Source: a virus
DNA: 64,000 nt
Direction: 5' to 3' (one strand)
Virus record (IMG/VR): IMGVR_UViG_3300014911_000001
Location: 64,001-128,000 of that record
Part shown: piece after piece, positions 1 to 64,000 of the stretch
Position numbering within the stretch: position 1 is the stretch's first letter
How the letters are laid out: each line of letters begins with the position of its first letter
Program-made: the position numbers and the translations under genes
The notes under the pieces: generated by a model
The model's database searches: none
Seen by the model: only the letters and a program-made list of their open reading frames with translations
What the model was told of the DNA's origin: nothing

Positions 1-121
1 GGCTGATCGAGTTTCTGATGGCATTGTTGCTTGTCGAACGGAGCATGATGAAGAGTCTATTAGGACGCCTTTGAACACTGATACCACAATATGTCTTATC
101 GGTAATGCGGAAGGTAAACAC
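1..121 (-). CDS. hypothetical protein, truncated at window edge
   Basis: GTG start at 121 with AAGGAGGTG SD; frame open to position 1. Confidence 0.55.
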   Translation of the reverse strand, partial: MFTFRITDKTYCGISVQRRPNRLFIMLRSTSNNAIRNSIS

Positions 122-125
122 GGTA

Positions 126-326
126 TCACCTCCTTTTTGTTTGGTTTTTTACATCACCAAATTGACCTTTCAGATATAGTGGCAATGTTATCAGTCCAGC
201 AATGAAGCCGCCGCATTGAGCAGCCGTCACATTACCAGTTAGTGCTGCAATAAGGAACGATACAGGGAACGCGGCCATGAAGCCGACGGCTGCTCCCTTT
301 AATGATGCCTTTAATGTGTTTCTCAT
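126..326 (-). CDS. small membrane protein
   Basis: Two hydrophobic segments; ATG at 326 follows the upstream stop. Confidence 0.6.
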   Translation of the reverse strand: MRNTLKASLKGAAVGFMAAFPVSFLIAALTGNVTAAQCGGFIAGLITLPLYLKGQFGDVKNQTKRR

Positions 327-333
327 CTCTTTC

Positions 334-603
334 CTATTCCTCCTTTCCACTGTTGATGAAAGAGCGCACCTTCTCAACCAGCTTCTCCTTCACCTCCTCG
401 GCGCGCTCTGTAAGTTCCTTCCCCATCTTCCTCAGTTTCAGAAATCTGAAGAATCCAATTATTCCAACTGCTGCGAGGATGCTTCCCACTATTCCTCCTA
501 ATAACAAGGCGAGAATCGCGGTTACCCAGCATGCGAAATCGGGTTCGTCGCTGATTATGTATGGTGCGAAGTATGATGCGGCTGCTAGTATTATTCTGCT
601 CAT
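334..603 (-). CDS. small membrane protein
   Basis: GGAGG SD; hydrophobic N half, charged coiled C-terminus. Confidence 0.65.
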   Translation of the reverse strand: MSRIILAAASYFAPYIISDEPDFACWVTAILALLLGGIVGSILAAVGIIGFFRFLKLRKMGKELTERAEEVKEKLVEKVRSFINSGKEE

Positions 604-707
604 TCTTTACCTCCCTCTGTCGAAAACATTTTTGATAATATAACTCCTAATATAAACCCTATTATAAATGGTATGTAGTCAATTACTCCAAACATTGGTT
701 CAAACAT
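600..707 (-). CDS. 35-aa single-TM peptide (MFEPMFGVIDYIPFIIGFILGVILSK...)
   Basis: Not in the ORF track; AAGGAGG SD and ATGA overlap with the next gene. Confidence 0.55.
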   Translation of the reverse strand: MFEPMFGVIDYIPFIIGFILGVILSKMFSTEGGKE

Positions 708-850
708 TTTTTGACCTCCTTTCTCCATTTTCTTTCCTTCAGCATAAGTTTTACTGACCTTACCATGATGTATATGCCAGCAACAATTGCAGTAAGGCCA
801 GCAACTACCAGTGATGACCTTATGAATATTTCACTTAATGTTATAAACAT
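683..850 (-). CDS. small membrane protein
   Basis: Start re-called to MFITLSE after GGAGGAG SD; one TM helix and a basic tail. Confidence 0.6.
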   Translation of the reverse strand: MFITLSEIFIRSSLVVAGLTAIVAGIYIMVRSVKLMLKERKWRKEVKKCLNQCLE

Positions 851-975
851 TTCTCCTCCTTTGTTGACCCTCCTCCCCTCCTTGATATGGCGGGGCTTAT
901 GGTGGGACAAGGGGAGAGGCCTAATTGAGGGAAACACTTGGATCAAGGTGGGAGAGGGGAGGAGAGCCCTTTGAT

Positions 976-1383
976 TTAATCTTCGTATTGTGTGTACCAC
1001 TTGTTCTCTCTGGCGTTATACCATATGTAAATCTGTAAATCGCCGAAGTCTATATGTATGTATGGCATCCCGTCCGACCAGTGCCACCTGAAGGTCATCC
1101 AACCGATTGGTTCTGTTAGGATCTCCAATTTCGGTTCGTCCTTCTTTGGATTGAATGCCCATGCATATAGATCGAGTCTCTTCTTGTATGCGTACGGTGC
1201 ATCCGGGTGTCTGCATACTATGTAGACTGGAACAAGCTCCGCCTCGGGGCCTATGGGAGAGGATACAATGTTGCCATCTTCATCTATCGCGACGGGGAAT
1301 TCTACATGCGCCTTTGCTGTGTATCCCACAGGATACACAATGTGCGCATGATATTTGTTATTCATTCTAACTGATTTCCACAT
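976..1383 (-). CDS. hypothetical protein
   Basis: AAGGAGG SD, 135-aa ORF in the operon. Confidence 0.7.
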   Translation of the reverse strand: MWKSVRMNNKYHAHIVYPVGYTAKAHVEFPVAIDEDGNIVSSPIGPEAELVPVYIVCRHPDAPYAYKKRLDLYAWAFNPKKDEPKLEILTEPIGWMTFRWHWSDGMPYIHIDFGDLQIYIWYNARENKWYTQYED

Positions 1384-1401
1384 AATAACCTCCTTGTTAA
1401 T

Positions 1402-1749
1402 TTAGAATTTTATTATGATTACTTTCTTGCCTTTCTCTCTCATAACTCGTATCATATGCCGCGTCCCGGGGCTCTTTCCGTCCCAGAACGCGACAAGCAT
1501 GTCGGCTATCCGTGCCATTTTTTCATTCCTGCGATATCCTGCAGATTTCCCAAAGCGCTCCCAGTCCGCCGGATACACCTCCAACCTGAAGCCGCGCTCC
1601 CTCGCATACTTCTCGCCTAACCTGTCGGCTCCGCGAGCACCTCCTGATACTATGGTTATACCCGGGATGTTTCCAAGGATCTTGTCCAGCTCCTTCTTAA
1701 GCAGATTGTAATCGCTAAATGTCCTAGAGCCTGCGATTATTACCTTCAA
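1402..1749 (-). CDS. YspA/SLOG-family (DUF2493-like) protein
   Basis: VIIAGSRTF, VSGGARGAD, AGYRRN, FWDGKSPGT motifs. Confidence 0.9.
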   Translation of the reverse strand: MKVIIAGSRTFSDYNLLKKELDKILGNIPGITIVSGGARGADRLGEKYARERGFRLEVYPADWERFGKSAGYRRNEKMARIADMLVAFWDGKSPGTRHMIRVMREKGKKVIIIKF

Positions 1750-1762
1750 AATCCTGACCTCC

Positions 1763-2005
1763 TTATCTATTATAGTAGATTTTTATCTTTGCACTCCGTC
1801 CATATCTCCACCTCAATCTCCGCTTTAGCTCGTTTATATCCGCAGCAAAAATCTCATGGAGGCCGTCAGTTCTGACAAACCTCCATGATTTTATATTCCC
1901 CACGTAGGTTGGCTTTCCATTAGGGGCATATGTATGTAGTTTCTCCTTTGTCCTTACTGTTATAACATCAATGTCCTTCAGTAACGGGTAAAATTTCAAC
2001 GACAT
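1763..2005 (-). CDS. hypothetical protein
   Basis: AAGGAGGTG SD. Confidence 0.65.
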   Translation of the reverse strand: MSLKFYPLLKDIDVITVRTKEKLHTYAPNGKPTYVGNIKSWRFVRTDGLHEIFAADINELKRRLRWRYGRSAKIKIYYNR

Positions 2006-2030
2006 AAAACACCTCCTTTTTTAATGTGAA

Positions 2031-2081
2031 GCCCGCCATTAAATCGAAGCGCGCAACCCGGCGGGCTTAGGTCGCGCGCTT
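2031..2081 (-). ncRNA. H-type pseudoknot upstream of RBS
   Basis: S1 AAGCGCGCGACC/GGUUGCGCGCUU, loop UAAGCCCGCCG, S2 GCCCGCC/GGCGGGC. Confidence 0.75.
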
Positions 2082-2088
2082 ACTTTTT

Positions 2089-2760
2089 TTATTCCACTTT
2101 ATTGACCCAGTCGGCTTTGGCATACGGCTTGCCGTTTATATACCACCTCTTCTCGGACGTTATGAGCACGGTTTCATAGCGCTCAAGTAGGTAATCGTTA
2201 CGCTCCCTTACCACGACAGCTTTAGGCTCAGGGATGATGGCATCGGTACCATGTGGAGGTGTGGGAGGGAAAATTGAAACGAGCTGACGTGGAAGGATGA
2301 CAAGAGAAAGGTGTTTGCCTTTCTGTTTGATGCGACTCCTGATGGTCTTCTCGAGACCCTTCTCGACGATTACGTAGCCATACGAATCCGCAGCCTCCTG
2401 GGCGAGTGTGTTCGCCATTTTATTCCCTGTTCTGGCTGTGTGTTTTACAATAACCTCCTTATGCTGGTTATCAGCGTAGTACCTAGCCAGCTCATATAAT
2501 TCCATAAGCTCAGGCTTCTTAATATCATATTCTTGGTTAAACTGCTTCACCACTAACTGTGAGTCGCTGTGTATTGTGGTATCACCCTGGATGTACTGGC
2601 TAATGTATGTCGCAAGAACTAGTGCTGCCCATTCAGCCTCGTTGTTTGTTGCCTCCCCAATGGGTATTGATAGTGATATACCAACCTCCGGAATATATAT
2701 CCCAATCCCAGCGGGACCGGGATTGCCTTTTGATGAGCCATCAATGTAAATGTTAGTCAT
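2089..2760 (-). CDS. rnhA: ribonuclease HI-like protein with C-terminal extension
   Basis: [40 protein letters not shown] motifs. Confidence 0.9.
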
Positions 2761-2774
2761 AATACCTCCTTTAT

Positions 2775-3197
2775 TTATGGTTTAACTTTTCGTAAGCCGA
2801 GGCAACCTATCGGTCGTATGCTTCCACTGCTGGTCTTTTCATATACAGGATGAGCAATCGTGTATAACTTGTCTACGTTAGGTAGGTTGAGAGCAACTGC
2901 TGCAGAAGCATATTGATTACTAACAATTATTATATCAGCATCATCAGGGATGGGATCAATATCCTGTATCCTCTGTGTTATAACTGGGATCATAACCTCA
3001 CCGTTCACTGGACATTCGTAAAGGATGCTCGGAAGGAATTCGGTTTCATGGTGGACATTCAGAAGGATTCCGGAGGGTGGAATTATGGTAACTAGCTTGG
3101 TTTTTTCAGGCTCTATGAAGTATTTCCTGTGCTCACTTATGTAAACGGCGTCCTCAAAAATACATATCTCGTGAGGAGTGCAGTTTAAGATTTTCAT
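2775..3197 (-). CDS. conserved phage hypothetical protein (NxTPH type)
   Basis: ILNCTPHEI start and IIVS..IGCLGL end; SD present. Confidence 0.7.
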
Positions 3198-3219
3198 TAC
3201 ATACCTCCTTTTATTAGGC

Positions 3220-3279
3220 GGGCCTCATTACACCACCATGCAGAGCAGCAGGGCGAGGCCCTTAACCCTGAAGCTCTGC
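3220..3279 (-). ncRNA. H-type pseudoknot upstream of RBS
   Basis: S1 GCAGAGC..CAGGGU/GCCCUG..GCUCUGC, loop UAAGGGCCUC, S2 GGGCCUC/GAGGCCC. Confidence 0.7.
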
Positions 3280-3294
3280 GAAGAAAGAGAGCTA

Positions 3295-3627
3295 TTAGGA
3301 CAAGCGTTCTGCTTCCTGTCTAATCCGAACGGCATCCCTTACTACCTCTAACAGCGAAGGCGGTATAACCCTATTGTTCGAGGTTTTCCCAGTGCGCAAA
3401 TCAACTGCGACAGCACAATCATGCTCGTAAAAGTATACTATATCCCCATCCGGGAAGAATGTTCCATTAGCAGTAGCAACATTATAAATCAGATCGTTGG
3501 TGTATTCGCCGGGATCGCGATATGGTGTATAATGATCCTGAGCGTCCGGTGTTTCACAACCGGTAGTGCTTCTCACACATACATCACACCTGCCACTTCT
3601 ACACAGACGGCACTTATCAAATAACAT
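3295..3627 (-). CDS. hypothetical protein with N-terminal Cys cluster
   Basis: CxxC-x4-CxxC; SD present. Confidence 0.65.
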   Translation of the reverse strand: MLFDKCRLCRSGRCDVCVRSTTGCETPDAQDHYTPYRDPGEYTNDLIYNVATANGTFFPDGDIVYFYEHDCAVAVDLRTGKTSNNRVIPPSLLEVVRDAVRIRQEAERLS

Positions 3628-3654
3628 GATAACCTCCTTATTTTAATGTTTTAT

Positions 3655-3706
3655 GCCCGCCATTAACCAAGCCAGCAAGGACCGGCGGGCTTAGCCCTCA
3701 CTGACT
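3655..3706 (-). ncRNA. H-type pseudoknot upstream of RBS
   Basis: S1 AGUCAGUGAGGGC/GUCCUUGCUGGCU with G-U pairs that fix the strand, loop UAAGCCCGCCG, S2 GCCCGCC/GGCGGGC. Confidence 0.75.
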
Positions 3707-3726
3707 ATTAATTTCCAACTAATTGA

Positions 3727-4095
3727 CTACACAAGTGACGGGCCGAGGGCATCCTCTATTTTGGGACGCCCATACTCAACCTTCCACCCATTTTTAGGCG
3801 GAAGGTTGCGGACCCACCAGTCATACCACTGGCGGTCCATCACCTTTATAAGTTTGGATCGCTTGAAAAACACAGCGATCCACTTCCTTCTTCCCCCAGA
3901 ACGAGGGGAGAAAAACCATATAATCTCATTGGGTCGCACCTTGCCTGTTTTAACAAGATGCGACCACTGCGACCCAGTATTCACATTCTGGGCCGCTAAA
4001 ATAAACTCGTAATGGTTGCGCCACCTTTCGATGGCGCTCTCCCCGGATAACAACTTGGGGAGGTTGATTCTCAAGAAGTTAGTTAATGATAACAT
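3727..4095 (-). CDS. hypothetical basic, Trp-rich protein
   Basis: Start re-called to MLSLTN after GAGGAGGTG SD. Confidence 0.7.
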   Translation of the reverse strand: MLSLTNFLRINLPKLLSGESAIERWRNHYEFILAAQNVNTGSQWSHLVKTGKVRPNEIIWFFSPRSGGRRKWIAVFFKRSKLIKVMDRQWYDWWVRNLPPKNGWKVEYGRPKIEDALGPSLV

Positions 4096-4119
4096 AATAC
4101 ACCTCCTCTTTTGGAGGTT

Positions 4120-4177
4120 GCCTGCCACTTTTACCCACAGATAAGGCGAGGCCGGCAGGCTTAACCCCGCCTTATCT
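4120..4177 (-). ncRNA. H-type pseudoknot upstream of RBS
   Basis: S1 AGAUAAGGCGGGGU/GCCUCGCCUUAUCU, loop UAAGCCUGCCG, S2 GCCUGCC/GGCAGGC. Confidence 0.75.
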
Positions 4178-4285
4178 TACTACTCCAGCTCATTGACTCC
4201 ATCACGAGCCAACAAGCCGGCCAAACCCTCCGTCACCCTCGCGGCACCGCTCCTCGCAGGCCGCACACAGGGGAGGAGGGCTTGG

Positions 4286-4353
4286 GGAGGCCTCTTAGAC
4301 CCTCTGTCGAGGGAGCTCCAGCGCCACGCCAAGGCGGGCCTCCAGTGCTGGAG
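4286..4353 (-). ncRNA. HDV-like ribozyme fold, copy D
   Basis: P1 CUCCAGC/GCUGGAG, P2 GGAGGCC/GGCCUCC, P3 GCC/GGC, L3 UUGGCGU, P4 CCCUC/GAGGG, J4/2 UCUAAG. Confidence 0.8.
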
Positions 4354-4403
4354 TAGCCCCCGGCACGGGGGCTTCATTCTTTTTTCTCTCCACCTCCTTT
4401 CTA

Positions 4404-4440
4404 GCGGGATGAGCTAGCCCGGCCACCTAGCCCATCCCGC
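4404..4440 (-). ncRNA. 14-bp hairpin 3' of the RNAP gene; loop complementary to a 5'-UTR bulge
   Basis: GCGGGAUGGGCUAG/CUAGCUCAUCCCGC with loop GUGGCCGGG. Confidence 0.7.
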
Positions 4441-4457
4441 GGTTTAAGGTTTAACCT

Positions 4458-6857
4458 TTAATCGAGCTTCCAGAAGTTGAGCCAAAATTCGCGATCGGCA
4501 TTAGCAAGAGGATGAAGACCAGCAGGAGTTGTAATCCTAAGAAGCCGCGCGATTTCCCAGTTTCGCTTCCGACCAGTATGAAGTTCCACAAGAAATCTCA
4601 CATGAGATTCAAGTTCAGATTCGGTACCAGCAACAATTGCAAGGAAGTCGTTCTCAGCAACGGTAAGAGATTTCCAAGTGGTAAGAATTGCCTGAGGTTC
4701 AAACGCAGCAAGAAGTTTACGGAATCGCCGGTTGAGTCTCCGGAAGTTCCTAGTAAGAAGTATACGTAGCTCAGCAATCCTGCTGTTGAGGAAGCGCCTA
4801 CGCCGATCCAGTTCCCGTCTCCTATTTTTGAGGGTAGCCAGAGCATCGGATAGGGTATTAAGCCTAGGTAGCAGCCACTTTTCCATTTTCTGCCTCAGAA
4901 CTTCGTTTCTGATCCCAGATACTAGGAACCTGACTTTAGTTTCAGGTTTCGCATTAGCGAAGAGTCTCCGGCTCCGATTAACTACCGTATCAACCGCCGT
5001 CACTTTCTCCGCAAGAGCATTCACTTCATTTTCTATCTTCCGTATCCGAGAGAGCATCCGTCCAAACATGCGCCTCCTTATGCGATCCCACTTGAGGAAC
5101 AATGCCTTAACTTCTGGATCAATGGTGCCATCAGGAATAAGATCCTTAAGAGACCTAACTTCTGGCTCAGCAAACTTAACTTCAGGAATAAATTCAGCAA
5201 GAGGACCTGTCGGAGTTATGGCTGCTGGATCAGCTTTCGCGGTTCGGTTAGTGATCATTTGAGTAATAGTATCAAGCCTGGCAGTCGTACTCGCGAGTAG
5301 ATGCAGTCCCGCTTCTACCTCATGACGAAGCTCCGGTTCTTTACCATTAGCAAGATTCACCGCAGCTTGGAATAGCGCTCCAGCTTTCGCAATAAGATCC
5401 ACATTAATCTCAGTATCAGAAAGAAGCATCCTAGTGAAGCCAGCATCTGCCCGTGCGATCATCTCCTTCCCTAGCTCAATATTTTCCACTTCAGTACTAG
5501 GATCCATTCTCCACTTCCCGAAAGAGATTTCTTTTATCTTGCTTCGTATGCTATCGAAGAATTCCTTAGCAACAAGAGGCTCCTTGAAGACCTTGGATGC
5601 CGCGGCGAGAGCCACTTTGTCGCCATCGGCATCCCATCCGCTAGGCATATCTGCAGGGTGTACCAGAATCGCATGCGCACGATGGTCAACAATAATAGGA
5701 AGGATAAGAGTATCACCAGGCAAGATGGGCGACTTCTGTATGAGTAGGAGTTCTCCATCTTTCAGACCAAGCATACGTGCAATCACAGGAGGAATAACAG
5801 CAGTGCCGGGATGTGCATTCTGAAATCCCAGATAGAAGCCCGGGCCTAGTCTCAACTTCCGAAGTGCGATCTTTAAGTGGTCCAGAAGCACTCTCCGCAG
5901 GAAGCCTGCCTCCTTTATGAGGCCGAATTTCCGCAGAATATCAGCAGTCAGAGTCAGCACTGCACTAGGTTCATTGATCGGATCAGCGTTTTTAACAAGG
6001 ATATCAGCCGCTACCTCAGGATCAGAAAAACCATTAATAGCTTCAGCAATCTGCTCCTGAATCCGTTCAACAAACTCAGGCGCTGGATTAACATTCCATC
6101 CGAGTTTCCTTGGCAGAAGGAACCAGCGCGGCAGAGCTTGGCTGAGACTGATGCCACCCGCGAATACGGCACCAACCTCATGCAGCATGATGGTTCGCCC
6201 GAGTTCGAGTACGAAGCGCCGCCTCTTGATGAGTTTTGCGGTGTCAGCATCAGCGACGATATCAGTCCCTGTCTCTATCTCAGTAAGAACTTTATCAGCA
6301 AGAACCTCATCTCCCAGATACAACATCAGCCTCTGGAACCCGACTCTGCCGGGAAGAACTGGTACCGCTATCCCTTTCAGTCCAATAGCTGTAATCTTAA
6401 AACCACGTTTAATAAGAGCACGAGTTACCGCAGGGATATCAGCTTCTGTAGGAGCATGAGCACGCGCAACCAGCTCTGTAAACCTCTCGGACACGAAGAA
6501 AATTCCGTCTACACCCATTTTAGCATCGAGCTTGAGGCCGCGAACATCCACATTAGCCACTCGCTCAGGTTTAAAGTGCCAGCCCTTATTTGGGATCTCC
6601 GGAGTTGTCATCATCTGAATTCGCTTACCAGGAAGAGTTCTCAGATCAAATCCGTGATCGCCGAGGATATCTGCAATCACCTTATTAACCTTATCAATAG
6701 CAGAAGCAGGAACTACTCTAAAGACCCGACAATCAGGAACCATGGTTGGTTTCATTGGAAGATCAGAGTTCAGATCAGGATCAAATGCGAAGAAGACACT
6801 AGCACCAGCTTCAGCGAATAGAATAGCAAGAGGAGACTTCGGTATTCTTTCCATCAT
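4458..6857 (-). CDS. single-chain double-psi-beta-barrel RNA polymerase (YonO/cRdRP-like), ~799 aa
   Basis: Ordered motifs GVDGIFFVS (DG), GLKG (KG), IQKSP ([RK]xP) and catalytic GWDADGDK (DxDGD); start re-called to 6857 after AAAGGAGGTG. Confidence 0.75.
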   Translation of the reverse strand: MMERIPKSPLAILFAEAGASVFFAFDPDLNSDLPMKPTMVPDCRVFRVVPASAIDKVNKVIADILGDHGFDLRTLPGKRIQMMTTPEIPNKGWHFKPERVANVDVRGLKLDAKMGVDGIFFVSERFTELVARAHAPTEADIPAVTRALIKRGFKITAIGLKGIAVPVLPGRVGFQRLMLYLGDEVLADKVLTEIETGTDIVADADTAKLIKRRRFVLELGRTIMLHEVGAVFAGGISLSQALPRWFLLPRKLGWNVNPAPEFVERIQEQIAEAINGFSDPEVAADILVKNADPINEPSAVLTLTADILRKFGLIKEAGFLRRVLLDHLKIALRKLRLGPGFYLGFQNAHPGTAVIPPVIARMLGLKDGELLLIQKSPILPGDTLILPIIVDHRAHAILVHPADMPSGWDADGDKVALAAASKVFKEPLVAKEFFDSIRSKIKEISFGKWRMDPSTEVENIELGKEMIARADAGFTRMLLSDTEINVDLIAKAGALFQAAVNLANGKEPELRHEVEAGLHLLASTTARLDTITQMITNRTAKADPAAITPTGPLAEFIPEVKFAEPEVRSLKDLIPDGTIDPEVKALFLKWDRIRRRMFGRMLSRIRKIENEVNALAEKVTAVDTVVNRSRRLFANAKPETKVRFLVSGIRNEVLRQKMEKWLLPRLNTLSDALATLKNRRRELDRRRRFLNSRIAELRILLTRNFRRLNRRFRKLLAAFEPQAILTTWKSLTVAENDFLAIVAGTESELESHVRFLVELHTGRKRNWEIARLLRITTPAGLHPLANADREFWLNFWKLD

Positions 6858-6871
6858 ATCACCTCCTTTCC

Positions 6872-6998
6872 GCCGCGGATTTCGTTGCCCTCGGTGCGGC
6901 ACTCCGAGGGTCGCCGGGCTTCGAGCGTCATTGGTGCCAAGGCTGGCCATAGAATGAAGCCCGGAAATTCCATGGCCATGGCCGGGCGCCTCAGCACC
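6872..6998 (-). ncRNA. two tandem pseudoknots in the RNAP 5' leader
   Basis: PK-a: GGUGCUGAGGC/GCCUUGGCACC plus UGGCCAUGGAAU/AUUCUAUGGCCA, loop CCGGGCUUC pairs GAAGCCCGG. PK-b: CCCUCGG/CCGAGGG, loop GCCGC pairs GCGGC just before the SD. Confidence 0.7.
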
Positions 6999-7042
6999 TC
7001 TGCCCTCTTTTTATCCATTCTTTCTTACCTCCTTTATAAATA

Positions 7043-7121
7043 GAGGGACTCTTAGGCCCTTAGGCTATTGACCTAAGGGAGCCCCGGCGCCACGACAAGG
7101 CGGTCCCTCAAAAAGCCGGGG
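7043..7121 (-). ncRNA. HDV-like ribozyme fold, copy C
   Basis: P1 CCCCGGC/GCCGGGG, P2 GAGGGAC/GUCCCUC, P3 GCC/GGC, L3 UUGUCGU, P4 CCCUUAGG/CCUAAGGG, J4/2 CCUAAG; begins directly after the upstream UAA stop. Confidence 0.8.
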
Positions 7122-7589
7122 TTAACTCAATTTGACATCATTATTATCCTTCTCTTTCTTTATCCACTCTATCAATTCATCCACTAGGCGCTCCACATTA
7201 TAATCATCAATAATAAGAAGCGCCCTCCTGACCTTGTAGCCGAGCACCTCATGCGCTTTTAGCACATGCCTCGGCATCCAAGGCCAGGTCTCATTGTATC
7301 CCCCATTATATTTGATTTGGAGAAGGATTACCTCCTTCTTATGGGGGATACCAATGCTGACGTCGATTTTAAATACGACGTCAGCTTTACTCCCGATAGG
7401 ATAGTCTATTAATTTCCATCCCGCCGGAAGCTTGGAGGATAGTTCTTCAATGAATCTATCCTCCGCTTCGAAGCCAGCTCTATGCGCCTCATGTGCGATA
7501 GAGCTAACCTCGAAATCCGGGCGGATTATTTCATGACATTCCGCCCAGAATTTTCGCGCTATAGTGCGGGCATGCGTTTCCATATCCAT
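7122..7589 (-). CDS. hypothetical protein, possible PD-(D/E)xK nuclease fold
   Basis: G.EAE...D...KID...LLQIK pattern; SD present. Confidence 0.5.
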   Translation of the reverse strand: MDMETHARTIARKFWAECHEIIRPDFEVSSIAHEAHRAGFEAEDRFIEELSSKLPAGWKLIDYPIGSKADVVFKIDVSIGIPHKKEVILLQIKYNGGYNETWPWMPRHVLKAHEVLGYKVRRALLIIDDYNVERLVDELIEWIKKEKDNNDVKLS

Positions 7590-7601
7590 GGTTGCCTCCT
7601 T

Positions 7602-8177
7602 TTACTCGACAAGAACATGATATATTCCATTTATTTTCTTTACTTTCCTTACTCTAAATAAACATTTATCCACAATTACTTCCTCTTCTTCACAATAAGG
7701 TTGCAAATTCAACAATCTCCCCTCTGCTTTAGTCATAAATACAACAGGAACTACATCAGGAAAATTATATCCTTCCCACAAATCCGGGTCATCAAACTCG
7801 TTATCATAACTTCTCTTTTTTCAAATTGCGAAGCGCTTTGCAACTGCATAACGCCTCGTCCAACTCATATTGATAGATATTTTCCTCCCTATCTGAGGGA
7901 TAGCATATACAACATCCCCTCTGAATAATAGTGATCTTACCTTAGGACACCCTAATAACGATATTTTTAAGGCGAGCTTAGAAATATAGATACCTCTCCC
8001 CTTCCACATTCTCAGCAAAGCGATCCTATTGTCTTTTGAAAATATCCCGCACAAAATTCTCAGCTTTTTCAATAACAGCTTGTATTTCATTTGGAGATGG
8101 TTCAGCTTTATTTCCCAACTCCTGTAAAAAACATTCCTTTTAGGATCTTTAATGAATAACGAAATGACCCACCACAT
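7602..8177 (-). pseudogene. ~191-codon ORF interrupted by one in-frame TGA at 7821-7823
   Basis: The frame continues KKRSYDNEFDDPDLWEG...HVLVE to TAA at 7602, next to the following SD. Confidence 0.6.
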
Positions 8178-8193
8178 TGTTACACCTCCTTTT

Positions 8194-8299
8194 GCCCGTA
8201 TTAGTTTACCAAGGGCACCATCTGACCTGCGGGCATTGATCAGACGGTGCCTATGTTACAAAACGGGCACCGTATAGTCATGGTAACAATACGGTGCCC
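8194..8299 (-). ncRNA. two tandem H-type pseudoknots upstream of RBS
   Basis: GGGCACCGUAU/AUACGGUGCCC with loop UGUUAC pairing GUAACA; GGCACCGUCUGA/UCAGAUGGUGCC with loop GCCCG pairing CGGGC. Confidence 0.7.
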
Positions 8300-8318
8300 T
8301 CACAACATCCCCTTTTAT

Positions 8319-8396
8319 TAGGGTGCTCTTAGACCCTTAGGGATTGGACCTAAGGGAGCCCCTCCACCACGTCAAGGTGGCACCCTATCGGAGGGG
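8319..8396 (-). ncRNA. HDV-like ribozyme fold, copy B
   Basis: P1 CCCCUCC/GGAGGGG, P2 UAGGGUGC/GCACCCUA, P3 ACC/GGU, L3 UUGACGU, P4 CCCUUAGG/CCUAAGGG, J4/2 UCUAAG. Confidence 0.8.
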
Positions 8397-8449
8397 TAGC
8401 AAGGCCATCATGTGAGGCCTTGCTTTGGCTTGGGCGGCACCTCATCATC

Positions 8450-8746
8450 TTACACATAAAAGCGATCCAACCCCTCAATATGAGGGGTTGTTTTGCTCTC
8501 CCTATCAACGATGTACAAGTTAGTCCCTATCCGAAATATGTCATGATACTTACACGCCTCCGGCTCCACAATAAGCTCTGCATCCTCAGGTATATATCCA
8601 ACCCATCCTTTGTACAAGCACCTCCGCACTAAGACATGAGTAAAACAGCTGGAATCAACAAGTGTAAGTCTATCATCATCATCATCGTAAATTCCGATAT
8701 ACCAGTAGTTATCTCTCACCAAGACTTTAATGACTTTTACCGCCAC
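8450..8746 (-). CDS. hypothetical protein (98 aa)
   Basis: GTG start at 8746 after AAAGGAGG; the upstream extension in the ORF track is structured RNA. Confidence 0.7.
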   Translation of the reverse strand: MAVKVIKVLVRDNYWYIGIYDDDDDRLTLVDSSCFTHVLVRRCLYKGWVGYIPEDAELIVEPEACKYHDIFRIGTNLYIVDRESKTTPHIEGLDRFYV

Positions 8747-8760
8747 GATAAACCTCCTTT

Positions 8761-8820
8761 CGCCGCACCTCAGTTCAGCCCCCGACACGCATGCGGTGCG
8801 GCATTTACATACGTGTCGGG
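8761..8820 (-). ncRNA. H-type pseudoknot abutting the SD
   Basis: S1 CCCGACACGUAUG/CAUGCGUGUCGGG, loop UAAAUGCCGCACCG, S2 GCCGCACC/GGUGCGGC. Confidence 0.8.
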
Positions 8821-8836
8821 ATGCCGCCCAAGCCAT

Positions 8837-8907
8837 CGGACGCTCTTAGACCTAGCCACAAGGCTAGGAGCCCCTCCACCACGTCAAGGTGGCGTCCGTC
8901 GGAGGGG
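8837..8907 (-). ncRNA. HDV-like ribozyme fold, copy A
   Basis: P1 CCCCUCC/GGAGGGG, P2 CGGACGC/GCGUCCG, P3 ACC/GGU, L3 UUGACGU, P4 CCUAGCC/GGCUAGG, J4/2 UCUAAG. Confidence 0.8.
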
Positions 8908-8956
8908 TAGCAAGGCCATGCGAGACCTTGCTTTGTCTGCGGGGGCACCATGAATA

Positions 8957-9190
8957 TTATAACTCTGATGGACGGGGCCTCTGTAACGATTCAAAATATA
9001 GCGATAAAGCCTCCATGAATGTCACAGGAATCCCTTTTTTCTTATACTGGAATGGAGGCGCCGGAACATTACCCAGCACCTCCTTTGTTATTTTTATTGC
9101 AATGTAACCTCTAAGTTCCTTAAACCGGTATGTCTTGATTTCACCATTATTATAAATGGTGATAGCATTCACGTTTTTTGACATCCTCAT
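8957..9190 (-). CDS. hypothetical protein, first gene of the leftward operon
   Basis: AAGGAGG SD, 77 aa. Confidence 0.7.
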   Translation of the reverse strand: MRMSKNVNAITIYNNGEIKTYRFKELRGYIAIKITKEVLGNVPAPPFQYKKKGIPVTFMEALSLYFESLQRPRPSEL

Positions 9191-9206
9191 TTTATCCTCC
9201 TTTTTC

Positions 9207-9266
9207 GCCGCGCCTTGGTTCTACGCCCAGCATGTACGCGGCGCGGCATTTACGCACATGCTGGGC
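9207..9266 (-). ncRNA. H-type pseudoknot abutting the SD
   Basis: S1 GCCCAGCAUGUGCG/CGUACAUGCUGGGC, loop UAAAUGCCGCGCCG, S2 GCCGCGCC/GGCGCGGC; covaries with 8761-8820. Confidence 0.8.
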
Positions 9267-9544
9267 TGGCGCCCCCGCAATCCCCTATTAGCCGAGGAAG
9301 CAAATCAAAAATCAAGGGGGCAGGGGGGTCGAAATACAATCCGACCCCCTCAAAATCCACAATAGAGACCTCCTGAATTTTTTGCCGATTTCTTGACCCT
9401 TATGGACCTCCCTGTAGACTCATTCCGACGGGGTACCTTGCGGCATAGGGAGGTGTTCTATGAGGTTGTTGGTTGGACTGGATATGGGCTTGTGATGGTT
9501 ATTGTGTTAGGGTCTGGGGGGTGTGGGACCTCTTGTGGGCTTGT

Positions 9545-9720
9545 TTGTGACTATGTGGGTTGGTGTGGGCTACCCCTTTTCGACCCTATGGGTCTGCTCT
9601 CTATAAGGCTTCCTGCTTCAGCGAGGGATAGCTAGGCTTATGTGAAGCCCCCGCCAGAGCCCTCTCCACAGGCATAAGTTCGGGCCGCCCCGGCCCTACC
9701 ACCCGTGAGGTGGGTGAGCC
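9545..9720 (-). ncRNA. TnpB omega-RNA (reRNA) scaffold plus putative guide
   Basis: GGGGCGGCCCGAAC..GCCUGUGGAGA..UCGCUGAAGCAGGAAGC..GGGGUAGCCCAC matches the IS200/IS605 right-end RNA pattern; the guide would start at 9564 (ACCAACCCACAUAGUCACAA). Confidence 0.8.
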
Positions 9721-9759
9721 CATTTTTTGTGATGTATGTTGTGTGTATGTTAGCATTTT

Positions 9760-10203
9760 TTATATACCTGTGCTACCGAATCCATTTTGGTTGCGTGTTG
9801 TGGGTGTTACATCATTGACAGGTTCGAATTCGCATGGATGTATTCGTGATATTATTATTTGGGCTATTCTATCGCCGTCTTTTATGGTAATGTTTTTGTT
9901 ACCGAGGTTGATGAGGATGACCATTATTTCGCCTCTGTAGTCGCTATCTATGGTTCCTGGTGAGTTAAGGACCGTTAGTCCGTGTCTGAGTGCTAGTCCA
10001 CTTCTTGGGCGGATTTGTGCTTCGTAGTTGTTGGGTAGTTCTAGTATGAAGCCGGCCGGTATGGCTTTATATTCACCCGGGTGTAGTGTTATGGGTTTTT
10101 GGAGTCTTGCGAAGATGTCGTAGCCTGCTGAACCCGGGGTCATTTTTCTTGGCATTGTACCGCCGGGCAGAAGTTTTAGTTTGATTTTATTAGTGTTACT
10201 CAT
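9760..10203 (-). CDS. dut: dUTPase (trimeric)
   Basis: SAGYDI, RPRSGLA, GTIDSDYRGE, GDRIAQ, RNQNGFGSTG; exact start uncertain. Confidence 0.95.
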   Translation of the reverse strand: MSNTNKIKLKLLPGGTMPRKMTPGSAGYDIFARLQKPITLHPGEYKAIPAGFILELPNNYEAQIRPRSGLALRHGLTVLNSPGTIDSDYRGEIMVILINLGNKNITIKDGDRIAQIIISRIHPCEFEPVNDVTPTTRNQNGFGSTGI

Positions 10204-10432
10204 GGCTACTGGATTTAATTTGTTCGTTCTTACTGTTACTAATAGGTTTGATACCCAGTACCCATTGGGCACCGCATTCACATATTAGTGTCATCCTTTT
10301 ATACCCTTGCGTATCGGATGCTGTGAATACGATGGACACAGATTGACCGTCTTTTAGGTTCCATCCTTCTATTATGTTTGTTTTACCGCATACGGGGCAT
10401 GTGAAGAAGCCCGCCCATTTTTGTTCCTTCAT
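10196..10432 (-). CDS. small zinc-ribbon protein
   Basis: CPVCG...CECG; ATGA overlap with the upstream gene. Confidence 0.65.
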   Translation of the reverse strand: MKEQKWAGFFTCPVCGKTNIIEGWNLKDGQSVSIVFTASDTQGYKRMTLICECGAQWVLGIKPISNSKNEQIKSSSHE

Positions 10433-10824
10433 TTTATCTCCTTATTGTTTTTATCGTTGAAATATGTTTTTCTAAATTCCTCTAGGATAGGTTCATCACC
10501 TGTACCATAGAGGACGGCGTGCATCCATTCAGTTACTTGATCTGCTGTATGGTGTGGAAATACATCCTTCATGCATCCGAAGTATTTTTGCCAGTTGGTT
10601 GGTTTAGGTTTTTTATGTTCTTTTATAGTCCATTTTTTGGTAGCTGTGGCGGATCCGTAGGTTGTGAGGATGAGGCCTATAATTATTATTATTATGGTGT
10701 ATGTAGTGGGATTATTGGTGTAGTGGTGGAGGAGGAAGCCGGCCGCAGTGGTAAGGAGGCCCCAGAATCGTTTGCTTTTCCAGAAGGGTTTGGTGTTATT
10801 ATTGTTATTATCGTGTGTGCTCAT
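10429..10824 (-). CDS. membrane protein, holin-like N-terminus
   Basis: KPFWKSKRFW followed by two TM segments. Confidence 0.55.
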   Translation of the reverse strand: MSTHDNNNNNTKPFWKSKRFWGLLTTAAGFLLHHYTNNPTTYTIIIIIIGLILTTYGSATATKKWTIKEHKKPKPTNWQKYFGCMKDVFPHHTADQVTEWMHAVLYGTGDEPILEEFRKTYFNDKNNKEIK

Positions 10825-12052
10825 TTTGGATCTCCTTTATGTTATGAAGCCCGCGCTTCAGTATATTAATACTTGCATTATAATCTCTATCGAGGGTTGC
10901 ACCACAGAACGGACATTTATGTATACGATCGTGGAGTGATTTGGGTACCTTATGTCCACATGAGGAGCATGTCTGCGTAGTATATGCTGGGTTAACCTTG
11001 ATGACCTGTGAGCCGTGAAGCCGCGCCTTGTAGGATGTTAGATTGATAAGTGTGTTCCATCCTGCATCGTAGATGTATTTAGAGAGGTGAAGCCGGCGGC
11101 GCTTGCTTACAAGATCACGTATTTTTATATCCTCGAATATAATAATATCATAGTTAGTAGCAAGCTGGTGTGAGATATGATGGAGGAAGCCGCGCCGCAT
11201 GTTAGCTAATCGTTCATGGAGTCTGGCTAGTTTACGCCTCTGTTTCATATAATTAGCACTCCCTCGCTGCTTGCGCGAGAGCTGTTTTTGTACACGCTTT
11301 ATACGTTTTTCGAGTTTGGTGATGAAGCGCGGGTTAGATACAATATTACCATCACTTGATACGATGAGATTCGTAAGCCCGAGATCTATACCGATGATGC
11401 GCTGCTTATTATTAGTATCGATAACGATAGTAGCGTCATTATTATTGGGTACTTCAACTGTTACATATACATACCATCTACCGCTGGGATGTCTTTTTAT
11501 AGTAACATTTTTGGCTTTAGTCCAGTCGATGGGTCGGTGAAGGCGGATTTTTAAGCCGCCGAGTTTGGGTAAATGAATATATGCGAACTTATCATTCAGT
11601 TTCTCAAATTTAATGACAGGATACCCATCCGGATAGTTTTTATGAGTCATCCAAACTTGTGGATATGTAAGTGATAGATATTGATCAGGTTTTTTGGGTT
11701 TAGGCGGACTTATATGTCCTTCTTTATTCCTGATGGCTACAAAGAAACGCTTATATGCCCAGTCAATCTTATCAATTATAGCCTTTAAGACACCTGAATA
11801 AACGAGCCTTAAGGCAGGTTCCTCTCTTTTAAATGCGGTTAGGTTACGTTGCCTCTCAAATTTTGTAGGGGTTCTATGTTCTTCATCCCATATACGTCTG
11901 TATTCATTTATTTCGTAATTATAGAACCAGCAGAGGATGGACAGCCAGTTTTCTAGTTTGTATTCTTGTAGTGTTGTTGGATAGGCTCTGAATTTGTAGG
12001 TGAGGTAGGAAGCCGCCGCCTTATCAGTATTTTTTGATCCCTGTTTATTCAT
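10808..12052 (-). CDS. tnpB: IS200/IS605-family TnpB RNA-guided endonuclease (no TnpA nearby)
   Basis: YKFRAYPT, RuvC-I GIDLG, RuvC-II FEDI, TTQTCSSCG/CPFCG zinc finger, RuvC-III DRDYNASINIL. Confidence 0.95.
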   Translation of the reverse strand: MNKQGSKNTDKAAASYLTYKFRAYPTTLQEYKLENWLSILCWFYNYEINEYRRIWDEEHRTPTKFERQRNLTAFKREEPALRLVYSGVLKAIIDKIDWAYKRFFVAIRNKEGHISPPKPKKPDQYLSLTYPQVWMTHKNYPDGYPVIKFEKLNDKFAYIHLPKLGGLKIRLHRPIDWTKAKNVTIKRHPSGRWYVYVTVEVPNNNDATIVIDTNNKQRIIGIDLGLTNLIVSSDGNIVSNPRFITKLEKRIKRVQKQLSRKQRGSANYMKQRRKLARLHERLANMRRGFLHHISHQLATNYDIIIFEDIKIRDLVSKRRRLHLSKYIYDAGWNTLINLTSYKARLHGSQVIKVNPAYTTQTCSSCGHKVPKSLHDRIHKCPFCGATLDRDYNASINILKRGLHNIKEIQNEHTR

Positions 12053-12100
12053 TTCATTATGTTACTATATGATGGAACATTTTATATTGGATATGTTACA

Positions 12101-12391
12101 CTATGGTATAACATCTCTCTCCTCTGTCTCTATGGACATATTGATCATATCTATTATGTCCTCAGGTAGGGAGTGAAGAATCTCTCTGAACTCGTCCTCA
12201 CCATCGAATACATAAACAGATAAGCGCCCGCATTTTTCATAGTCACCACACGGATGAATGCGTCTTATATCCCATGCGACCTTATCTTTTGATGTTATCA
12301 CCTTTATGTTGAACTCAGCATTGACTATCGTTGACTCTCCCTTCCATATGTTAACGCAAGGATTAACGCAATAGTTAACGCATAGGTACAT
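12101..12391 (-). CDS. hypothetical protein (start uncertain)
   Basis: ORF track; the N-terminus overlaps a DNA repeat. Confidence 0.45.
   Translation of the reverse strand: MYLCVNYCVNPCVNIWKGESTIVNAEFNIKVITSKDKVAWDIRRIHPCGDYEKCGRLSVYVFDGEDEFREILHSLPEDIIDMINMSIETEERDVIP
12350..12382. repeat. 3x TTAACGCA direct repeat, 12-bp period
   Basis: Copies at 12351, 12363 and 12375. Confidence 0.8.
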
Positions 12392-12844
12392 TCATGCATC
12401 TCCAAACCGTTGCATCAACCGTTCCATGCTTTTTCTAAAGAGCTTCACCGATGCGTACAATAGATTGGCAGCAATAGCAAGATAAAGCACACCTATAGGA
12501 GGCTTTGAGAGGAACGGTACGACACTTGATACAATAAATGCAATACTCATGTTAGCAGCAAACTGATGATAACGAAAATAATGATTCAGTATTCCTTCGT
12601 AGACACTAACATCATCACTTGATAGATTTTCAAATGTTATGTGAGTTTTTGATGAAATACCACATATGAAATTATAACGAATCGTATCAATAATAAGCCC
12701 CAGCATGAAGGATGATACAGCAAATGCACATGCCCATAAGCCCCACGGTATAGTTGGACCAAAAAGTCCTATCTTATATATATGGAGAAGAAGGAAGAAG
12801 CCCGGCAGAAAATGAGCAATAAAAACACCATATAAGAAACTCAT
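12392..12844 (-). CDS. multi-pass membrane protein
   Basis: Four hydrophobic segments; GGAGG SD. Confidence 0.7.
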   Translation of the reverse strand: MSFLYGVFIAHFLPGFFLLLHIYKIGLFGPTIPWGLWACAFAVSSFMLGLIIDTIRYNFICGISSKTHITFENLSSDDVSVYEGILNHYFRYHQFAANMSIAFIVSSVVPFLSKPPIGVLYLAIAANLLYASVKLFRKSMERLMQRFGDA

Positions 12845-12870
12845 TAAGGTCCCTCCTTATTTTGATAACC

Positions 12871-13413
12871 TTAGAATAAACTGAATCCTACATAAAGATC
12901 CCAACCACGATCAAATGATTCATTAGAATTAACGAACTGGCTATTATCGTAGGAAGCCCCGACATAGAAGGTGGGTGATAATATAATAATGCCCTGACAG
13001 AATGATTCAGAAAGAAGAAACGGATTCATAAGCGCCACAATGATTGATAGATCTATACCTACAGACCCAGAAAGACGCATGTTGGTGTAGTCGAAGCCGC
13101 CGCCCCTTCCGTAGCCAAGCCGGCCGCCTAAACGTATGAAGGATAACTCCTTAATAAGTGGTATATCAACATCCATTGATGCAAAAAGACCATTACCAGA
13201 TCCCTTGGGGGTTCTTATGTGTTCATACCCGAGGCCGGCGTAAAGAAGTGGATATGATTCCTCATCATGGTTGAGTAGATATTTGAAGCCCCCGCTCCAG
13301 TCCTTGTTGTAAACATTTTTGTCAATTTCAATATTGATCGGGAGGATATGAGGCAGGGCATTTGATATAGCAAGAGCGGAGAGAATTAATAAAACAGTAA
13401 ATATTTTACGCAT
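12871..13413 (-). CDS. secreted outer-membrane beta-barrel-like protein
   Basis: Signal peptide, alternating beta strands, C-terminal WDLYVGFSLF (BAM-type signal). Confidence 0.65.
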   Translation of the reverse strand: MRKIFTVLLILSALAISNALPHILPINIEIDKNVYNKDWSGGFKYLLNHDEESYPLLYAGLGYEHIRTPKGSGNGLFASMDVDIPLIKELSFIRLGGRLGYGRGGGFDYTNMRLSGSVGIDLSIIVALMNPFLLSESFCQGIIILSPTFYVGASYDNSQFVNSNESFDRGWDLYVGFSLF

Positions 13414-13444
13414 GTATCACCTCCTTTAATAGTATGTTACAGTA

Positions 13445-13472
13445 TTATATGTATGGTCATATTATAGTCAAG
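13445..13472 (-). promoter_or_regulatory. sigma70-type promoter
   Basis: TTGACT-N16-TATAAT upstream of 13413. Confidence 0.65.
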
Positions 13473-13565
13473 CAGAAATTTTTGGGATAAATCGTTCTGT
13501 ATATAGAACAATTTTTAGGTAATTTTGTTCTGCAGACATTACAAAAAACCCAATTTTTGATGTGA

Positions 13566-13745
13566 TTATTCAGTAAGAATATCTTCTCTTTTTTCTAATA
13601 CCCATTCTAATGCTTCGATTTTACCAAGGTGATTATAGTATGCTGGCAGAAAATCAAATCCTCTATCTTCAGTCATTTCCCATAGCTCACTTGCCTGCTC
13701 ATTCAACTCTTCTAAAGCTGTCTTAATTTCCTTTTTACTTCTCAT
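13566..13745 (-). CDS. small hypothetical protein
   Basis: GGAGG SD before MRSKKEIK; IEALEWVL motif. Confidence 0.7.
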   Translation of the reverse strand: MRSKKEIKTALEELNEQASELWEMTEDRGFDFLPAYYNHLGKIEALEWVLEKREDILTE

Positions 13746-13774
13746 GTTAACCTCCCTTTTAATAATATGCAACT

Positions 13775-13802
13775 ATTATATTGATAGATACTGCTGTGTC
13801 AA
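13775..13802 (-). promoter_or_regulatory. sigma70-type promoter
   Basis: TTGACA-N16-TATAAT. Confidence 0.7.
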
Positions 13803-13986
13803 GTCCAAAATGAAGCCGGCGGGGCTAAAGAAGAACCCGCCGTGCCAATCCTAGATCCTTATAGGCCTAGGGGGACGGCGGGGAGCTTAATTATACGGTG
13901 CGAAGCGGCGCGCCTTACGGACCCATACCTCACACCATTTAAGAATATACCATAATAATAAATCATGTCAAGAAATTAATCGTATG

Positions 13987-14070
13987 GTAGGGATAATCAG
14001 TCAACCATAATGATCAAACAGTAGGGATAATTCATCAAGTTGACGGATATGTTGACGATAAAGTTGACGG
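13987..14070. repeat. 2x GTAGGGATAAT and 3x GTTGACG (12-bp period) upstream of phoH
   Basis: Copies at 13987 and 14021, and at 14039, 14051 and 14063. Confidence 0.75.
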
Positions 14071-14137
14071 AACCAACTGCTCTGGAGGATGCTGATGGTA
14101 TGATAAGAGAAGCAAACCCAACCAATGGAGACTCCAG

Positions 14138-15070
14138 ATGAGCAAAAAACACAAGAATGGCCGTTCATTCTATTCCATCACAATCCCGACATCTCTTAAG
14201 GTTAACTGGGACATTATGTCCAAGTTCATCGAAGATGAGTTCAACATAGTACTTAAGGTCGAGGATGATACACTTTACTTATCGGGACGTAACAAAAAAC
14301 TTATGAAGGAGGTTGGTAATGTCATTATAGAACTATCCTTATCAGGAGTTACATATAAGAGCGTCGAGGAGCTGGCGGCTATATGGGGAGATTATCTAAG
14401 CGCGCGCCATATAATAACATATGATAAAGCCGGCCGGCCTATAACACCTCTATCAGAGAACCAGAAGCACTTTATCAAAGCTGTGCAGGAAAATGATATT
14501 ACATTTGTGATAGGCCCCGCCGGAACCGGTAAGACATATCTTGCTGTTGCACAGGCTGTAGGAATGTTAAGAAGCCGCCAAATAAATAAGATTGTAATAA
14601 CGAGGCCTCTCGTTGAGGTTAATGAAAAGTTGGGATTCCTGCCAGGGGACATAAAGAACAAGGTAATGCCATTCCTTATACCAATATATGATGTACTTGG
14701 GGAACTCTTCACCAAAAGCGAGCTTGAAAATTTAGAGAAAAATGGAGTTATTGAGATCATTCCCATCGCGTTCATGCGTGGGAGGACTATAAAAAATAGC
14801 ATCGTTATTGCTGATGAGGCACAAAACCTTACGATTTCACAGATGAAAATGTTGCTTACTAGGATTGGGTTGGGTACAAAATATATTATTATAGGAGATA
14901 TAACACAGAGTGACATACATAATGGCAAAAAGAATGGACTTCTTTATGTTGTTGAGCGCATAAAGAGGGTGGGAAGCCGCGGCTTCGGTATCGTTAAGAT
15001 GACAGATGCCGACATAAGGCGGCATCCTATTATAACGGAGGTGCTCAAATTGTTTGATAATTTGACTTGA
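14138..15070 (+). CDS. phoH: PhoH-family ATPase
   Basis: GPAGTGKT, LGFLPGD, FMRGRT, DEAQN, GDITQSD, RHPII. Confidence 0.95.
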   Translation: MSKKHKNGRSFYSITIPTSLKVNWDIMSKFIEDEFNIVLKVEDDTLYLSGRNKKLMKEVGNVIIELSLSGVTYKSVEELAAIWGDYLSARHIITYDKAGRPITPLSENQKHFIKAVQENDITFVIGPAGTGKTYLAVAQAVGMLRSRQINKIVITRPLVEVNEKLGFLPGDIKNKVMPFLIPIYDVLGELFTKSELENLEKNGVIEIIPIAFMRGRTIKNSIVIADEAQNLTISQMKMLLTRIGLGTKYIIIGDITQSDIHNGKKNGLLYVVERIKRVGSRGFGIVKMTDADIRRHPIITEVLKLFDNLT

Positions 15071-15096
15071 CAGTAGAGATGTATAATTAATATAAT
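15067..15096 (+). promoter_or_regulatory. consensus sigma70 promoter for the tRNA-like gene
   Basis: TTGACA-N18-TATAAT, ending 9 nt before the RNA. Confidence 0.7.
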
Positions 15097-15105
15097 AAAA
15101 TTTTT

Positions 15106-15177
15106 ACCGGGGTGGCGGAAACGGCGCAGGGGACCCCGGGACGAGTGTCCGTGTGGGTTCGAGTCCTGCTCCCGGTA
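15106..15177 (+). tRNA. tRNA-Leu-like RNA lacking the anticodon loop
   Basis: Acceptor ACCGGGG/TCCCGGT plus A73, D arm GCG/CGC, long variable arm GGAC/GTCC, T loop TTCGAGT; anticodon arm reduced to GGGGACCCC. Confidence 0.75.
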
Positions 15178-15178
15178 T

Positions 15179-15424
15179 CTATTCTGCAAGCCACCACCAG
15201 AACATAAGATGTACAAACACAAAAATTAAAGTGAAAATTAATACTGCACCAAAAATACATAGAAACATATCCCAAATACCAACAAAAGGTATGAACCACC
15301 CGATATAAGGTGGTATAAAGGATACACAACTTAGAATGATCACAGAAAGACCCATAATGAATAGTGTCAACTTAATAATTGACATCAATATTTCCTCATT
15401 ATATTCACAACAGACCTTACTCAC
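15179..15424 (-). CDS. small membrane protein
   Basis: Two hydrophobic helices. Confidence 0.5.
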   Translation of the reverse strand: MSKVCCEYNEEILMSIIKLTLFIMGLSVIILSCVSFIPPYIGWFIPFVGIWDMFLCIFGAVLIFTLIFVFVHLMFWWWLAE

Positions 15425-15598
15425 TAGCCTTTAATTCACATGGATATTCCTCCTCCACACGGAATATATCTATGATTGGATACTTAAGTACTTTCTCTTT
15501 CCTCAATAGACAGTAAACCCCGCTTTCACATATGTCTGTGAGACATTTTCATAAACGATCGGATATGATGTACCTTTTAACCACAGTACAACCTTCAT
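15417..15598 (-). pseudogene. small phage gene apparently split by a 1-nt frameshift
   Basis: SD plus MKVVLWLKGTSYPIVYENVSQTYVKAG; continues YCLLRKEKVLKYPIIDIFRVEEEY in the -1 frame. Confidence 0.45.
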
Positions 15599-15609
15599 AA
15601 ATACCTCCG

Positions 15610-16080
15610 TCACAATATAAATTGTTTCAATATGGTGCCCTTCGGTACATGTATTATGTAATGGTGAATGGTTGGTTCACCAATAGCAACTAATTTCCAC
15701 TTAGGAAATCGCGGCCTCATTTTATAAACACACACGTTACCATAATATGTGCTATCCTCTAGAATAATAGATTTGGATGCCGGGATGTATACCAATTGAA
15801 ATTCATCTCCAACCTTTTTATAAGCTACATATATCATCTTTTCCTCGATATGACCTACACCTAAGAAAAACTCTCCCCGCATGTGTTGAGATGAATTAAT
15901 CGATACGATAGTATACTCATCATCCTTATATACCTCCTTACTCAGCGACTCATATGCAAGCATCCCAAAAAGAATGGTCCCCGCATATGATGTTATCATT
16001 ACAAGTATGGAAATAATAATACTACGTGTACGCAATAAGATATACAACATAATCAATATTGGTAAAATAAACCAAATCAT
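15610..16080 (-). CDS. membrane-anchored phage protein
   Basis: GGAGG SD before MIWFILP; two TM segments then G.FFLG.G and YIIHVPKGTI. Confidence 0.7.
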   Translation of the reverse strand: MIWFILPILIMLYILLRTRSIIISILVMITSYAGTILFGMLAYESLSKEVYKDDEYTIVSINSSQHMRGEFFLGVGHIEEKMIYVAYKKVGDEFQLVYIPASKSIILEDSTYYGNVCVYKMRPRFPKWKLVAIGEPTIHHYIIHVPKGTILKQFIL

Positions 16081-16201
16081 AGCATCCTCCATATCAACAA
16101 TGTTAAACCTTTTGTTACGATTCCCCTGAATCCTTTCTAATATACTTATAGAAAACAAATCCTAATATAAGCCCCACAACAAACCAGAAGAATCCCATAG
16201 T

Positions 16202-16813
16202 TCACCTCCTTATTTTTATTATTACATCACCTTGAATTTCAAAGTCAAAGAAACAGTTAGGCGCGCGCTCCTTGAGAACCTTTAAGATATCAATAAATAC
16301 CTGCCTTATTTCCCATTGTGCTGAAGCCGCGCCCCTTAACTCTATCATATGTCTCCATTGACGGAAATTAGCGGTTACAACAATTTGCGATGCACACGCA
16401 TTAGGTAAAACGAATCTCGCATCCTCTTTAGGAATACCTAATGTCAGAAGAACGCTATATAATTTCTGTAAATATCGCATTGTTTCTTCATATAGAAGGC
16501 GGGCTTCCTCATTACCTTCTATTGAAGGAGGTACTATATAAGTGAAGCCGGCCTCCTTCACATATCTTTGCGATCGTTGCGTATAGGAACATAACCTGTG
16601 CCTAACAAGCTGATGAGTTGCTGCACGGGATATATTCTTAATAAGGAAGGTAGCAGATGCATGCTCTAATACTGATAGATGACCCCACTTTATAAGCTTA
16701 CGTATGAGTTCACCAGGTTGACCTTTGGGTTCCGATGCATGTGATACTCTACCAGCCTGCTCTATAAGCTCCTCAGCATTAGGGGTTATTGATAATAATA
16801 TTATATCAGCCAA
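16202..16813 (-). CDS. thyX: FAD-dependent thymidylate synthase
   Basis: GHLSVLEH, HQLVRHR..SYTQRSQRY, EDARFVLP, AQWEIR. Confidence 0.97.
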   Translation of the reverse strand: MADIILLSITPNAEELIEQAGRVSHASEPKGQPGELIRKLIKWGHLSVLEHASATFLIKNISRAATHQLVRHRLCSYTQRSQRYVKEAGFTYIVPPSIEGNEEARLLYEETMRYLQKLYSVLLTLGIPKEDARFVLPNACASQIVVTANFRQWRHMIELRGAASAQWEIRQVFIDILKVLKERAPNCFFDFEIQGDVIIKIRR

Positions 16814-16861
16814 CTGCTCCTCCTTTTAATGAATACATTATCATCATCTCTTGCAATCTTG

Positions 16862-17080
16862 TCAAGATTCTAACAATTCCTCATCAAATATTTTTATTAA
16901 CCGCTGCCTGCAGTCATTCCAGCCACTAAAATAAGCCTGCAATTCTCTCTCTGATTCTGATGGAATGTTTTCTTGCCGTAATCTTGCAAGCACAAAATTT
17001 TTAATGTCTTTAACCAACTCCTTCACAAACCTCTCATAGATAACTCTCTCATAATAATCATGGGATAATAACATATCCAC
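16862..17080 (-). CDS. hypothetical protein
   Basis: Strong SD; GWNDC motif; upstream TTGACA-N16-TATTAT. Confidence 0.65.
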   Translation of the reverse strand: MDMLLSHDYYERVIYERFVKELVKDIKNFVLARLRQENIPSESERELQAYFSGWNDCRQRLIKIFDEELLES

Positions 17081-17140
17081 CTCCTTTTTTTCCCACTATA
17101 ATATGCATAGAAGCCTAAATGTCAAGGTATAATTTCAAAG

Positions 17141-17830
17141 ATGAAACGAATACAACACATACTTTTACTAATAATAGTATTAATAATTATCGCTATAGGA
17201 CATCCCTTCCGTCCATTTTATGTTTTCTTCCAAGAAGGCTATAATGACACAGCATATGTGGACACTACAGATGCATGCATCCCTTGTTCAACATCATATA
17301 ATGTAACGATCTGCACAACGGCTGTCATATTATCGCTACCTATTGACACAACAGACGACACACTATGGCATGGTTACTTATTAAAGCTGTGGATAAAAGA
17401 CACTTCAGGATACACAAGCGATACATTTTATGTGAATGATACATGCTTCAGAACACTATATCAAGTAGCGCCTTGCAACATAGCGCCTACATGTTCATTG
17501 GTATGGGGGTATCATTTCTGGGTCATAAATTTAGATTGCATTAATCTACAATATGGCATCTATATAGGCGATGGTGATAGCATATGTGTCTACATCAGCA
17601 AAGATATGCAACATGGCCAGAAATGCATAGCGATAAATAGCAGCACATCAATACATCAACTAAGAGTGATAGCCGGAGATACAACACCTGTTTACATAAG
17701 TGAATTCCCTGTCATCTCACATCCAGCTTATTCAGATACATACTGGTATGACATACGTGGAAGAAGGACACTACCGTATAGAAGTGGAGTTTATCTACAT
17801 AAAAGACGGGTTATCGTAATAATAAAGTAA
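17141..17830 (+). CDS. secreted Cys-rich protein with T9SS-like C-terminal sorting domain (paralog 1)
   Basis: Signal peptide; C-terminal YDIRGRR..SGVY..RVIVIIK. Confidence 0.7.
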   Translation: MKRIQHILLLIIVLIIIAIGHPFRPFYVFFQEGYNDTAYVDTTDACIPCSTSYNVTICTTAVILSLPIDTTDDTLWHGYLLKLWIKDTSGYTSDTFYVNDTCFRTLYQVAPCNIAPTCSLVWGYHFWVINLDCINLQYGIYIGDGDSICVYISKDMQHGQKCIAINSSTSIHQLRVIAGDTTPVYISEFPVISHPAYSDTYWYDIRGRRTLPYRSGVYLHKRRVIVIIK

Positions 17831-18538
17831 TCATTTGAGGCGTACCTTCACTTTACCATCCTCTATATAAACAGTAGGTAGGGTCCCTTGAAGCCGGCGC
17901 CCTCTAAGATCAAATCTCCCTTTTAGGTAGCGAAGCCGCGGCTTCCCCTTATATTTATCATCCTCTATAATAAGACTACTTGTATCGGGCAGAACAATCC
18001 TCATAATTTGATAAAGCGCTAGATCATCATATGCGATACATTTGCGTCCCCAAATACTGCCCTTCGTTATATAAACGCATAATGAATCGCCATCTGTTAG
18101 ACTGGGAAAAGCACTATCTCCGATGTCAATGATCCAGAGATGATAACCCCAAACAGTACTACATGTTGGAGCAAGATGATCTATACAAGGCTGCACCCTC
18201 CACAAAGGTATAGATGCTGATGGACATGAATGTATGTCGCAGCTATCCCAGATGGTATCAGCAGAGCTATCATAGATGAAAAACCTGAGGGAAAAACCAT
18301 ACCATACATCATCAGTGCTATCTGTATCGGTACCCAATGATGAGATTACCTGTAGTGTACATAGATTGCGATTGAAGGAAGCCGCGCACTTCGAACAGAT
18401 ATCCATCGTATCAACATAAGCTGTATCATTATATCCTAACTGGAATAGAACAAAGAACCACCGAGGCGGCGGAGGTGGGTCAGCAGCAACCAATGATATC
18501 GCGATCGCTAATAGTATGACAATACTAATTTTCTTCAT
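17831..18538 (-). CDS. secreted Cys-rich protein with T9SS-like C-terminal sorting domain (paralog 2)
   Basis: Signal peptide; shares GYNDTAYVDT, APTCS.VWGYH.W and DGDS.CVYI with paralog 1; C-terminal FDLRGRR..VY..KVKVRLK. Confidence 0.7.
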   Translation of the reverse strand: MKKISIVILLAIAISLVAADPPPPPRWFFVLFQLGYNDTAYVDTMDICSKCAASFNRNLCTLQVISSLGTDTDSTDDVWYGFSLRFFIYDSSADTIWDSCDIHSCPSASIPLWRVQPCIDHLAPTCSTVWGYHLWIIDIGDSAFPSLTDGDSLCVYITKGSIWGRKCIAYDDLALYQIMRIVLPDTSSLIIEDDKYKGKPRLRYLKGRFDLRGRRLQGTLPTVYIEDGKVKVRLK

Positions 18539-18728
18539 CTTTATCTTTTTTAGATGGCATAAGCAATTTAGCTATAAGTACAATCACACCTACAATTACA
18601 ACACCAATTATGCCAAATGTCCCTATCAGTGCCAATGCATCCATTTCAGGACCTGTGAATGGATCCTGAGCAAAAGCGATGTTAAAGATACCAAGCGCCC
18701 ACAATATGTAATATAGTCTTGCCATCAT
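18525..18728 (-). CDS. small single-pass membrane protein with signal peptide
   Basis: AFA|Q cleavage-like site, one TM helix, charged tail. Confidence 0.6.
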   Translation of the reverse strand: MMARLYYILWALGIFNIAFAQDPFTGPEMDALALIGTFGIIGVVIVGVIVLIAKLLMPSKKDKDEEN

Positions 18729-18804
18729 TCAATAATACCTTAATCAAAACCTATTGAAAATTCCCGGAAATACGGTATAATCAGACCAAAAGAAAGGAGT
18801 ATCT

Positions 18805-20709
18805 ATGATTATAAAAGTCTCACGCAGACAAGACACAAAAACTGTTTCACAAAAGGGCTATCCTATTATAGCGGTAATATCCGGTAATACACACTTTTAC
18901 TCCGGTGGGCATTATTATATGTATGAAATAGCTGTTGCATTATCTGAACTAGGAGCCGAGGTGCATTTCATTACGAATGTGCGTCCAAGACATTTTGAAA
19001 AGGATTTCAAAGATTATGATCTCAGTAAAATTCATTGGCATGTTGACAGAAACTATAAAGCCGACCTACCTCCCTTAGATGCTGTTATTGGTTCTCCTAT
19101 CCATACAGCCCTCATAGCCGTTGATCTTGCGGGCCTACATTCATGCCCTTCAATTATTGTTGTCTATGAAACACCTAACTGGTACGCGGAATATGAGGAG
19201 GATGAACATAAATATATGCCACGAAAACCACCATTTGAGATGTTCAAGCAAGCCTTAATAGAGTGTGATCGTATTATAGCAATAAGCCATGAAGGCGCTA
19301 AATACATCCCTCAATGGGATAGCAGGATTCCACCAGATAAAATTAGTGTTATAAGACCTGCTATAAATCATAAATGTGCTAATAGATATAAAAATAAATC
19401 CGCAAGAGAACGTAGTGTTACATACATAGGTAGATTAGTATTTAACAAGCAATTTTGGGAGCTCTATGATGTTATAATGAATGATCCTGAACCATACGTA
19501 TTTCATGTTGTTACATCAACGATATCAGAAGCCGAGCGCAGAGCACACATGGGAAATGAAAAACATCCTGTCCAGTGGCATCTTAAGGTTGGTGATGATA
19601 AAAAATTCGAGATCCTATCGAAAACATCAGCCTTAATTTTACCAACCAAATTTGAGGGTTACGGTATGCCTCCACAGGAATCATTATATCTGAATACACA
19701 TACAATTGTTATGGATCTACCGGTTTTCCATAATGGGCACGCAATAAAGGATGATGCGCATTTTGTTAAGGACATGAAAGAAATTCCAAGTGTAGTACAC
19801 AAGGTACTTGGTAAGACATGTACACCTAAGGGGCACATACCGACGATGGAAGATATGAAAAGAGAGCTTCTGCAGGTTAAGGAGATACCATTTAAGTGGC
19901 GTTCCGAAGACGATATCCTCATAAGCTTTTCATGCTGCGTCTTTAACAACGCTAAACATATAAGAGAATGCATTGAAGCAATTTATGATCACGCGTATGA
20001 GATAATCATTGTTGAAGGCGCCACCGATTGGTGGGCTAACTACTTTAATAGTCCTACAGGTATTAGCACCGATGGAACACATGAAATAATTATGGACCTT
20101 GTAAAAAATGATAGCAAGGGGATTATAAAATATTATGGTCCCCTGCGTTTCCCTCATAAGGTACAGATGAGGCGTTATGCGGTAAATAAAATTGATAAAG
20201 AAGCTGTGAGAAGCGGGCGCCTCGTCTATTGGATCGTAGATGCTGATGAAATCTATACTGATGAAAGCATTAAAGCGATGAAGCGCGCCATCCTAACGCA
20301 CCAAAAAGGAATTGTTTTTCAACCAACATACAGACATCACTGGATTGATCCACGGTATGTCATAGAAGGCGGGCCATGGAGTGCACCTCATACAAGAGTC
20401 GTCGTGTGGAATAGGAAATACGGCTATCATAAGCGTGATCAATATTATGTACAGAGACATAATGAACCACTAGATGAACAAGGCATAGGGCTTAATATAA
20501 TGAGGCCAAAGTATTATGTAAGCCGCGGCTTAGGTGTATTGGTTCCCGACTGCATTGTTGACCACTATGCATATGATTACAACTTAGAGGCCAAAATGCA
20601 ATTCTATAAAGAACGCGGCGACAATGCATATAAATTAATGGTTGCTGTTATGCAATGGAAGCCTGGCAAACCATTACCAAAAGGTATTACGATCAAGCGC
20701 ATAAATTAA
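18805..20709 (+). CDS. bifunctional glycosyltransferase (GT-B/GT4 fused to GT-A/GT2)
   Basis: SGG N-motif, YIGRL..NK, EGYGMPPQE; then EIIIVEG, STDGT, VDADE; promoter TTGAAA-N16-TATAAT. Confidence 0.85.
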   Translation: MIIKVSRRQDTKTVSQKGYPIIAVISGNTHFYSGGHYYMYEIAVALSELGAEVHFITNVRPRHFEKDFKDYDLSKIHWHVDRNYKADLPPLDAVIGSPIHTALIAVDLAGLHSCPSIIVVYETPNWYAEYEEDEHKYMPRKPPFEMFKQALIECDRIIAISHEGAKYIPQWDSRIPPDKISVIRPAINHKCANRYKNKSARERSVTYIGRLVFNKQFWELYDVIMNDPEPYVFHVVTSTISEAERRAHMGNEKHPVQWHLKVGDDKKFEILSKTSALILPTKFEGYGMPPQESLYLNTHTIVMDLPVFHNGHAIKDDAHFVKDMKEIPSVVHKVLGKTCTPKGHIPTMEDMKRELLQVKEIPFKWRSEDDILISFSCCVFNNAKHIRECIEAIYDHAYEIIIVEGATDWWANYFNSPTGISTDGTHEIIMDLVKNDSKGIIKYYGPLRFPHKVQMRRYAVNKIDKEAVRSGRLVYWIVDADEIYTDESIKAMKRAILTHQKGIVFQPTYRHHWIDPRYVIEGGPWSAPHTRVVVWNRKYGYHKRDQYYVQRHNEPLDEQGIGLNIMRPKYYVSRGLGVLVPDCIVDHYAYDYNLEAKMQFYKERGDNAYKLMVAVMQWKPGKPLPKGITIKRIN

Positions 20710-21104
20710 ACATGCCGTTCAAAATGGGGTACATCCTTGAATGTCTTAAAGTTGCCACCCCATCTATTCTTCTTATTAAGACTCTCCCAGTACTCACCAA
20801 ACGGTTTAATATCATTATAGTCCCATGTTAAAACATAATATCTCCCATCCACAATAACAATCGTCTGCTCATACTTATATTTTTCACCCTCCTGTATCGG
20901 CTTAAAGAAATTAAGGTCAATAGCGAGCCGCTTCAAATGATATGAGTTCATTGTCTTACTGCGTCCTGTTTCCACATATATCCGTTGTGTCTCAGGAGAG
21001 CGCCAGAGCTCTCCCCCTGTAACAATCCAGCCTTTTTCTTCGACATACTTAATCAGTTTCACTACATCCTTCAGAAATTCCCACTGTTCCTTCACTAATG
21101 ACAT
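20706..21104 (-). CDS. M15-family peptidase endolysin
   Basis: E.WRS, SYHLKRLAID, WGGNF..FKDVPHFE. Confidence 0.9.
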   Translation of the reverse strand: MSLVKEQWEFLKDVVKLIKYVEEKGWIVTGGELWRSPETQRIYVETGRSKTMNSYHLKRLAIDLNFFKPIQEGEKYKYEQTIVIVDGRYYVLTWDYNDIKPFGEYWESLNKKNRWGGNFKTFKDVPHFERHV

Positions 21105-21387
21105 CTTCCTGAACCTCCTCTTCTTTTGGTTTCTCCTTTGACCCTTGGAAAATAAGACGATGCCCTTCGTCTTTGCTTATTAATGCGATAGTGCCTCCAA
21201 AGTCAATCTTACCAATATAATTTTCATCTTCATATTCAATATATACCCATCCAGTATGCTGCCCACTGGTGTCTACAATTTTACCATCCTCTTCGATATA
21301 GAATGCTGGATCACCACGTTGTGTAATAAGACACGCTTTATAGTTACCATAATCATAATAAAATTTGTGGAAGAATAACATATGCAC
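21049..21387 (-). CDS. hypothetical protein
   Basis: AAGGAGGTG SD. Confidence 0.65.
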   Translation of the reverse strand: MHMLFFHKFYYDYGNYKACLITQRGDPAFYIEEDGKIVDTSGQHTGWVYIEYEDENYIGKIDFGGTIALISKDEGHRLIFQGSKEKPKEEEVQEDVISEGTVGISEGCSETD

Positions 21388-21391
21388 CTCC

Positions 21392-22105
21392 TTATGTTAT
21401 AATTCCTTGTTTCACCTTTGACAAATATTCTAATAAATATCGTTCTTTTTCCCCATCTCTATTTTCTTTTGTTATTATGGGCCAGCCGCGCTTCTTACAG
21501 CTATTATTAATCCATGAGCGACGGTGGAAAATAGTAAGCCCGCGGCTTCTCATCTCATTAATAGCCTGCCTACTAAATCCACCACTGTATTTATATCCAA
21601 ACAACTCAACGAACATTCTCCGGAATTCATCATAGACATATCGTGCAATGATACTTGCCGCCGCTATTGAATAATGCGTCTCATCACCACCATAAATGCC
21701 AAATTGGGGAACACTTAATCCATCAATATCATAATAATCCACGAATACAACCGCATTACCATTATCCTTAGTGATTCGATCTACCATATTCTTAATAACA
21801 TCTAATTCGTGCTTACGATAATTGCCACCACCATCTACAATATGGAAATCACAGTAATCAACATAAACAGGAAACCTTTCCATAAGTGATAATGCCACCT
21901 TCTTGCGTTCCTTTACCGTAAGTACCTTGCAATCAGCAACAGGTATTAATGGATACTTAATAGGCGGAACAATTTTAACTGCACCCACAATAATAGGTTG
22001 CAGAGAAGAAAAGACATTTACCTCATCAAATCCAATGATAGTCATACCTTCATCAAGGTATTGTTTCTCATCAGGATCAAAATCTGTTAACCAATGCTTT
22101 TCCAT
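21392..22105 (-). CDS. rnhB: ribonuclease HII-like protein
   Basis: IGFDEV, ADCKVL, VFVD, GGD..YSIAAASIIAR, HRRSW. Confidence 0.85.
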   Translation of the reverse strand: MEKHWLTDFDPDEKQYLDEGMTIIGFDEVNVFSSLQPIIVGAVKIVPPIKYPLIPVADCKVLTVKERKKVALSLMERFPVYVDYCDFHIVDGGGNYRKHELDVIKNMVDRITKDNGNAVVFVDYYDIDGLSVPQFGIYGGDETHYSIAAASIIARYVYDEFRRMFVELFGYKYSGGFSRQAINEMRSRGLTIFHRRSWINNSCKKRGWPIITKENRDGEKERYLLEYLSKVKQGIIT

Positions 22106-22572
22106 TATTCCTCATAGACATTTTGTGTTGCCCAATACCCTAAACAAATAGCATCCGCTATATTATGGTTATCTATCTCCTGTCCTGCCAGCTCAGATGC
22201 AAGCCTCATAGAATAACGCTTGCGATCAATACGTTTCGTCTGTGACGAACATTGCAATATATTTGTCTGCCATGTCTGGGGTTGCACAACCACAGGAATC
22301 CATCCATTACACTCAAAGATTGTTGCAATAGAAGCCCGCACCTCAACCAATCTTTCAAAAGTTAAAACATTCCTCTTACTTGCCCGGGGATGAAGCCACT
22401 GACCCTCTATAACAAGCACCCGCGTACCTTTATCATATGTTGTGGATAGCTTGTGCATTTTATCCAGAAATTCTTCATCTCTATCAATCAAACCCCAGCT
22501 TTTCAAATGCCCATTCTCCCATATGCTATAACCAATGCGTTTCGTATCGGGATCAATAGCTATAATAATCAT
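22105..22572 (-). CDS. RuvC-like Holliday junction resolvase
   Basis: IAIDPD..IGYS, LVIEGQ, PQTWQ, NIADAICLG. Confidence 0.85.
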   Translation of the reverse strand: MIIIAIDPDTKRIGYSIWENGHLKSWGLIDRDEEFLDKMHKLSTTYDKGTRVLVIEGQWLHPRASKRNVLTFERLVEVRASIATIFECNGWIPVVVQPQTWQTNILQCSSQTKRIDRKRYSMRLASELAGQEIDNHNIADAICLGYWATQNVYEE

Positions 22573-23504
22573 TTCTTAAGCCTGCTTTCTATGAATTCCT
22601 TTAGGTTATCTTTATTCTGGTAAATTTCTAATGGGTAAATACCATTCTCAAGCAACCGATCAATCGAATATTTCTTACCATCAATCTTTATGGAATTACC
22701 TTCCATAGGTATACCAAAATCTGAAGCCGGCGCCAAATCAGACCACATATCAATCAAACCAATATTCGGCTCAACCAACAAAATGTGATTCTTGCCCTCA
22801 ATGATACTTGATGTTTTAGTTTTGACAATCGTAATCTTCACTGTGTCAAACTTGTATTTACCACTTATACGGTGGAAAAATAGTTTCAAATGATAAAGAT
22901 GCTTTAACAAGTAAGGACCCGGCTCCCTATAACTCATATAAGCTTTGGTATATCTAGTAACCTGTCCACCTATGAGATCCCTTATCTGGTTTATAATAAT
23001 CGCAAGAATTTCCTTTTCACCTATTGCTGGGGCCCATACTTTAAGCTCGCGGCTTAGTAAGCGCGCCAGCTCTGATACCTTCTGCTCCTGCGGCTTTGCT
23101 CTCTTCTCAAATTCAGTACTCATAGCAACAGCACTATCAAAGACAAACCCAACAATATCATCCAGATGTTTGGCATAAACATCACGTATATCTTCAAATA
23201 TCTCCTCAGCTGTTGAACCACGTATAACAATCATTTCATCAAGCTTGCAACCTTGGATCTCAGCCCATCTCCCATCAAACATGCGCTCTGCATCAACATA
23301 GACAGTAAGCCCGCCCTTCTTCTGTTCCTGCAGAAGACCTACTAAAGCAAGAGCCAATGTTGTCTTACCAGTAGAAGGACCACCCCAAAATCCTATGAAC
23401 CTGCCTAACGGTATGCCATATAACGCTTTCGCCATAAAGGGGAAACGGGCTGATAAATCTAAGTACTTAGTACTTGATAGTTCAGTCGCTTTTATTATTG
23501 CCAT
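22569..23504 (-). CDS. RecA/UvsX-like recombinase
   Basis: GIPLGR, GGPSTGKTT, YVDAE, VFDS, INQIR. Confidence 0.9.
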   Translation of the reverse strand: MAIIKATELSSTKYLDLSARFPFMAKALYGIPLGRFIGFWGGPSTGKTTLALALVGLLQEQKKGGLTVYVDAERMFDGRWAEIQGCKLDEMIVIRGSTAEEIFEDIRDVYAKHLDDIVGFVFDSAVAMSTEFEKRAKPQEQKVSELARLLSRELKVWAPAIGEKEILAIIINQIRDLIGGQVTRYTKAYMSYREPGPYLLKHLYHLKLFFHRISGKYKFDTVKITIVKTKTSSIIEGKNHILLVEPNIGLIDMWSDLAPASDFGIPMEGNSIKIDGKKYSIDRLLENGIYPLEIYQNKDNLKEFIESRLKK

Positions 23505-23519
23505 CTTAAACCCCCTTTA

Positions 23520-25895
23520 TCAATCACACTTCCCACCATACCCACACTTTGGACATGGGTTATTACAATCAAACGCATATTCAACACCTCTAGTTATAAT
23601 TTTATAACCACACATGGGGCATACATTTATTATAGCATCATCGGGTACCTCACCATCTGGTAGAGCACCATTATACATATTTGACGCTTCCTGCACAGCC
23701 TTCTTGCGTTGCTCATATTCCTCCTCAGGTGTAATACCACGCAGGAAATATTTTAGTGCTAATCCCCAGAATCCCACAGGAGATGCAATCTTGTGTCCTT
23801 TATACCATGTCATACCATCAGCAGATTTTATGCTTGCAAACTCATTAATAATACGATCAACGACACGATGATATAATTCTTCATCTCCAAGGGCATAAAT
23901 CTGCTTAAGGAATATCGATGTGATCACATCTAGAGCAATAATAAAATCCGAATGTGGTATATCCTTACTACCCAAGAAGATTTCCAGTGGTTTACCCTCA
24001 ACACCCGCTACGATAAGATAATAGTTTTGGTCCCTATAAGGGAACTTATAAGCCTTTGCATCAAGTGTATCAGGCCTCTTCCAATCAGATAAAAAGAGGA
24101 ACTTGCTCTTCTTCTTACCACTCCTTATTACAGCCTGCCGGCTTCCTTCTCTGAACACAGTTATACCCTTTACCCCATTTTTCCAAGCATCAATAAAGAA
24201 GCGCGACAGATCATCCGTTGTCCATTGAGCTGGTATCGTATATGTATTGCTAATAGCATTATCGATATGTTTCTGTATTGCCGCATGGATGGCTAATTTA
24301 TCATAAGGATCAACATCATGCGCTGTAACCATATATGGTGCATTCACATCATAACCATCAGTATTTTCTACCCATTCATATATAGGTTGCTTAAATTTCA
24401 TCATCTTATTGAAGCTCTCGCTCCACCGTTCGATCTCAAAATAAAAAATTGGCTCAAATGCTGCATTAACCCCTGTCAATAATGATATCGACCCCGTCGG
24501 CGGCACAGTTAACAACGCAACATTCCTTATACCATGTTCAGCTACCTGCATCATAAAGTCCTTATTAAAATGCTTTTTGATAAATAGCGCCTGCTCAACA
24601 TAATCCTCGTATGAACCATCCTTTTTAAACTGTTCAACAGCAGGCGCAGGGCCTAACTGCTGGGCGAGCTTAACAGATTCATCATATGCTATATTACATA
24701 TAAATTCAGCTATGCGCTCGGCTTCCCTAACAGACTTAAGGGTACCATATTTAATGCGCTTAATAATAAAATAATCAGCCAGTCCCATAAACCCTATACC
24801 AACCCGCCTCTCAAATTGAGCCTGCTCCTTTACCTTATCTATAGGATAATATGCCCTGTCAATAATAGCATCACCTAATCTAACGGCAAATCGCACCGTT
24901 TGTTCCAACTTTTTCCAATCCATACGGCGGGTAGACAGATCCACATGAGCAACAAGATTGACGCTTAAGAGGTTACAAACGGAATAAGCCGGCAGCATCT
25001 GTTCCCCACACGGATTGCTTGTAGCAATCTTTGCATAGCCTGATGAATTTGATGTGCGTTCGACATTGTCTATAAAAATAAGCCCCGGCTCCGCTGACTC
25101 CCATGCAGTCCTTACAATCGTATCCCATAACTTCTTCGCCCTTATACTACGCTGGACCTTCACAACATCATTTTTGAATGATAGAGTGAAGTCATCATCA
25201 GAAATCATAGCATCCATAAACTCATCTGTTACCTTAACAGATATGTTAGCATAGCGTACCTGAAGCCGGCTTAATATATACCTCACAAAATCGGCCTCCT
25301 CATCATCAACATTCAGAAGAGTAAAATAACTCTCCATCGCATTGTTTAAATCACACTTCATTTTTACGAATCGCTCGATATCAGGATGTGTTATGTCAAG
25401 ACTTATCAACAGAGCTCCACGACGCCCGCTCTGACCAACCAATCCCGTAACAGCAGAATATAACTCAGCCCAGCTCCATGCACCCGTAGAGACCTTCGCA
25501 GATCCTGTATGAACCTTTGCACCCTCAGGACGTAGCGTTGATATATCTATACCACATCCACCACCTGATTTATAAACGATTGCCAATTCCTTCGCCGTAT
25601 CAAAAATGCCCTCCATGCTATCCTCTGGTGATGCTATGACATAACAGTTAAATGGCGTTATACGTTGTTCAACACTCCTTCCAGCCGCATACAAAACACG
25701 ACCGCCAGGAACAAGCCGCCAGCTTAAGTTACCATCATCATCAAAAAAGATGTTATCTGTCTCTATAGGATATGGTTTAAGGAAATAATCATATACACGC
25801 TGAAAGATTGACTCGATTGGTTCATCAGGTTCTGCCTGATATTTTTTGGCTATCGTATCTCTTATGGTCTTATACTCATCAGATATTGGAATCAT
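23520..25895 (-). CDS. nrdJ: class II (B12-dependent) ribonucleotide reductase with C-terminal zinc ribbon
   Basis: PGGRVL, FNCYV, GGGCG, RRGA, AEPG, NPCGEQ, PTGSIS, KGITVFR; no nrdB in the window. Confidence 0.9.
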   Translation of the reverse strand: MIPISDEYKTIRDTIAKKYQAEPDEPIESIFQRVYDYFLKPYPIETDNIFFDDDGNLSWRLVPGGRVLYAAGRSVEQRITPFNCYVIASPEDSMEGIFDTAKELAIVYKSGGGCGIDISTLRPEGAKVHTGSAKVSTGAWSWAELYSAVTGLVGQSGRRGALLISLDITHPDIERFVKMKCDLNNAMESYFTLLNVDDEEADFVRYILSRLQVRYANISVKVTDEFMDAMISDDDFTLSFKNDVVKVQRSIRAKKLWDTIVRTAWESAEPGLIFIDNVERTSNSSGYAKIATSNPCGEQMLPAYSVCNLLSVNLVAHVDLSTRRMDWKKLEQTVRFAVRLGDAIIDRAYYPIDKVKEQAQFERRVGIGFMGLADYFIIKRIKYGTLKSVREAERIAEFICNIAYDESVKLAQQLGPAPAVEQFKKDGSYEDYVEQALFIKKHFNKDFMMQVAEHGIRNVALLTVPPTGSISLLTGVNAAFEPIFYFEIERWSESFNKMMKFKQPIYEWVENTDGYDVNAPYMVTAHDVDPYDKLAIHAAIQKHIDNAISNTYTIPAQWTTDDLSRFFIDAWKNGVKGITVFREGSRQAVIRSGKKKSKFLFLSDWKRPDTLDAKAYKFPYRDQNYYLIVAGVEGKPLEIFLGSKDIPHSDFIIALDVITSIFLKQIYALGDEELYHRVVDRIINEFASIKSADGMTWYKGHKIASPVGFWGLALKYFLRGITPEEEYEQRKKAVQEASNMYNGALPDGEVPDDAIINVCPMCGYKIITRGVEYAFDCNNPCPKCGYGGKCD

Positions 25896-26593
25896 GTGCC
25901 ACTCCTTTCGCTACATGCCTCCCTGCTTCTTAACAATAATGACACACGCTTTATAAATGCATAAAATAACCCGAGATATACTAGATAGTCTCTAACAGCA
26001 TCCTCATAGGAATCGTTTTCGACTAATAGTTCACCCTTTTTATTAAATGTTATCATCCTGCTGACCTTATCAGCCATGCGCCATATGAAGCCGAGGCCTA
26101 TATCATAAAAATCCTCCCATTCATTGTATTCCCGGGGAAGCCGCGGCTTCATCACAGCAACAAACATAAAATTAGCCAACGCATCACCACCCAACCCCGT
26201 TGCATAATCATGGTTCTTTTTTGTATGGAGCTCCTTTATCGATGCGATAATATTATCTAATGGCTGGCGCTTCACAGATGTATAGTAGTTAAGCAATTTA
26301 GCGCCTTCTATAATGATAATTGACAACATTAAATCCAACCCTTGGCGGCGGACCTCATCACAGTTGCACTTAGGATGCGCAATGATCTTTACTAAATTAC
26401 GCAGCTGCGCTAGTGATCTTACTCTATCTGATATATCCAACTTATCAAGGTGTATGCCTCTCTTCGATATGAGATCTAAATATTCCAAAAACAGACGGTC
26501 ACCTCTAAACCCATCCTTCTCAATAATAAAATCATCGCGATAAAAATAACACAAGGTAGGGTCAATAACAACATCGGATGGACTTGAACCCAT
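25892..26593 (-). CDS. DUF1599/Nmad1-like nucleotide-modification-associated protein
   Basis: KKNHDY, RMADKVSR, DSYEDAVRDY..Y. Confidence 0.7.
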   Translation of the reverse strand: MGSSPSDVVIDPTLCYFYRDDFIIEKDGFRGDRLFLEYLDLISKRGIHLDKLDISDRVRSLAQLRNLVKIIAHPKCNCDEVRRQGLDLMLSIIIIEGAKLLNYYTSVKRQPLDNIIASIKELHTKKNHDYATGLGGDALANFMFVAVMKPRLPREYNEWEDFYDIGLGFIWRMADKVSRMITFNKKGELLVENDSYEDAVRDYLVYLGLFYAFIKRVSLLLRSREACSERSGT

Positions 26594-26636
26594 ATCCACC
26601 TCCTTTGTCATACATTATAATTATTTATTATATGTT

Positions 26637-27059
26637 TTAATATAAGTGATGGCGTATGGCATTGCGGAAGATTTTGGCAGGTAGTCCCATCAAGGACCTC
26701 ATAACCCTGTTGAGCAAACCGCGTCTTGTTATCCTTCCTATCTGCCACTTCTTGCTCCTCATCAGATTCATCACAAATGTATCGATGCGCTTCGATGCTG
26801 TCAAGTGATTTTTTAATATAGGTATCGGTTGATCTATCTTCCTTACCATCTCAGGCGCCTTGGATAGAGCCGCAAGACGTGTCCCAACCTGCGATATCTC
26901 CCACTTTAATCCTGCATATCGTGCCGGCATGCGCAACAGGGATGGTTTGATACGTAATGGTAGGTCTACATAACGAGGAGACCATAACCTTTTGGTATAA
27001 CGATTCGTATCCTTTATATTACGACCCAGTTCTAATAACCTGTGATTTAACTTAAACAT
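26637..27059 (-). CDS. highly basic hypothetical protein
   Basis: Arg/Lys-rich, 140 aa. Confidence 0.6.
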   Translation of the reverse strand: MFKLNHRLLELGRNIKDTNRYTKRLWSPRYVDLPLRIKPSLLRMPARYAGLKWEISQVGTRLAALSKAPEMVRKIDQPIPILKNHLTASKRIDTFVMNLMRSKKWQIGRITRRGLLNRVMRSLMGLPAKIFRNAIRHHLY

Positions 27060-27062
27060 CTC

Positions 27063-28754
27063 TCACTGTGTGTCGGCCCCGAACCATCTCCGCTGTCGGA
27101 CATCCTCGGGGTCCCCACCTCCACACGGAGGTGAGTTTATCCGCACGGGGCCTGAAACTTTTTTTGTTCCCCTCACTGTCCCACCATGAAGCCCCGCCAA
27201 GGGCTCATTGTCTATGTTAATTATACCACCTATCGATTTTACATATCCATGCTTTTGCAACAGATACAGAAGAGATGTGTGTATATAGACCAAACGACTT
27301 GTGTTCCTACATTCAAGTCTACCGAACTCCTTATAAGTTCCGATAGGTAATCCTATCTTCTCAGCTACGTTATATAGGTACCTTACAGCATCGACGAGTA
27401 ATTTGTACTTGAACGTATAACGGTTGCGGTCCCTAAGGACTCTTATCTTACCGTCAGGTATGTCGATATCCGTCAGTTCCAACGGTTGATTACGCATGTA
27501 CCGTATGTATAGATCAATGATGTGATCAATGTCATTTTTTATAAGTATGTTATCTAATAGATATTGATGTGATGATAGGATCTTATGTAAGCATCTTGCT
27601 ATTATATGTAGCAACGGTTGCCTTCGTAGGGATTTCATGTTGGTAAGTCGTCTGGGTGTTATGTGCCGTATCTGTAGGTTATGTATGGCCTGTGCTATAG
27701 GTTTGTAGTGATGAGCAAGCTGATGTATGTGTCGTTGGCGTATGTACTTTAATGACTGTAGTTTCTTATCGAACGTAGCGTTTAGTGACCATGTTGATGC
27801 ATATGAGTAGTCAGGTGATGTTGATGGTCGTATGTTATAGACTGATATGTATGCTTCATTAGATGGTGATGCATCCTTATACTTACTATGTATAATGTGC
27901 TTTTTGTAATATTTACGTATCTTAATAGCATGATTAGTCTGTTCCGTGGTTCGCTTGTAGGATCTGATGTGACGGATGGTTAGAGGTAGTGCATACCACT
28001 CGGACTGAGGTAGACTGTAGACCTTAATATCTTTATGAGGAATGTATCTATATGCAGATGGTTGATATGCGATCTGTGGGTTGATGGGATCGTTGCGATA
28101 GTAGGTACCTTTATTAGTATGTTTTTTCTTTATGAAATGATATGTTGGTATAAGGCGGAGAAATTTATGTTTTTTAAGGTATGTTATGTGCCGCCTTATG
28201 GTTGGTATGGATAGCTGGAGAAGTGAGGATATGAAATCCTGTGACTTGGGCATGTGCTTGGGGTCGGCGGCAAGGAATGCAAGAAGTGTTATTATCTGTG
28301 TCTGTATATGTGCTGGAAGCGAGCTTATGTAGTTATGTATTGACTCAGGCATGTAGACAAGCTTGAGAGGCCAGCCCTCTGGTGCGAGAAGCCGCGGGTT
28401 TATGTCCTTTAGGTCCTTGAGAGAAAATGAAAATGATGCGTATGATGTATTAGTATCTTTATCATATTTTATCTTGAAGCCGATGGTTCTTATTATGTTG
28501 TAAACCTGTGTGTAGTGCTTTTTTAAGGCCGGCAGGTTCTGCCTGACATATGATTTGAAATCATCGTAGGGGATAAGCCCGCCGTTGTGCCATATGTAAA
28601 GAAGTGCGTTGAGTGTTTCGTAGAGAAGCCGCGGCTTCAAAGGACTACGAGGTGCATAATAATTCGATAGAGCATCACCTACATACCTGAGAACGCCGCC
28701 TAATGTGCTCACTATAATACAGTCATGTATGTCATCAGTGTAATGCTTCATCAA
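27063..28754 (-). CDS. wHTH DNA-binding protein, candidate replication initiator
   Basis: SQDFISSLLQLSIPTIRRHITYLKKHKFL helix-turn-helix; own promoter; the skew switch lies in its 3' end. Confidence 0.5.
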   Translation of the reverse strand: MMKHYTDDIHDCIIVSTLGGVLRYVGDALSNYYAPRSPLKPRLLYETLNALLYIWHNGGLIPYDDFKSYVRQNLPALKKHYTQVYNIIRTIGFKIKYDKDTNTSYASFSFSLKDLKDINPRLLAPEGWPLKLVYMPESIHNYISSLPAHIQTQIITLLAFLAADPKHMPKSQDFISSLLQLSIPTIRRHITYLKKHKFLRLIPTYHFIKKKHTNKGTYYRNDPINPQIAYQPSAYRYIPHKDIKVYSLPQSEWYALPLTIRHIRSYKRTTEQTNHAIKIRKYYKKHIIHSKYKDASPSNEAYISVYNIRPSTSPDYSYASTWSLNATFDKKLQSLKYIRQRHIHQLAHHYKPIAQAIHNLQIRHITPRRLTNMKSLRRQPLLHIIARCLHKILSSHQYLLDNILIKNDIDHIIDLYIRYMRNQPLELTDIDIPDGKIRVLRDRNRYTFKYKLLVDAVRYLYNVAEKIGLPIGTYKEFGRLECRNTSRLVYIHTSLLYLLQKHGYVKSIGGIINIDNEPLAGLHGGTVRGTKKVSGPVRINSPPCGGGDPEDVRQRRWFGADTQ

Positions 28755-28775
28755 CCTCTATCATTGTTTTGTGTG

Positions 28776-28847
28776 ATTATAATCATAATGTAAATGGTGT
28801 CAAGAGAAAAAAAGTTGTTGACAAGATTTATTTGATGAATATATAGT
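28776..28847. promoter_or_regulatory. divergent sigma70-type promoters
   Basis: Minus strand TTGACA-N16-TATAAT (28803-28776); plus strand TTGACA at 28818 with TATAGT 18 nt later. Confidence 0.7.
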
Positions 28848-28875
28848 AGTTGAAACCTATATCAGGAGGTAATCC

Positions 28876-29148
28876 TTGATAAAAATGATTGGTGATCATG
28901 TTCTTTTGAAGCCGCGCAAAAAGGAACAGGTGGGTGGGATATATCTCCCCGAAGCAAAGGTTGAATTTTTTGAGGTTGTTGATGTCGGTGATGGTATACC
29001 GCTCCCTAATGGTACATATGCACCAGTTGATGTCCATGTTGGTGATATCGTTTTGGTACCAGAACATGTAGGTGTTGAATATGAAGATGGTGATACTACA
29101 TATGTTATTGCCCGCCTATCCGATATTGATGCCGTTGTAGAGGAATAA
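28876..29148 (+). CDS. groES: GroES-like co-chaperonin
   Basis: GDHVLL, GGIYLP, VVDVGDG, VHVGDIVL, DIDAVV. Confidence 0.92.
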   Translation: MIKMIGDHVLLKPRKKEQVGGIYLPEAKVEFFEVVDVGDGIPLPNGTYAPVDVHVGDIVLVPEHVGVEYEDGDTTYVIARLSDIDAVVEE

Positions 29149-29163
29149 GAGGAGGATGGAGGC

Positions 29164-29625
29164 TTGCGCATCAAACGGTCTGACAAGGTCCTTCTATTTT
29201 CATCAGACAAGCAGTTGAAATTACATCTATCCGAGCGGTATAAGGTTGTAACTCCGGAATCTAATCGATTACCATTGTTTATTATATTGGATGCTGTTTC
29301 ACGGTATCAGCACCTCGATGTCTTTTCATTATTAACATATATGTTTGGTTACTTATATTTTAAGTTAGGTGAGTATGCGCGTCATAAGCAGCATTGTTAT
29401 CTGGTTGTGTTGATGAAGCCGCGTGTTTTGAAGGTTTCGTTGCTTGAAAAGAGATTAGTCAACCCCTTGAGCCGGTTGTTTAAGACCAAAAGATTTATAC
29501 GCCAGACATCAGTTCAATCCGTGCGGTCGTTATCACAGCTTATATCCCACCTTGGTGATTATTATAATGATAAAGGTTCATATAAGGTTGCTATTTATCG
29601 GATAGGAGGATTCCATGAACATTGA
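29164..29625 (+). CDS. hypothetical protein
   Basis: SD and operon context. Confidence 0.6.
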   Translation: MRIKRSDKVLLFSSDKQLKLHLSERYKVVTPESNRLPLFIILDAVSRYQHLDVFSLLTYMFGYLYFKLGEYARHKQHCYLVVLMKPRVLKVSLLEKRLVNPLSRLFKTKRFIRQTSVQSVRSLSQLISHLGDYYNDKGSYKVAIYRIGGFHEH

Positions 29626-30223
29626 TATTACAGCAAAGAGGGTTGTTGATGATTATTTGGACAAGGCTGGTATCGTTAGTTCAATAGAAACACCAGACGA
29701 TTTAGCTCTTTATATATTGAGGTATGGTCACCGTTATCCGTCTTTACTGGTTGATGCAGTACAGAGGGTATGGAATGAAAAGATTGATCATTATGATGAC
29801 ATCATATATGTAACGGCAGATAAGTTTGCGCAGTCATATTTGAAGGAATTTGAGGGGATTGTATATGATTATAGGAAGCCCGCCGGGCTTATTGATACGT
29901 ATCTCCATTTATTGGATGTAGCCCCGGCTTCAACACTAATGTTCGGTTACTACTTTTACATACATTCATCAGAGCTTATATTGGTGGCGCCCCTCGATTA
30001 TTATAATATGGTAAAAGGTGCTTATGAATCATATTTCTGGGATTTTGAACCTAATTTAACGATTTTTGATCTTATAACATATGCATTTTTTGCCAAGGCC
30101 TTAAACATGGGTGTTGCAATTTTAGAGGGTAGTGATATATCACTTAGTGTTGTGAAGAAGTTTATGTATCGCGTTAAATCCTTATATACGACAGAGGAGG
30201 TGATGGATGATTCAAAGGAGTGA
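29615..30223 (+). CDS. hypothetical protein
   Basis: AGGAGG SD. Confidence 0.7.
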   Translation: MNIDITAKRVVDDYLDKAGIVSSIETPDDLALYILRYGHRYPSLLVDAVQRVWNEKIDHYDDIIYVTADKFAQSYLKEFEGIVYDYRKPAGLIDTYLHLLDVAPASTLMFGYYFYIHSSELILVAPLDYYNMVKGAYESYFWDFEPNLTIFDLITYAFFAKALNMGVAILEGSDISLSVVKKFMYRVKSLYTTEEVMDDSKE

Positions 30224-31487
30224 ACCTGTTGTTATACCATTACCTGTTAATATTTACACACAGTGGGATGAAATCAAAAGGTTCATTATCGACCACAAAT
30301 ACGATATGGTTAGTATAAATAAGTTACTTCACGATGTTTTTGGTTTGCCTAAGTCGACTGTCTATGCCTTGTTAAAGACATTGGATCTATTTATTGGTAG
30401 CTGGAAGGAATTGGATCGTGTTGATGTTGAGCCGGTATTGGGACAGAAATTATCCGAGCAGGATGTAATGGATTTATGGCCAGAGATTGAGAGTTATAAG
30501 AAGTTGGGGCGCGAGGGCTTCATAAAAACGCTAATGGACAAGTATAGATTGACATATTGGGCAGCGAGTAAATTATATTACCATGAAGGTGGGCATTCTA
30601 AATATGATAAGCGGAAGCACGCGGAGCCTATAGGGAAGGGCTTCAAGTCTGATGAAATATTAGACTGGCGGGCTTACTTGGAGGAAATGGAACATTTTCG
30701 TCATCGTATAAATTATAGCGAAGGCGATGTGAATTATGATTCCGTTTATGAGTGGCATGTACCGTCATCAAAGGTTGGTGTCATTTTTACATCCGACTGG
30801 CATCTTGGTTCCCGATTTACTGACTACAAGCGTCTTAAAGAGCACATAGAGCTTCTTATGGAGAATTTTCATGTATTTCTGGTTGGTGATATGGTTGATA
30901 TGTTTTTATCATTTAAGAATAAGGCTGTTGAGTTTCAGCAGATAGTGCCGCCGACAACGCAGTTGAAGCTATTGTATAGTATATTGTTGGAGTTACAGCA
31001 GAAGGGGCGGCTTCACGTGATTTTATTATCAAGCCAGCGCGTTCATGACTCAGCTGTTAGTGCTGCGGCCGGCTTCGACCCTTACCAGTTTTTTGATGGC
31101 TTAAATACGGTCTATTTCAGAAATAAGGGTATTGTTTATGTACGCATGCCGCGGAGAACATGGGAGGTATTAATTTTACATAAATATGGTCGGAGTTCTT
31201 ATAGGAATCCGTTTAGCAGACATGTTTATGCTATTGATAATGTTTCAGCGACAGCGGATGTGATTGTTATGGCTCATCTACACCGCAGAGATTATGCCAG
31301 CTTCTACTTTGGTGGAAAGCAACGAGTTTGTATAAACCTGCCGGGCTTCAAATATAACGATCCTTATACCCAATCATATTTTGATCAACATGAAGCGCCG
31401 TTCCCCGTTGTTGTGTTTGATGATGATAACAATACGGTTGATGTGTATCCATCACCGGAGGTAGCGCGTTATGTTATTAGCAGTTGA
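30207..31487 (+). CDS. calcineurin-like metallophosphoesterase with helical N-terminus
   Basis: SDWHLG, GDMVD, HD, ILH, AHLH. Confidence 0.85.
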   Translation: MIQRSEPVVIPLPVNIYTQWDEIKRFIIDHKYDMVSINKLLHDVFGLPKSTVYALLKTLDLFIGSWKELDRVDVEPVLGQKLSEQDVMDLWPEIESYKKLGREGFIKTLMDKYRLTYWAASKLYYHEGGHSKYDKRKHAEPIGKGFKSDEILDWRAYLEEMEHFRHRINYSEGDVNYDSVYEWHVPSSKVGVIFTSDWHLGSRFTDYKRLKEHIELLMENFHVFLVGDMVDMFLSFKNKAVEFQQIVPPTTQLKLLYSILLELQQKGRLHVILLSSQRVHDSAVSAAAGFDPYQFFDGLNTVYFRNKGIVYVRMPRRTWEVLILHKYGRSSYRNPFSRHVYAIDNVSATADVIVMAHLHRRDYASFYFGGKQRVCINLPGFKYNDPYTQSYFDQHEAPFPVVVFDDDNNTVDVYPSPEVARYVISS

Positions 31488-31576
31488 TTACAATGTTGTT
31501 CATAAAATTTACAGGTATATGATGCATATAACATTAAATTATAATGAAGATTTACCAATTGAGGATTTGATAGGAG

Positions 31577-31972
31577 GTGTATATGCGAACGAGGCGAGAG
31601 GGCAGGTATCTGTTGATACAGGGTATCGATCCTCCGATAACAAGAGATGATGTATCCGCTGCAATAGCGATTCCATTACGCCGTTTGTGTGATATTATGC
31701 ATGTTACTGATGATGGTCGTTCTGCGAAGATTGATTTAAGGTCTGTTGGGTTGGCTGAGTTGCTTGCTATAACATCATATCTTACCTTGCCGTGGGTTCC
31801 TGTAGCGATTGATTGGTTCCGTGTTAATATGAAGGCGCGATCTACATATGCTGTTGGTGTTATATTAGGCCGCGCGGCTTCATATATCCGTAAACAATTA
31901 GGCATAACATTAGAGGGGACAGATGAAGAAGATACAGTACAATCTGAAGAAACGGTTGAGGCCAATCAGTGA
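31577..31972 (+). CDS. hypothetical protein
   Basis: AGGAGGTG SD. Confidence 0.65.
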   Translation: MYMRTRREGRYLLIQGIDPPITRDDVSAAIAIPLRRLCDIMHVTDDGRSAKIDLRSVGLAELLAITSYLTLPWVPVAIDWFRVNMKARSTYAVGVILGRAASYIRKQLGITLEGTDEEDTVQSEETVEANQ

Positions 31973-32363
31973 GGGTACGGCTGTTGTTGTTGATCTGCTT
32001 ATCAGGCCACAGACAAATCTGTACATTCCAGAGTCTGTGTTTGTATTGCAATTTGGGCTTGTTTTAAACCCGGGGATCATCAAAAGGTTACCATTGGATT
32101 TACATGAGGGGGACATAATTTTGCGGGCTGCATGGAAGGCCGACCTTATACGAACATGTAGTGGTGAATATGTTAAGTCTGCTGATTATATTGATATAGA
32201 TGTACCAGATGTGCCGGGCTTCATCATCAAACCAGATGACTATCTAAAGCTAGTTTATCATAGAGACATTATAGCAATTTTCGATGATGTTGATGATTGG
32301 GTAAAATTTGTTAAACATTTAAGCAAGATGGAGGGAAACTATGGGAATCAGTGTACCAAATAA
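31923..32363 (+). CDS. divergent GroES-like protein
   Basis: LRPI, LYIP, GLVL.PG, LHEGDIIL, DIIAIF. Confidence 0.55.
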   Translation: MKKIQYNLKKRLRPISEGTAVVVDLLIRPQTNLYIPESVFVLQFGLVLNPGIIKRLPLDLHEGDIILRAAWKADLIRTCSGEYVKSADYIDIDVPDVPGFIIKPDDYLKLVYHRDIIAIFDDVDDWVKFVKHLSKMEGNYGNQCTK

Positions 32364-32694
32364 TGTTAGGGATGAGATGGAACGGGAGCGCCGTGAAAAG
32401 ATTGTGAAGCACGCGCTCCTTGGTGAGTTGATGCCTATTATGATTGATCTTACGCGTCTGGTTACTGAGATACGTCATATACGTAACAAAGATGGTGATG
32501 ATGCACCGCATCCTCATGTGAAAGATGATGTGCTTAATAAAATTGATTCATTGGTTGAGTTATTCTTTACGACATATACTGACTTTATGAAGACTTATAT
32601 CAATGATATTGATGGTCTTGCGCGTAGTGCGCTTGAGCGTATGATGCAGGAGAGTATGACAATGGGGCCGGGGCCTCGCATACCACGAGAGTAA
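32341..32694 (+). CDS. hypothetical protein
   Basis: GGAGG SD. Confidence 0.65.
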   Translation: MGISVPNNVRDEMERERREKIVKHALLGELMPIMIDLTRLVTEIRHIRNKDGDDAPHPHVKDDVLNKIDSLVELFFTTYTDFMKTYINDIDGLARSALERMMQESMTMGPGPRIPRE

Positions 32695-32695
32695 T

Positions 32696-33040
32696 ATGAA
32701 ACTATGTAATGGATACTACATAGGTGAGATCATTGATGATGGATCTGTTGCGCAGCGTACTGATATTATTGTGCCATTTGGTGAACTATCATATTTGTTA
32801 AAAGTGCGCATTAAGTGGAAGGCATCATCTGCTTTGGTATATTCAAGGAGACAGGACAAGTATATTGACCTACCAGTTTCAGTTAATGTTGGTGATGAGG
32901 TGTTGGTTCTGAGGTTTGATACGCAGCCTCTCGCTTTACGTGGTACCAATGAGCCGCGCTTCGTTATCGGTAGGTTGGTAGACATCTTGGGAGTATATGG
33001 GAATAAGAACAATATTGGCGAAAATAAAGAAGCGCGATGA
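32696..33040 (+). CDS. divergent GroES-like protein
   Basis: IIVP, VNVGDEVLV, DILGV. Confidence 0.55.
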   Translation: MKLCNGYYIGEIIDDGSVAQRTDIIVPFGELSYLLKVRIKWKASSALVYSRRQDKYIDLPVSVNVGDEVLVLRFDTQPLALRGTNEPRFVIGRLVDILGVYGNKNNIGENKEAR

Positions 33041-33491
33041 GGCTGCTAATTATGATTATAAATACGAGAAAAAATATGGAATCCTGAGACGTAAAGGGCG
33101 CAAGTGGGATTCGGAACAGGAACGTATATTATATAGTATATTAAGGCAGATATATACAGGTCGTAAGATCTTTAACCATGTTCGTTTTGAGGAAGCGCCG
33201 ACCCTTGAGTATGATTTTTTTATACCTGATGAATTCCTTGTTATTGAATATAACGGTCAGGAGCATTACTGTGTCGTTGAAGGTATGACCGTGTATGACT
33301 TCTATGGTCGTGTGTATCGCGATCGTTGTAAATTGAATAATGCTTGCAAGCGTGGTTATACATACATACCCATTCCATTCGATATAGGTCTTACTGTTGG
33401 TATAGTAAAGAAGTGGATTGATAGTGGGTGGGATAAGGAAAAGGTAATACAACATTATCTTGAGTACTACGAAAAAAACAAATTCGGATAA
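32997..33491 (+). CDS. Vsr/DUF559-like endonuclease
   Basis: YDFFIP..LVIEYNGQEHY, RD..K. Confidence 0.8.
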   Translation: MGIRTILAKIKKRDEAANYDYKYEKKYGILRRKGRKWDSEQERILYSILRQIYTGRKIFNHVRFEEAPTLEYDFFIPDEFLVIEYNGQEHYCVVEGMTVYDFYGRVYRDRCKLNNACKRGYTYIPIPFDIGLTVGIVKKWIDSGWDKEKVIQHYLEYYEKNKFG

Positions 33492-34107
33492 GCTTGCGCG
33501 GGCTTATGATGAAACAATCCAGCGTGTCTGGGATACATTCTTCCCTGGTGTTGATATTGATGTTGTTGTTGGTATGAGGGATGCTGCATCTGTTGCCAAG
33601 CTACCTATCAAAAAGTGTACCCCGGCGTGTCCATTATATGATCAATGTGAGGTAAGGAAGAAGTATTCGCCATCGTATTGCCCTATGGAGTTTGTTAAGT
33701 TCTTTGAGCAGTTGACTAACATGGCAAAAGAGCTTGATATTGATCCTGATAATGTAGTTGAGGCATCGCGTGTATTGGATTACCAGTTGTTATCTCTTAT
33801 ACAGGATGCGATATTGGAAAAGATACAGCATAATGGGGTGAGTCAGTATGTTCCTGTTGTATCGGGGGAGGGTGTTATAGCGGAGGTTGAGGAGGTATCA
33901 CCGTTTGTGAAGACGCTTATGGAGATTGCGAAGTTGAAAGGTAAGATACTAGAGGAATTTTTAGCAACGCGTCAGTCGAAGAAAAAATTTGGTGAGGGTG
34001 AGGATAGTGATCCCGCGCGCTACTTATCAGGTTTGCCTGTTGTTGATGCGGAGATTGAGGATGTAGATACTGAGAAGAAGGATGATGATGATAAAAAAGC
34101 AGATTAA
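33460..34107 (+). CDS. hypothetical protein, possible terminase small subunit
   Basis: Cys4 cluster, helical body, acidic tail; upstream of TerL. Confidence 0.4.
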   Translation: MSTTKKTNSDKLARAYDETIQRVWDTFFPGVDIDVVVGMRDAASVAKLPIKKCTPACPLYDQCEVRKKYSPSYCPMEFVKFFEQLTNMAKELDIDPDNVVEASRVLDYQLLSLIQDAILEKIQHNGVSQYVPVVSGEGVIAEVEEVSPFVKTLMEIAKLKGKILEEFLATRQSKKKFGEGEDSDPARYLSGLPVVDAEIEDVDTEKKDDDDKKAD

Positions 34108-34612
34108 AATATTAGAGGGACTTGCCAAGTCAGGTAAGGAATTTGTCAGGCGTTTTGGACAGTTCTTGCGTGGTTCACATAATTTAGAGCCGCTGGTTGA
34201 GTTACCCGCGAAGACATTTAGGAAGCCGCCGCCTCTGCTTCTGTTCAAGAGATCGGCGGGCTTAATAGAAACGAATATTGTTAAACCTAAGTTGGTAAGA
34301 TCTACGGTAAGACGGTTGGAATATGCTATGACCCAAGATGTAATTAAGCGGATGCGGCAGAAGCTTAATTATAAGTTTTTGAAGAATAAGGTCGTACCGT
34401 TGACCAAAAATGTAAGAAGGGCGCGGCTTTGCACATCTTATAAACTTATAAGACCAAAATCGACAGGAAGGCATATACGTGATGTGATGTCTATACAAGG
34501 TGCAGGTATTGCTTGGGAGAATTTACATAAGCAGTCTTTAAATAAATTAGAGGCAACAAGGATAGGTTTTAGACCGAGGGTCAGGAAGCAATGGATAGGT
34601 TCGATCAGTTAA
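34082..34612 (+). CDS. highly basic hypothetical protein
   Basis: Arg/Lys-rich. Confidence 0.6.
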   Translation: MMMIKKQIKILEGLAKSGKEFVRRFGQFLRGSHNLEPLVELPAKTFRKPPPLLLFKRSAGLIETNIVKPKLVRSTVRRLEYAMTQDVIKRMRQKLNYKFLKNKVVPLTKNVRRARLCTSYKLIRPKSTGRHIRDVMSIQGAGIAWENLHKQSLNKLEATRIGFRPRVRKQWIGSIS

Positions 34613-35373
34613 ATTTATATGCGCAGCAGACTGATGAGTATTTCCTTCCCGAAGATAAATATAGACCGTTGCCGTGGAGGGTTGCTGCTAGTTATGTAGG
34701 TCTTGTTAAGTCACCTTTTACGGCAAGTATTGGTATTGGTAAGGCCTATGCTACCTTAGCAGGCACATCAATCTTATATCATTATGTGTATCGTCCCAAG
34801 ATATGGCGTACTGCTGTTAAGACGGGAGAACTTAAGTGGGTTGGTTTCCCGGGCTTCAGAGGATTTGCGCAGGGTCCACGTGGTGGTGTGATGCGCAAGA
34901 TGGGTCATTGGTTGTTTGGGCAGATGTTGAGACCTGTGTTGAGTACACAGGCTTATGATATGTATAGGAAGCGCGGCTTAATGGGTGTTGCCATGTATAT
35001 GAAGCAGGCTGGTAAGCCGGGTCTAGCGAGAAAGATTTATAAGGTTGCTCGTGTTTTGGGTGGTGGTACCATTAAGGTTGGACGTGTTGCTGCAAGCTTG
35101 GGTCGTACTGCTGCTTGGGGTATGCTTGCGTATGATGTTGTTCGTGGTGGTATAGCACTAGCAGGGGCGGCTATGAACCGCGGGCTTCGCATTCTGGATA
35201 GAGTGCATACTACATTAGTGCGTCTCAGGAGAAATCAATTACCGGAGGCCTATAGGATGCCTCAAGCGGCAACACTAAGGTCGTTGGCATTACAAGAGAT
35301 TCATACATCACGTACTAATGTAAGAAGTGTTTTACTGGGTAATGAGGCAGCTTATATGCATAGGGCATTATGA
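34591..35373 (+). CDS. basic Gly/Ala-rich protein, possible internal virion protein
   Basis: Composition; AATLR..ALQEI..S..LGNEAAYMH tail. Confidence 0.55.
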   Translation: MDRFDQLNLYAQQTDEYFLPEDKYRPLPWRVAASYVGLVKSPFTASIGIGKAYATLAGTSILYHYVYRPKIWRTAVKTGELKWVGFPGFRGFAQGPRGGVMRKMGHWLFGQMLRPVLSTQAYDMYRKRGLMGVAMYMKQAGKPGLARKIYKVARVLGGGTIKVGRVAASLGRTAAWGMLAYDVVRGGIALAGAAMNRGLRILDRVHTTLVRLRRNQLPEAYRMPQAATLRSLALQEIHTSRTNVRSVLLGNEAAYMHRAL

Positions 35374-35717
35374 GAGCATTACGTAGATTAAGGGAAATAT
35401 ATAATAGGCCGCAGATAGCACCACGGAATGTTTACCATTTTGTTGATCCTTTAGCTCGTGTCAAACGGTTACGGTTGTGGAGGGGTCGATTAGTTAACAG
35501 TCAAGGCAAAAAGGTTGTTAACAAGATTTTAACATCTATACAGCGCAGGAGGCCGCGGGCTTCAATGGCGTTGAGTCGTAAATTGCTAAAATTAACCAAA
35601 CGCAGCTGGATTGGATCGCGGCTTAGTCATTTTATGGTCTCAAAGGGGCGGCTTTGTAAGTGGGTTGGTGTATTAAATGTATTGAAGGATGCTATAAGAG
35701 TTAGGATGATAGCATGA
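35370..35717 (+). CDS. highly basic hypothetical protein
   Basis: Arg-rich; ATGA overlaps at both ends. Confidence 0.6.
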   Translation: MRALRRLREIYNRPQIAPRNVYHFVDPLARVKRLRLWRGRLVNSQGKKVVNKILTSIQRRRPRASMALSRKLLKLTKRSWIGSRLSHFMVSKGRLCKWVGVLNVLKDAIRVRMIA

Positions 35718-36439
35718 CAACGCAGATAATAAAAAGTTTACGCTCCCAAGTTTTTATACCGCCGTCGTTGCAGGAAATGGAGCATATTGCTACACGTATG
35801 CGACATTTTACACAGTTGAAGCAGGCACGTAGCGCGTTCCAGCGGGCGTGGAGTTTCGCACGCAAGACTGGTTTAGGAGCTGAGTATATTGCAGCAGCGC
35901 GCCCATATATTTTAGGTAAGTATTGGAAAGCTGTAACTGGAATATCAGGTGGTTATAAAGGTAAGGTATGGGCTGAGGAGGTTTTTAAAACGCTGAGTAC
36001 GCACTATGCTAGGTTTACAAGGGCGCCATTAACCACAACTATGGGTGTGCGTCAGGGATTGCGTACACCATTACTTGTATCGGAGTCGATTTTAGGTAAG
36101 CGAGTTATATCATTGAAATCTGTTGCTGGTGCTGCAGCGGCTTCCCGTGCTGCTGCACAGGCTGGTGCTATAGGCGCTGCAAAGGGAGTAACAAATAGGG
36201 TAATGAGGAATCGTTTATTGAAGCGTATTGCCCAGGGAACATTTAAGTTTGCACAGACCAAAACAGGCGCATTTACAGCTGCTGTGCTCGGCGGGCTTAT
36301 AGCATTAACAATTGCTGGTGCAAGTTATGTAAGAAGGAATCCATCAGAGGTTGCTTTGGCCCAGCTTAGGCAGCGTAGGGCCACACGTTATCCAAGGGCG
36401 CCTTCTGGTTTGGTCTTTGCCCTACATGCAACAAGATAA
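35714..36439 (+). CDS. basic Ala-rich protein with a hydrophobic helix
   Basis: Composition; ends SGLVFALHATR. Confidence 0.6.
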   Translation: MTTQIIKSLRSQVFIPPSLQEMEHIATRMRHFTQLKQARSAFQRAWSFARKTGLGAEYIAAARPYILGKYWKAVTGISGGYKGKVWAEEVFKTLSTHYARFTRAPLTTTMGVRQGLRTPLLVSESILGKRVISLKSVAGAAAASRAAAQAGAIGAAKGVTNRVMRNRLLKRIAQGTFKFAQTKTGAFTAAVLGGLIALTIAGASYVRRNPSEVALAQLRQRRATRYPRAPSGLVFALHATR

Positions 36440-36440
36440 T

Positions 36441-38897
36441 ATGGAAGGGAAAAGGTTATCATTAAAAGAGCTAAGTGCTGATGAACTTTTGCGCATACGC
36501 AAATCCGCTTCTTACTTTGTTGAATTATTCCTGCGTGATCCAACCGACCCGCGCCGGCCTCTAAAACTCTACGATTACCAGCGTGAGGTTTTGGATTATC
36601 CCGGTAAGAAGGTTGTTATAAGAGGTGGCCGTGGTGTCAGTAAAACCACGATGATGGCATGGAAGGCATTACACCGTGCCTTCACGATACCAAGGCATGT
36701 TATTATTTATTTAGCACAATCGGAGACGATGCTGCTCAGATTTTTTACTGATTACCTTGACCGCTTCATTACAGATTCACCTCTAAGTAAATCAAAGGTT
36801 GCCTACCGCAAGCAGCCTCAGTATGAGATTGTATTGAGTAATGAGTCAAAAATTTTGGGGTTTGTTGGTAATTCCACGCAGACAATCAGAGGCCCGCGGG
36901 CTGGTACCATTCTTATTGATGAATGTTTTCACGGTATGACGAAGGTCTTAACACAGCGCGGGCTTATTCCCATCAGTCGTGTTAGGGATGGTGATTATGT
37001 TCTTGATGCTGATAGCAAATGGGTGCGTGTTATCCGTGCTGCGATGACGGGTGTTAAAGAAATGTGGGTTATTGAGCTACCTATATCAGATGAAAAATTG
37101 GTTGTTACACCTAATCATCCTGTTTTAACAAAGGATTCAGGATTTCAGCCTCTTAATATAGTTGATGAGATACCGATTAGTTGTCGTTATTATGAGCCTT
37201 TTGAGTATCCTAAGGAAGCGGCGCTGGCGCTTATTTATGCACGATATATAAGCGAGCGTGAATCGCTTGTATTTAATAATGAAGGTGTGCGGCTTATTAT
37301 ATCTGGTTATCCCAGATTCCGCACATTTTATGAGCGTTTCACGGCGGGCAGACATATTAATCCTGTGCTTATTGAGAAGGATTTTATAGACGGAAAAATT
37401 GATCAGCGTCTTTTTGTATATTATCTAGCTGCATTTGTTAATAGATTTCCTAAGATTGTCATCGATTATCTGACGGGGTTGGGTTATAAGGTTATAGCGG
37501 GTTCGCTGGCTAGTGATGATGTACCTAGATATGAAAAGGAGATAGGTTTTCCATTTTTTGAGTCAGGATGGTCAACGATTGTAAAATTAGCTGATAAGTT
37601 GAACCGTGATCCTGTTGAGTTATATAAGGAAATGAATTGGTACAATACAGGCATATTTGTTCCTTATAAGAAGAAATCTACCATTAAGGCGGCGGCTTAT
37701 AACCTTACTACCGAATCGGGGACTTATTGTGTCTTTATTGGTGGATTCCGCATTCCTGTTCACAATTGTGATTATATACCTGAGCGTAAGTTTGTAGAGG
37801 TATTTGGTACAACAATGTCAATGGAGGATGTTGTTATATGGTTATCATCCACACCCAGTCCTAAGAGAGGTTACTTTTGGCGTGCGTGTAATGACGAACG
37901 CATGGGATTCAAGGAGTTTCATTTACCAAGTTGGTTGCATCCGACATGGACGTGGATGAAGGATGCTGAGAGGTTGGGCATACCTATCGAAGAGACAACA
38001 GAGTATCAAACTCGTGTTGAGTTTCCTAACCAAGCTGACTGGTTGCGTGAAATAGCCGCTGAGTTTGTCGATCTTGAGGAGAGTGCTATACCATCAAAAT
38101 ATATAGATGAAGCATTCCAGCATTATGACGGTGAGGTGAGCAGGAAGCGCGGCTTCCGCATCCTTGGTATCGATTGGAATGCGATGGCAGCAGGTGTTGT
38201 TATGGTGTTAGTAGAATACGATAATAAAAATAATGTATTTAGGGTTATCCATTCAGAAACGATTTCTAATGTTGAATATCATCACCAGAAGGCATTGCAA
38301 CGTATTGTTGAGATGGTTAAACAATATCGCATTGATGCTATTGCAGCTGATTGGGGTTATGGAGAAAGTGATATACAGCAGCTTCAGCTTATTGGTAGAG
38401 CTAAAGGGATTCGCGCGCTTACCGACATCATGGCCGTAAAGTTTAATGAAAAGATGAAGATACCGCTTTTTTCGGGTGGTTATGATGAATGCTATGCTAA
38501 GGAATACCTTATGCGGTTGGTCAGGAAGTTATTTGAGATGGGTGCTATCATGCTGCCTCCATCGGAGGATGAAAGGTTGCCTGAAAATTACGCTGATGCT
38601 ACGAATATGTTGGGATACCAGTTGCGTAATTTGCGTGCTAAGGTAACGGGGACCGGTCACCTTACCTATGTTGTTGAACCAGACCATAAATTTGCTGCAT
38701 TTTTGGCTGCTGTCTATGGATTTTATAGGACATTCCAACCGCGTATAGATCCGGTGCAGGGGCTTATTATTTATAATGATTTAGAACGGCAAGAACAGAA
38801 GTTGGATCATGTTCCTAGTATAACATTACAGCCGAAGAAGACACAGCGGTTTGTCCATAGAGTTACAAATAGGTATAAGCCAATAAGAACTGTATGA
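36441..38897 (+). CDS. terL: terminase large subunit containing an intein
   Basis: YDYQ, GGRGVSKT, ILIDE, SSTP, RNase H-like LGIDWN and ADWGYG. Confidence 0.93.
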   Translation: MEGKRLSLKELSADELLRIRKSASYFVELFLRDPTDPRRPLKLYDYQREVLDYPGKKVVIRGGRGVSKTTMMAWKALHRAFTIPRHVIIYLAQSETMLLRFFTDYLDRFITDSPLSKSKVAYRKQPQYEIVLSNESKILGFVGNSTQTIRGPRAGTILIDECFHGMTKVLTQRGLIPISRVRDGDYVLDADSKWVRVIRAAMTGVKEMWVIELPISDEKLVVTPNHPVLTKDSGFQPLNIVDEIPISCRYYEPFEYPKEAALALIYARYISERESLVFNNEGVRLIISGYPRFRTFYERFTAGRHINPVLIEKDFIDGKIDQRLFVYYLAAFVNRFPKIVIDYLTGLGYKVIAGSLASDDVPRYEKEIGFPFFESGWSTIVKLADKLNRDPVELYKEMNWYNTGIFVPYKKKSTIKAAAYNLTTESGTYCVFIGGFRIPVHNCDYIPERKFVEVFGTTMSMEDVVIWLSSTPSPKRGYFWRACNDERMGFKEFHLPSWLHPTWTWMKDAERLGIPIEETTEYQTRVEFPNQADWLREIAAEFVDLEESAIPSKYIDEAFQHYDGEVSRKRGFRILGIDWNAMAAGVVMVLVEYDNKNNVFRVIHSETISNVEYHHQKALQRIVEMVKQYRIDAIAADWGYGESDIQQLQLIGRAKGIRALTDIMAVKFNEKMKIPLFSGGYDECYAKEYLMRLVRKLFEMGAIMLPPSEDERLPENYADATNMLGYQLRNLRAKVTGTGHLTYVVEPDHKFAAFLAAVYGFYRTFQPRIDPVQGLIIYNDLERQEQKLDHVPSITLQPKKTQRFVHRVTNRYKPIRTV
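36924..37766 (+). mobile_element. intein (281 aa) inserted right after the TerL Walker B DE
   Basis: Starts CFHGMTKV, block B VTPNHP, ends AYNLTT...VHN with +1 Cys. Confidence 0.92.
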
Positions 38898-40291
38898 AAA
38901 TATATGTAAGTAACATAAGTGAGGATGATGTTATATCTTATGAGGGGCGGCGCAACCGTGTGCTTGTAGTTTATGAAGGTGGCCGCAAGGATGTTGTCTA
39001 TGCTGAGTGTGGTAATGGATTCATTGATGTTGATACTGATAGGCGTGATATAAAGAAGATCAAGGGTGTGTTAAAGGGCGGGCGCTTAATCGACATTGAT
39101 GTCCATGTGGACATGTTTGATTTTATACCTGATGTTGTAGAAAAACCCACCAGAGAGCGCAGACCTGCTGAACCCTTAAAGGTTGAGACGCCAGAAACGC
39201 TGACACCTGAGAAGGAGGAAGAACTAAAATTAGAAATGTTGGGGATTCTTACCAGCATTATCACCGGTTTACAGTATGCGCATAATTTGAAGACGTTAAA
39301 TGAGGTTGAAAAAGTATTGGATGAGAAGCTTGCCAATTTATGCGTTAAATTTGACCCATCAGAGCGTCCTATGCTAGTTAAATCATTGGCTTTTGTTCGC
39401 GGGTGTAAGGAAAATCAGGTTGGTAATTGCGCTTATGTTGAGGATTTTAATAGAGCAATGAATATTATTAATGCCGCGCCTATATTATTAACAGGTACGA
39501 ACCCTTTATTAATACCTGCTAGTGAAAAGGTTCCTCGTTATAAACTACCGGCGGGGCTTCCTCCGAACATCATAGCACGTAAAGATTTTTATAGGCAGTT
39601 AACAGTTGACAGAGATGTATCAACAAGTGCTATTGAGGATTTAAGGAGCGTTCAGCTTATTGATGTATGGCGTATTATGATCCTTAAGGCTAGTATTGAA
39701 TTTTTGAAGTTATTGCGTAGCATATTTAGTGTTCTAAGCAAGGTACCGGGGTTAAAAGCGATCCCTCATACACTTGATAAATGGATTGAAGAATTGGATA
39801 AACAGTTATCACATTATATAGATCCTCAAGGTGATGTATATATAGGTAATGAAGGATATGTACCACCATTAGATCAAATTTTGCGTGAGGAGGCAGGTTA
39901 TACTAATAATAATGATATAAATAATGCTTTAGGGGAATATACACAGTTTATGCAAGAACTTGGCAGGGGTAGCTCTGTAGGTATAGGTGGTGTTGAATCT
40001 TCTAATGCCTTAACATATGCTAATACCATTATTAAATTTTTTGCAGCTGAGTTCCCCAAGCAGTATCCTGATAAGATGCATTTATTGACAGCAAAGTATT
40101 ATTTACCGCAAGCCAAGGATAAGGTTATGGCGGCAATTGGTACTGATTGGATGCACTTATGTACCCCTGAGAGGAAGGCTATAATGCGTGAGATTGAAGC
40201 GGATCCGCGGCTTAACTTTTACTGGGGTACTCTTATTAACCGTTTAGAGTCCGAGGAGGGTGTCCATTGGGTGATGGAGGAGAATGGCTAA
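38894..40291 (+). CDS. hypothetical protein
   Basis: 465-aa ORF with ATGA overlap. Confidence 0.75.
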   Translation: MKIYVSNISEDDVISYEGRRNRVLVVYEGGRKDVVYAECGNGFIDVDTDRRDIKKIKGVLKGGRLIDIDVHVDMFDFIPDVVEKPTRERRPAEPLKVETPETLTPEKEEELKLEMLGILTSIITGLQYAHNLKTLNEVEKVLDEKLANLCVKFDPSERPMLVKSLAFVRGCKENQVGNCAYVEDFNRAMNIINAAPILLTGTNPLLIPASEKVPRYKLPAGLPPNIIARKDFYRQLTVDRDVSTSAIEDLRSVQLIDVWRIMILKASIEFLKLLRSIFSVLSKVPGLKAIPHTLDKWIEELDKQLSHYIDPQGDVYIGNEGYVPPLDQILREEAGYTNNNDINNALGEYTQFMQELGRGSSVGIGGVESSNALTYANTIIKFFAAEFPKQYPDKMHLLTAKYYLPQAKDKVMAAIGTDWMHLCTPERKAIMREIEADPRLNFYWGTLINRLESEEGVHWVMEENG

Positions 40292-42389
40292 CCTTAGTGA
40301 AATATTAGCGGATGTTGAGGGCTATGTTTCGTCTCATTACCCTGATTATATAAGATTTTTGAATGGTAGATCCTATGAATTTTTAAGTACACCACCAGAT
40401 GATAGAGATGATTGGTGGAATTTTTGGTATCCAGCGTTGCGGGCTTCAACTCAGTATATATGCCAAGATATTTGGGAAACAGCGGAACATGATATAGAAA
40501 TTATATATTCGGAGTATGTTGCTAATATTGTTGTTGATTTGTTTGCTCATAGATTTCCTGATAGTGAAGTTTATTTAAGTAGACTTTGCACTGAAATAGC
40601 CAATTCCCGCGTACGCATTAGGTATGAGGGGGGTAGGTATATAACAGGAGATAGGTGGTCGCCGGAGGGATGGGAAAGAGAGGAAAATGAATCAGAATCA
40701 GATGAGGAAAGTGATTCATTTATTGATGATGTAAGAGATGCTATAGCACGTGGTGCAGAACATGCAAGAAGTTGGATTGAAACCCAAAGGGAACGTGTAA
40801 GTAATTGGAATAGACGCACATACGATAATGTAAGGCGGCGGCTTCGTGATATTAATGATGGTCTGGATGATACATGGGAACGGATGACAACACTGCCCCA
40901 TAATTGGCGTGATGGATTGGATAGTGTTAATGAGTTTTTGGATGGTATGTATAGTAGTATATCCCAATGGCGTGTTGATTGGGGGGCATTTAATGAAGCT
41001 CTAACTGATAAAGGATTTACAGTAAAGATATTAGGTACCCGTCATTTGGATTTATTATATAAACCTCATACATATATCAATGATGTATGGAAGGAATATC
41101 GTTCATGGGCGCGGGCTAATGGGTTGCCGTTAGATGTCAGCCATACGAATATAAGACGATTTTTAGCTCACAAGTGGGGATTAAAGTTTGATCCTAATGA
41201 TGTGGCTGTTGATGAAGGGCGTTTGGTTACAGTTACGGTAGGACGCCGTAAGCCGGAGAAATTTATCAGTATAAATTTTGGATTTTCTGATGCATGGGAT
41301 ATCATCAAGGAGGATGCTGTAGGTATATGGAATGAGTTTGCTGAACGCTATAATGTGCTAAAAAGTTTTGATTGGAAATATTATTTTATGACCCAGCTAC
41401 AGGAAATTGTCGATGAATTTGTAAAGATGCTTACAGTTGATCCTATCTATTTAGCTTGTTGTCTTTTAGATACTGGTTTGACATTAGAAAATTATGTTGA
41501 TCCAAAATTATTAAGCGCTATTGGTCGTATCCTTCAAATACTGACATATTCTCCATATATAGGTTTATCATTTGGTTTTGATTTTATGAAAGCTATTAAT
41601 GAGTCGTTAAGCTTTATGATTCGTACGGGGTGGGTTATATTTTTGAAATATACAGTATTTAATGCAGTTGCTGGGGTGTGGTATAAAATTGATCAATTTT
41701 TGTATGAGTTGGGAATGTGTATTGTTGATCCGGAACGTTCTGAAACCAAATGGTGTAAAGATTGGATGGCTATTCTTAGGTGCATTCCCTTAATGGATTT
41801 TCTGTATTATTTGTATAATAAATTAACAGGCATCAAGAATAGCATTTTGTCGTTTTATTTTCAATTATTAGATGATCTTAGATTTAGGGAGTTGAGATTC
41901 TTGGGTGATATACGTGCTATTTTTGCCAACGCTATTAATATAAATATTATTAATAAGTGGCGTGGGTTCTTCAATAAACTGTTGGCAATTGTTGATGCAC
42001 TTACTTTGTGTATATCGTCGGCTGATGTGCAGGATTATAGAGGGAGGTTTAGAGGATATAGAATGCCTATTGTACCAACACCCGGCGGTGAGCCTAGTGA
42101 TGAAGAACATATTAGTACCTCTGGACATGTACCAGGTCCAGGTGAATCGACGAGCACAGCACGTGAGTTTTACCGCAGGGCTGTAGGCGGTATAGATACC
42201 GAAGGTGCTATAGAGGCGGGAACTTCCATACATGACGTTATTGCCACAGTTGTACCAAATGAATTGTATAGAAGACTTGTGGAATGGTATAATTTTGTGC
42301 AAGAACACGTTCATACAGAAAGTAAGGATGAATGTGATCGCCGGTTGATAACCGGCTTGTTTAAGCTAATGGAGGACTTGTATGAATAG
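40284..42389 (+). CDS. hypothetical protein with helical, Cys-containing C half
   Basis: 701-aa ORF, GGAGG SD. Confidence 0.75.
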   Translation: MANLSEILADVEGYVSSHYPDYIRFLNGRSYEFLSTPPDDRDDWWNFWYPALRASTQYICQDIWETAEHDIEIIYSEYVANIVVDLFAHRFPDSEVYLSRLCTEIANSRVRIRYEGGRYITGDRWSPEGWEREENESESDEESDSFIDDVRDAIARGAEHARSWIETQRERVSNWNRRTYDNVRRRLRDINDGLDDTWERMTTLPHNWRDGLDSVNEFLDGMYSSISQWRVDWGAFNEALTDKGFTVKILGTRHLDLLYKPHTYINDVWKEYRSWARANGLPLDVSHTNIRRFLAHKWGLKFDPNDVAVDEGRLVTVTVGRRKPEKFISINFGFSDAWDIIKEDAVGIWNEFAERYNVLKSFDWKYYFMTQLQEIVDEFVKMLTVDPIYLACCLLDTGLTLENYVDPKLLSAIGRILQILTYSPYIGLSFGFDFMKAINESLSFMIRTGWVIFLKYTVFNAVAGVWYKIDQFLYELGMCIVDPERSETKWCKDWMAILRCIPLMDFLYYLYNKLTGIKNSILSFYFQLLDDLRFRELRFLGDIRAIFANAININIINKWRGFFNKLLAIVDALTLCISSADVQDYRGRFRGYRMPIVPTPGGEPSDEEHISTSGHVPGPGESTSTAREFYRRAVGGIDTEGAIEAGTSIHDVIATVVPNELYRRLVEWYNFVQEHVHTESKDECDRRLITGLFKLMEDLYE

Positions 42390-44802
42390 ATTGCTTAAGC
42401 AGTTATTGCAGCGTCTTGCAGGTAGGGACTTGAATGCGGAAGCGTTATCTAGTATCACTGCTGAGCTGCCTCGTGCGACAGTACATACGGTTAAGTATAT
42501 GGATCCAAACAGAAGTATTATTTATGACGAACCGCCGCGGCCTCGCAATGCTGTTATGATCCATCCGCATTTTGATATGCACCAGTTAGCACAAATCTAT
42601 GATTCTGTAGCGGGCGACCGGCCTATAATAGTTAAATTCAGAGATGATATAACTATAACAACACATGCTTTTTTATTTTCATGGATGGGTAGCCTGTTTG
42701 GTATAAGGAATGAACATCCATATGAGGTTGTTTACCCTGATGATCTAGAAACAATCGTACCTATATCAAGTGATGGGTTTGTGTTTACAGGGACCTTTAG
42801 GCCTGTAAAAAAGCTTATCCGTCATGCTGTTGATAAGGATTTGGTTATGTTCCGTAGCACATTAGGTGAAACGGTAGTAACAAAAGATCATTCTTTAGTA
42901 TTTATAGATGGAAGCACTGGCACTGTAGATGATGTTGAAAAAAAGGTGCCTGGTATTGTTGCATATGTAAAGGATGTATCATTTTCTAAGGCGATAACAT
43001 ATAAACATTCGACGAGCACATTTTTGGGATTCGCACGCAATAGAGTTGTCGTACATGCACCATCTCTGGCTGAATTTGTGAAGTTTATGATTGTATTATT
43101 TGAGCATGGTGATTATGGTGTTTTTAATGATCAGTTAGGGTGGCGGCTTCCCGTCTGCCCATTTTTAATAAGGTTAATTGATGATAATAATTATCAGGTT
43201 ACATATGATGACGAGTATGTTTTTGTACCGAATGATAGTGCATTAGGAGAGGTTCTTTCCTACTTGTTACCATATGGGTTGGATGCATTGCCAAAGTGGT
43301 TCTTTGATGAAAAGTTTATTAATATTGCTATATCAGTCTTTTATAATGAATGGGAAGGGTATTTAAGGAGTCATACACCATTAATTGCATCGTATATATC
43401 ATTTTTATTAAGGCATAAAGGTGTACAATTTGCGTTAAATTATGATGAGGACGGTTATAAATTCATGGATATACGCAATTTTGAGATTCCTATTATTTAT
43501 TCGGATATACAGGTGTTGCCATATATGAGTGATGATCCATATGTTTATGATGTATCAGTTGAAGGTGAGGTTTTTGTAGATCCCGTTGGATTTTTGACAT
43601 TACATAATACAGAGGCTATTGTCCGCCGCGGGATTGAGGAATATGTTATTCGTATCCCATGGCATGAGGTTGAGGTTATTAGTGATAGCGTAAAGGCTAA
43701 AAACCACTTATTGCGGCGGCTTCAAATTATGAGGCGCCGCTTCAACTGTGACCTATTAGGTGAATTTTCGCAGTCATTTATAAGACAATTATTATTATTT
43801 GGTAATGTTTTTATCAGGATCGTATATTCACGTGAAACCTATGAAGGTCGCAAGCTGCCACTCTATCCTGAATTGCTCTATCCACCTGATGTAGCTATAA
43901 TGTATGATATAAAGAGAGATAAGATTATTGGGTATACATATGATCGTTATGTATTTAAACCTGAACGCATTATTCATGTGACCTTAGCAAAGTTTCCTGG
44001 GTATTTTTATGGAAATTCTATCCTATCTGCAACTGTGGAGGATGTTAAGGTTCTCAGGTTATTGGAACAGCAAGCAGAGATTATGTCTGTTTTATATTCG
44101 TCGCCACAGATATTTTTGAAGGTTGGTACGCCAACGATACCAGCTGGGCGGCCTCCTAATGATCTTTTAGATAGACCGATGATGATTGATGCATTAACAG
44201 AGGAGGATTTAGCGCGTGAAGGGCGCCGGCTTGAAGGTTCGGAGCCCCATTCACTAAAAATTATTCCATATTATGATGAGCCTGTGGCTATATCGCCAGA
44301 GGCACCGATTGATTTGGAGCCGTTCTTGAAGCATTTTAAGAATCGTGTTTATCAAGCGCTTGGGATTGATCCTGTTATATTAGGTGACCCCCAAGGGTCA
44401 AATAGAGATACGTCTGTTATTGGTGAATCGGCGACGAATAAACGCATTGAATATATAGCGCGTCTTTGGCAGAGACATATTAATTTCATTATAAATGATA
44501 TATTTATGAGTGAGGTGCCTTATACAGAGCCTGTTTATGTGCATTTACCGAAGATTGATACAACAGATTACATGGCACGTATAAGATTAGGGCTGAACTT
44601 ATATCAAAATGGTATAATTACCAATGACGAAATGCGTCGTTTGTATCTTGGTTATGATCCGTTGAGTGATGATGAGCTTGCAAGAACCATTTTTGGTTTA
44701 ACGGGGCGCTTAGTAATTAACACAAATGAAATTGAGTCTCAGTTAAGCCCCGAGAATCAATATGGGAGGCAAATGGCGCCTCCTAAGGTGAAGAGGAGGT
44801 GA
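42382..44802 (+). CDS. portal protein containing an intein
   Basis: Lies between TerL and the protease; LLLFGNVF, IIH, YGNSIL, ALGIDPVILG, GIITNDEMR. Confidence 0.88.
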   Translation: MNRLLKQLLQRLAGRDLNAEALSSITAELPRATVHTVKYMDPNRSIIYDEPPRPRNAVMIHPHFDMHQLAQIYDSVAGDRPIIVKFRDDITITTHAFLFSWMGSLFGIRNEHPYEVVYPDDLETIVPISSDGFVFTGTFRPVKKLIRHAVDKDLVMFRSTLGETVVTKDHSLVFIDGSTGTVDDVEKKVPGIVAYVKDVSFSKAITYKHSTSTFLGFARNRVVVHAPSLAEFVKFMIVLFEHGDYGVFNDQLGWRLPVCPFLIRLIDDNNYQVTYDDEYVFVPNDSALGEVLSYLLPYGLDALPKWFFDEKFINIAISVFYNEWEGYLRSHTPLIASYISFLLRHKGVQFALNYDEDGYKFMDIRNFEIPIIYSDIQVLPYMSDDPYVYDVSVEGEVFVDPVGFLTLHNTEAIVRRGIEEYVIRIPWHEVEVISDSVKAKNHLLRRLQIMRRRFNCDLLGEFSQSFIRQLLLFGNVFIRIVYSRETYEGRKLPLYPELLYPPDVAIMYDIKRDKIIGYTYDRYVFKPERIIHVTLAKFPGYFYGNSILSATVEDVKVLRLLEQQAEIMSVLYSSPQIFLKVGTPTIPAGRPPNDLLDRPMMIDALTEEDLAREGRRLEGSEPHSLKIIPYYDEPVAISPEAPIDLEPFLKHFKNRVYQALGIDPVILGDPQGSNRDTSVIGESATNKRIEYIARLWQRHINFIINDIFMSEVPYTEPVYVHLPKIDTTDYMARIRLGLNLYQNGIITNDEMRRLYLGYDPLSDDELARTIFGLTGRLVINTNEIESQLSPENQYGRQMAPPKVKRR
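42604..43608 (+). mobile_element. intein (335 aa) in the portal
   Basis: Starts SVAGD, block B VTKDHSL, ends VYDVSV...LHN with +1 Thr. Confidence 0.88.
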
Positions 44803-44803
44803 T

Positions 44804-46150
44804 ATGGCTATAAAATATAGGGATGAAGATGGTAATCTTATTATAGAGGGTGTTGAAATATCACATCCCAATGTAGTTAATGATAATTTTAGGTTCTATG
44901 TTAATGCGGCTGAAAAAATAAATACTCTTTTGGAGCCGGCTCCTGTACCAGTGCTTTTATATCATCAGGATCATGTAGATCCGATAGGAGAGGTGAAGGA
45001 TGCTAAGTTTACTGACTCGGAGTATGTTGAGGGTGCAAAAGCTATTAGTGCTACGCTTGTAATAAAGGATGAGGAGGCGGCTAAAAAGTTTGAAAAAGGT
45101 TTATATAAGAGGTTTTCTATTGGGACAAAACCGAAGAAGGTTGTCTGCAGCATATGTGGCAAGGAACGTGGTGAATGTGAACATATAGTAGGCAAAATTT
45201 ATGATGGCAAGCTTTGTTATGATAAGGTTTTCGTTGATAGATTTCTGGAGGTATCTGTTGTTAATATTGCAGCTGATAAATTTGCTGTATTACACGAGAA
45301 GGATGATTTGAAAGATGCCCTTTTTGACGAAATAAATTTAGAATTAGACACGGAGGAAGATATGGCAGATAAGGACAAAACGATTGATACAGATTTCGTT
45401 GAATATGCTGAGAATATTTTAGGGGAGGATCTTAGTGAGGAGGAATTGAATGATCTTGAAACGATTATAGCGGGGCTTGATGAATGTGATGAGTGTGGTG
45501 ATGAGGATGTTGAAGATAGCGAGACAGAGGATAGGAAGCTTCCTCCTGCGGGATCAAAAGCACGTAAGAAAATGAAGACCACATTCTGCGGTCCTAATAA
45601 GACATTTCCTGTTCCTGATTGTAAACATGGTGCTGTCGCGTTGGCGATGCTTAATTGGCCGCGTGTCAAAGCAAAGTATAAAGGCCAGATTTCGAAGATA
45701 CGCGCTTGCATAATGAGAGTTGGCCGCAAGCTTGGCTGCGCATATGCGAAGAAGAAAAAGGATGAGCTTCAGGCAGCTCTTGATGATCTCAAGCAGATTG
45801 TTGATTCTATGAACCAGGCGCCGGCTTCACTCGATATAGATTTCACCCCCATTAATGAGCGTTTTGACCGTATTGAGGAAACGCTGGCTGAATTGGTGGC
45901 ACTTATGAAGGATCTTATAAAAGGTATAACGGATAAGATGACAGTACCTGTGCCTGTTAAGGAATATGCTGCTGGTGGCAAGCTTCTTGATGAGATTAAG
46001 GCATCACTTAGTGAAGCCGTGAAGGAAAACACTGATAAAATATTGGAGTTTTTATCCAAAGCTACATCGGAAACCGATGATACGAAGACCGATGATGAGG
46101 TACCTAATAAGGTACTTGATGGAAGTGTGTTTGGGAAAATAAAATCGTAA
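44804..46150 (+). CDS. prohead protease fused to a scaffold-like acidic/coiled-coil region
   Basis: VLLYH..PIG.V, FSIG, CSICG..CEH, LEVSVV. Confidence 0.85.
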   Translation: MAIKYRDEDGNLIIEGVEISHPNVVNDNFRFYVNAAEKINTLLEPAPVPVLLYHQDHVDPIGEVKDAKFTDSEYVEGAKAISATLVIKDEEAAKKFEKGLYKRFSIGTKPKKVVCSICGKERGECEHIVGKIYDGKLCYDKVFVDRFLEVSVVNIAADKFAVLHEKDDLKDALFDEINLELDTEEDMADKDKTIDTDFVEYAENILGEDLSEEELNDLETIIAGLDECDECGDEDVEDSETEDRKLPPAGSKARKKMKTTFCGPNKTFPVPDCKHGAVALAMLNWPRVKAKYKGQISKIRACIMRVGRKLGCAYAKKKKDELQAALDDLKQIVDSMNQAPASLDIDFTPINERFDRIEETLAELVALMKDLIKGITDKMTVPVPVKEYAAGGKLLDEIKASLSEAVKENTDKILEFLSKATSETDDTKTDDEVPNKVLDGSVFGKIKS

Positions 46151-46176
46151 ACTAAGTAATATTATAGGAGGAAATT

Positions 46177-47376
46177 ATGGCAACACTTAGGCCTGAAGGT
46201 TATTACCGTAATATGGCGCTTCGTGACATTCCGTGGAAGCATAAGCGGAATGTCGTTCCTTCAATAGGTGTTATAGCGGATATAAGAGCGGTTGGTCCGT
46301 TTGCACCACATCCTGCCCTGCCAACAGCGTGGATTAATAAGGTTGATGAGAGACCATTTGTCATACCTGTTGGTAAGATTGTATGTGTGGTGCCTATAGA
46401 TTATTCAACAGCGAAGACACTTGGCAGAACAGATCTTTATACAGAGATGATATATCGTTCTGGGGAGAAATCTACTTATAAATGGACGATACCTGAATCG
46501 GAGCTGGGTTCAACCACATATGCTGATCCCTATTATGGTTATGGTGGAATACTGGGATTTATGATACCTTTTGGTAGAGGTACCGGAGGTGCTCATTATA
46601 GTCTTACGCCTGGTTATAAAATATCTGGAGAGGATGCTATGCCTTATTTTGTTGAAGGTGAATATGACTATGAAGGTTGGGTCCCATTTGGATTTGTAAT
46701 ACATGATGTGGAGAGGTTTGTTGCAGGGGATGATCTCAACTATAGGACGCGCCAAGCATATCCCATATGGAAGGAAGGGCTTCTTACTCTTCCATTCATG
46801 AATATATTGGGCCTTGTGCATGAACTGGAAGGTGATGATAATATTGAGAGAATAAATGCATGGATTAGGCATGATTTGACATCAATGGAGTCTGAGCCTA
46901 CCAGTTCAAATGTGTATATGACTTATAAATATCTATCTAGATATTATACAGCTGCTGTTGGGAGTGAGTGTTCATCAGATTATGCAGGAATAACCGTATA
47001 TACTGGATATGAATTTAATGTAAGGGTTATGAAATCTGGATATGTTGGTGTGACTTGTCATGGGGATTATCTTCTTACATCAGCATTTTCAGGTACAGAA
47101 ATGTGGTGTGTTGGTACGATTGTTAATGTTGATTATGAATTCCCGAAGAGCTTTATGGAGATGGTTGACGCACCACCTGCTTCAGGAATAGGTACAGCTA
47201 ATGGTGGGATACCAGAGATCGTATACCAGTACATGCATGATTTTGTAGTAATATATAATGAGCTAGCGGGAACAGATACATTGAGTTTGAAACCAGCAGA
47301 TCTGATAAGTTATATAGATAAAGGTTATTTCGGTGCTGCTTATATTTTGGCTGACTTTAATCCTCTTGGTACATAA
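46177..47376 (+). CDS. putative head decoration/structural protein
   Basis: Between protease and MCP; VIPVGKIV, PFG motifs. Confidence 0.55.
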   Translation: MATLRPEGYYRNMALRDIPWKHKRNVVPSIGVIADIRAVGPFAPHPALPTAWINKVDERPFVIPVGKIVCVVPIDYSTAKTLGRTDLYTEMIYRSGEKSTYKWTIPESELGSTTYADPYYGYGGILGFMIPFGRGTGGAHYSLTPGYKISGEDAMPYFVEGEYDYEGWVPFGFVIHDVERFVAGDDLNYRTRQAYPIWKEGLLTLPFMNILGLVHELEGDDNIERINAWIRHDLTSMESEPTSSNVYMTYKYLSRYYTAAVGSECSSDYAGITVYTGYEFNVRVMKSGYVGVTCHGDYLLTSAFSGTEMWCVGTIVNVDYEFPKSFMEMVDAPPASGIGTANGGIPEIVYQYMHDFVVIYNELAGTDTLSLKPADLISYIDKGYFGAAYILADFNPLGT

Positions 47377-47418
47377 GATCGTAATAATTTAAGTTTAAAA
47401 TAAATTTGGAGGAGGAAA

Positions 47419-48903
47419 ATGGAAATTTTGAAGGATACACTGTATGAGGCGCTTTTGCACAATGGACGCGTTCAGGTAACTGATAAGCTCCGTGAGGAGT
47501 TTAAGTCCGAGATACCAGAGATTGCTGAGGCGAGTGAGATACGGTTTACACTTCGGGATGTACTTACTAATAGCATGCTTGCGCCTCTCTTCCCTGAGGT
47601 TATAACGGTTATTGTTGAGGACACGATGGAGCCGCTGCTTCTTATAACTAAGTTATATGATGTTGTTAGGGGTATTCCTAATGCCCTTACAGTAAGAATC
47701 CTGCTGCCAACACCGATGCCTGTAGTTAAGCTTTCACCTAATGCTCCCACACCGAACCTTGGAAATCCGTCGCTTCATGAGATAGGTGGTACCGTATCCA
47801 TAACTGCGGAGAAATGGGGTGTTATATGGAGTGTTGATGAGCATGTTATTAAGAACAACCAATGGGATATCCTTAAGATGTCTCTTAGGAATGCTGCTCG
47901 AGCGCTTGCTAGACATAAGGAGAAGCAGGCCTATGAGCACATAAGGCATGGTGGGATAATACTATTCTCGAACTGGAGAAAGAATCATGCTGTTTTCAAG
48001 AACTTCCTCAGGGGGCGTGATATAAAGTTAAGGCAGAACGGTAGCCTTTCACCGAGAGACTTTTTCCAGGGTTATGCGTACTTCCTGCAGAATGAATTTA
48101 TCCCTGATGTTGTTATTATGAACTCATGGTCGTGGCTTGTATTCCTTTACTCACCTCTTACTAGAGAGATTGTTATGAATGGTAATACCATTGCGCCTGA
48201 CTTTACCAACTTTAACATGAGGGTCCGCAGCAGATGGCGTGAGGTATGGAACTCTCTTGGTAAGAAGGGTATTCTTGGTGGCAACAGCCCTGATGATATA
48301 TTTGGTAAGATAGGTCTGAGCATTTTTGAGCCGACGAATGCTCCTTGGAGCTGGAATCCGCTTGGTGTTGAGGTTTATCATAAGCCTTCTTGGATGCCGG
48401 CTGGTATAACATTCCTTATTTCACCATATGCTGATTGGTCGGCCAATGCAACTGATTACATGAATAAATACTTTAGTGGTTGGGACTTTACAGGTGCTCA
48501 GTCGTGGGCAGATACGACAACTCCGAAGGACCCGCTTAATATATTTGCGCACAACGACGCTGCGAATAAGAATGATCCTACGAAGACGACAGGTTTCAAA
48601 GAAGATGGTACTGTGGCAACATCACCTAGTGATGCACGTACTTATGCAGATCCGACGCTTAATCTAACCGATATAATCATGGTTGATAGTTCAGAGGTTG
48701 GAATTCTTTATCAGTATTCAGATCCGACGACTACTAAGTGGTCTGATCCAATGCTGGATATACAGAATAATAAGATTGCTGAGGAATATGGCTTTGCTGT
48801 CAAGTGGGGTGGACGTGCTATAGGTATCTTTGAGGCTGTTGTCATTGATGAGCAGTATACCGCTGAGCTTGTAGCACAGAATGAAATAGCAAAACCGCTG
48901 TAA
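47419..48903 (+). CDS. major capsid protein (HK97 fold)
   Basis: Position; KWG...WDIL...ARALARHKE, PDVVIMN, KIAEEYGFAV. Confidence 0.85.
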   Translation: MEILKDTLYEALLHNGRVQVTDKLREEFKSEIPEIAEASEIRFTLRDVLTNSMLAPLFPEVITVIVEDTMEPLLLITKLYDVVRGIPNALTVRILLPTPMPVVKLSPNAPTPNLGNPSLHEIGGTVSITAEKWGVIWSVDEHVIKNNQWDILKMSLRNAARALARHKEKQAYEHIRHGGIILFSNWRKNHAVFKNFLRGRDIKLRQNGSLSPRDFFQGYAYFLQNEFIPDVVIMNSWSWLVFLYSPLTREIVMNGNTIAPDFTNFNMRVRSRWREVWNSLGKKGILGGNSPDDIFGKIGLSIFEPTNAPWSWNPLGVEVYHKPSWMPAGITFLISPYADWSANATDYMNKYFSGWDFTGAQSWADTTTPKDPLNIFAHNDAANKNDPTKTTGFKEDGTVATSPSDARTYADPTLNLTDIIMVDSSEVGILYQYSDPTTTKWSDPMLDIQNNKIAEEYGFAVKWGGRAIGIFEAVVIDEQYTAELVAQNEIAKPL

Positions 48904-48913
48904 TATAGATTAG

Positions 48914-48967
48914 GCCCGGTCTTCTAGCTCGTTAGACATTGTGATTCTTGTGGCTAGAAGGCCGGGC
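48914..48967 (+). terminator. long hairpin after MCP (terminator or processing site)
   Basis: GCCCGGTCTTCTAGC/GCTAGAAGGCCGGGC; no long U tract. Confidence 0.5.
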
Positions 48968-48986
48968 TTCCTATAGGAGGACTATT

Positions 48987-49490
48987 GTGTATTGGGTAAA
49001 GCTATCAGGGCGCGCACCTGTAGCTACGATAACTTGTGGGCATCGTGTTGCACAGGTATCAGTCCGGTGCCCTATTTTTCCTCTTAAGGATTTTACGCCT
49101 CATTGTATAGCTCAGTTTCAAAGACATGTTGATGTATATATCATAGAGGAGAATTTTCCTATTGATGAGGACCGGAAGGTAGAAATTTTCTCTACGCTTA
49201 TAGATGGTGATATTGATATCGAACCTTCTGAGGAGGAATTCGTTATGTGGTTAATCTCCAATGGGTTCCAGCCTAAGGGTACCTATCATAAGGTTGTAGT
49301 GAAGGAAACGGAGTCAGAAGAGGAAAATATTGTGTCTCCTGAAGTAAGTGAAGAGGATGGTAAGGTTGATGATGTTTCTGTACAGGAATCTGATACAGTT
49401 AATGAGGTAACTAGTGATGAAAAACCTAAATCGGTAGGGAAGAAGAAAGGTGCGCGTCGAGGTAGAACAAACAAGCGTAAACGTAAATGA
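48987..49490 (+). CDS. hypothetical protein with acidic then basic tail
   Basis: GTG start after AGGAGG. Confidence 0.65.
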   Translation: MYWVKLSGRAPVATITCGHRVAQVSVRCPIFPLKDFTPHCIAQFQRHVDVYIIEENFPIDEDRKVEIFSTLIDGDIDIEPSEEEFVMWLISNGFQPKGTYHKVVVKETESEEENIVSPEVSEEDGKVDDVSVQESDTVNEVTSDEKPKSVGKKKGARRGRTNKRKRK

Positions 49491-50700
49491 TACGATTATA
49501 ATTTCATGTGATCAGACACCTGATAGTAGTACTGTAGATGAAACGACCATCCGTCTTTATTATAAAGATTATCCCCTGCCGCCTTCCTATGATTGCAGGG
49601 TCAATGGAAATAATATTGAGGTAATACCAGTTGAACCGTGGTTGGCTGGTTATACAATAATTTTAACAGTAGTTGGTGAACAGTATGGTGTTAAATCTGT
49701 TGAAGGGGAGTCACTTGAGGAACCGGTTTATACATTTACAATAGCTGTATTACCTGCAGAGGAACCCGGCACGGCGCCTTCATATGAGCATGCATTAGTT
49801 GTAACGGCGACAATACCAGAGGATTATTATACAAATTACACGGGTAATCATATTAAATTTTTCTTCAATGTTCCTATTGATCCAAGTATCGAGGATGCAT
49901 ATGAGGAACATGTTTTTATACATATTAAGCCTGTAATAGTCCTACCTCCTAATAGCCGTCTACCGGTGCCACCTCAAGGCTATCTTGCGCCTGAAGCTTA
50001 TTCTGTTGATGTTGATGGTACTACAATGACTGTAACAATAGATGTGCCTATCTATAATGCAGAAATAAATGTTAAGATTGTTGATATCCATGCATTGGAT
50101 ATAAGTTATGTTCCTATATCAAGTTATGAAATAGTATTTACATATAGATATACGCCTCTTCTCTATACACCTGATTATTTTGAGGTTGATCTACCGGATG
50201 ATGTTATCTATCGGTACATTTTGAGGGCAGAGGCAATAGCTGACACACTTTATCCGGGTATTCTTGATTGGAATGACCCTGAGTGGTGTGTTGTTATGTT
50301 TGTTTATTATATGACGCAGCGGCTTATTTTAGAGCGTCTTTATGGCATATTAGCAATAATGGGTGGTTCATTTAGCAAGAGATTGGGCGATTTGCAGATA
50401 TCGTATAATATTAGGCCTGATAATGATTTGAATAAGTTGCTAGGTCCTCTTTCTGCGTTGGTGCGTAATAGGTGTGCTAAGGTAGCTTTACATGGTGTCA
50501 TACCGGGGCGTCTTGTCTACCCGATCCCATATCACCGTCCTGATGTAGCATGGCGCCGCTTCCCCATATTGAAGGATTATTTTATTGAGGAGCCTACGGT
50601 ATTTATGGGTGATCGGGCATGGGATTATGGTGTGTTTTTCAGGAAGCATATGGATCAATTGGAGACAGGTAGAGAGGTGCTTGGTGAAGAGAATGTATGA
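49450..50700 (+). CDS. Ig-like-domain head-tail adaptor protein
   Basis: Two Ig-like repeats, then SKRLGDLQISY adaptor-like motif. Confidence 0.6.
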   Translation: MRVEVEQTSVNVNDTIIISCDQTPDSSTVDETTIRLYYKDYPLPPSYDCRVNGNNIEVIPVEPWLAGYTIILTVVGEQYGVKSVEGESLEEPVYTFTIAVLPAEEPGTAPSYEHALVVTATIPEDYYTNYTGNHIKFFFNVPIDPSIEDAYEEHVFIHIKPVIVLPPNSRLPVPPQGYLAPEAYSVDVDGTTMTVTIDVPIYNAEINVKIVDIHALDISYVPISSYEIVFTYRYTPLLYTPDYFEVDLPDDVIYRYILRAEAIADTLYPGILDWNDPEWCVVMFVYYMTQRLILERLYGILAIMGGSFSKRLGDLQISYNIRPDNDLNKLLGPLSALVRNRCAKVALHGVIPGRLVYPIPYHRPDVAWRRFPILKDYFIEEPTVFMGDRAWDYGVFFRKHMDQLETGREVLGEENV

Positions 50701-51232
50701 GAAAACTACCTTTACTGATCCGATAAATCTGCGTGTTGAGATGGATTTTTTTATGGATGGTGGAGGTGGTATAGGTCCCAAGGGACATTATGTTATTTTA
50801 CGGCATTATTTAGTTGATCAGAAGTCTGATTATTACTCGCACATAACAGGAGAAGGGCATGGCGGGCCGGCTTACAAATTTGAGGAAGCTTGTATAAAGA
50901 CACGGCGAGTGCCATTTAGATCGATGCAACAGGAAGCTGACATGACTCAGATTGGTGAGGTACAGAATTATGATTATATTTACTATTTTAGATATGATGA
51001 TGTGCCGTTTGATTTACTTCCGGGTGATCATATTTATGAATTACAACCTCCTTATGATTTAGATGGTAGTGCGGATGACGAGGAATTACTCAGAGTTCCG
51101 CGTTATGCGCGTTATCGTATAGGATTTGTGCATCATTATAGAGAGCGTTCGGGGCGTGTTGAATATGTTGCAGCATTAGTAACTTATGACAGTATAGGTG
51201 GTGAAGCCCCGCTTATGAAACAAAATGGCTAA
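50693..51232 (+). CDS. head closure/neck protein
   Basis: Position; YYFRYD..GDHIYE..GRVEY. Confidence 0.6.
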   Translation: MYEKTTFTDPINLRVEMDFFMDGGGGIGPKGHYVILRHYLVDQKSDYYSHITGEGHGGPAYKFEEACIKTRRVPFRSMQQEADMTQIGEVQNYDYIYYFRYDDVPFDLLPGDHIYELQPPYDLDGSADDEELLRVPRYARYRIGFVHHYRERSGRVEYVAALVTYDSIGGEAPLMKQNG

Positions 51233-51923
51233 TAGTAATAGTACAGCGCAGTTTGTAGATCTTATTTTTGATCCACGGTTTCTTGATGCGTTGAAGTCTA
51301 ATGTTATACCGAGGCCGATAAGATATGGTGAGATCTTATCCTTGTCGCAGTTATTTGGTGTTATAAAGCAGGTTATTGAGCATCTGAGGCCGCAGTGCAA
51401 GGTTTATCCGGCATATGGAAAGCATTTTTTGTATGCTTATGGTCTTGTTGATGATGAACCTGAGGCGGGCTTCAAAATTCCAGATGAGATTATCGGTTAT
51501 GTACTATATAGTGCGGAGCCTGCGACGATGGGTGGTTCACAACCTGGTTCAAGTCCACAGGTGCGGCGGCCTCGTCCGGTACATAATGCTTTAACCGTAG
51601 ATGTGGATTATGCTGCGCAGTTATATTACTATGCACTTGATGCGTACATTGATTTTTTCTTTTTTGCAAAGGATACACAGAGCATATATGAGTTGATGGA
51701 TTGGTTTCAGGAATTGATGTTTTCGACGCTGTCGCCTTTGTTAAAATATTTGGGTGTAGAGCAGGTTCATTTTGATTCGGCGGGCTTCGATGAATACATG
51801 CGTTCTGTTCGACCAGAGGTTGTAATTCCGATAATGAGGTATTATTTTAGGATACAGCGTCTGTATGTTTCGTATCAGAAGATTATTAAAGCAATTTTGT
51901 TTAGTCTTATAGAGGAACAATAA
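51225..51923 (+). CDS. tail completion/terminator-like protein
   Basis: Immediately upstream of the sheath gene. Confidence 0.5.
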   Translation: MANSNSTAQFVDLIFDPRFLDALKSNVIPRPIRYGEILSLSQLFGVIKQVIEHLRPQCKVYPAYGKHFLYAYGLVDDEPEAGFKIPDEIIGYVLYSAEPATMGGSQPGSSPQVRRPRPVHNALTVDVDYAAQLYYYALDAYIDFFFFAKDTQSIYELMDWFQELMFSTLSPLLKYLGVEQVHFDSAGFDEYMRSVRPEVVIPIMRYYFRIQRLYVSYQKIIKAILFSLIEEQ

Positions 51924-51942
51924 AACATAGGAGTGGGGAAAA

Positions 51943-54900
51943 ATGCCAAGGGATATAAGAGTAAGATTCAGGCCTACGTTGGTTACCCCTCAGATAAGAG
52001 GGGGGTTTCCCACGCTAGGTGTTTTGATTATCGGTACGGCTACTGATGGCCCGACAAATGAGCCGGTTATTGTAAGGGGTCTTGAAGAAGCACAGGAGAT
52101 TTTTGGCAACTTAGGTGAGGGGACTCTGCTGGAGGGTTATCATGAATTTATCACAGGTGCTTCACGTGGTGCAGACCTGCGTACTGTTGTGGGGCTTATG
52201 AGACTGGATTTCGGTGAGTATGCTAGTGTGGAGCTACCAGAGCCATCGACGGGTACAGGGCTAAGCGAGCCAATGGGTGCAACGGCGCTTACTATTAGAG
52301 CAAGATATAAAGGTGAAATATACAATATGTTTACCATATCATATAAAGCGGTAGCTGGCGGGTTTGCTGTATCTATAGTTGTGCCAGCTGAGAAAGATCC
52401 ATCAGGAAAAAGCCAAGAATATGTGCTTCTTTGTGACCCATCAGGTAGTAATACAGAGCTTATAAATAATCTTACGGAGCTGGCTAATGCTATTAATCAT
52501 CATCCAGTGCTGGCACGTTGGTTGTATGCGGAGGTAAACCTTCTTGATAGTAGATATTCAACGTATATATCCAATGGATTTTATTCGGGAGCTGGTGAGT
52601 CATTTAATGCGTGGGGTGTAGGATATAATGAGACTGATAAGGTTATAGATTTTGTGAGCCGATTTAGTGGCTCGCCTAGTAGTGATGTTTTGGATTCAGA
52701 TGGTGACGATACACTAGGACAGTATCATCCTTATACGATATTTGGGACGACTCCTATCAATGTTAGGGCCACATCACTTGACAACATACAGAATATAAGG
52801 AATTTTGGAAAACTGGCATTGTATGATGTGTCTGTGGATGCTAATACGAAGATTGCTAATTTAGGTGTCTATCCTCTTATACAGACCAAAGCCGGTGCAA
52901 CAAAATTTTATCCCATAAGCGCATATAATGATTATGATGATGATGGTATGTATATTGATGTACCTAATTATCTAAGGAATTGGGACACCCCCGCGACAGC
53001 TAAATATCTTATACCGGGTAGATTTCCTGTATCGGAGGCTGTCTTCTATATGGATGTGATTCTGAACCCCAGCGGGGCTTCAGGGGATGTGAATTATGTC
53101 GAAACTAATATGTTCCTGCCTGTGGATGTTTATGGTGATGTATCACTAGCTAATCTTATTAATGCATCAAGTGTTAGTGATACAAGACGGTTTAGTTATA
53201 AATGGATAATACAGACAGAAGCCGGGACGGTTTATGATAGTGGGGCATCTACTTATACGGGTTGGATGTTGCCTCTTTTCCATTCTCCAATGTCATCTAT
53301 CGGTGGATTAATATTATTCCATCAGAAAGATGGATCGCCGGTTGATGAGTTGGATACGATATTTGGTTCATGGAAATATCTCTATTTAGGTGTGCCTTCA
53401 CAGGTAGGTGGATCGGCGCCTGATTGGTATTCTACGACATCTGATGCAGCTACATTAAAACTTATTGATACAGGGGATAGTGAGAAGGTCCATATAGGTT
53501 TGGGTCCTGCATCAGCATTTTTCACGAAGACTGATGTAACGAGCCATTATGGTAATGAGACATCACCGGATGAGAATTATACTAATGCTATAAATACGGA
53601 TGTAAAAGATTTTGATGGTTCGTATTCAGGTAATGAGTTCAAGCTCTATTATTCAACAGATGGTTCATCTTGGCATGAAATTCCTTTGTATTATGAATAT
53701 GATGGTAAATATTGTTCTGGCCTTACATTAGAGTGGACATTTAATGGTCAAACAGATCTGGCCGCCTTAACTGACCTAAATACATTCAAGATCAAATTCT
53801 TTGATGGGATCACATGGTCCTCGGAGGATGATCCCGAGATCAAAGAAATCCAGTCGAAGTATCCATTCCTTGAGGTTGCGAAGGATACCAGCACTGGTGA
53901 ATATTATCTCGTAATAGCTGCTGGAACAAGAATAAGACTAACGGGTTATACACCGAAGGTTATGTTGAAGTACCTGCCTTCGAGGGCGGCGCTTAATGAC
54001 TGGTATGAGTATACTGTCTATCAGGATAGGATTGAGTTTGGTACACCTTATCCATACACAATTAAATTCAAGGTTCATTATCTCAAGGAGTTTGTTGAGA
54101 ATGTTGATTACATATATGATTCCGCACAGGGTACATTCCAGATGCTTGACTCTGAATTGATACCACCTGATAAGCTAACATTGCTTTATATGGATTACCA
54201 GTTTGAGCCTGAGTGGTTTGATACGTCTCGTATCTATACATTATCAGGTGGTTCATCTGGGTTTGAGAGGGCGCGGCCTCTTGAATACTATGCAAAGTTC
54301 CGTACGGCCTTGCAAGCTATAAGCACAGATGATAGATTTGACATTATAGTGCCAAAGGGTGCTTATATAGACACAGTTGATGAGGTATATGATGCATCTA
54401 TATCTTCGACGACATATGTTAATGTAGGCTATGTGGATCTCTTTGATGAGTTTACGCAGAAACGTGCTGATGATGGCAACCCAACGATTGTTATCCTAGC
54501 AGCGGAACCTTATAAACCTGAGACAGCTATTGTAGGTTATACCCGTGAGGGTATAGCTAATTGGGTAACAAGGATGACCGATACTACATCAATTGATCCC
54601 CGTTCGCCGGCGGGCTTAATTGCCTCTGTGACTGACAATCCAATGATGTGTGTTACTGTTGTACCGATAGCACTTATAGCACCGGGCGGCGCTTATTACA
54701 TATCGGATGGAGCTGCATTCCTTGCGGGTCTTGCTGCAAGATTCCATTATGTGCCCCGCACTGCAGCTAATGAGAGTCTTTACAACCTTGCACTTCCTAA
54801 TGGTGTCAGACCTGCGTTTAGATTATCGGAGTCACAGGTTGATGCATTGCTCAACATGCGTTACATAGTGTTCCACATGGGTCAGGATGGAGCGCCGCGG

Positions 54901-55227
54901 CTTATGAGAGATACAACACTTGCCCAGCCATTTAGTTCATTGAGTGCGCTAACCCACCTAGCTGTGTTGCTGCGTATTAAGCAGGGATTTATAAGAAGGC
55001 TGCGGCCTCATATCGGTAAGATCGTTAACGCTCAGACGAAGATGGAGGTTGATGCAGCTATAACATCCGAGTTGGCACTATGGCAGAAGAGTGGGATTAT
55101 ACAGCAGGCTATAGTTGATATTGATTGGGCAAGTCTTGAAGGTACATTGGGAGTATTACCAGTGCATATTACGATTGTGAGATCACCCATTCTGAAGGGT
55201 GTTGAAATAGATATTGTTGTGCGGTAA
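51943..55227 (+). CDS. contractile tail sheath protein with a large internal insertion
   Basis: LIIGTATDGP.NEPV...A.EIFG, LTIRARYKG, LSGG, C-terminal sheath domain. Confidence 0.88.
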   Translation: MPRDIRVRFRPTLVTPQIRGGFPTLGVLIIGTATDGPTNEPVIVRGLEEAQEIFGNLGEGTLLEGYHEFITGASRGADLRTVVGLMRLDFGEYASVELPEPSTGTGLSEPMGATALTIRARYKGEIYNMFTISYKAVAGGFAVSIVVPAEKDPSGKSQEYVLLCDPSGSNTELINNLTELANAINHHPVLARWLYAEVNLLDSRYSTYISNGFYSGAGESFNAWGVGYNETDKVIDFVSRFSGSPSSDVLDSDGDDTLGQYHPYTIFGTTPINVRATSLDNIQNIRNFGKLALYDVSVDANTKIANLGVYPLIQTKAGATKFYPISAYNDYDDDGMYIDVPNYLRNWDTPATAKYLIPGRFPVSEAVFYMDVILNPSGASGDVNYVETNMFLPVDVYGDVSLANLINASSVSDTRRFSYKWIIQTEAGTVYDSGASTYTGWMLPLFHSPMSSIGGLILFHQKDGSPVDELDTIFGSWKYLYLGVPSQVGGSAPDWYSTTSDAATLKLIDTGDSEKVHIGLGPASAFFTKTDVTSHYGNETSPDENYTNAINTDVKDFDGSYSGNEFKLYYSTDGSSWHEIPLYYEYDGKYCSGLTLEWTFNGQTDLAALTDLNTFKIKFFDGITWSSEDDPEIKEIQSKYPFLEVAKDTSTGEYYLVIAAGTRIRLTGYTPKVMLKYLPSRAALNDWYEYTVYQDRIEFGTPYPYTIKFKVHYLKEFVENVDYIYDSAQGTFQMLDSELIPPDKLTLLYMDYQFEPEWFDTSRIYTLSGGSSGFERARPLEYYAKFRTALQAISTDDRFDIIVPKGAYIDTVDEVYDASISSTTYVNVGYVDLFDEFTQKRADDGNPTIVILAAEPYKPETAIVGYTREGIANWVTRMTDTTSIDPRSPAGLIASVTDNPMMCVTVVPIALIAPGGAYYISDGAAFLAGLAARFHYVPRTAANESLYNLALPNGVRPAFRLSESQVDALLNMRYIVFHMGQDGAPRLMRDTTLAQPFSSLSALTHLAVLLRIKQGFIRRLRPHIGKIVNAQTKMEVDAAITSELALWQKSGIIQQAIVDIDWASLEGTLGVLPVHITIVRSPILKGVEIDIVVR

Positions 55228-55252
55228 GATTGGTGGAAGGAATATCAAGTAG

Positions 55253-55289
55253 AAGGCCCTCCGTATGAAGCGGGGGGCCTTTTTGTTTT
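55253..55289 (+). terminator. intrinsic terminator
   Basis: AAGGCCCTCCG/CGGGGGGCCTT stem followed by a T tract. Confidence 0.8.
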
Positions 55290-55305
55290 GGTATGTTGTC
55301 TTGAG

Positions 55306-55539
55306 ATGAAAGATGTGAAGATATACATTGATGATGGTATTTTATATGTGGAATTTCATGAGTTCTACGATCGGGCCGATATATTGATTTATGATGTGAA
55401 GGGCCGGCTTATTCATGAAGGGACTGCGGCCGGCTTAAGCGTCTATACATATGACATGTCTCGTTATGCAAGTGGTCCTTACATTGTTGTTATTTTGGTT
55501 AGTGGTAGAAAATATAGTAAGGTAGTCACATTGCATTAG
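55306..55539 (+). CDS. stand-alone T9SS type-A sorting-domain-like protein
   Basis: ILIYDVKGRLI...DMSRYASGPYIVVI....KYSKVV; no signal peptide. Confidence 0.75.
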   Translation: MKDVKIYIDDGILYVEFHEFYDRADILIYDVKGRLIHEGTAAGLSVYTYDMSRYASGPYIVVILVSGRKYSKVVTLH

Positions 55540-55554
55540 TATTAGGAGGTTATT

Positions 55555-56412
55555 ATGGGACTGACATTAAGTTCTAATAAATATGCTAAGACATTTAATT
55601 CCTTTTCAGGTGCCGATATATTCATAATCTTTGAAAATGCTACTGTTGGGACAATAACCCAGCTATCTTGGAATATAACGAGGGAGAAGGCCCCTCTTTA
55701 TGTTCTTGGCCATGTTGATGCTGTGGGTACATCACGTGGTAAGAGAAGCATTGCTGGTTCACTTACAGGTCTAATCTTTGACCGTTGGACACTCTTTGAT
55801 CTGGCATGGGGATCTGACATTACAGGTGAAGGTGGCCGTACCGGTGAGTATGCTGAGTATGCAAGGAAGACGGGTGATATCTTGGTGCCGGGTGATTTGA
55901 TGTTTGTGGATTATGCTGATATATATGGCACTGATGTAGCACCGGGTACTAGAGCATGGCCTGTAGGTGGTGGTGGGTCTGCTGAGGAAGCATGGAAAAA
56001 GATGCTTGGTTGGGAGCCTAGCAGGGTTGTGTATGCTGACCAAATGCTACCATGTGATGTAACGATTGTTGGTATTAATGAGGCAGGTAACTTTATGGTT
56101 TCGAGGATTTTTGGTATAGATTTGCTATCAACAGGTGCTGGTATATCAATTGATGATGTAACTATGGAGGAGCAGTATACATGGTTTGCTATGTCAATGC
56201 TACCATTTTTACCGAGGTATACAGGCGGTGAAGGTACTGGCTTAGAACTTTATAATCTCCTTAAGGAGTATTGGGGACTACCGGGTTCAGAGATGGCGTC
56301 GTTAAAGTCAGCTATGGAGACAATAGCTAGAGCAAGTCGTTCTGGTTTAGGTACTGGTAGCACTACTGGTGGAACAGGTACTGGAGGAACTGGTACTGGT
56401 GGAGGAGGTTGA
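55555..56412 (+). CDS. tail tube protein
   Basis: SFSGADI, REKAPLYVLG, RGKRSIAGSL; follows the sheath. Confidence 0.8.
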   Translation: MGLTLSSNKYAKTFNSFSGADIFIIFENATVGTITQLSWNITREKAPLYVLGHVDAVGTSRGKRSIAGSLTGLIFDRWTLFDLAWGSDITGEGGRTGEYAEYARKTGDILVPGDLMFVDYADIYGTDVAPGTRAWPVGGGGSAEEAWKKMLGWEPSRVVYADQMLPCDVTIVGINEAGNFMVSRIFGIDLLSTGAGISIDDVTMEEQYTWFAMSMLPFLPRYTGGEGTGLELYNLLKEYWGLPGSEMASLKSAMETIARASRSGLGTGSTTGGTGTGGTGTGGGG

Positions 56413-57587
56413 TGAGATTAGAGGATGCTGAAAGCAAGCAGTATGTATTTAGTTTTAGTGGTGCTGATTATATACCATTTGCTTTTGTGGGGGGGCGGCT
56501 TCGTGCGCTCCCCCTTGTTATGACGATAACGGCTTCTTTTGTTGCTGATCAGGCGCCAGCCTTAACCCTTGGTAGTAAGGTACCACTGACAATAAGGCCC
56601 GGTCATGTTACTGTCGCGGGCTCCATTATAGGGGCTGTTAGTGATGTACATCCTCTCTTTCCATTGACATCATTGTTTGTTAGGGATGTGCGCTTCGGTA
56701 CTGATGTTGCGCTAAGGACATATGAATTACCCCTTTTTGATATTATTATTGTTGGCATTAATGAGGTAGGTAGGACGACCGTTGCGAAGGTTTATGGTGC
56801 ACGCATCCAGCAGGGAGGATATACGTATTCAATCCAGGATCTTTACACAGAAACAACATTTCAGTATAGGGCGCTGGATATGGATGAACCTCAGGTAGCA
56901 CCTGTTATGGAAGGTGAGATGATGCATTATATTAATCCAGCCATATTTTTTGACCGGCTTAATAGGATTCCTATCTTAGCGAAGAATAAAGCGGAGGTTG
57001 GTGCTGTATTGGGTGTTATATTATCATTGCGTGCGAAACTTATTGACATCTATGACAAGATTGCTAATGCAAAGAGTATAGAAGAGCGTGAGCATTGGTT
57101 GCAGGAAGCTGAAAATGTGCAGGAAGAAATCCGCAGGTATGAGGATGCGCTTAATACGACATTGAGGTTATATTCGAGGACTGTTATATCAGGTAATCAA
57201 TTTGCGGATGCTGTATTTGGGGATTTGGTTTGGCCGCGGGATTTGAAGTATGTTGAAGTGGAGAAATCTTATGTATATCCGCAGCGTTATTATGCATCTG
57301 TTGGGGATACACAGAAGATTGGTACCTATCAATGGCGTTCTGAACATGAGACTGATATGTGGAATATATATACCTATTTCCAACAGATTTATATAATGTT
57401 ACGAGATTCGTATCGAAAAGGAGATGTACCTATGCATGATTTATATAGGAGGTGCTTAGATTTCCGTGCGAAGTTAATAAGTGCTATGTCAACCTTTAAG
57501 GAGGATAAATATTTACATCCATATTATGGTGAAGCTTTATTGAAGCGTTATGATGAGTTAATTAAGCAGATAAGAGAGAGACTATGA
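56409..57587 (+). CDS. tail tube-like paralog
   Basis: SFSGADY, VAGSI, LPLFDIII..NE.G. Confidence 0.7.
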   Translation: MMRLEDAESKQYVFSFSGADYIPFAFVGGRLRALPLVMTITASFVADQAPALTLGSKVPLTIRPGHVTVAGSIIGAVSDVHPLFPLTSLFVRDVRFGTDVALRTYELPLFDIIIVGINEVGRTTVAKVYGARIQQGGYTYSIQDLYTETTFQYRALDMDEPQVAPVMEGEMMHYINPAIFFDRLNRIPILAKNKAEVGAVLGVILSLRAKLIDIYDKIANAKSIEEREHWLQEAENVQEEIRRYEDALNTTLRLYSRTVISGNQFADAVFGDLVWPRDLKYVEVEKSYVYPQRYYASVGDTQKIGTYQWRSEHETDMWNIYTYFQQIYIMLRDSYRKGDVPMHDLYRRCLDFRAKLISAMSTFKEDKYLHPYYGEALLKRYDELIKQIRERL

Positions 57588-59590
57588 TAGTCCGCCGTTT
57601 TGTAAATACTAACATATATAAGAATCTACAGGAGAAGCAGGGCATAACGGACAATGATGGTACTGTTTCCTATAAGCCGGCTGAGGAAACGACTTTTGAT
57701 ATACCTTATTTAGAGGATTTTTATACCCCTGCGCTTATTACGCTTTACTTTGATGGCATAAGGATAGCTGAGGCTGTTTTTGTGGAATATGTTTATAATG
57801 ATCAGAAGATACCTGTTTATGGTTATGGGGATCGTTATGTTCGTGCATTTGAGGAGGGGCATCATTTAATAAGCGGGCGCATGGGGTTTTTATTTAAGGA
57901 GACGGCTTATTTATCGAGTGTTATTGATTTGGTATCAGGAAGCCGGCTTATTACCACACCCGGAGGTGAAAGTGCTGTATATGCATTGCTGCAGAGAGTA
58001 CTGAGCGATCCTGAGGTTAATGAAAAAGTTGAATATATGAGGCAGATTTTGACATCGGTATTTGGGTTGGAGCCCTTCAAGGTTGGGCAGCTTAATGCTA
58101 ATCAGATGATTAATTTATTAAAGATTTATAAGTCTGTTATTTATATGACTGTGAATCCCCGCTATGGCGCCACAGGTCCTTTGGTGACAGAGGCAATGAA
58201 CAGTAGCGAAGCGCTTAGTTCTCCCTCATCGCCACTGGTATGGAAGATCGGCTCGCCTCATGTTATATCGGCAATGTTAGATATGGAGGATGTCTTTGGT
58301 GAGGTGGCTATTGAAGGATTGTGGGAATCAGTGGAAGATGCATTATGGAGTAAGGAGGTGCCGGGCTTAGACATTGCACCCATCGTAGAGCATGATTTAG
58401 GTTATACAGGTTATGGGTATGTAATATCTGACAAAACATTTGATGTTTTTATAAGGTATGGTGCTGATGGATCAAGCATTACAGACCATACAGTTGAGGT
58501 TATCAATGATGTCCATCTTGTATCAAGTGGCAAGAGCATCAATGTTGGCTCGCCTGATCTTGTTGTTGAGGTTTTGGAGTTCATAGCGCGCACTAACAAT
58601 CGGCGGCTTAATATCTACCAGCATAAACAGGTATCGGAGACGGATGAGCTTATTCCACCGCAAATGGATAGTGGTATGAGCGAGGGGAAGAAGTATTTTA
58701 GTTATAAGAAAGAAGAAATGGAGAATGCGAGGGTCGGGGATCAGGAAAAGGAGAAATATAGAAAGCTTTCAGAAGAGGAATTGAAAGAAATGCGGGCTAC
58801 CTTGTGCGGTCGTTGTATTGATGAAAGATGTAGTATCAAGGTGGGTAGTTTTGGGTTTAACACGTTGAAAGATAGCTTGTTTGAACATACAGGTATAACA
58901 TTAGATATTAGCTATCGAGGTGAGACTCATTTTGGTCCTTTGGTCATATATGAAAAACCGACATTTACTTTGAGTGTGGAGAAGACAGTTGATAATTTGT
59001 TGGCTAATATTGCAAAATTATCGCAGGCTGCTACAAGGGGATCATTGGGTGGATTTGTAGTAGAGAAAGGTTTGTTGGAAGTTGTGTGGGGGCAGCATCC
59101 TAAACTTGAGCAGCAGGGCCCTCATAAAGTAAGGACAGTTGGTTGTCCTTTTGCGTTTGCGGAGGCGGTTGTAGAAAATTTGAAGCCATCATTTTGTTTA
59201 CGCTACTTGAATGCTCTTTTAAGGTATAGTGCCCCACCGAGTGCTATTATTGATGATTTGCGTGCTATTTTAGATTATGTTACTTCGCATTCAGGTATCG
59301 CAAGTTTGAAGTTTCCTATAGCTATTGCTATGGCTGGTCATGGTGATGAGTTTAATAAAAACATTTCGCAATATATGAAAGGGGTTCATGTGCCACAATT
59401 TGATGTATATGATGGATTAAAGATAAGTGTAAAAAAAGCACTACTACAAATAAATGAAGGGGAAAATACTCCTTATAAATTGGCTGTTTTGCCGTTGTAC
59501 ATAATTATGATTGATTTAGCTGACCGTGAATCGGTATTGAATTTTAAAAATAAGCTTGACACATGGACATTCCATCATTATTATTACTGA
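57584..59590 (+). CDS. tube-fold baseplate hub/initiator protein
   Basis: K.PVYGYG...G..LISG, FDVFI.YG, EFIAR. Confidence 0.6.
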   Translation: MIVRRFVNTNIYKNLQEKQGITDNDGTVSYKPAEETTFDIPYLEDFYTPALITLYFDGIRIAEAVFVEYVYNDQKIPVYGYGDRYVRAFEEGHHLISGRMGFLFKETAYLSSVIDLVSGSRLITTPGGESAVYALLQRVLSDPEVNEKVEYMRQILTSVFGLEPFKVGQLNANQMINLLKIYKSVIYMTVNPRYGATGPLVTEAMNSSEALSSPSSPLVWKIGSPHVISAMLDMEDVFGEVAIEGLWESVEDALWSKEVPGLDIAPIVEHDLGYTGYGYVISDKTFDVFIRYGADGSSITDHTVEVINDVHLVSSGKSINVGSPDLVVEVLEFIARTNNRRLNIYQHKQVSETDELIPPQMDSGMSEGKKYFSYKKEEMENARVGDQEKEKYRKLSEEELKEMRATLCGRCIDERCSIKVGSFGFNTLKDSLFEHTGITLDISYRGETHFGPLVIYEKPTFTLSVEKTVDNLLANIAKLSQAATRGSLGGFVVEKGLLEVVWGQHPKLEQQGPHKVRTVGCPFAFAEAVVENLKPSFCLRYLNALLRYSAPPSAIIDDLRAILDYVTSHSGIASLKFPIAIAMAGHGDEFNKNISQYMKGVHVPQFDVYDGLKISVKKALLQINEGENTPYKLAVLPLYIIMIDLADRESVLNFKNKLDTWTFHHYYY

Positions 59591-59617
59591 TGTTAAATCT
59601 TAACAAAGGGGTGGTAT

Positions 59618-60295
59618 ATGGATCCCAAAGAGTATAAACAGCAGCATGGTGTTGATATTTTTGCGGTTGGTTGTAATGTTCTGAAAAATACTTATAAGGC
59701 ATATTTTCCTATTATGTCTGTTGCTGATCTTACGACTGATGTTATGTATAATGACCCTGCGCGGGTTCATCTATTAAATGTTGTCCGTAACCTTGTTGAA
59801 AAGATAAGTTTAGGAACGATGACTGATGATGATTTGGTTGCTGTCATGGGTGGTTGCATTCATCTCGAAAAGAATATGCAACCTATTGATCCGATGTCTG
59901 TAGAGAATGCTATAGCTAAGCTCTTAGCTGAACGGTGGATTACTGCGATGGGCTTCTTTGATACACCGCGGGTTTATGTTGCTGAGGTGGATGGGCAAAC
60001 ATGCGATGTTGTTGAAACTGTTTATGCAGGTAAGGTTTACAAAATTTATCTAAAGCCTATATCAGGTGACAATGATCCTCGTATTGAGCATGTGTTGAAG
60101 GTCTTGGGTAGAGAGTATACGATTGATCAGACATATGATGTATTTAGAAGCTCGGTTGTGAAGGTTGAAGCCGCGCCCTTTGGGCAGCTATCGTTTGAGG
60201 ATGTTGAACTTAATGATAAAGTGCTGTTTGCAAGTGCTGTTATGGCGTGGATTGAGAATACAGGTAGCATTGAATATGATTACGAAATTATATAA
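59618..60295 (+). CDS. putative tail assembly chaperone
   Basis: Position; upstream TTGACA-N17-TATTAT at 59556. Confidence 0.4.
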   Translation: MDPKEYKQQHGVDIFAVGCNVLKNTYKAYFPIMSVADLTTDVMYNDPARVHLLNVVRNLVEKISLGTMTDDDLVAVMGGCIHLEKNMQPIDPMSVENAIAKLLAERWITAMGFFDTPRVYVAEVDGQTCDVVETVYAGKVYKIYLKPISGDNDPRIEHVLKVLGREYTIDQTYDVFRSSVVKVEAAPFGQLSFEDVELNDKVLFASAVMAWIENTGSIEYDYEII

Positions 60296-60672
60296 TGAAT
60301 CTTATACGTATTAAGTATGAGGATACCACCTATGAATTTAATTATCCCACCCTATTTGATTACTACTTGTTTATTGATGGTCAAAAAGTTCGGGTATTTG
60401 ATCGCCTCGCATTAAAGGATTATAGTATTCCATCAATTAAGAAGGTGCGCATTATAACCATCCTCTTTCGTCACTTCCCCGCCTTTGCTACAGAGGATGA
60501 GGTATTTTCCAATATACCGGATGCTGGTGGTTTGATTTATTTAATTCGGGCATTTGGATATAAACCTCACGAATTATTGCAGTTAAATCCTTATGAGCTT
60601 GATTTTGCGGTAAGGTTGGCGGAATATATAAACAATCCAAAACTAGAGAATGACAGTAGTCCGCAGGAATAA
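60295..60672 (+). CDS. putative tail assembly chaperone
   Basis: Position; RAFGYKPHELLQL. Confidence 0.45.
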   Translation: MNLIRIKYEDTTYEFNYPTLFDYYLFIDGQKVRVFDRLALKDYSIPSIKKVRIITILFRHFPAFATEDEVFSNIPDAGGLIYLIRAFGYKPHELLQLNPYELDFAVRLAEYINNPKLENDSSPQE

Positions 60673-63600
60673 GCCCTTTCTTTTCCAGAGTGATTTAGCA
60701 CGCATACGCACAGATGAGACATTGCGCAGCCGTTATGGGTGGGGTCGTACACTTTTGCGTTTTGGAGTGGCGATGGCTTCCTTTGCTGTTTTGTCTTATG
60801 GTGCGCGTTCCTTATCGCGTGCATGGCGTGCATTGGCCACATCTGGAGCATTATCACGGAAGTTTGTTGAAGGCGTTAAGGTAGTAAAGAAGTTAGGGCT
60901 TGAGCAGGGTAACTTACTTGATGTAATATTATCAGTATCTAGGCGTGCGCGTCGAGTTGCTTATAAATATGTTAAGTGGTCGCAAGATTATAGGGATGCG
61001 TCGCGGCTTCTGCATTTTGGTAAGGCATTAAGGAAAATATGGAGCGGTGGTAAAGCATCATTAAAGGGTTTTAGGAAGGCGCGTGAGGCTTATCGACGGG
61101 TTGGATTACGAGGTGCATTGTTTGGTGCCTTTTTGCGTGGTGCAGAAAGAGGTGTTGGATTTGCGATTTTATCTTCGGCTGCTGATGCATTAACACATTC
61201 ATTTATAACACCTGCGGATAGAGAGAAGACAAGAAAGTATGGTCCTGTTGCTCGTGTGAAGCGTTTTTTCACTGATGCTGTCCTATTTAGTGGATTACAA
61301 GGACTTTGGGGTGTATCAAAAGTTGCCTTTCCTACCTATATACATAGGTATAGCCCACAAATACAGCGTTTTCTTACCCGCATTGGAGCGCCTACTTATG
61401 TGGCTAAGTTTTATGGATGGAGGCGTCGCTTCTATGATTATCTAATTCGTGCTATAGAATATAAGCAGAAGTTTACTCAGAAATTGCAAGGTGCTAATAT
61501 ATGGCAGCACATAAAGCAGCAGATGAAGGAGCATCCCGGGTTAGGTGCTATTGCAACCTATTTGCGGGAGCAGATAAGGGAAGCTCATCTACATGCTAAG
61601 AAATCGTTTAGGAGGCCGGGTGGATTTCCACCAAGGAGTGGTTATGATACGGTTATAACAATGATGAATTATGCGAAAGAGGTTAATGTTAAGGATCCTA
61701 AGTTTGCAGCGGAGATTGCAGCTCAAGCTGTTGGACGTTATAAAGGTGTGAGTAAGTGGCGGCGGCTTCTTAATATCGAACGTGAAAGGTTGACCAAGAA
61801 GCAGGCTGTTGCTTTCAGGGAGATGCTTGAGAAAATGGGGTTTAGCAAGTCATGGATCGAGACATTAAAGGGGGAGGAACGCAAGTTTTATGAGAATCTG
61901 TATTACCGTGTGATGAGGGGACCATTGTTCCATGGTCCCGGATGGTTTGAAGTAGCCGGGCAAAAGTTTTCACAGTATGAGACGCGTTATTTTGTAAAAG
62001 GAATTCTCCAGAATCTATATGCTGGTCGATGGAGGGGGGTTACACGCATTTTGGCTTCTGCGGCGGGCTTAGACCTCTATGCCAACCGCAGACCTGTATT
62101 TATCTTCCATCCTACCATGGATATTCCGATGAGCGTTCCTATACCGACTGATGAGGGTGTTCGTATGCTACGCTTGGTAACCGAACGTGGTAATGATCGG
62201 GTTCGTCATGGGATTGTATTCTTACAGAATAAATTGTACAGATTATCGCCGACAGAGGAGGGTGGTGAATATTTTGTGGATAGGGTTATAGAGAATGTTA
62301 AATTATATGAGAGCCCGGCTTATAACATATTAAAGAGGGAGTTAACGCAGTATTATATCAAGCAGAGGCGGCGCACGGATGAGATAGGTTTGCGTCCACC
62401 CGGTGAATATGTTAGGGATATAATCAGGAAATTATCGCGGGGTGTTGATAAGGCTAGCTTAGAGGAATTGGTTAATGTATATAAGTCAACCCGTTCGACG
62501 GCCCATATTATCTTTGGTAAATTGTTATCAAAGAAGGAGGTCCGTGAGGTTGCATCGCAGATCTTGGAGCAATTAGGCGCGAGTAGAGCGCAAAGGATCT
62601 TGCAGATGGATGAGGCATCATTAATCAGGGAACTTGAGAAGGTTATAGAAAAGCCTGCACAGGTAACGGAGCGGCTTCGTAACAAGTTTATCTATCTTAT
62701 AAATGCATCACGGAGTAGGATGAGGACTATGAAGGATCTTTTGAATCAGGAGTTTATAGGTTCTGGATATGCAGAAGCACGGGCTAGGCATGTTATTGAG
62801 TCGTTCTTAATTGAGCAGCATTTGACACCAGAAATAAGGGCGAAATTCTTTAGCAGGCTTGCTGAGGAGCAGTTGATCGGGAAGTGGATAAGGAAGCCGG
62901 CTTATACACATTTCTTCAAAGCATTAGCAGAGCTAGCACCTGTTGAGATGGATGCAGAAGCTCTAAGGTCTACTATAAAGGGCGCGCTTAATGATATTGT
63001 AGTCGGTTGGAAAAAATTACCTACAGTTGATCCATTTAGGCCGATATCTGCCTTATTCCAGTATGGTGGATTGGGTATCCACAGGTTATTTGAACCTACC
63101 ATAGAAGGTATACGGGTAATGGGTACTACAGTACCATTTACTGTTGTTAGAGAAGGTATGAGTCCATTTAAACGGTATACGGTAACAAGTTTATTGTTTT
63201 CCCATCACTTACGGCGCATATGGGGATTTATGGATTATGTAAGCAAAGCTCCTCGCAAGTTTCCTATTATCAGGCATTTATTAAGGCGATTAGACCCTAG
63301 ATTGGCTGATACGGCGCATATCTTTCCATTTGAGACTAATACTACTGGTTGGACGGCTTCAGATATGATAAAGAATTTATGGAAGCCGGCGGCTACATTA
63401 TTGGCATTAGGTGTAGGATATAAGGCTGTTGATACATTCTTTGATGAAAGTGGTTTATTTGAAGGGACTGCATTAGGAGAGGGGTTGACACCTGCTATAC
63501 TGGATGCATATGCATTAGGTCGTCTTTCCTTGGCAAGAGTATTGGATATTGCAGGTGTAACTGATGCAGCGCGGTATTTAGAGGGATTAATGCCGGGGTC

Positions 63601-64000
63601 TACGACATGGTTGCCGGGTGCACTATATGGCGTATGGAAGTTTGCACCTGCGGGGCCGGCGGCTTCCGCTATGGGTGCATTAATAATGGGTGCTGTTAAT
63701 AAAATGTTAGCGCCATTTTTGCCTGATTTAACAAAGAGTTATGATCAACTGAAAAGGATATATAGAGGTGAGGAGTATGTGCCTGTAAGGAGAGCAAGGT
63801 ATTGGCCTCTATCTTTAACTCCTTGGGAGGGTTATGATATTGAATATTGGCGGCCTTCTCTATGGTTCATTGTAAGACAGCAGGCAAAATACACTCCTGA
63901 TATAAGTGGTAGCAAGATACAGTCCTTGTTACAGGGTGACTGGTTGTTTGGTTATAATCCATTGCGTATGTTTGATCCATATGCTAAGGAAAGACAGCAT
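60650..64000 (+). CDS. very large basic protein, tape-measure-like, truncated at window end
   Basis: Missing from the ORF track, presumably because it has no stop. ATG 60650 (MTVVRRNKPFLF...) and the window end (...LRMFDPYAKERQH) read open in the same frame; the middle was not translated codon by codon. Confidence 0.7.
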   Translation, partial: MTVVRRNKPFLFQSDLARIRTDETLRSRYGWGRTLLRFGVAMASFAVLSYGARSLSRAWRALATSGALSRKFVEGVKVVKKLGLEQGNLLDVILSVSRRARRVAYKYVKWSQDYRDASRLLHFGKALRKIWSGGKASLKGFRKAREAYRRVGLRGALFGAFLRGAERGVGFAILSSAADALTHSFITPADREKTRKYGPVARVKRFFTDAVLFSGLQGLWGVSKVAFPTYIHRYSPQIQRFLTRIGAPTYVAKFYGWRRRFYDYLIRAIEYKQKFTQKLQGANIWQHIKQQMKEHPGLGAIATYLREQIREAHLHAKKSFRRPGGFPPRSGYDTVITMMNYAKEVNVKDPKFAAEIAAQAVGRYKGVSKWRRLLNIERERLTKKQAVAFREMLEKMGFSKSWIETLKGEERKFYENLYYRVMRGPLFHGPGWFEVAGQKFSQYETRYFVKGILQNLYAGRWRGVTRILASAAGLDLYANRRPVFIFHPTMDIPMSVPIPTDEGVRMLRLVTERGNDRVRHGIVFLQNKLYRLSPTEEGGEYFVDRVIENVKLYESPAYNILKRELTQYYIKQRRRTDEIGLRPPGEYVRDIIRKLSRGVDKASLEELVNVYKSTRSTAHIIFGKLLSKKEVREVASQILEQLGASRAQRILQMDEASLIRELEKVIEKPAQVTERLRNKFIYLINASRSRMRTMKDLLNQEFIGSGYAEARARHVIESFLIEQHLTPEIRAKFFSRLAEEQLIGKWIRKPAYTHFFKALAELAPVEMDAEALRSTIKGALNDIVVGWKKLPTVDPFRPISALFQYGGLGIHRLFEPTIEGIRVMGTTVPFTVVREGMSPFKRYTVTSLLFSHHLRRIWGFMDYVSKAPRKFPIIRHLLRRLDPRLADTAHIFPFETNTTGWTASDMIKNLWKPAATLLALGVGYKAVDTFFDESGLFEGTALGEGLTPAILDAYALGRLSLARVLDIAGVTDAARYLEGLMPGSTTWLPGALYGVWKFAPAGPAASAMGALIMGAVNKMLAPFLPDLTKSYDQLKRIYRGEEYVPVRRARYWPLSLTPWEGYDIEYWRPSLWFIVRQQAKYTPDISGSKIQSLLQGDWLFGYNPLRMFDPYAKERQH

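Follow-up and report, generated by a model that had tools for sequence, protein, structure and literature searches.

What kind of signal is a short, G/C-rich word that recurs throughout a viral genome, inside unrelated genes and in every reading frame? The stretch of DNA analysed here (the window, 64,000 nucleotides) lies in a virus record that represents a 175.8-kb, myophage-like genome of 40% GC, many genes of which have no recognisable family. The original prediction held that GAAGC or TAAGC followed by at least four G/C bases is repeated on both strands, in unrelated genes and in varied frames. Our counts agreed with this: the pattern [GT]AAGC[GC]4 occurs 71 times on the + strand and 74 times on the - strand of the window, a total of 145, and every example position given with the prediction was found among them. 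The five palindromic copies that had been predicted were also located, and are included in the following features (window coordinates):

1..64000, either strand: half-sites (n=145), KAAGCSSSS being SSSSGCTTM of the opposite strand, in unrelated genes and in intergenic DNA
10808..12052, - strand: tnpB (OrfB_IS605 with a Cas12f-like TNB domain), 8 half-sites versus 2.9 expected
14138..15070, + strand: phoH, inside a - strand block; its two non-palindromic sites match the regional (-) orientation, not that of the gene
14973..14986: double site GAAGCCGCGGCTTC, two opposed half-sites with one common G/C run, within phoH
17932..17945: double site GAAGCCGCGGCTTC
18805..20709, + strand: glycosyltransferase-like gene, inside a - strand block; its two non-palindromic sites match the regional (-) orientation
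20519..20532: double site TAAGCCGCGGCTTA, within the glycosyltransferase-like gene
26137..26150: double site GAAGCCGCGGCTTC
28625..28638: double site GAAGCCGCGGCTTC, where the cumulative orientation curve reaches its lowest point (genome position 92,625)
28600..29900: orientation-switch zone, where the prevailing half-sites change from - (left) to + (right), coinciding with a divergence of transcription and a change of sign in the GC skew

The abundance of the motif is not a product of codon or amino-acid usage. Base composition predicts ~3 copies in the window, as had been estimated (two to three per 64 kb), versus the 145 observed. Synonymous-codon shuffling of the window genes raised the expectation to 38.2 +/- 3.5 (maximum 49), still far below the observed number (z = 30). 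Genome-wide, SSSSGCTTM is present 262 times on the coding strand, compared with 19.3 +/- 4.4 in the synonymous shuffle (z = 55). A stricter shuffle, which preserves amino acids, per-gene codon usage and the dinucleotides at codon junctions, gave 106.8 +/- 4.8 (z = 32); mixing is poor in this procedure, which falls short of a full dicodon shuffle, and its result is therefore conservative. Thus the enrichment survived the kind of shuffling on which the original prediction had made its claim depend, and together with the two shuffles the use of frames and the intergenic density rule out a codon or amino-acid artefact. Half-sites in genes use all three frames and are uniform in their position within the gene, and their density is 2.31/kb in coding DNA and 2.57/kb in intergenic DNA. 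The high density claimed for tnpB could be reproduced as a count, but the excess is weak (p = 0.01, uncorrected for the 201 genes).

What functions as the unit is a strand-specific half-site, 5'-S(4-8)GCTT(C/A)-3', and not the palindrome; the genome carries 409 such half-sites. We counted 46 double sites, when ~50 are expected from independent half-sites; since double sites are no commoner than chance overlap of half-sites, the palindrome or hairpin was rejected as the unit. Palindromic interiors of the run numbered 20, versus 10.8 expected. In the half-site the GCTT is invariant, while the 5' run is degenerate G/C: 244 different run sequences were observed, all eight S3 combinations are present and each position is near 50/50 G or C, which indicates that G/C-ness is the sole requirement 5' of the core. 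Runs of 7-13 nt made only of G/C are frequent (544 observed versus ~177 expected). The polarity of the unit is also evident in a sister genome, which contains 334 matches to the forward pattern versus 14 to the reversed one. The base 5' of GCTT is G in the studied phage and C in a sister lineage. The spacing and strand analyses proposed with the original prediction gave a Poisson distribution, with no regular spacing found between half-sites, a strand-specific unit and a switch of orientation at genome position 92.6 kb.

Is the motif selected, and on which molecule? Strains 4.5% apart were compared. The 9-nt sites were identical between strains in 91.3% of cases, versus 75.8% for the phase-matched background, and divergence at third codon positions across SSSGCTT, which is the footprint of conservation, was 0-3% versus 8.5%. 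When G/C runs bearing the motif were compared with motif-less runs of equal length, lacking GCTT, third-position divergence was 3.0% versus 11.6% (Fisher p = 5e-7). Overall, synonymous divergence at the sites is 4- to 8-fold below that of the background or of motif-less G/C runs. An impression that the G/C islands evolve faster came from a small sample mixed with motif-less G/C runs, and the larger analysis gave the opposite result. Sense and antisense sites diverge equally (1.5% and 1.5%). Since antisense sites are conserved as well as sense sites, and since the constraint is synonymous, the signal is selected and acts on DNA rather than on mRNA or protein, as had been predicted; the equal density in intergenic and coding DNA supports this. 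Alleles without a site have the same length as alleles with one, so the sites arise by substitution; these equal lengths and the diversity of the run sequences rule out mobile insertion. We conclude with high confidence that the genome holds ~400 copies of a strand-specific half-site, randomly distributed, whose population is under purifying selection while individual positions turn over.

In support of a population-level constraint, relatives with a portal identity of just 36-38% keep the density of ~2 sites/kb seen in this large uncultured phage and its relatives (90 matches versus 4 control matches), although only 5 of 59 site positions coincide, and in these relatives the flank GCGCTT replaces GGCTT. 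The motif was recovered from independent assemblies of several metagenomes, which excludes an assembly artefact. When IMG/VR was scanned with the 14-nt palindrome, the enriched contigs among the matches listed were known close relatives only. Among cultured phages the portal matches are at 23-28% identity, in Bacillus and Moorella phages; these distant relatives have Bacillota hosts. Moorella phage MTATph1 showed no enrichment of the motif (46 matches versus 32 control matches). In the search for a host, the closest tnpB match, 28% identical, came from a Runella genome, and RNR homologues were uninformative. No Rfam families or tRNAs were found within the 64-kb window, and a search for a phage TopIB gene found none.

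The half-sites are also organised by orientation. Around the switch at genome position 92.6 kb they number 107 versus 30 to the right and 16 versus 46 to the left. The skew is absent over genome 0-64 kb: orientation alternates with gene blocks over 0-27 kb, and is unbiased over 27-55 kb even though every gene there is on the - strand. In the two verified + strand genes embedded in the - strand block, phoH and the glycosyltransferase-like gene, 4/4 non-palindromic sites follow the region and not the gene.

Several known classes of repeated word were considered. HIP1 (GCGATCGC) of cyanobacteria is an exact palindrome tied to orphan methyltransferases (PMC4390886). The phage motif resembles it in its very high iteration in coding sequence, in all frames, and in having palindromic copies. 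Unlike HIP1, however, these copies occur at the rate of chance overlap, and no member of the DNA methyltransferase families PF00145, PF01555 and PF02086 turned up in the complete phage genome; thus, the suggestion of a HIP1-like site was not borne out. For a modification target, another of the original suggestions, an enzyme of the host is conceivable. An uptake-like sequence, also suggested originally, does not fit a virus. DUS and USS belong to the chromosomes of naturally competent bacteria, often as inverted pairs in terminators, and the sites described here are uniform inside genes. Mobile GC clusters and mini-repeats, such as those of yeast mitochondria or the RPE-like in-frame elements, likewise form short G/C-rich islands in AT-rich DNA, genes included, but the phage sites are substitutions, and outside the GCTT flank their islands have no sequence in common.

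Most likely, the motif acts throughout the genome as a signal for the priming of DNA replication, or for a related DNA-handling enzyme. Judging from sequence, we tentatively propose that the sites may be preferred initiation sites of the T7-gp4-like primase-helicase of the phage, giving G/C-rich primers; we consider this possible, without rating it as probable. The enzyme (781 aa; genome 15069-17414, - strand) is a Toprim/DNAG_N and DnaB_C fusion with an N-terminal zinc ribbon (C-x5-H...C-x2-C, residues 29-59), and the phage also encodes an RNase HII, for primer removal. In the proposed scheme, recognition of the invariant GCTT would fall to the zinc ribbon, with one or two cryptic 3' nucleotides, and the neighbouring G/C run would be the template for the primer. 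The order of G and C in the run would be immaterial, since in an otherwise AT-rich genome it is a short but stable RNA-DNA hybrid that would count. An 8-9-mer of this kind would arise by chance only about once in every 10-20 kb of a strand, and selection would therefore have to place the sites in genes. The excess of sense sites may reflect forks that leave from around genome position 92.6 kb and move co-directionally with transcription, and sites on the opposite strand could serve forks from recombination-dependent initiation.

The T7 primase sites GGGTC and TGGTC place a G-rich template 5' of a specific triplet. The gp4-like AtTwinkle uses 5'-(G/C)GGA-3', with two cryptic 3' nucleotides and a preference for G/C in the primer (PMC5737085). 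Like these gp4-family sites (T7 5'-(G/T)GGTC-3'; AtTwinkle 5'-(G/C)GGA-3'), the phage motif has a short invariant core at its 3' side, preceded by a G/C-rich stretch that could act as template; it too would be read from a single strand, in one orientation only, and the phage encodes a zinc-ribbon member of the family. Unlike them, it is longer (8-9 nt), 13- to 24-fold over-represented and under visible purifying selection. In T7 itself the primase sites number 161 and 159 versus ~120 expected, a mild enrichment with no strand bias, so there is no clear precedent for a genome sculpted by its primase. Also against the primase, its distant homologues (25% identity) sit in AT-rich phage contigs that lack the motif, and neither the alternating orientation over 0-27 kb nor the lack of bias over 27-55 kb is predicted by a model of replication from a single origin.

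Chi-like signals have the same polarity logic as primase sites. Here a helicase-nuclease would recognise the half-site in single-stranded DNA as it translocates; it could be AddAB/RecBCD of the host, or a nuclease with which the phage destroys host DNA. Such recognition would attenuate degradation or stimulate recombination, and dense sites would mark the phage DNA as self, protecting replication or packaging ends. The Chi sites known from Firmicutes (AGCGG, GAAGCGG, GCGCGTG) are rich in G/C, although the genomes that carry them are AT-rich. Chi (RecBCD/AddAB) and the skewed octamers KOPS and AIMS are all scattered, over-represented, orientation-dependent words whose density matters and not their exact position, and the phage motif is likewise strand-specific, over-represented and scattered, with a regional bias of orientation that switches at one locus. 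The phage has a RecA-like recombinase, recombination-dependent replication is likely, its distant portal relatives infect Bacillota, and the lineage-specific change of flank could track different hosts. We nevertheless regard a Chi-like site as rather unlikely: known Chi sites are defined words of 5-8 nt, whereas no position of the G/C run is fixed (244 forms), and the strand that corresponds to Chi carries SSSSGCTTM, not a complement resembling GAAGCGG. In KOPS and AIMS the strand skew follows the replichores over the entire replicon. Unlike Chi, KOPS and AIMS, the phage motif lacks skew over genome 0-64 kb and is known from a virus clade alone. A genome-wide binding or loading site for another phage DNA protein (a nucleoid or compaction protein, a transcription or clamp-loading factor, a packaging accessory) would suit a DNA-level signal of uniform density across all gene classes and intergenic DNA, specific to a clade and co-varying in its flank, in a phage with many genes of no recognisable family. 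We judge it unlikely, since dimer-type palindromic sites are not in excess, G/C-ness without defined bases is unusual for recognition of duplex DNA, the orientation bias requires an extra assumption, and no candidate protein was found.

What looks like purifying selection could also come from biased repair. The sites would then be a non-adaptive by-product of sequence-specific repair or gene conversion, similar to very-short-patch repair, that restores or spreads the motif and so imitates both enrichment and conservation. It is true that most changes between site-bearing and site-less alleles are C/T and G/A transitions (37/59), that a few sites differ by clustered multi-base changes with length unchanged, and that site positions turn over. 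Such an origin is quite improbable, however: searches of the complete phage genome found neither Vsr nor any C5 or N6/N4 methyltransferase family, the 13- to 24-fold enrichment is far above what VSP repair is generally known to produce, and neither the strand bias nor the regional bias is predicted. Finally, the excess of sense over antisense sites (262 versus 121) would be expected of an mRNA or translation signal, such as rare-codon pausing, an RNA structure or an RNase site. This explanation is largely refuted and scarcely credible, given the use of three frames, the uniform position within genes, the intergenic density equal to coding, the equal conservation of antisense sites and the fact that sites in embedded opposite-strand genes are oriented with the region and not with the transcript.

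Most of the functional words known to act genome-wide, Chi, KOPS and uptake sequences among them, come from bacterial chromosomes. Our literature search retrieved nothing comparable for a virus, that is, a word so enriched, under purifying selection and in coding sequence of all frames, and a viral word of this kind appears not to have been described before. In practice, fragments of this phage clade can be recognised in metagenomes by the motif, which is a sharp signature. As to its meaning, we find plausible, though short of probable, a selection-maintained replication or self-marking code, in which the phage DNA machinery demands an 8-9-nt G/C-rich word at ~2 sites/kb, in every frame and throughout the clade, that co-evolves with its reader protein. 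This machinery could be the primase, or a Chi-like control of nucleases that separates phage from host DNA without base modification. If the word marks self in the manner of Chi, it would reveal that a phage can protect its DNA without modifying it. Were it the preferred site of the primase, it would be a clear case of the template specificity of an enzyme shaping a whole genome, and the sequence recognised by a gp4-like primase, itself uncharacterised, would be readable directly from the phage DNA.

The word (G/T)AAGC-SSSS had been proposed from the sequence to be over-represented in this virus. In support of this, base composition predicts about 3 copies of [GT]AAGC[GC]4 in the window, as rare as originally estimated, versus 71 found on the plus strand and 74 on the minus strand; synonymous shuffling of the window genes gave an expectation of 38 ± 3.5 copies. 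On the opposite strand the same word reads SSSSGCTTM, and over the whole genome the coding strand carries 262 copies, compared to 19 after synonymous shuffling (z = 55) and 107 after a stricter shuffle in which amino acids, codon usage and the dinucleotides at codon junctions were retained (z = 32). Thus, the enrichment persists under shuffling. Moreover, G/C-only runs of 7–13 nt are in about threefold excess (544 versus roughly 177 expected) and are typically preceded by AA and followed by TT. In a sister genome, the motif had 334 matches, compared to 14 for the reversed pattern.

Alignment of the sites on their core gave a G/C run followed by G-C-T-T and then C (64%) or A (36%). The base 5' of GCTT is G at 75% of sites, and the G/C content upstream of the core is ~90%, falling to background across 6–8 positions. 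Genome-wide, four G/C bases precede 44% of all GCTTC, and GCCTC is a weaker variant of the motif. The run has no preferred sequence, the 544 runs comprising 244 canonical forms. All five palindromes noted originally, in which two opposed half-sites share one G/C run, were found in their places (14973, 17932, 20519, 26137 and 28625). The palindrome did not hold up as a repeated unit: 46 copies were seen, about what the chance meeting of independent half-sites would produce (~50). Since the palindromes match this expectation, the half-site is the unit. Sites occur in all three reading frames and uniformly along genes (KS p = 0.55), their density is alike in intergenic DNA (2.57/kb) and in genes (2.31/kb), and their spacing is Poisson (CV about 1).

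Four related contigs with 92–99% nucleotide identity were then aligned. The near strain G001 spans 147 kb, with 128.7 kb aligned at a divergence of 4.5%, and here 91.3% of the 9-nt sites were identical, compared to 75.8% for 9-mers matched in phase. The same excess of site identity was seen in the three remaining strains. Divergence at third codon positions was 0–3% in SSSGCTT, compared to 8.5% in the background and 10–13% at ordinary G/C third positions. In G/C runs of at least 7 nt, third-position differences amounted to 3.0% with the motif versus 11.6% without it (Fisher p = 5e-7). As antisense and sense sites are equally conserved (1.5% each), the constraint acts on the DNA itself, which all but excludes an mRNA or translational signal. 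The selected DNA-level signal of the original prediction is thus borne out, the sites being less diverged than both the background and the motif-less runs. Note that faster evolution of the islands, seen in a small early comparison that mixed in motif-less runs, was superseded by the larger analysis.

The genome, a single virus record of 175,796 bp and 40.2% GC of which the window covers positions 64,001–128,000, encodes the following features (window coordinates):

36351–38897, large terminase, with TerL profile matches in two separate stretches (residues 63–217 and 558–679)
In the window, portal, tail sheath and major head protein
In the window, class II ribonucleotide reductase (RNR), RecA-like protein, RNase HII and PhoH
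10808–12052, minus strand, TnpB (OrfB_IS605, Cas12f-like TNB, HTH)
4458–6950, minus strand, 830-aa ORF with no Pfam or PHROG match
Outside the window, family B DNA polymerase
Outside the window, primase-helicase of 781 aa (Toprim/DNAG_N plus DnaB_C)

The gap in the middle of the terminase matches would fit an intein. In the sister lineage, the RNR (L157 10001–13258) carries intein and LAGLIDADG domains, which are missing from that of the present phage. The best match of TnpB in the species-genome collection, from a Runella genome, was merely 28% identical. The major head protein (57584–59590) has 70% protein identity to its counterpart in one strain, where the adjoining genes have 88–99%, and the capsid gene looks mosaic or fast-evolving. 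Positions 1–10000 have a higher GC (45–50%) and many G/C runs without the GCTT flank. No Rfam family was found in the window at the gathering threshold.

Genome-wide, 262 sites are sense and 121 antisense, and since sense and antisense counts are alike after shuffling (19.3 and 19.6), the orientation bias is not caused by coding constraints. By region, plus and minus sites are about 1:1 in genome 0–64 kb, 16 versus 46 in 64–96 kb and 107 versus 30 beyond 96 kb, and the cumulative orientation curve turns at genome position 92,625 (window 28,625), where transcription diverges. In 0–27 kb, site orientation alternates with the gene blocks. Between 27 and 55 kb (L009–L010, outside the window), ~56 small genes all lie on the minus strand; there the motif density is normal and the orientation unbiased, which sets the block apart from the remainder of the genome. 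In phoH and a glycosyltransferase-like gene, verified as plus-strand genes within a minus block, the non-palindromic sites (4/4) follow the region and not the gene. These data are not wholly accounted for by transcription alone, nor by replication from a single origin.

An exhaustive portal profile search returned two intermediate relatives only (37–38% identity), both on motif-bearing contigs, and the motif is also present in an IMG/VR contig whose portal is 36% identical. The counts on these three contigs were 11 in 22.5 kb (34% GC), 6 in 3.3 kb, and 90 versus 4 for the control in 44.8 kb. A syntenic ENA contig has the motif as well. It is absent from phages related through the primase alone (25% identity) or the RNR alone (37%), and from a phage with only a 29% partial portal match. 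Nor is it enriched in Moorella phage MTATph1 (OR602862.1), which has the top-identity portal match among cultured phages (27.7% over 35% of the protein) and a genome of nearly equal size (176.6 kb). Since AAGGAGGT is also strongly over-represented, and since among cultured phages a portal similarity was detectable only in those of Bacillus and Moorella, the host is likely to belong to the Bacillota.

The sister lineage G005 has the consensus S-G-C-G-C-T-T-M, the two bases before GCTT being G (88%) and C (83%), and the present phage S-S-G-G-C-T-T-M. GC precedes GCTT in G005, L157 and L143, versus SG in G000 and L142. From this lineage-specific flank, the word looks to be co-evolving with its putative reader. 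The two lineages share 5 of 59 site positions in aligned orthologue columns (1.06 expected); density is kept and positions turn over.

The reader must act on DNA, read one strand, demand an exact GCTT and need G/C-ness alone 5' of the core. The sites of zinc-ribbon primases consist of 3–4 recognised nt with cryptic nucleotides at the 3' end, and the bases lying 5' of the site serve as the template; a primase of the required type is encoded by the phage itself. The best fit among the readings, which we put forward tentatively, is that the sites may be preferred priming sites of this enzyme. It would read GCTT and copy the adjoining 5' G/C run; where the genome is AT-rich, short primers would be most stable if copied from G and C alone. 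The gp4-like AtTwinkle, whose site is (G/C)GGA with two nucleotides cryptic, has a preference for G/C in its primers (PMC5737085). Counting against priming, the own primase sites of T7 are barely enriched.

A Chi-like nuclease or recombination signal would have the polarity logic and the G/C-rich character in common with the motif, but the degenerate G/C run is atypical, and we consider it rather unlikely. A site for another DNA-binding protein is somewhat less probable again. That the sites are a by-product of biased repair is improbable, neither Vsr nor a methyltransferase having been found in the phage genome, and an RNA-level signal, against which the equal conservation of antisense sites speaks, is very improbable indeed. 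The phage also lacks a topoisomerase IB of the poxvirus type.

In the literature on over-represented words in phage genomes and on primase-site enrichment, nothing comparable was found. The motif belongs with the known distributed, skewed, over-represented genomic words, among which it is unusual for its occurrence in a virus clade, its strength and its measurable selection.

Follow-up and report, generated by a model that had tools for sequence, protein, structure and literature searches.

Repeated H-type pseudoknot leaders upstream of Shine–Dalgarno sequences in an early-type operon of a hydrothermal-vent phage

A family of nine H-type pseudoknots marks gene starts in the minus-strand RNA of an early-type operon, which is carried by a 176-kb tailed phage (genome of 175.8 kb) from hydrothermal-vent and sediment samples. 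In eight of the nine copies, the second stem (S2) ends 2–16 nt before an AGGAGG sequence, and both stems covary across related vent phages. We estimate a probability of roughly 0.5 that these RNAs are cis-acting structured leaders that shield each cistron on its 5′ side and keep its ribosome site clear.

The window examined is a 64,000-nucleotide stretch of the phage genome, for which an original prediction had listed about ten H-type pseudoknots placed just upstream of Shine–Dalgarno (SD) sequences. Reading of the stems by eye and with scanners confirms nine of these ten elements (Table 1). The remaining element, at 8254–8299, is not a supported pseudoknot because the related phage L012 does not retain the AU-rich S2 proposed for it, and it is listed here as a hairpin only. 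The search of Rfam that had been suggested gave no match to a characterized family, and the pseudoknots are absent from the catalogues. Overall, the observation made in the original prediction is confirmed, whereas its interpretation is partly supported.

Table 1 Features of the operon, all on the minus strand (PK, pseudoknot; arm energies refer to predicted pairing)
Feature	Positions	S1	L1	S2	L3	Start codon	Remarks
PK1	9206–9266	9266–9252/9239–9225, 15 bp	AAA	9248–9240/9214–9206	10 nt	9190	AGGAGG 4 nt past S2
PK2	8761–8821	8821–8807/8794–8780	AAA	8803–8795/8769–8761	10 nt	8746 (GTG)	AGGAGG 2 nt past S2; 3′ of ribozyme candidate a and a 5′ arm
PK3	8193–8251	14 bp	AA	8235–8230/8198–8193, 6 bp	15 nt	8177	AGGAGG 2 nt past S2
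Hairpin	8254–8299	11 bp					Between ribozyme b and PK3
PKX (atypical)	6914–6978	12 bp	UU	9 bp, starting CCGGG	21 nt		Preceded by 5′ arm of polymerase cassette
PK5 (short)	6871–6910	7 bp		6 bp	11 nt	6857 (799-aa gene)	AGGAGG 2 nt past S2
PK6	4120–4177	15 bp	AA	7 bp	12 nt	4095	Anti-SD hairpin 4118–4101 follows
PK7	3655–3706	14 bp	AA	7 bp	8 nt	3627	16-nt A/U-rich spacer to AGGAGG; intercistronic
PK8	3220–3279	7 + 5 bp around 2 × 2 internal loop	UUAA	7 bp, starting GGGCC	13 nt	3197	10-nt spacer to AGGAGG
PK9	2029–2081	13 bp		7 bp	9 nt	2005	11-nt spacer to AGGAGG
Ribozyme candidate a	8837–8907						P1 of 7 bp, P2, P3 with 7-nt L3, J1/4 CUC, P4, J4/2 CUAAGA; predicted cut between 8908 and 8907
Ribozyme candidate b	8319–8396						
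Ribozyme candidate c	7043–7121						Begins directly after stop codon of 155-aa gene
Ribozyme candidate d	4286–4353						
Cassette 1 arms	5′ 9268–9279; 3′ 8938–8949						−39.7 kcal/mol; 3′ arm just past stop codon
Cassette 2 arms	5′ 8822–8835; 3′ 8426–8439						14 perfect bp; −36.0 kcal/mol
Polymerase cassette arms	5′ 6979–6987; 3′ 4417–4425						9 bp; −22.5 kcal/mol

Architecture and placement of the pseudoknots

Each element is self-contained and highly stable, with a long GC-rich S1 (12–15 bp, the single exception having 7 bp) stacked on an S2 of 6–9 bp. In most copies the stacked stems amount to 20–24 bp, close to two helical turns, and in PK5 to 13 pairs. L2 is absent from six of the nine copies, and a check of A-form geometry indicates that the loops are long enough to bridge the stems. 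The S2 of PK9 has 7 bp rather than the 9 that can be drawn on paper, because its outer two A–U pairs are impossible without L1. When only nested pairs are allowed, minimum free energies at 70 °C range from −5 to −14 kcal/mol, in a phage from vent samples whose GC content is otherwise 40–46%.

S1 is completely different in sequence from copy to copy, whereas seven of the nine share AA in L1 and an S2 that begins with GCC. No other conserved unpaired letters were found across the copies. L1 is mostly AA(A), and UU occupies this position in PKX.

Directly 3′ of the pseudoknots lies an extended SD of the AAAGGAGG(U) type. Its distance from the end of S2 separates the copies into a close class (2, 2, 2 or 4 nt) and a far class, in which 10–16 nt of A/U-rich, unstructured spacer intervene. 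PKX is the exception, as it is not adjacent to an SD and instead lies within a possible upstream open reading frame. The hairpin that follows PK6 holds the SD of that leader. Comparison of SD exposure with shuffled leaders gave a mixed outcome; this folding was restricted to nested pairs and cannot represent S2.

Operon restriction and covariation

A strict scanner (ungapped S1 of at least 10 bp and Watson–Crick S2 of at least 6 bp) finds eight matches on the minus strand between positions 2000 and 9400, compared with a mean of 0.14 and a maximum of 1 in 200 dinucleotide shuffles. About 11 weaker matches occur on both strands of the rest of the genome. A tolerant scanner that requires a pseudoknot followed within 45 nt by an SD and start codon returns nine matches genome-wide, six of which are in the operon, and thus the combination is nearly exclusive to it. 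The family as a whole is confined to the operon and to this phage lineage.

As predicted, sequences differ while pairing is kept. In a gapless alignment of four sequences, 92.7% of cells are paired, compared with 30–54% when partners are slid, and 13 of the 24 pairs have changed at both positions. In S2, pairing reaches 100% and three pairs are compensatory. Matched S2 partners form on average 7.4 bp, whereas mismatched partners form 3.7. The helices of orthologues in L012, L013 and L017 are likewise rewritten in sequence with pairing retained, as exemplified by the S1 of PK7 in all three phages. PK2 differs from its L012 counterpart by five double compensatory changes in S1, changes in both stems of PKX are compensated in L013, L014 and L016, and PK9 in L013 combines a rewritten S1 with one G–C to G·U change in S2. 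PK8 has an orthologue in L017. The S2 of PK3 has 6 bp here and 8 bp in L012, and carries one mismatch in L013. PK5, a weak match of model R1, provides no covariation because it is identical in all relatives. G·U combinations make up 21 of the 188 stem pairs, so only the minus-strand RNA folds, as had been proposed.

Portability of the leaders

In related phages, the same combination of pseudoknot and SD stands before different genes, which identifies it as a portable, gene-independent module. For example, an identical copy of PK1 stands before another gene in L012, and the PK3 leader precedes other genes in both L012 and L013. Autoregulation by the product of the downstream gene was considered and is contradicted by this arrangement. 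Homology with L012 and L013 breaks off at the borders of the leader and at the SD or start codon, and natural deletion joints in vent metagenomes lie at these sites as well. We propose that genes are swapped at these borders because the leader does not depend on the gene that it precedes.

Ribozyme candidates and arm helices

Four HDV-like ribozyme candidates lie between genes, and five of the nine pseudoknots follow one of them, either directly or after a spacer. All four fit the nested double pseudoknot of the HDV type. Across four phage lineages, 14 copies include eight distinct P1 and nine distinct P2 sequences, whereas L3, J1/4 and J4/2 are invariant. Active HDV-family ribozymes with C at position +1, and with a P1.1 formed by one Watson–Crick pair and a U:U pair, have been published (PMC13635239). 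We infer that the candidates cleave the operon transcript.

Long-range arm helices are predicted to clamp three of the cassettes delimited by these candidates. Controls that pair arms across cassettes range from −7 to −28 kcal/mol, and the polymerase-cassette pair is weaker and less specific than those of cassettes 1 and 2. Another ribozyme-bearing phage, L007, has the order hairpin, ribozyme, hairpin and SD, a simpler version of the same arrangement.

Possible functions of the pseudoknots

The explanation that we rate at about even odds assigns the pseudoknots a protective and insulating role. HDV-like ribozymes would cut the long transcript at four places, and in three of the resulting cassettes an arm helix would tie both ends of the message together. 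The pseudoknot at every spaced gene start would then act as a mechanical barrier 5′ of the ribosome site that holds up either 5′-to-3′ decay enzymes or any ribosomes and helicases that approach from the upstream RNA. By locking GC-rich upstream RNA into its own fold, it may also leave the purine-rich ribosome site free, such that pseudoknot and SD together would serve as a portable expression leader that suits any gene.

The earlier suggestion that the elements protect cut mRNAs gains real support from the five copies downstream of ribozyme candidates. However, PK7, PK8 and PK9 have no ribozyme nearby, and PK1 is the first leader past the terminator-promoter region of the operon, so the role cannot consist solely of capping ribozyme-cut ends. 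Several observations weigh against shielding. PK7, PK8 and PK9 reside in an apparently uncut polycistronic stretch with no known 5′ end, the genes with starts at 7589 and 2760, which are packed tightly against their upstream neighbours, lack a pseudoknot, and the possible reading frame at 7018–6854 would read through two of them. The mixed result for SD exposure is a further point against this explanation. The elements may also be translation enhancers, as the original prediction suggested. The L1 and S2 letters kept in otherwise diverged copies could also mean recognition by a factor.

Such recognition is central to a second, rather doubtful explanation, in which one trans-acting RNA-binding factor (a phage early, host ribosomal or other protein) uses the pseudoknots as operators and switches translation of the whole operon jointly. 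In far-class copies, the factor would nucleate on the pseudoknot and spread over the spacer onto the ribosome site in the manner of T4 gp32, and the spacer indeed resembles the layout of the T4 gene 32 operator (PMC3014915). Many small proteins without a known family are encoded in the operon and could supply the factor, although no candidate RNA-binding protein was identified. Close-class copies offer no spacer to spread over, and portability excludes the autoregulatory form of this model. Moreover, the conserved letters are few, and common descent together with structural demands (adenines of L1 lying along the groove of S2, and an S2 rich in GC for thermal stability) can account for them.

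It is unlikely that the pseudoknots are processing signals, cut by an RNase III-type or other nuclease or by themselves, that yield gene-length mRNAs at ribozyme-free junctions. Phage T7 uses RNase III sites to process its transcripts in this way, most copies have the two helical turns of stacked stem, and the pseudoknots sit between cistrons, where other junctions of the operon have ribozyme candidates. However, PK5 has too few stacked pairs to conform, and a second cut would be redundant for the five copies that follow a ribozyme candidate. Self-cleavage, raised previously as an unrecognized small ribozyme, is improbable: the conserved unpaired core that it requires is missing, known ribozyme families give no match to the pseudoknots even at E ≤ 10, and the HDV-like candidates are a different, neighbouring motif.

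We find it very unlikely that the elements are pause, termination or anti-termination signals that set gene dosage for a phage two-barrel RNA polymerase or the host enzyme. One protein encoded in the operon does resemble a polymerase (its look-alikes in the atlas belong to PF05183-family clusters, with a score of 0.95, a lead only), and hairpins are present at each spaced junction. To our knowledge, little is known of the signals that such phage polymerases read. However, as had been noted, no U tracts follow the stems, and a terminator scan flags none of the copies. The pseudoknots also keep their distance to the SD rather than to the upstream stop codon, which lies 7–20 nt or far more away. 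Furthermore, the covariation of S2 indicates that the 3′ tail belongs to the element, whereas a co-transcriptional hairpin signal would not need S2.

Finally, the positions of the homology breaks and deletion joints could suggest that the repeats act only in DNA, as cassette-shuffling junctions comparable to the promoter-early stem-loops (PeSLs) of T4-like phages, but this is disfavoured and highly improbable because compensatory changes keep both helices, the G·U pairs work only in minus-strand RNA, the differing S1 sequences leave little homology for recombination, promoter-like sites beside the pseudoknots are not above chance, and shuffling at the borders more plausibly results from the conserved leader.

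Comparison with known systems

In flaviviruses and plant viruses, xrRNAs adopt three-way-junction or stem-loop folds with conserved tertiary contacts, in which the RNA encircles its own 5′ end. Stalling of a 5′-to-3′ exonuclease by a pseudoknotted fold is proposed here as well, but the xrRNA-like architecture originally envisaged was not found: the elements are simple H-type pseudoknots whose S1 is long, and lack an Rfam match. The 5′ mRNA stabilizers of bacteria and phages include the ompA 5′ stem-loop and, in Bacillus, both 5′ structures and bound ribosomes as blocks to RNase J1. Like the leaders, they place a stable structure at or near the 5′ side of the ribosome site, and the effect proposed for the leaders is the one known from them, a longer mRNA lifetime that does not depend on a specific sequence. 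The stabilizers described so far consist of simple hairpins at a true 5′ end, whereas here pseudoknots occur per cistron, some of them internal.

The gene 32 leader of phages T4, T2 and RB69 is an H-type pseudoknot that serves as a translational operator (PMC3014915). It resembles the present family in its coaxial fold upstream of the ribosome site and, for far-class copies, in its A/U-rich unstructured spacer. However, it is a single copy autoregulated by its own product and has no sequence similarity to the elements here, which number nine before unrelated genes, move between genes, have a far longer S1 and in four cases abut the SD.

Prophages are known in which several hammerhead ribozymes border a single gene (Perreault et al. 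2011, PMC3088659), an arrangement that, as here, places self-cleaving RNAs between small, changeable phage genes and implies gene-length mRNAs. That description does not include pseudoknot leaders or arms, and the class found here is an HDV-like variant with C1–G37. RiboJ, a synthetic ribozyme and hairpin placed before a ribosome-binding site, raises mRNA and protein levels (PMC6206723). Both systems have the order ribozyme, structured spacer and ribosome-binding site, and the expected effects are also alike, namely a defined 5′ end, greater stability and insulation from the sequence upstream. Four of the nine pseudoknots have no upstream ribozyme, and the candidates here, being HDV-like, would stay on the downstream fragment, unlike RiboJ. 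The phage elements are natural, use a pseudoknot rather than a hairpin as spacer and, in some cassettes, add arm helices.

The operon and its phage

The pseudoknots lie in a minus-strand operon running from about position 9300 to below 1763, within a single 175,796-bp contig of the virus record that contains the window. Phage genes on this contig encode a terminase with an intein, a capsid protein, ribonucleotide reductase, PhoH, dUTPase and a TnpB-type transposase. Identical DNA and relatives (30% word sharing) are present in sediment and hydrothermal-vent metagenomes, and a megablast search of GenBank phages returned no match. The large terminase gene (window 36351-38897, plus strand) is split by a Hint (intein) domain, and a TnpB/IS605 OrfB-type gene (10808-12052, minus strand) is situated upstream of the operon.

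Most operon genes are orphans, the exceptions being those for an RNase H (2760-2089) and a 799-aa protein (6857-4458). When ten operon proteins were compared with Pfam and PHROGs, RNase H was the sole match. The 799-aa protein, which has no Pfam hit, has its closest atlas clusters in PF05183 (score 0.95), and its identity as a PF05183 two-barrel 'RdRP'-type polymerase is a lead only. Between the dUTPase gene and the operon, the minus strand at 9610-9672 gives a sub-threshold match to RAGATH-18 (29.3 bits, gathering score 44.9, E 0.027), a motif named for its association with ribozyme-linked genes.

Pseudoknot fold and covariation

At each site the minus-strand RNA presents a long GC-rich hairpin, S1, whose loop opens with AA(A) after a closing U. 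A later loop segment, mostly starting with GCC, pairs with a stretch 8-15 nt past S1 (21 nt in the pseudoknot at 6978-6914, called X) to form the second helix, S2. The original prediction named ten such pseudoknots. All fold as claimed except the one at 8254-8299, which is a hairpin only and whose proposed S2 is lost in the related vent-phage sequence L012. Pseudoknot X is sound and atypical, having no adjoining Shine-Dalgarno sequence (SD).

A strict scanner finds 8 structures in 7.4 kb of the operon, compared with 0.14 (maximum 1) across 200 dinucleotide shuffles, and only about 11 weaker matches in the other 2 x 168 kb. A tolerant scanner detects a pseudoknot followed by an SD and start codon nine times in the whole genome, six of them in this operon. 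Given this distribution, the claim that the family is absent outside the operon holds. Ten distinct S2 sequences each have their own partner, with a mean Watson-Crick run of 7.4 versus 3.7 for mismatched loop and tail combinations. The two helices expected of an H-type pseudoknot therefore exceed chance as judged by the shuffles, by covariation in both helices and by the comparison of matched with mismatched S2. An A-form geometry estimate indicates that every L3 loop (8-21 nt) is long enough to bridge S1, as is L1 for S2 provided the outer one or two S2 pairs of two copies stay open. As had been proposed, G-U pairs identify the strand: they make up 21 of 188 stem pairs, and thus only the minus-strand RNA can fold.

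Outside the window, the minus strand carries two GC-rich hairpins with loop-to-tail complementarity (G000:C1:40154-40197 and 60454-60522), neither of which belongs to this family. The S2 partner of the first overlaps an SD (CGAAGG of GAAGGAGG), and this element could be an SD-sequestering pseudoknot.

Relatives were retrieved through the 799-aa protein and comprise L012 (a 147-kb viral contig), L013 (a 40-kb metagenome contig) and the fragments L014-L017. In the ortholog of the element starting at 8821, S1 is compensated by double changes at five pairs and has a wobble change at one, with zero disruption, and the S1 arms of the 3706 and 2081 elements are largely rewritten with pairing kept. 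One S2 pair changes from G-C to G-U among orthologs, and the L013 copy of the 8251 element has a single S2 mismatch. The MAFFT alignment of the whole family (A1) and the ortholog alignments (A2 and A3) place the arms in differing registers to which no single structure line applies, and the pair counter was applied to the gapless alignment A4 only. There, 92.7% of cells are paired, compared with 30-54% when partners are slid; both sides change in 13 of 24 pairs, and in S2 every cell is paired, three of its pairs being compensatory. Covariation in S1 and S2 thus bears out the earlier observation that sequences differ while pairing is kept.

A covariance model built from A4 (R1) recovers the seed subfamily and a short copy at 6859-6915 (E 0.2) only, and is too seed-specific to define the whole family. 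Among viral contigs, DNA patterns for the subfamilies match this vent-phage lineage only, to which the family appears confined by the patterns tried. One further match, in L025, is a chance occurrence inside coding sequence.

Position of the pseudoknots relative to ribosome sites

Two classes of leader can be distinguished by spacing. In four copies S2 ends 2-4 nt ahead of AGGAGG and leads straight into the A-run of the extended SD (close class). In four others an A/U-rich spacer of 10-16 nt separates S2 from AGGAGG (far class). Five of the nine pseudoknots stand downstream of a ribozyme candidate, either directly or past a spacer, and one follows the terminator-promoter region of the operon. 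The 3706, 3279 and 2081 elements lie 7-20 nt past an upstream stop codon in an apparently uncut polycistronic stretch. No pseudoknot precedes genes that are packed against their neighbour. The placement just past stop codons led us to consider a stimulator of readthrough, which we rejected because more in-frame stops follow at once.

Several short minus-strand features adjoin these leaders. Just after ribozyme candidate c begins an ORF of 54 codons (7018-6854) that has a strong SD to itself, crosses two pseudoknots and at its end overlaps the start of the 799-aa gene in an AUGA. All relatives keep this frame open; since another frame is open too, its coding is unproven, and it may serve the polymerase gene as a coupling leader. 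A 65-codon ORF (4377-4180) has its start 24 nt ahead of the site where ribozyme candidate d is predicted to cut, reads through this candidate and stops 3 nt before pseudoknot 6 (4177-4120); its SD is well spaced in L012 and 15 nt away in the window. This ORF is either spurious or, when translated, in competition with folding of the ribozyme. Directly after pseudoknot 6, the SD of the 122-aa gene lies in a hairpin with an anti-SD (4118-4101; ACCUCC against GGAGGU), a pairing kept in L013 with shifted sequence that may act as a switch responding to temperature or to ribosomes. An AT-rich stretch (7600-7830) that separates the 118-aa gene from the 155-aa gene has no pseudoknot and only a short doubtful ORF; of the promoter-like sites in this region, it includes the best (7792-7764, 10 of 12).

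Neighbouring ribozyme candidates and arm helices

A separate repeated motif is interleaved with the pseudoknots. Its elements run in the order P1a, P2a, P3 hairpin with a 7-nt loop, P1b, CUC, P4 hairpin, CUAAGA and P2b, giving the nested double pseudoknot of an HDV-like fold (P1-P2-P3-P1.1-P4, with a 7-bp P1, a short P3 and a 7-nt L3).

Predicted HDV-like ribozymes and long-range helices of the operon
Feature	Window position	Strand	Description
Ribozyme candidate a	8907-8837	minus	HDV-like candidate
Ribozyme candidate b	8396-8319	minus	HDV-like candidate
Ribozyme candidate c	7121-7043	minus	HDV-like candidate
Ribozyme candidate d	4353-4286	minus	HDV-like candidate
Arm pair	9279-9268/8949-8938	minus	predicted long-range helix
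Arm pair	8835-8822/8439-8426	minus	predicted long-range helix
Arm pair	6987-6979/4425-4417	minus	predicted long-range helix

A descriptor search of the genome returns exactly four GC-rich copies, all at the four listed sites, and a DNA pattern detects this fold in L001, L006 and L007, which represent three further, unrelated phage lineages (L007 with two copies about 640 nt apart); matches in L002-L005 and L008-L010 are chance. The four window copies have CUC as J1/4, CUAAGA as J4/2 and UUGNCGU as L3. Among 14 copies, P1 takes 8 distinct sequences and P2 takes 9, all paired, with invariant joining letters: C(U/C)AAGA supplies the J4/2 cytosine and N-A-A of the HDV fold, and UUGNCGU the U...C-G of L3. 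The G1-U37 wobble found at the HDV cleavage site is absent, with C1-G37 in all copies, and the Rfam HDV models do not score the four candidates. A recent structural study (PMC13635239) includes fast natural members of the HDV family that carry C at +1 and a P1.1 of one pair plus U:U. The four candidates are probably self-cleaving ribozymes (about two chances in three). Three of the four are preceded by a hairpin and 'UA', and candidates c and d bracket the 799-aa gene.

In the ribozyme-delimited gene units, or cassettes, a segment just 5′ of the pseudoknot (an arm) forms a strong, cassette-specific predicted helix with a segment just 3′ of the stop codon. These helices were sought for every cassette and are present in the three ribozyme-delimited ones (-39.7, -36.0 and -22.5 kcal/mol) and in no other. 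L012 has three instances of the full order of arm, pseudoknot, SD, gene, arm, hairpin, UA and ribozyme, and the arm sequences differ from one instance to the next.

Leaders shared between different genes

Cassette borders coincide with pseudoknot leaders. DNA homology to L012 ends at 9187 (just past the first start codon), 8822 (the border of arm and pseudoknot) and 8190 (the pseudoknot end), and in L012 the same first and third leaders as in the window have different genes behind them. In L013, the third leader is joined to the 155-aa gene and the 3706 leader stands ahead of RNase H. Contigs from two vent metagenomes contain joints from 7599 to 8177 (at a start codon), from 8245 to 9318 and from 3253/3268 to 3632/3643, the last connecting the interior of one pseudoknot with the SD behind a second one. 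The vent-metagenome variants show a clean deletion of 7599-8177. Because different genes stand behind the same leader and joints fall at leaders, the leader is gene-independent in these comparisons. It therefore forms a natural junction for cassette exchange, and autoregulation by the downstream product, as for gene 32, is excluded by the occurrence of the same leader before different genes in the window, L012, L013 and metagenome variants.

Possible roles of the leader

The Rfam search suggested at the outset found no matching family: the 64 kb gave no match at gathering score, and searches at E<=10 of 8.5 kb and 0.8 kb gave nothing relevant, whether to riboswitch pseudoknots such as preQ1, SAM-II and guanidine-III, to xrRNA or to known ribozymes. 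A ligand-binding pseudoknot riboswitch was rejected, as there is no invariant unpaired pocket and both S2 and L3 differ between copies, which have only the AA in L1 and GCC in common. The three-way junction that characterizes xrRNAs is absent from the secondary structure of these pseudoknots.

A cis-acting structured leader is the best-supported reading. Specifically, the pseudoknot would be a heat-stable barrier 5′ of each ribosome site that resists 5′-to-3′ decay or invading ribosomes and helicases, and would keep GC-rich upstream RNA (ribozyme strands and arms) from pairing with the ribosome site. SD accessibility relative to shuffled leaders is inconsistent across genes and temperatures, in nested-only folding that cannot model S2. 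This computation does not support the insulation part of the reading, whose overall probability we place at about 0.5. Bacterial and phage 5′ mRNA stabilizers provide a precedent. Others are the synthetic ribozyme-plus-hairpin insulator RiboJ (PMC6206723) and ribozyme-flanked prophage genes (PMC3088659).

The main rival, a shared operator for a trans-acting protein, is distinctly less probable. It is favoured by the conserved AA and GCC and by the far-class copies, which have the gene-32-type layout of a pseudoknot followed by an A/U-rich spacer that overlaps the ribosome site (PMC3014915), a spacer reduced to 2-4 nt in the close class. A processing site is improbable. We consider a transcription signal for a phage polymerase more doubtful still. 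A promoter between pseudoknot and SD was rejected, as it would begin the transcript inside the SD and the promoter scan is at chance. As the original prediction argued from the missing U tracts, these elements are not intrinsic terminators, the tails after S1 being of mixed sequence and none being flagged by a terminator scan. Very unlikely is a purely DNA-level junction, to be read against pairing that only minus-strand RNA can adopt; a junction of the PeSL type of T4-like phages (early promoter plus stem-loop) was rejected, as promoter-like sites are at chance and not beside leaders.

It is possible, if rather speculative, that the pseudoknots belong to a natural, all-RNA 'plug-and-play' message format in thermophilic phages. 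HDV-like ribozymes would excise each gene, a cassette-specific arm helix would clamp the ends and a hairpin would cap the 3′ end. The pseudoknot would stack beside the SD-rRNA helix and present the ribosome site, and the leader would stabilize ribosome binding at high temperature while serving as a standard junction for gene exchange between phages.

Comparison with known systems

Neither the pseudoknot motif nor the HDV-like motif is in Rfam, and an uncatalogued RNA motif is added to the phage repertoire. Leaders whose structure protects or presents bacterial messages are known mainly from single hairpins or one-off operators. Here, one operon interleaves nine covarying pseudoknots with four ribozyme candidates and end-to-end clamp helices, and its leaders recur ahead of different genes in related phages. 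If the protective and insulating role is true, the operon would be a natural counterpart of synthetic ribozyme-plus-hairpin insulators, a source of heat-stable parts for thermophile expression systems and a defined system for mRNA-end protection at high temperature. The classical pseudoknot before a ribosome site is that of the T4 gene 32 leader (PMC3014915). The kind is therefore known; the novelty lies in its form, with nine copies that have a long S1, keep a fixed position with respect to an extended SD and are coupled to clamp helices and HDV-like ribozyme candidates.

Follow-up and report, generated by a model that had tools for sequence, protein, structure and literature searches.

The window analysed here, a 64,000-nucleotide stretch of the 175,796 bp (~176-kb) genome of a myovirus-like phage, raises the question of what four copies of one compact RNA fold are doing between the protein genes of an operon in the non-structural nucleotide-metabolism arm of the phage, and whether a fold of HDV type with two exchanged base pairs in its core could still cut RNA. 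We propose that the four elements are probably cis-acting self-cleaving ribozymes, a variant subclass with the HDV fold, that would cleave a polycistronic mRNA just ahead of each gene on its 5′ side. The copies lie as follows.

8907-8837, minus strand: candidate ribozyme copy A, predicted cut A8908/C8907, 44 bits, outside the covariance-model seed
8396-8320, minus strand: candidate ribozyme copy B, predicted cut 8397/8396, 56 bits
7121-7043, minus strand: candidate ribozyme copy C, predicted cut 7122/7121, 37 bits, outside the covariance-model seed
4353-4286, minus strand: candidate ribozyme copy D, predicted cut 4354/4353, 48.5 bits

The pattern CTTGNCGTGG-N8-CTC-N{6,36}-CTAAGAG matches exactly four times, at these sites and always on the minus strand, with 0 matches expected from 100 shuffles, and a covariance model (R1) whose seed left out copies A and C finds all four and no others in the whole 175,796-bp genome. 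The preliminary description had placed the elements at the same positions, except that copy B ends at 8320 and not, one base further, at 8319. All four are intergenic, follow protein genes and lie on the gene strand, and ARAGORN finds no tRNA in the 64-kb window, in agreement with the earlier claim that the elements separate protein genes. Copy C had also rightly been said to begin at the first base past a UAA stop, as its base 7121 directly follows the TAA (7124-7122) of ORF 7589-7122. An ORF crossing copy D (4377-4180) was rejected as a real gene, its frame and protein not being conserved among relatives. Megablast of 8.1 kb of the locus against deposited phage genomes gave no match.

The four copies share one layout: P1, J1/2, P2, C, P3, L3, J1/4, P4, J4/2, G, A and the 3′ strand of P2 (P2′). 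P1 has 7 bp throughout (CCCCTCC/GGAGGGG twice, CCCCGGC/GCCGGGG and CTCCAGC/GCTGGAG) and is followed by a J1/2 of 2-5 nt, a 7-bp P2 of different sequence in every copy, the C, a 3-bp P3 (RCC/GGY), the 7-nt L3 UUGNCGU, CU as J1/4, a P4 hairpin of 5-8 bp and YCUAA as J4/2. The G after the CNAA of J4/2 pairs with the C preceding P3, and the two also covary. The A between this G and P2′ is kept in all window copies, and is the conserved bulged A of P2 to which the preliminary description had drawn attention. In an alignment of 14 sequences, each from its own contig, 95.9% of cells are paired and no more than 48% once partners are slid; the rows had been selected for a perfect P1 and for 5 bp or more in P2, which accounts for part of the percentage. 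In the same 14 sequences double changes occur at 15 of the 19 pairs, and the covariation score of 0.866 compares with at most 0.19 in controls and is reached by none of 500 shuffles. Covariation in P1, P2 and P3 supports a nested double pseudoknot in the order P1-P2-P3-P3′-P1′-P4-P2′, which is that of HDV-type ribozymes, and P4 covaries between the window copies and a close relative, contig L006. The HDV register and the compensatory changes in all of P1-P4 that had been claimed from the four copies are thereby borne out, with compensation in every helix between the copies and across the 82 family members described below. A control with the 3′ strand of P1 reversed still gave 29 ‘perfect’ P1 helices and was set aside, being confounded by P1 strands that are pyrimidine-rich on one side and purine-rich on the other; the slid partners and the table of four L3-J1/4 combinations were used in its place.

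What sets the elements apart is the core. Position 1 is a C paired to G (C1-G37), replacing the G1•U37 of the HDV family, and P1.1 is reversed, with G22 of L3 facing C38 of J1/4 in place of C22-G38, as had been noted for the window copies and as is found in each of them. At the second P1.1 position U stands opposite U. The two swapped pairs are stacked and lie beside the predicted cut site. Of the 82 members, 79 have C1-G37 and the other three U1•G37; none has the G1•U37 wobble. When matches are sorted by their L3 and J1/4 bases, a perfect P1 accompanies L3 G with J1/4 C in 13 cases, all with C1-G37, and L3 C with J1/4 G in five, all with G1•U37, against 0/35 for C/C and 0/19 for G/G. These exclusive combinations support a P1.1 pair in the predicted fold, and the two swaps always co-occur among family members. 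The positions expected to matter for catalysis are otherwise those of HDV: P3 has 3 bp, and the 7-nt L3 has U first and C-G fifth and sixth (the U20/G25 positions), UUGNCGU being present in 82/82 members selected with search patterns that fixed most of these bases. The J4/2 cytosine at the catalytic position, followed by N-A-A, was assessed in a sample unconstrained at J4/2, taken from loci of a scan with that C replaced by A, G or U; C-N-A-A stands directly 5′ of P2′ in 18/18 of its members. The scan was rejected as a count of false positives, as it had caught true members with the real CNAA further upstream.

The G1•U37 wobble beside the scissile phosphate is treated as a requirement in HDV-type ribozymes and as part of their metal site. 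In HDV itself it has been reported to be specifically required (PMC1874588), so a ribozyme with a Watson-Crick C1-G37 pair might cleave slowly or not at all if the coupled P1.1 swap did not make up for the change. The base at -1 in the family is mostly A, which would be a poor choice by the HDV preference of U>C>A>G (PMC1874588).

The family extends well beyond this phage. Parsing of phage and metagenome contigs gave 82 unique members, which have 56 distinct P1 and 67 distinct P2 sequences. It is mainly viral: among unique G37 matches a perfect P1 is found in 13/23 from viral contigs, 58/91 from metagenomes and 3/119 from prokaryote genomes, one of these an artefact. Matches in the prokaryote genomes are mostly chance, with only L156 and L249 looking real and the third perfect P1 (L250) rejected as an artefact at a contig end; two giant-virus MAG matches of the first pattern (L002 and L005) were likewise rejected as chance, having neither P1 nor P3. 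Most flanking ORFs are co-oriented. In 44 of the 82 members a hairpin is predicted that ends 0-3 nt short of the cut site, and about one in three has a motif like a Shine-Dalgarno (SD) no more than ~30 nt downstream, so that both are frequent and neither is universal. Arrays number four ribozymes in the source phage, five in a relative and eight in an unrelated phage, and the genes next to those of unrelated phages are ordinary ones, an ATPase among them; an exonuclease lies nearby. The array of eight (contig L333) occupies 10 kb on one strand, with seven flipped copies and one canonical, and every slot has the same layout of hairpin, ribozyme, and box-Shine-Dalgarno-ATG. The canonical copy is recognised by RF02682 (33.7 bits, E 2.7e-5) and RF00094 (31.8 bits, E 0.0015). 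Because flipped and canonical copies fill the same slot, a functional equivalence of the two is supported.

The flipped copies themselves are passed over by existing models. Rfam returns no HDV family for the whole window at the gathering threshold, nor for 5 kb at E<=10. In a search of 91 nt, RF02682 aligns copy A end to end (positions 1-74) with P1, P3, L3 and J4/2 in register, at 11.1 bits, much less than the gathering score of 44. The core string does not occur in the part of the supplementary tables of Kienbeck et al. 2024 available to us (PMC10879173), and a literature search covering few subscription journals gave nothing relevant for the string or for a described flipped variant. Within these sources the earlier suggestion of a new HDV-like subclass stands, as neither Rfam nor the theta-ribozyme sets include it, and the checks it had called for gave a covariance model that finds the four copies, no Rfam match at gathering and the 82 phage and metagenome members. 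The flipped core is thus supported, at the level of sequence, as a subclass of HDV-like ribozymes unmatched in Rfam and the literature searched.

With HDV proper (RF00094) and the F. prausnitzii HDV-like ribozyme (RF02682) the copies share the nested double pseudoknot, the 7-bp P1, the 3-bp P3 and a 7-nt L3 ending in CGU, but differ in having C-G for G1•U37 and in the orientation of P1.1. Their J4/2, CUAAG(A), matches the RF02682 consensus GCUAAGA, their L3 aligns with its UCUaCGU, and the antigenomic ribozyme has, as C19-G80 (PMC2175327), the equivalent of their pair joining the C ahead of P3 to the G that follows CUAA. Theta ribozymes occur in Caudoviricetes (tailed phages), the same type of host (PMC10879173), and have the same frame, P1(7)-J-P2-RCC-U-NN-NCGU-GGY-P1′-NN-L4-CNAA-P2′; in the theta rows available to us one reads P1, J, P2, ACC, U, CC, ACGU, GGU, P1′, GG, L4, CUAA and P2′, and G is the first base, C stands at the second P1.1 position of L3 and G is first in J1/4, against C1-G37 and G22-C38 in the flipped class. 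The flipped class also includes forms without P4 (L333, L380 and L430) and at least one member on a tRNA 3′ end (L424), as in theta. The window copies, unlike theta ribozymes, which lack P4 and cut within ~5 nt of a tRNA 3′ end, have a P4 of 5-8 bp and no tRNA neighbour and form an array between protein genes. A further 526 matches listed by Kienbeck et al. lie away from tRNAs, mostly in non-coding regions, and are of unknown function (PMC10879173). Several self-cleaving ribozymes in one phage-type gene cluster are known in bacteria for hammerhead, twister, pistol and hatchet, and the processing of polycistronic transcripts has been suggested for hammerhead and twister, so that the idea is not new (PMC6765202). 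The flipped class differs from these clusters in ribozyme class, in its regular array of hairpin, ribozyme, leader and gene, and in a predicted cut that would leave the ribozyme on the downstream mRNA.

The surroundings of the copies in the window are listed here.

8910-8931, minus strand: 8-bp hairpin then UA, directly 5′ of cut site A, read from the sequence
8399-8423, minus strand: 8-bp hairpin then UA, directly 5′ of cut site B, formed in the MFE and centroid folds
4355-4373, minus strand: GC-rich 8-bp hairpin then A, directly 5′ of cut site D, read from the sequence
8820-8835, minus strand: 5′ arm, starting one base past ribozyme A and pairing with 8441-8426
8426-8441, minus strand: 3′ arm, just 5′ of the hairpin preceding ribozyme B
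8746-8819, minus strand: leader, with a hairpin loop GCCGCACC that pairs with GGUGCGGC
8450-8746, minus strand: 98-aa ORFan between ribozymes A and B, no Pfam/PHROG match
7122-7589, minus strand: 155-aa ORFan ending at ribozyme C
4458-6854, minus strand: 798-aa ORFan between ribozymes C and D
3727-4128, minus strand: 133-aa ORFan downstream of ribozyme D

GGUGCGGC sits just 5′ of the Shine-Dalgarno of ORF 8746-8450, and leaders homologous to this one lie at 9190-9267 and 6854-6935. The cassettes have a fixed layout (arm, leader, ORF, arm, hairpin, ribozyme) around unrelated ORFans, and the close relative L006 has one extra cassette of 349 nt between copies A and B. A scan for promoters and terminators between the ribozymes gave nothing above chance. 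Copies A and B have the same P1 and the same flanking hairpins, ORF 8177-7821 contains a degenerate remnant of the 3′ part of ribozyme B, and a TnpB gene lies 1.9 kb upstream and is not flanked by ribozymes.

In the model that we favour, the cutting, the chemical nature of the ends and the consequences for stability and translation are inferred as follows. One leftward polycistronic RNA from the non-structural module would carry all four ribozymes, each of which would fold co-transcriptionally and, with the J4/2 cytosine as general acid, cut immediately 5′ of P1. The upstream product would end in a stable hairpin and 1-2 bases with a 2′,3′-cyclic phosphate, hairpin 8910-8931 for example becoming the 3′ end of the upstream RNA, and the downstream product would begin with a 5′-OH and carry the compact ribozyme, the leader, the Shine-Dalgarno and the gene. 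Single-gene (or few-gene) mRNAs with defined, exonuclease-resistant ends would result, their stability and translation uncoupled from those of neighbouring genes. RNase III processes the early polycistronic mRNA of phage T7, and synthetic ribozyme insulators exist; both act between genes, leave hairpin 3′ ends and uniform 5′ leaders, and uncouple neighbouring genes. The array would be their natural counterpart, with the difference from T7 that the RNA itself would cut and no host enzyme would be needed for the cut. The role of self-cleaving ribozymes in bacteria and phages has long been a question, and regular intergenic arrays, in which a hairpin is predicted to stay on the upstream RNA and the downstream mRNA to keep the ribozyme, allow the idea of mRNA processing to be tested directly. 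C-G together with a reversed P1.1 in a large natural subclass offers a ready-made double-mutant cycle for the role of the wobble, flipped elements may serve as natural compact insulators for operon design, and surveys of phage ribozymes would undercount because current descriptors and Rfam models miss the subclass.

Against this model may be set a structured RNA that does not cleave, its double pseudoknot kept as a compact 5′-UTR module after catalysis was lost through the swapped core, which might stop 5′-3′ exonucleases, act in ribosome loading or translation, or bind a phage protein. A translation role has been proposed for the R2 and L1Tc HDV-like ribozymes, and an IRES-like one for HDV-like folds (PMC6765202); the elements often stand shortly before a Shine-Dalgarno and start codon, their Rfam scores are low, and the wobble reported to be required in HDV (PMC1874588) is missing from all 82 members. 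We nevertheless consider this reading unlikely, as the C and A-A of J4/2 kept in 18/18 of the unbiased sample and the invariant U...CG of L3 are positions that matter for catalysis and not just for helices, one such slot of the L333 array is taken by a canonical HDV ribozyme that Rfam recognises, and the L424 member on a tRNA 3′ end is in the processing context of theta ribozymes. That the repeats reflect chance or a repeat artefact with no RNA function has negligible probability: the common P1 and flanking hairpins of A and B are the only point for it, and it is already refuted by the shuffles with 0 matches, the L3-J1/4 combination table and the compensatory changes in every helix, between copies and across 82 members of unrelated contigs.

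Very unlikely, in our judgement, is a view of the ribozymes as primarily parts of mobile or shuffling cassettes, in which the repeats mark small selfish ORF modules and spread them by recombination or through RNA intermediates, the cutting of RNA being of more use to the cassette than to the expression of phage genes. Eukaryotic HDV-like ribozymes do free retrotransposon RNAs (PMC6765202), and the extra 349-nt unit of L006, the ribozyme B remnant within ORF 8177-7821 and the constant layout around unrelated ORFans would fit; yet the cassettes have no linked reverse transcriptase, integrase or recombinase, TnpB stands apart without flanking ribozymes, the arrays of unrelated phages have ordinary genes such as the ATPase as neighbours, and gain and loss of cassettes is an expected by-product of any repeated sequence. 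An extension of the processing model, which we regard as unlikely, is that units of the window lineage close on themselves into circular, exonuclease-proof, translatable mRNAs and, separately, that the coupled swap represents an HDV active site without the G•U wobble metal site. Here a 12-16-bp arm 1-3 nt past each ribozyme would pair with an arm 5′ of the next upstream hairpin, docking the 3′ end of the unit (hairpin-UA with cyclic phosphate) on its own 5′ ribozyme in the geometry of the precursor, and joining would proceed by reverse HDV-type ligation or by a host ligase of RtcB type. Long-range arms were rejected as a feature of the whole class, being confined to the small cassettes of the window lineage. 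The pairing of 8820-8835 with 8426-8441 spans 16 bp and scores 20.7 against a null maximum of 13.4, I12 within these arms is 14 nt with 100% complementarity, and relatives have arms at the same positions with a different sequence.

The pattern CTTGNCGTGG-N8-CTC-N{6,36}-CTAAGAG has four matches on the minus strand of the window as against none in 100 shuffles, and these fall at the same places at which the preliminary description had located its four elements:

8907-8837, minus strand, HDV-like ribozyme copy A
8396-8320, minus strand, HDV-like ribozyme copy B
7121-7043, minus strand, HDV-like ribozyme copy C
4353-4286, minus strand, HDV-like ribozyme copy D

As read from the sequence, the copies share a layout that runs, 5′ to 3′, through a 7-bp P1, a J1/2 of 2-5 nt, a 7-bp P2, a C, P3 (RCC/GGY), L3 (UUGNCGU), the 3′ strand of P1, J1/4 (CU), the P4 hairpin, YCUAA, G, A and the 3′ strand of P2. 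All four helices P1 to P4 change sequence among the copies and remain complementary, in keeping with the covariation first claimed for them. The first base of every copy is C with G as its partner, and position 3 of L3 is G opposite the C of J1/4, so that both the C1-G pair and the reversed P1.1 of the preliminary description are read in all four. Copy C does begin at the base directly 3′ of a TAA stop codon. The source record, an IMG/VR virus rated complete, contributes bases 64001-128000 to the window, and across its 175,796 bp a covariance model built here (R1), with copies A and C left out of the seed, and a loose pattern each recover copies A-D only.

The nested double-pseudoknot geometry proposed for these elements is that of HDV. 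Copy A can be aligned to positions 1-74 of the Rfam model RF02682 (F. prausnitzii HDV ribozyme), and although the score is only 11.1 bits the two are in register throughout P1, P3, L3 (UCUaCGU in the model, UUGACGU in copy A) and J4/2 (GCUAAGA and UCUAAGA). The same frame, P1-J-P2-ACC-U-CC-ACGU-GGU-P1′-GG-L4-CUAA-P2′, is found in the tables of Kienbeck et al. for theta ribozymes, minimal HDV-like ribozymes of tailed phages. A counterpart of C19-G80 in the antigenomic HDV ribozyme (PMC2175327) is provided by the G that follows CUAA: its partner is the base preceding P3, and the base after this G is left out. In a sample with no constraint on the true J4/2, C-N-A-A immediately precedes P2′ in 18/18 members.

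The departure from HDV lies in two neighbouring pairs that change together. We scanned the four combinations of C or G at L3 position 3 with C or G at J1/4 position 1, and picked out the matches in which P1 was perfect over 7 bp and correctly spaced. L3 G with J1/4 C gave 13 perfect-P1 matches, every one C1-G37, and L3 C with J1/4 G gave five, every one G1•U37; one of these five is located at the 3′ end of a tRNA, the rest behind a hairpin and two bases (CA or AA). A perfect P1 accompanied neither L3 C with J1/4 C (0/35) nor L3 G with J1/4 G (0/19). The exclusive occurrence of the G/C and C/G combinations shows that a P1.1 pair is formed, with its orientation coupled to that of the cleavage-site pair beside it. 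Since HDV is described as having a specific requirement for G1•U37 (PMC1874588), the flipped class is outside the HDV family as presently defined. It is matched neither by Rfam nor by the theta descriptor, and searches of Rfam 15, of the theta-ribozyme data in text form and of part of the literature did not turn up the variant.

The suggestion of a new HDV-like subclass is further upheld by scans of IMG/VR and JGI/ENA metagenome contigs, in which the patterns fixed parts of the core only and left P1 and P2 free. After parsing these yielded 82 unique members with 56 distinct P1 and 67 distinct P2 sequences, including P4-less forms, arrays and five copies on a 147-kb contig (L006) from a close relative of the window phage. 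The same pattern in prokaryote genomes gave a perfect P1 in 3 of 119 matches, one of the three being a script artefact, and matches there are almost only chance. In an alignment of 14 sequences with a gap-free 5′ half, 95.9% of cells are paired as against at most 48% with slid partners, a percentage that is in part built in, since only rows with a perfect P1 and at least 5 bp in P2 were taken. This selection does not account for the slid controls or for the compensatory changes: changes on both sides occur at 15 of 19 pairs, the covariation score is 0.866 as against at most 0.19 in controls, and the C before P3 covaries with the G after CNAA.

On an unrelated phage contig of 41,951 bp (L333), a stretch of 10 kb holds eight ribozymes in the same orientation, seven flipped and one canonical, each with a GC hairpin upstream. 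At L333 1-10100 (plus strand) the conserved box (A)CC(C)GAUGCAA lies a few bases after all eight and is followed by an SD sequence and ATG. The canonical member has G1•U37, L3 UCCCCGU, J1/4 GG, L4 GUAACG and J4/2 CCAA, and two Rfam models align with it from end to end, RF02682 (33.7 bits, E 2.7e-5) and RF00094 (31.8 bits, E 0.0015). On another contig (L424, 5895-5965, minus strand) a flipped member starts right after a tRNA-like 3′ end (..GGTTCGAATCCTGCAGCCCCT^C), so that the flipped subclass is also present in the setting in which theta ribozymes are known to trim tRNAs. The mixed array and this tRNA-adjacent member provide comparative evidence for an equivalence of the flipped class with working ribozymes.

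We propose a model in which each ribozyme would most likely cleave the nascent polycistronic transcript at the 5′ boundary of the ribozyme itself. A hairpin ending in a cyclic phosphate would be left on the upstream mRNA, and the downstream mRNA would begin with a 5′-OH and the folded ribozyme, followed by the leader, the SD sequence and the gene. Both types of end should withstand exonucleases and 5′-end-dependent decay, and every gene would gain a context-independent leader. The same role in polycistronic processing has been put forward, though without proof, for hammerhead and twister ribozymes of bacteria (PMC6765202).

The host genome of copies A-D is that of a tailed, myovirus-like phage. 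Its plus strand bears terminase, portal and sheath genes from ~36 kb on, and its minus strand ribonucleotide reductase, dUTPase, RNase H, a TnpB gene and numerous ORFans. The copies occupy intergenic gaps of the minus-strand block among ORFans of 77, 98, 118/155, 798 and 133 aa, and a search for tRNA genes across the window found none, in agreement with the earlier view that the ribozymes here separate protein genes. Copies A, B and D each follow an 8-bp hairpin, with one or two bases between it and the predicted cut. A consensus scan for promoter and terminator signals between the elements found none above chance.

Arms of 12-16 bp, which begin 1-3 nt 3′ of a ribozyme or close to where the transcript presumably starts, pair with a partner just upstream of the next hairpin:

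8820-8835 with 8426-8441, arm pair enclosing a single small ORF
9268-9279 with 8938-8949, arm pair enclosing a single small ORF
units of L006, arm pairs enclosing single small ORFs

Three distinct arm sequences occur at the same positions, their pairing scores are far above those of shuffles, and the arms are paired in both MFE and centroid folds of the excised unit (unit z-score -5.35). They are confined to small cassettes of the window phage and its close relatives and are no part of the ribozyme class, since neither long units nor other lineages have them. The arms keep open a more unusual reading, in which the ribozyme-delimited units would be closed or circular mRNAs.

Three homologous leaders are found in this operon only:

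9190-9267, minus strand, leader
8746-8819, minus strand, leader
6854-6935, minus strand, leader

In each, a hairpin loop (..AAAUGCCGCNCC..) pairs with the nucleotides that immediately precede GCGGCG-AAAGGAGG and the start codon. The stems covary, as does the pseudoknot (GCC/GGC, ACC/GGU and, in L006, GGU/ACC), and the hairpin-pseudoknot may be a translational operator.

A decayed second copy of ribozyme B's 3′ end, together with the AGGGGATGTTGT box downstream of it, lies at 7908-7946 (minus strand) inside ORF 8177-7821, and suggests past recombination at the ribozyme repeats. In L006 a further cassette is inserted between A and B. Ribozyme A has a complete TnpB gene (OrfB_IS605/Cas12f-like; 10808-12052, minus strand) 1.9 kb upstream. 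The dUTPase gene and the operon are separated by ~460 nt (9300-9760, minus strand) that have no convincing ORF and are partly A/C-rich with GC-rich hairpins; at ~9320-9345 (minus strand) a terminator-like hairpin is followed by a possible promoter, TTGATT...TAATAG, seen by eye and absent from the consensus-scan list. The gap from ribozyme B to the first codon of ORF 8177 has two GGCACCG/CGGTGCC hairpins (8210-8300, minus strand), and these, together with the related GGTGCCCCC in the arm preceding ribozyme A, look like a local repeat family.
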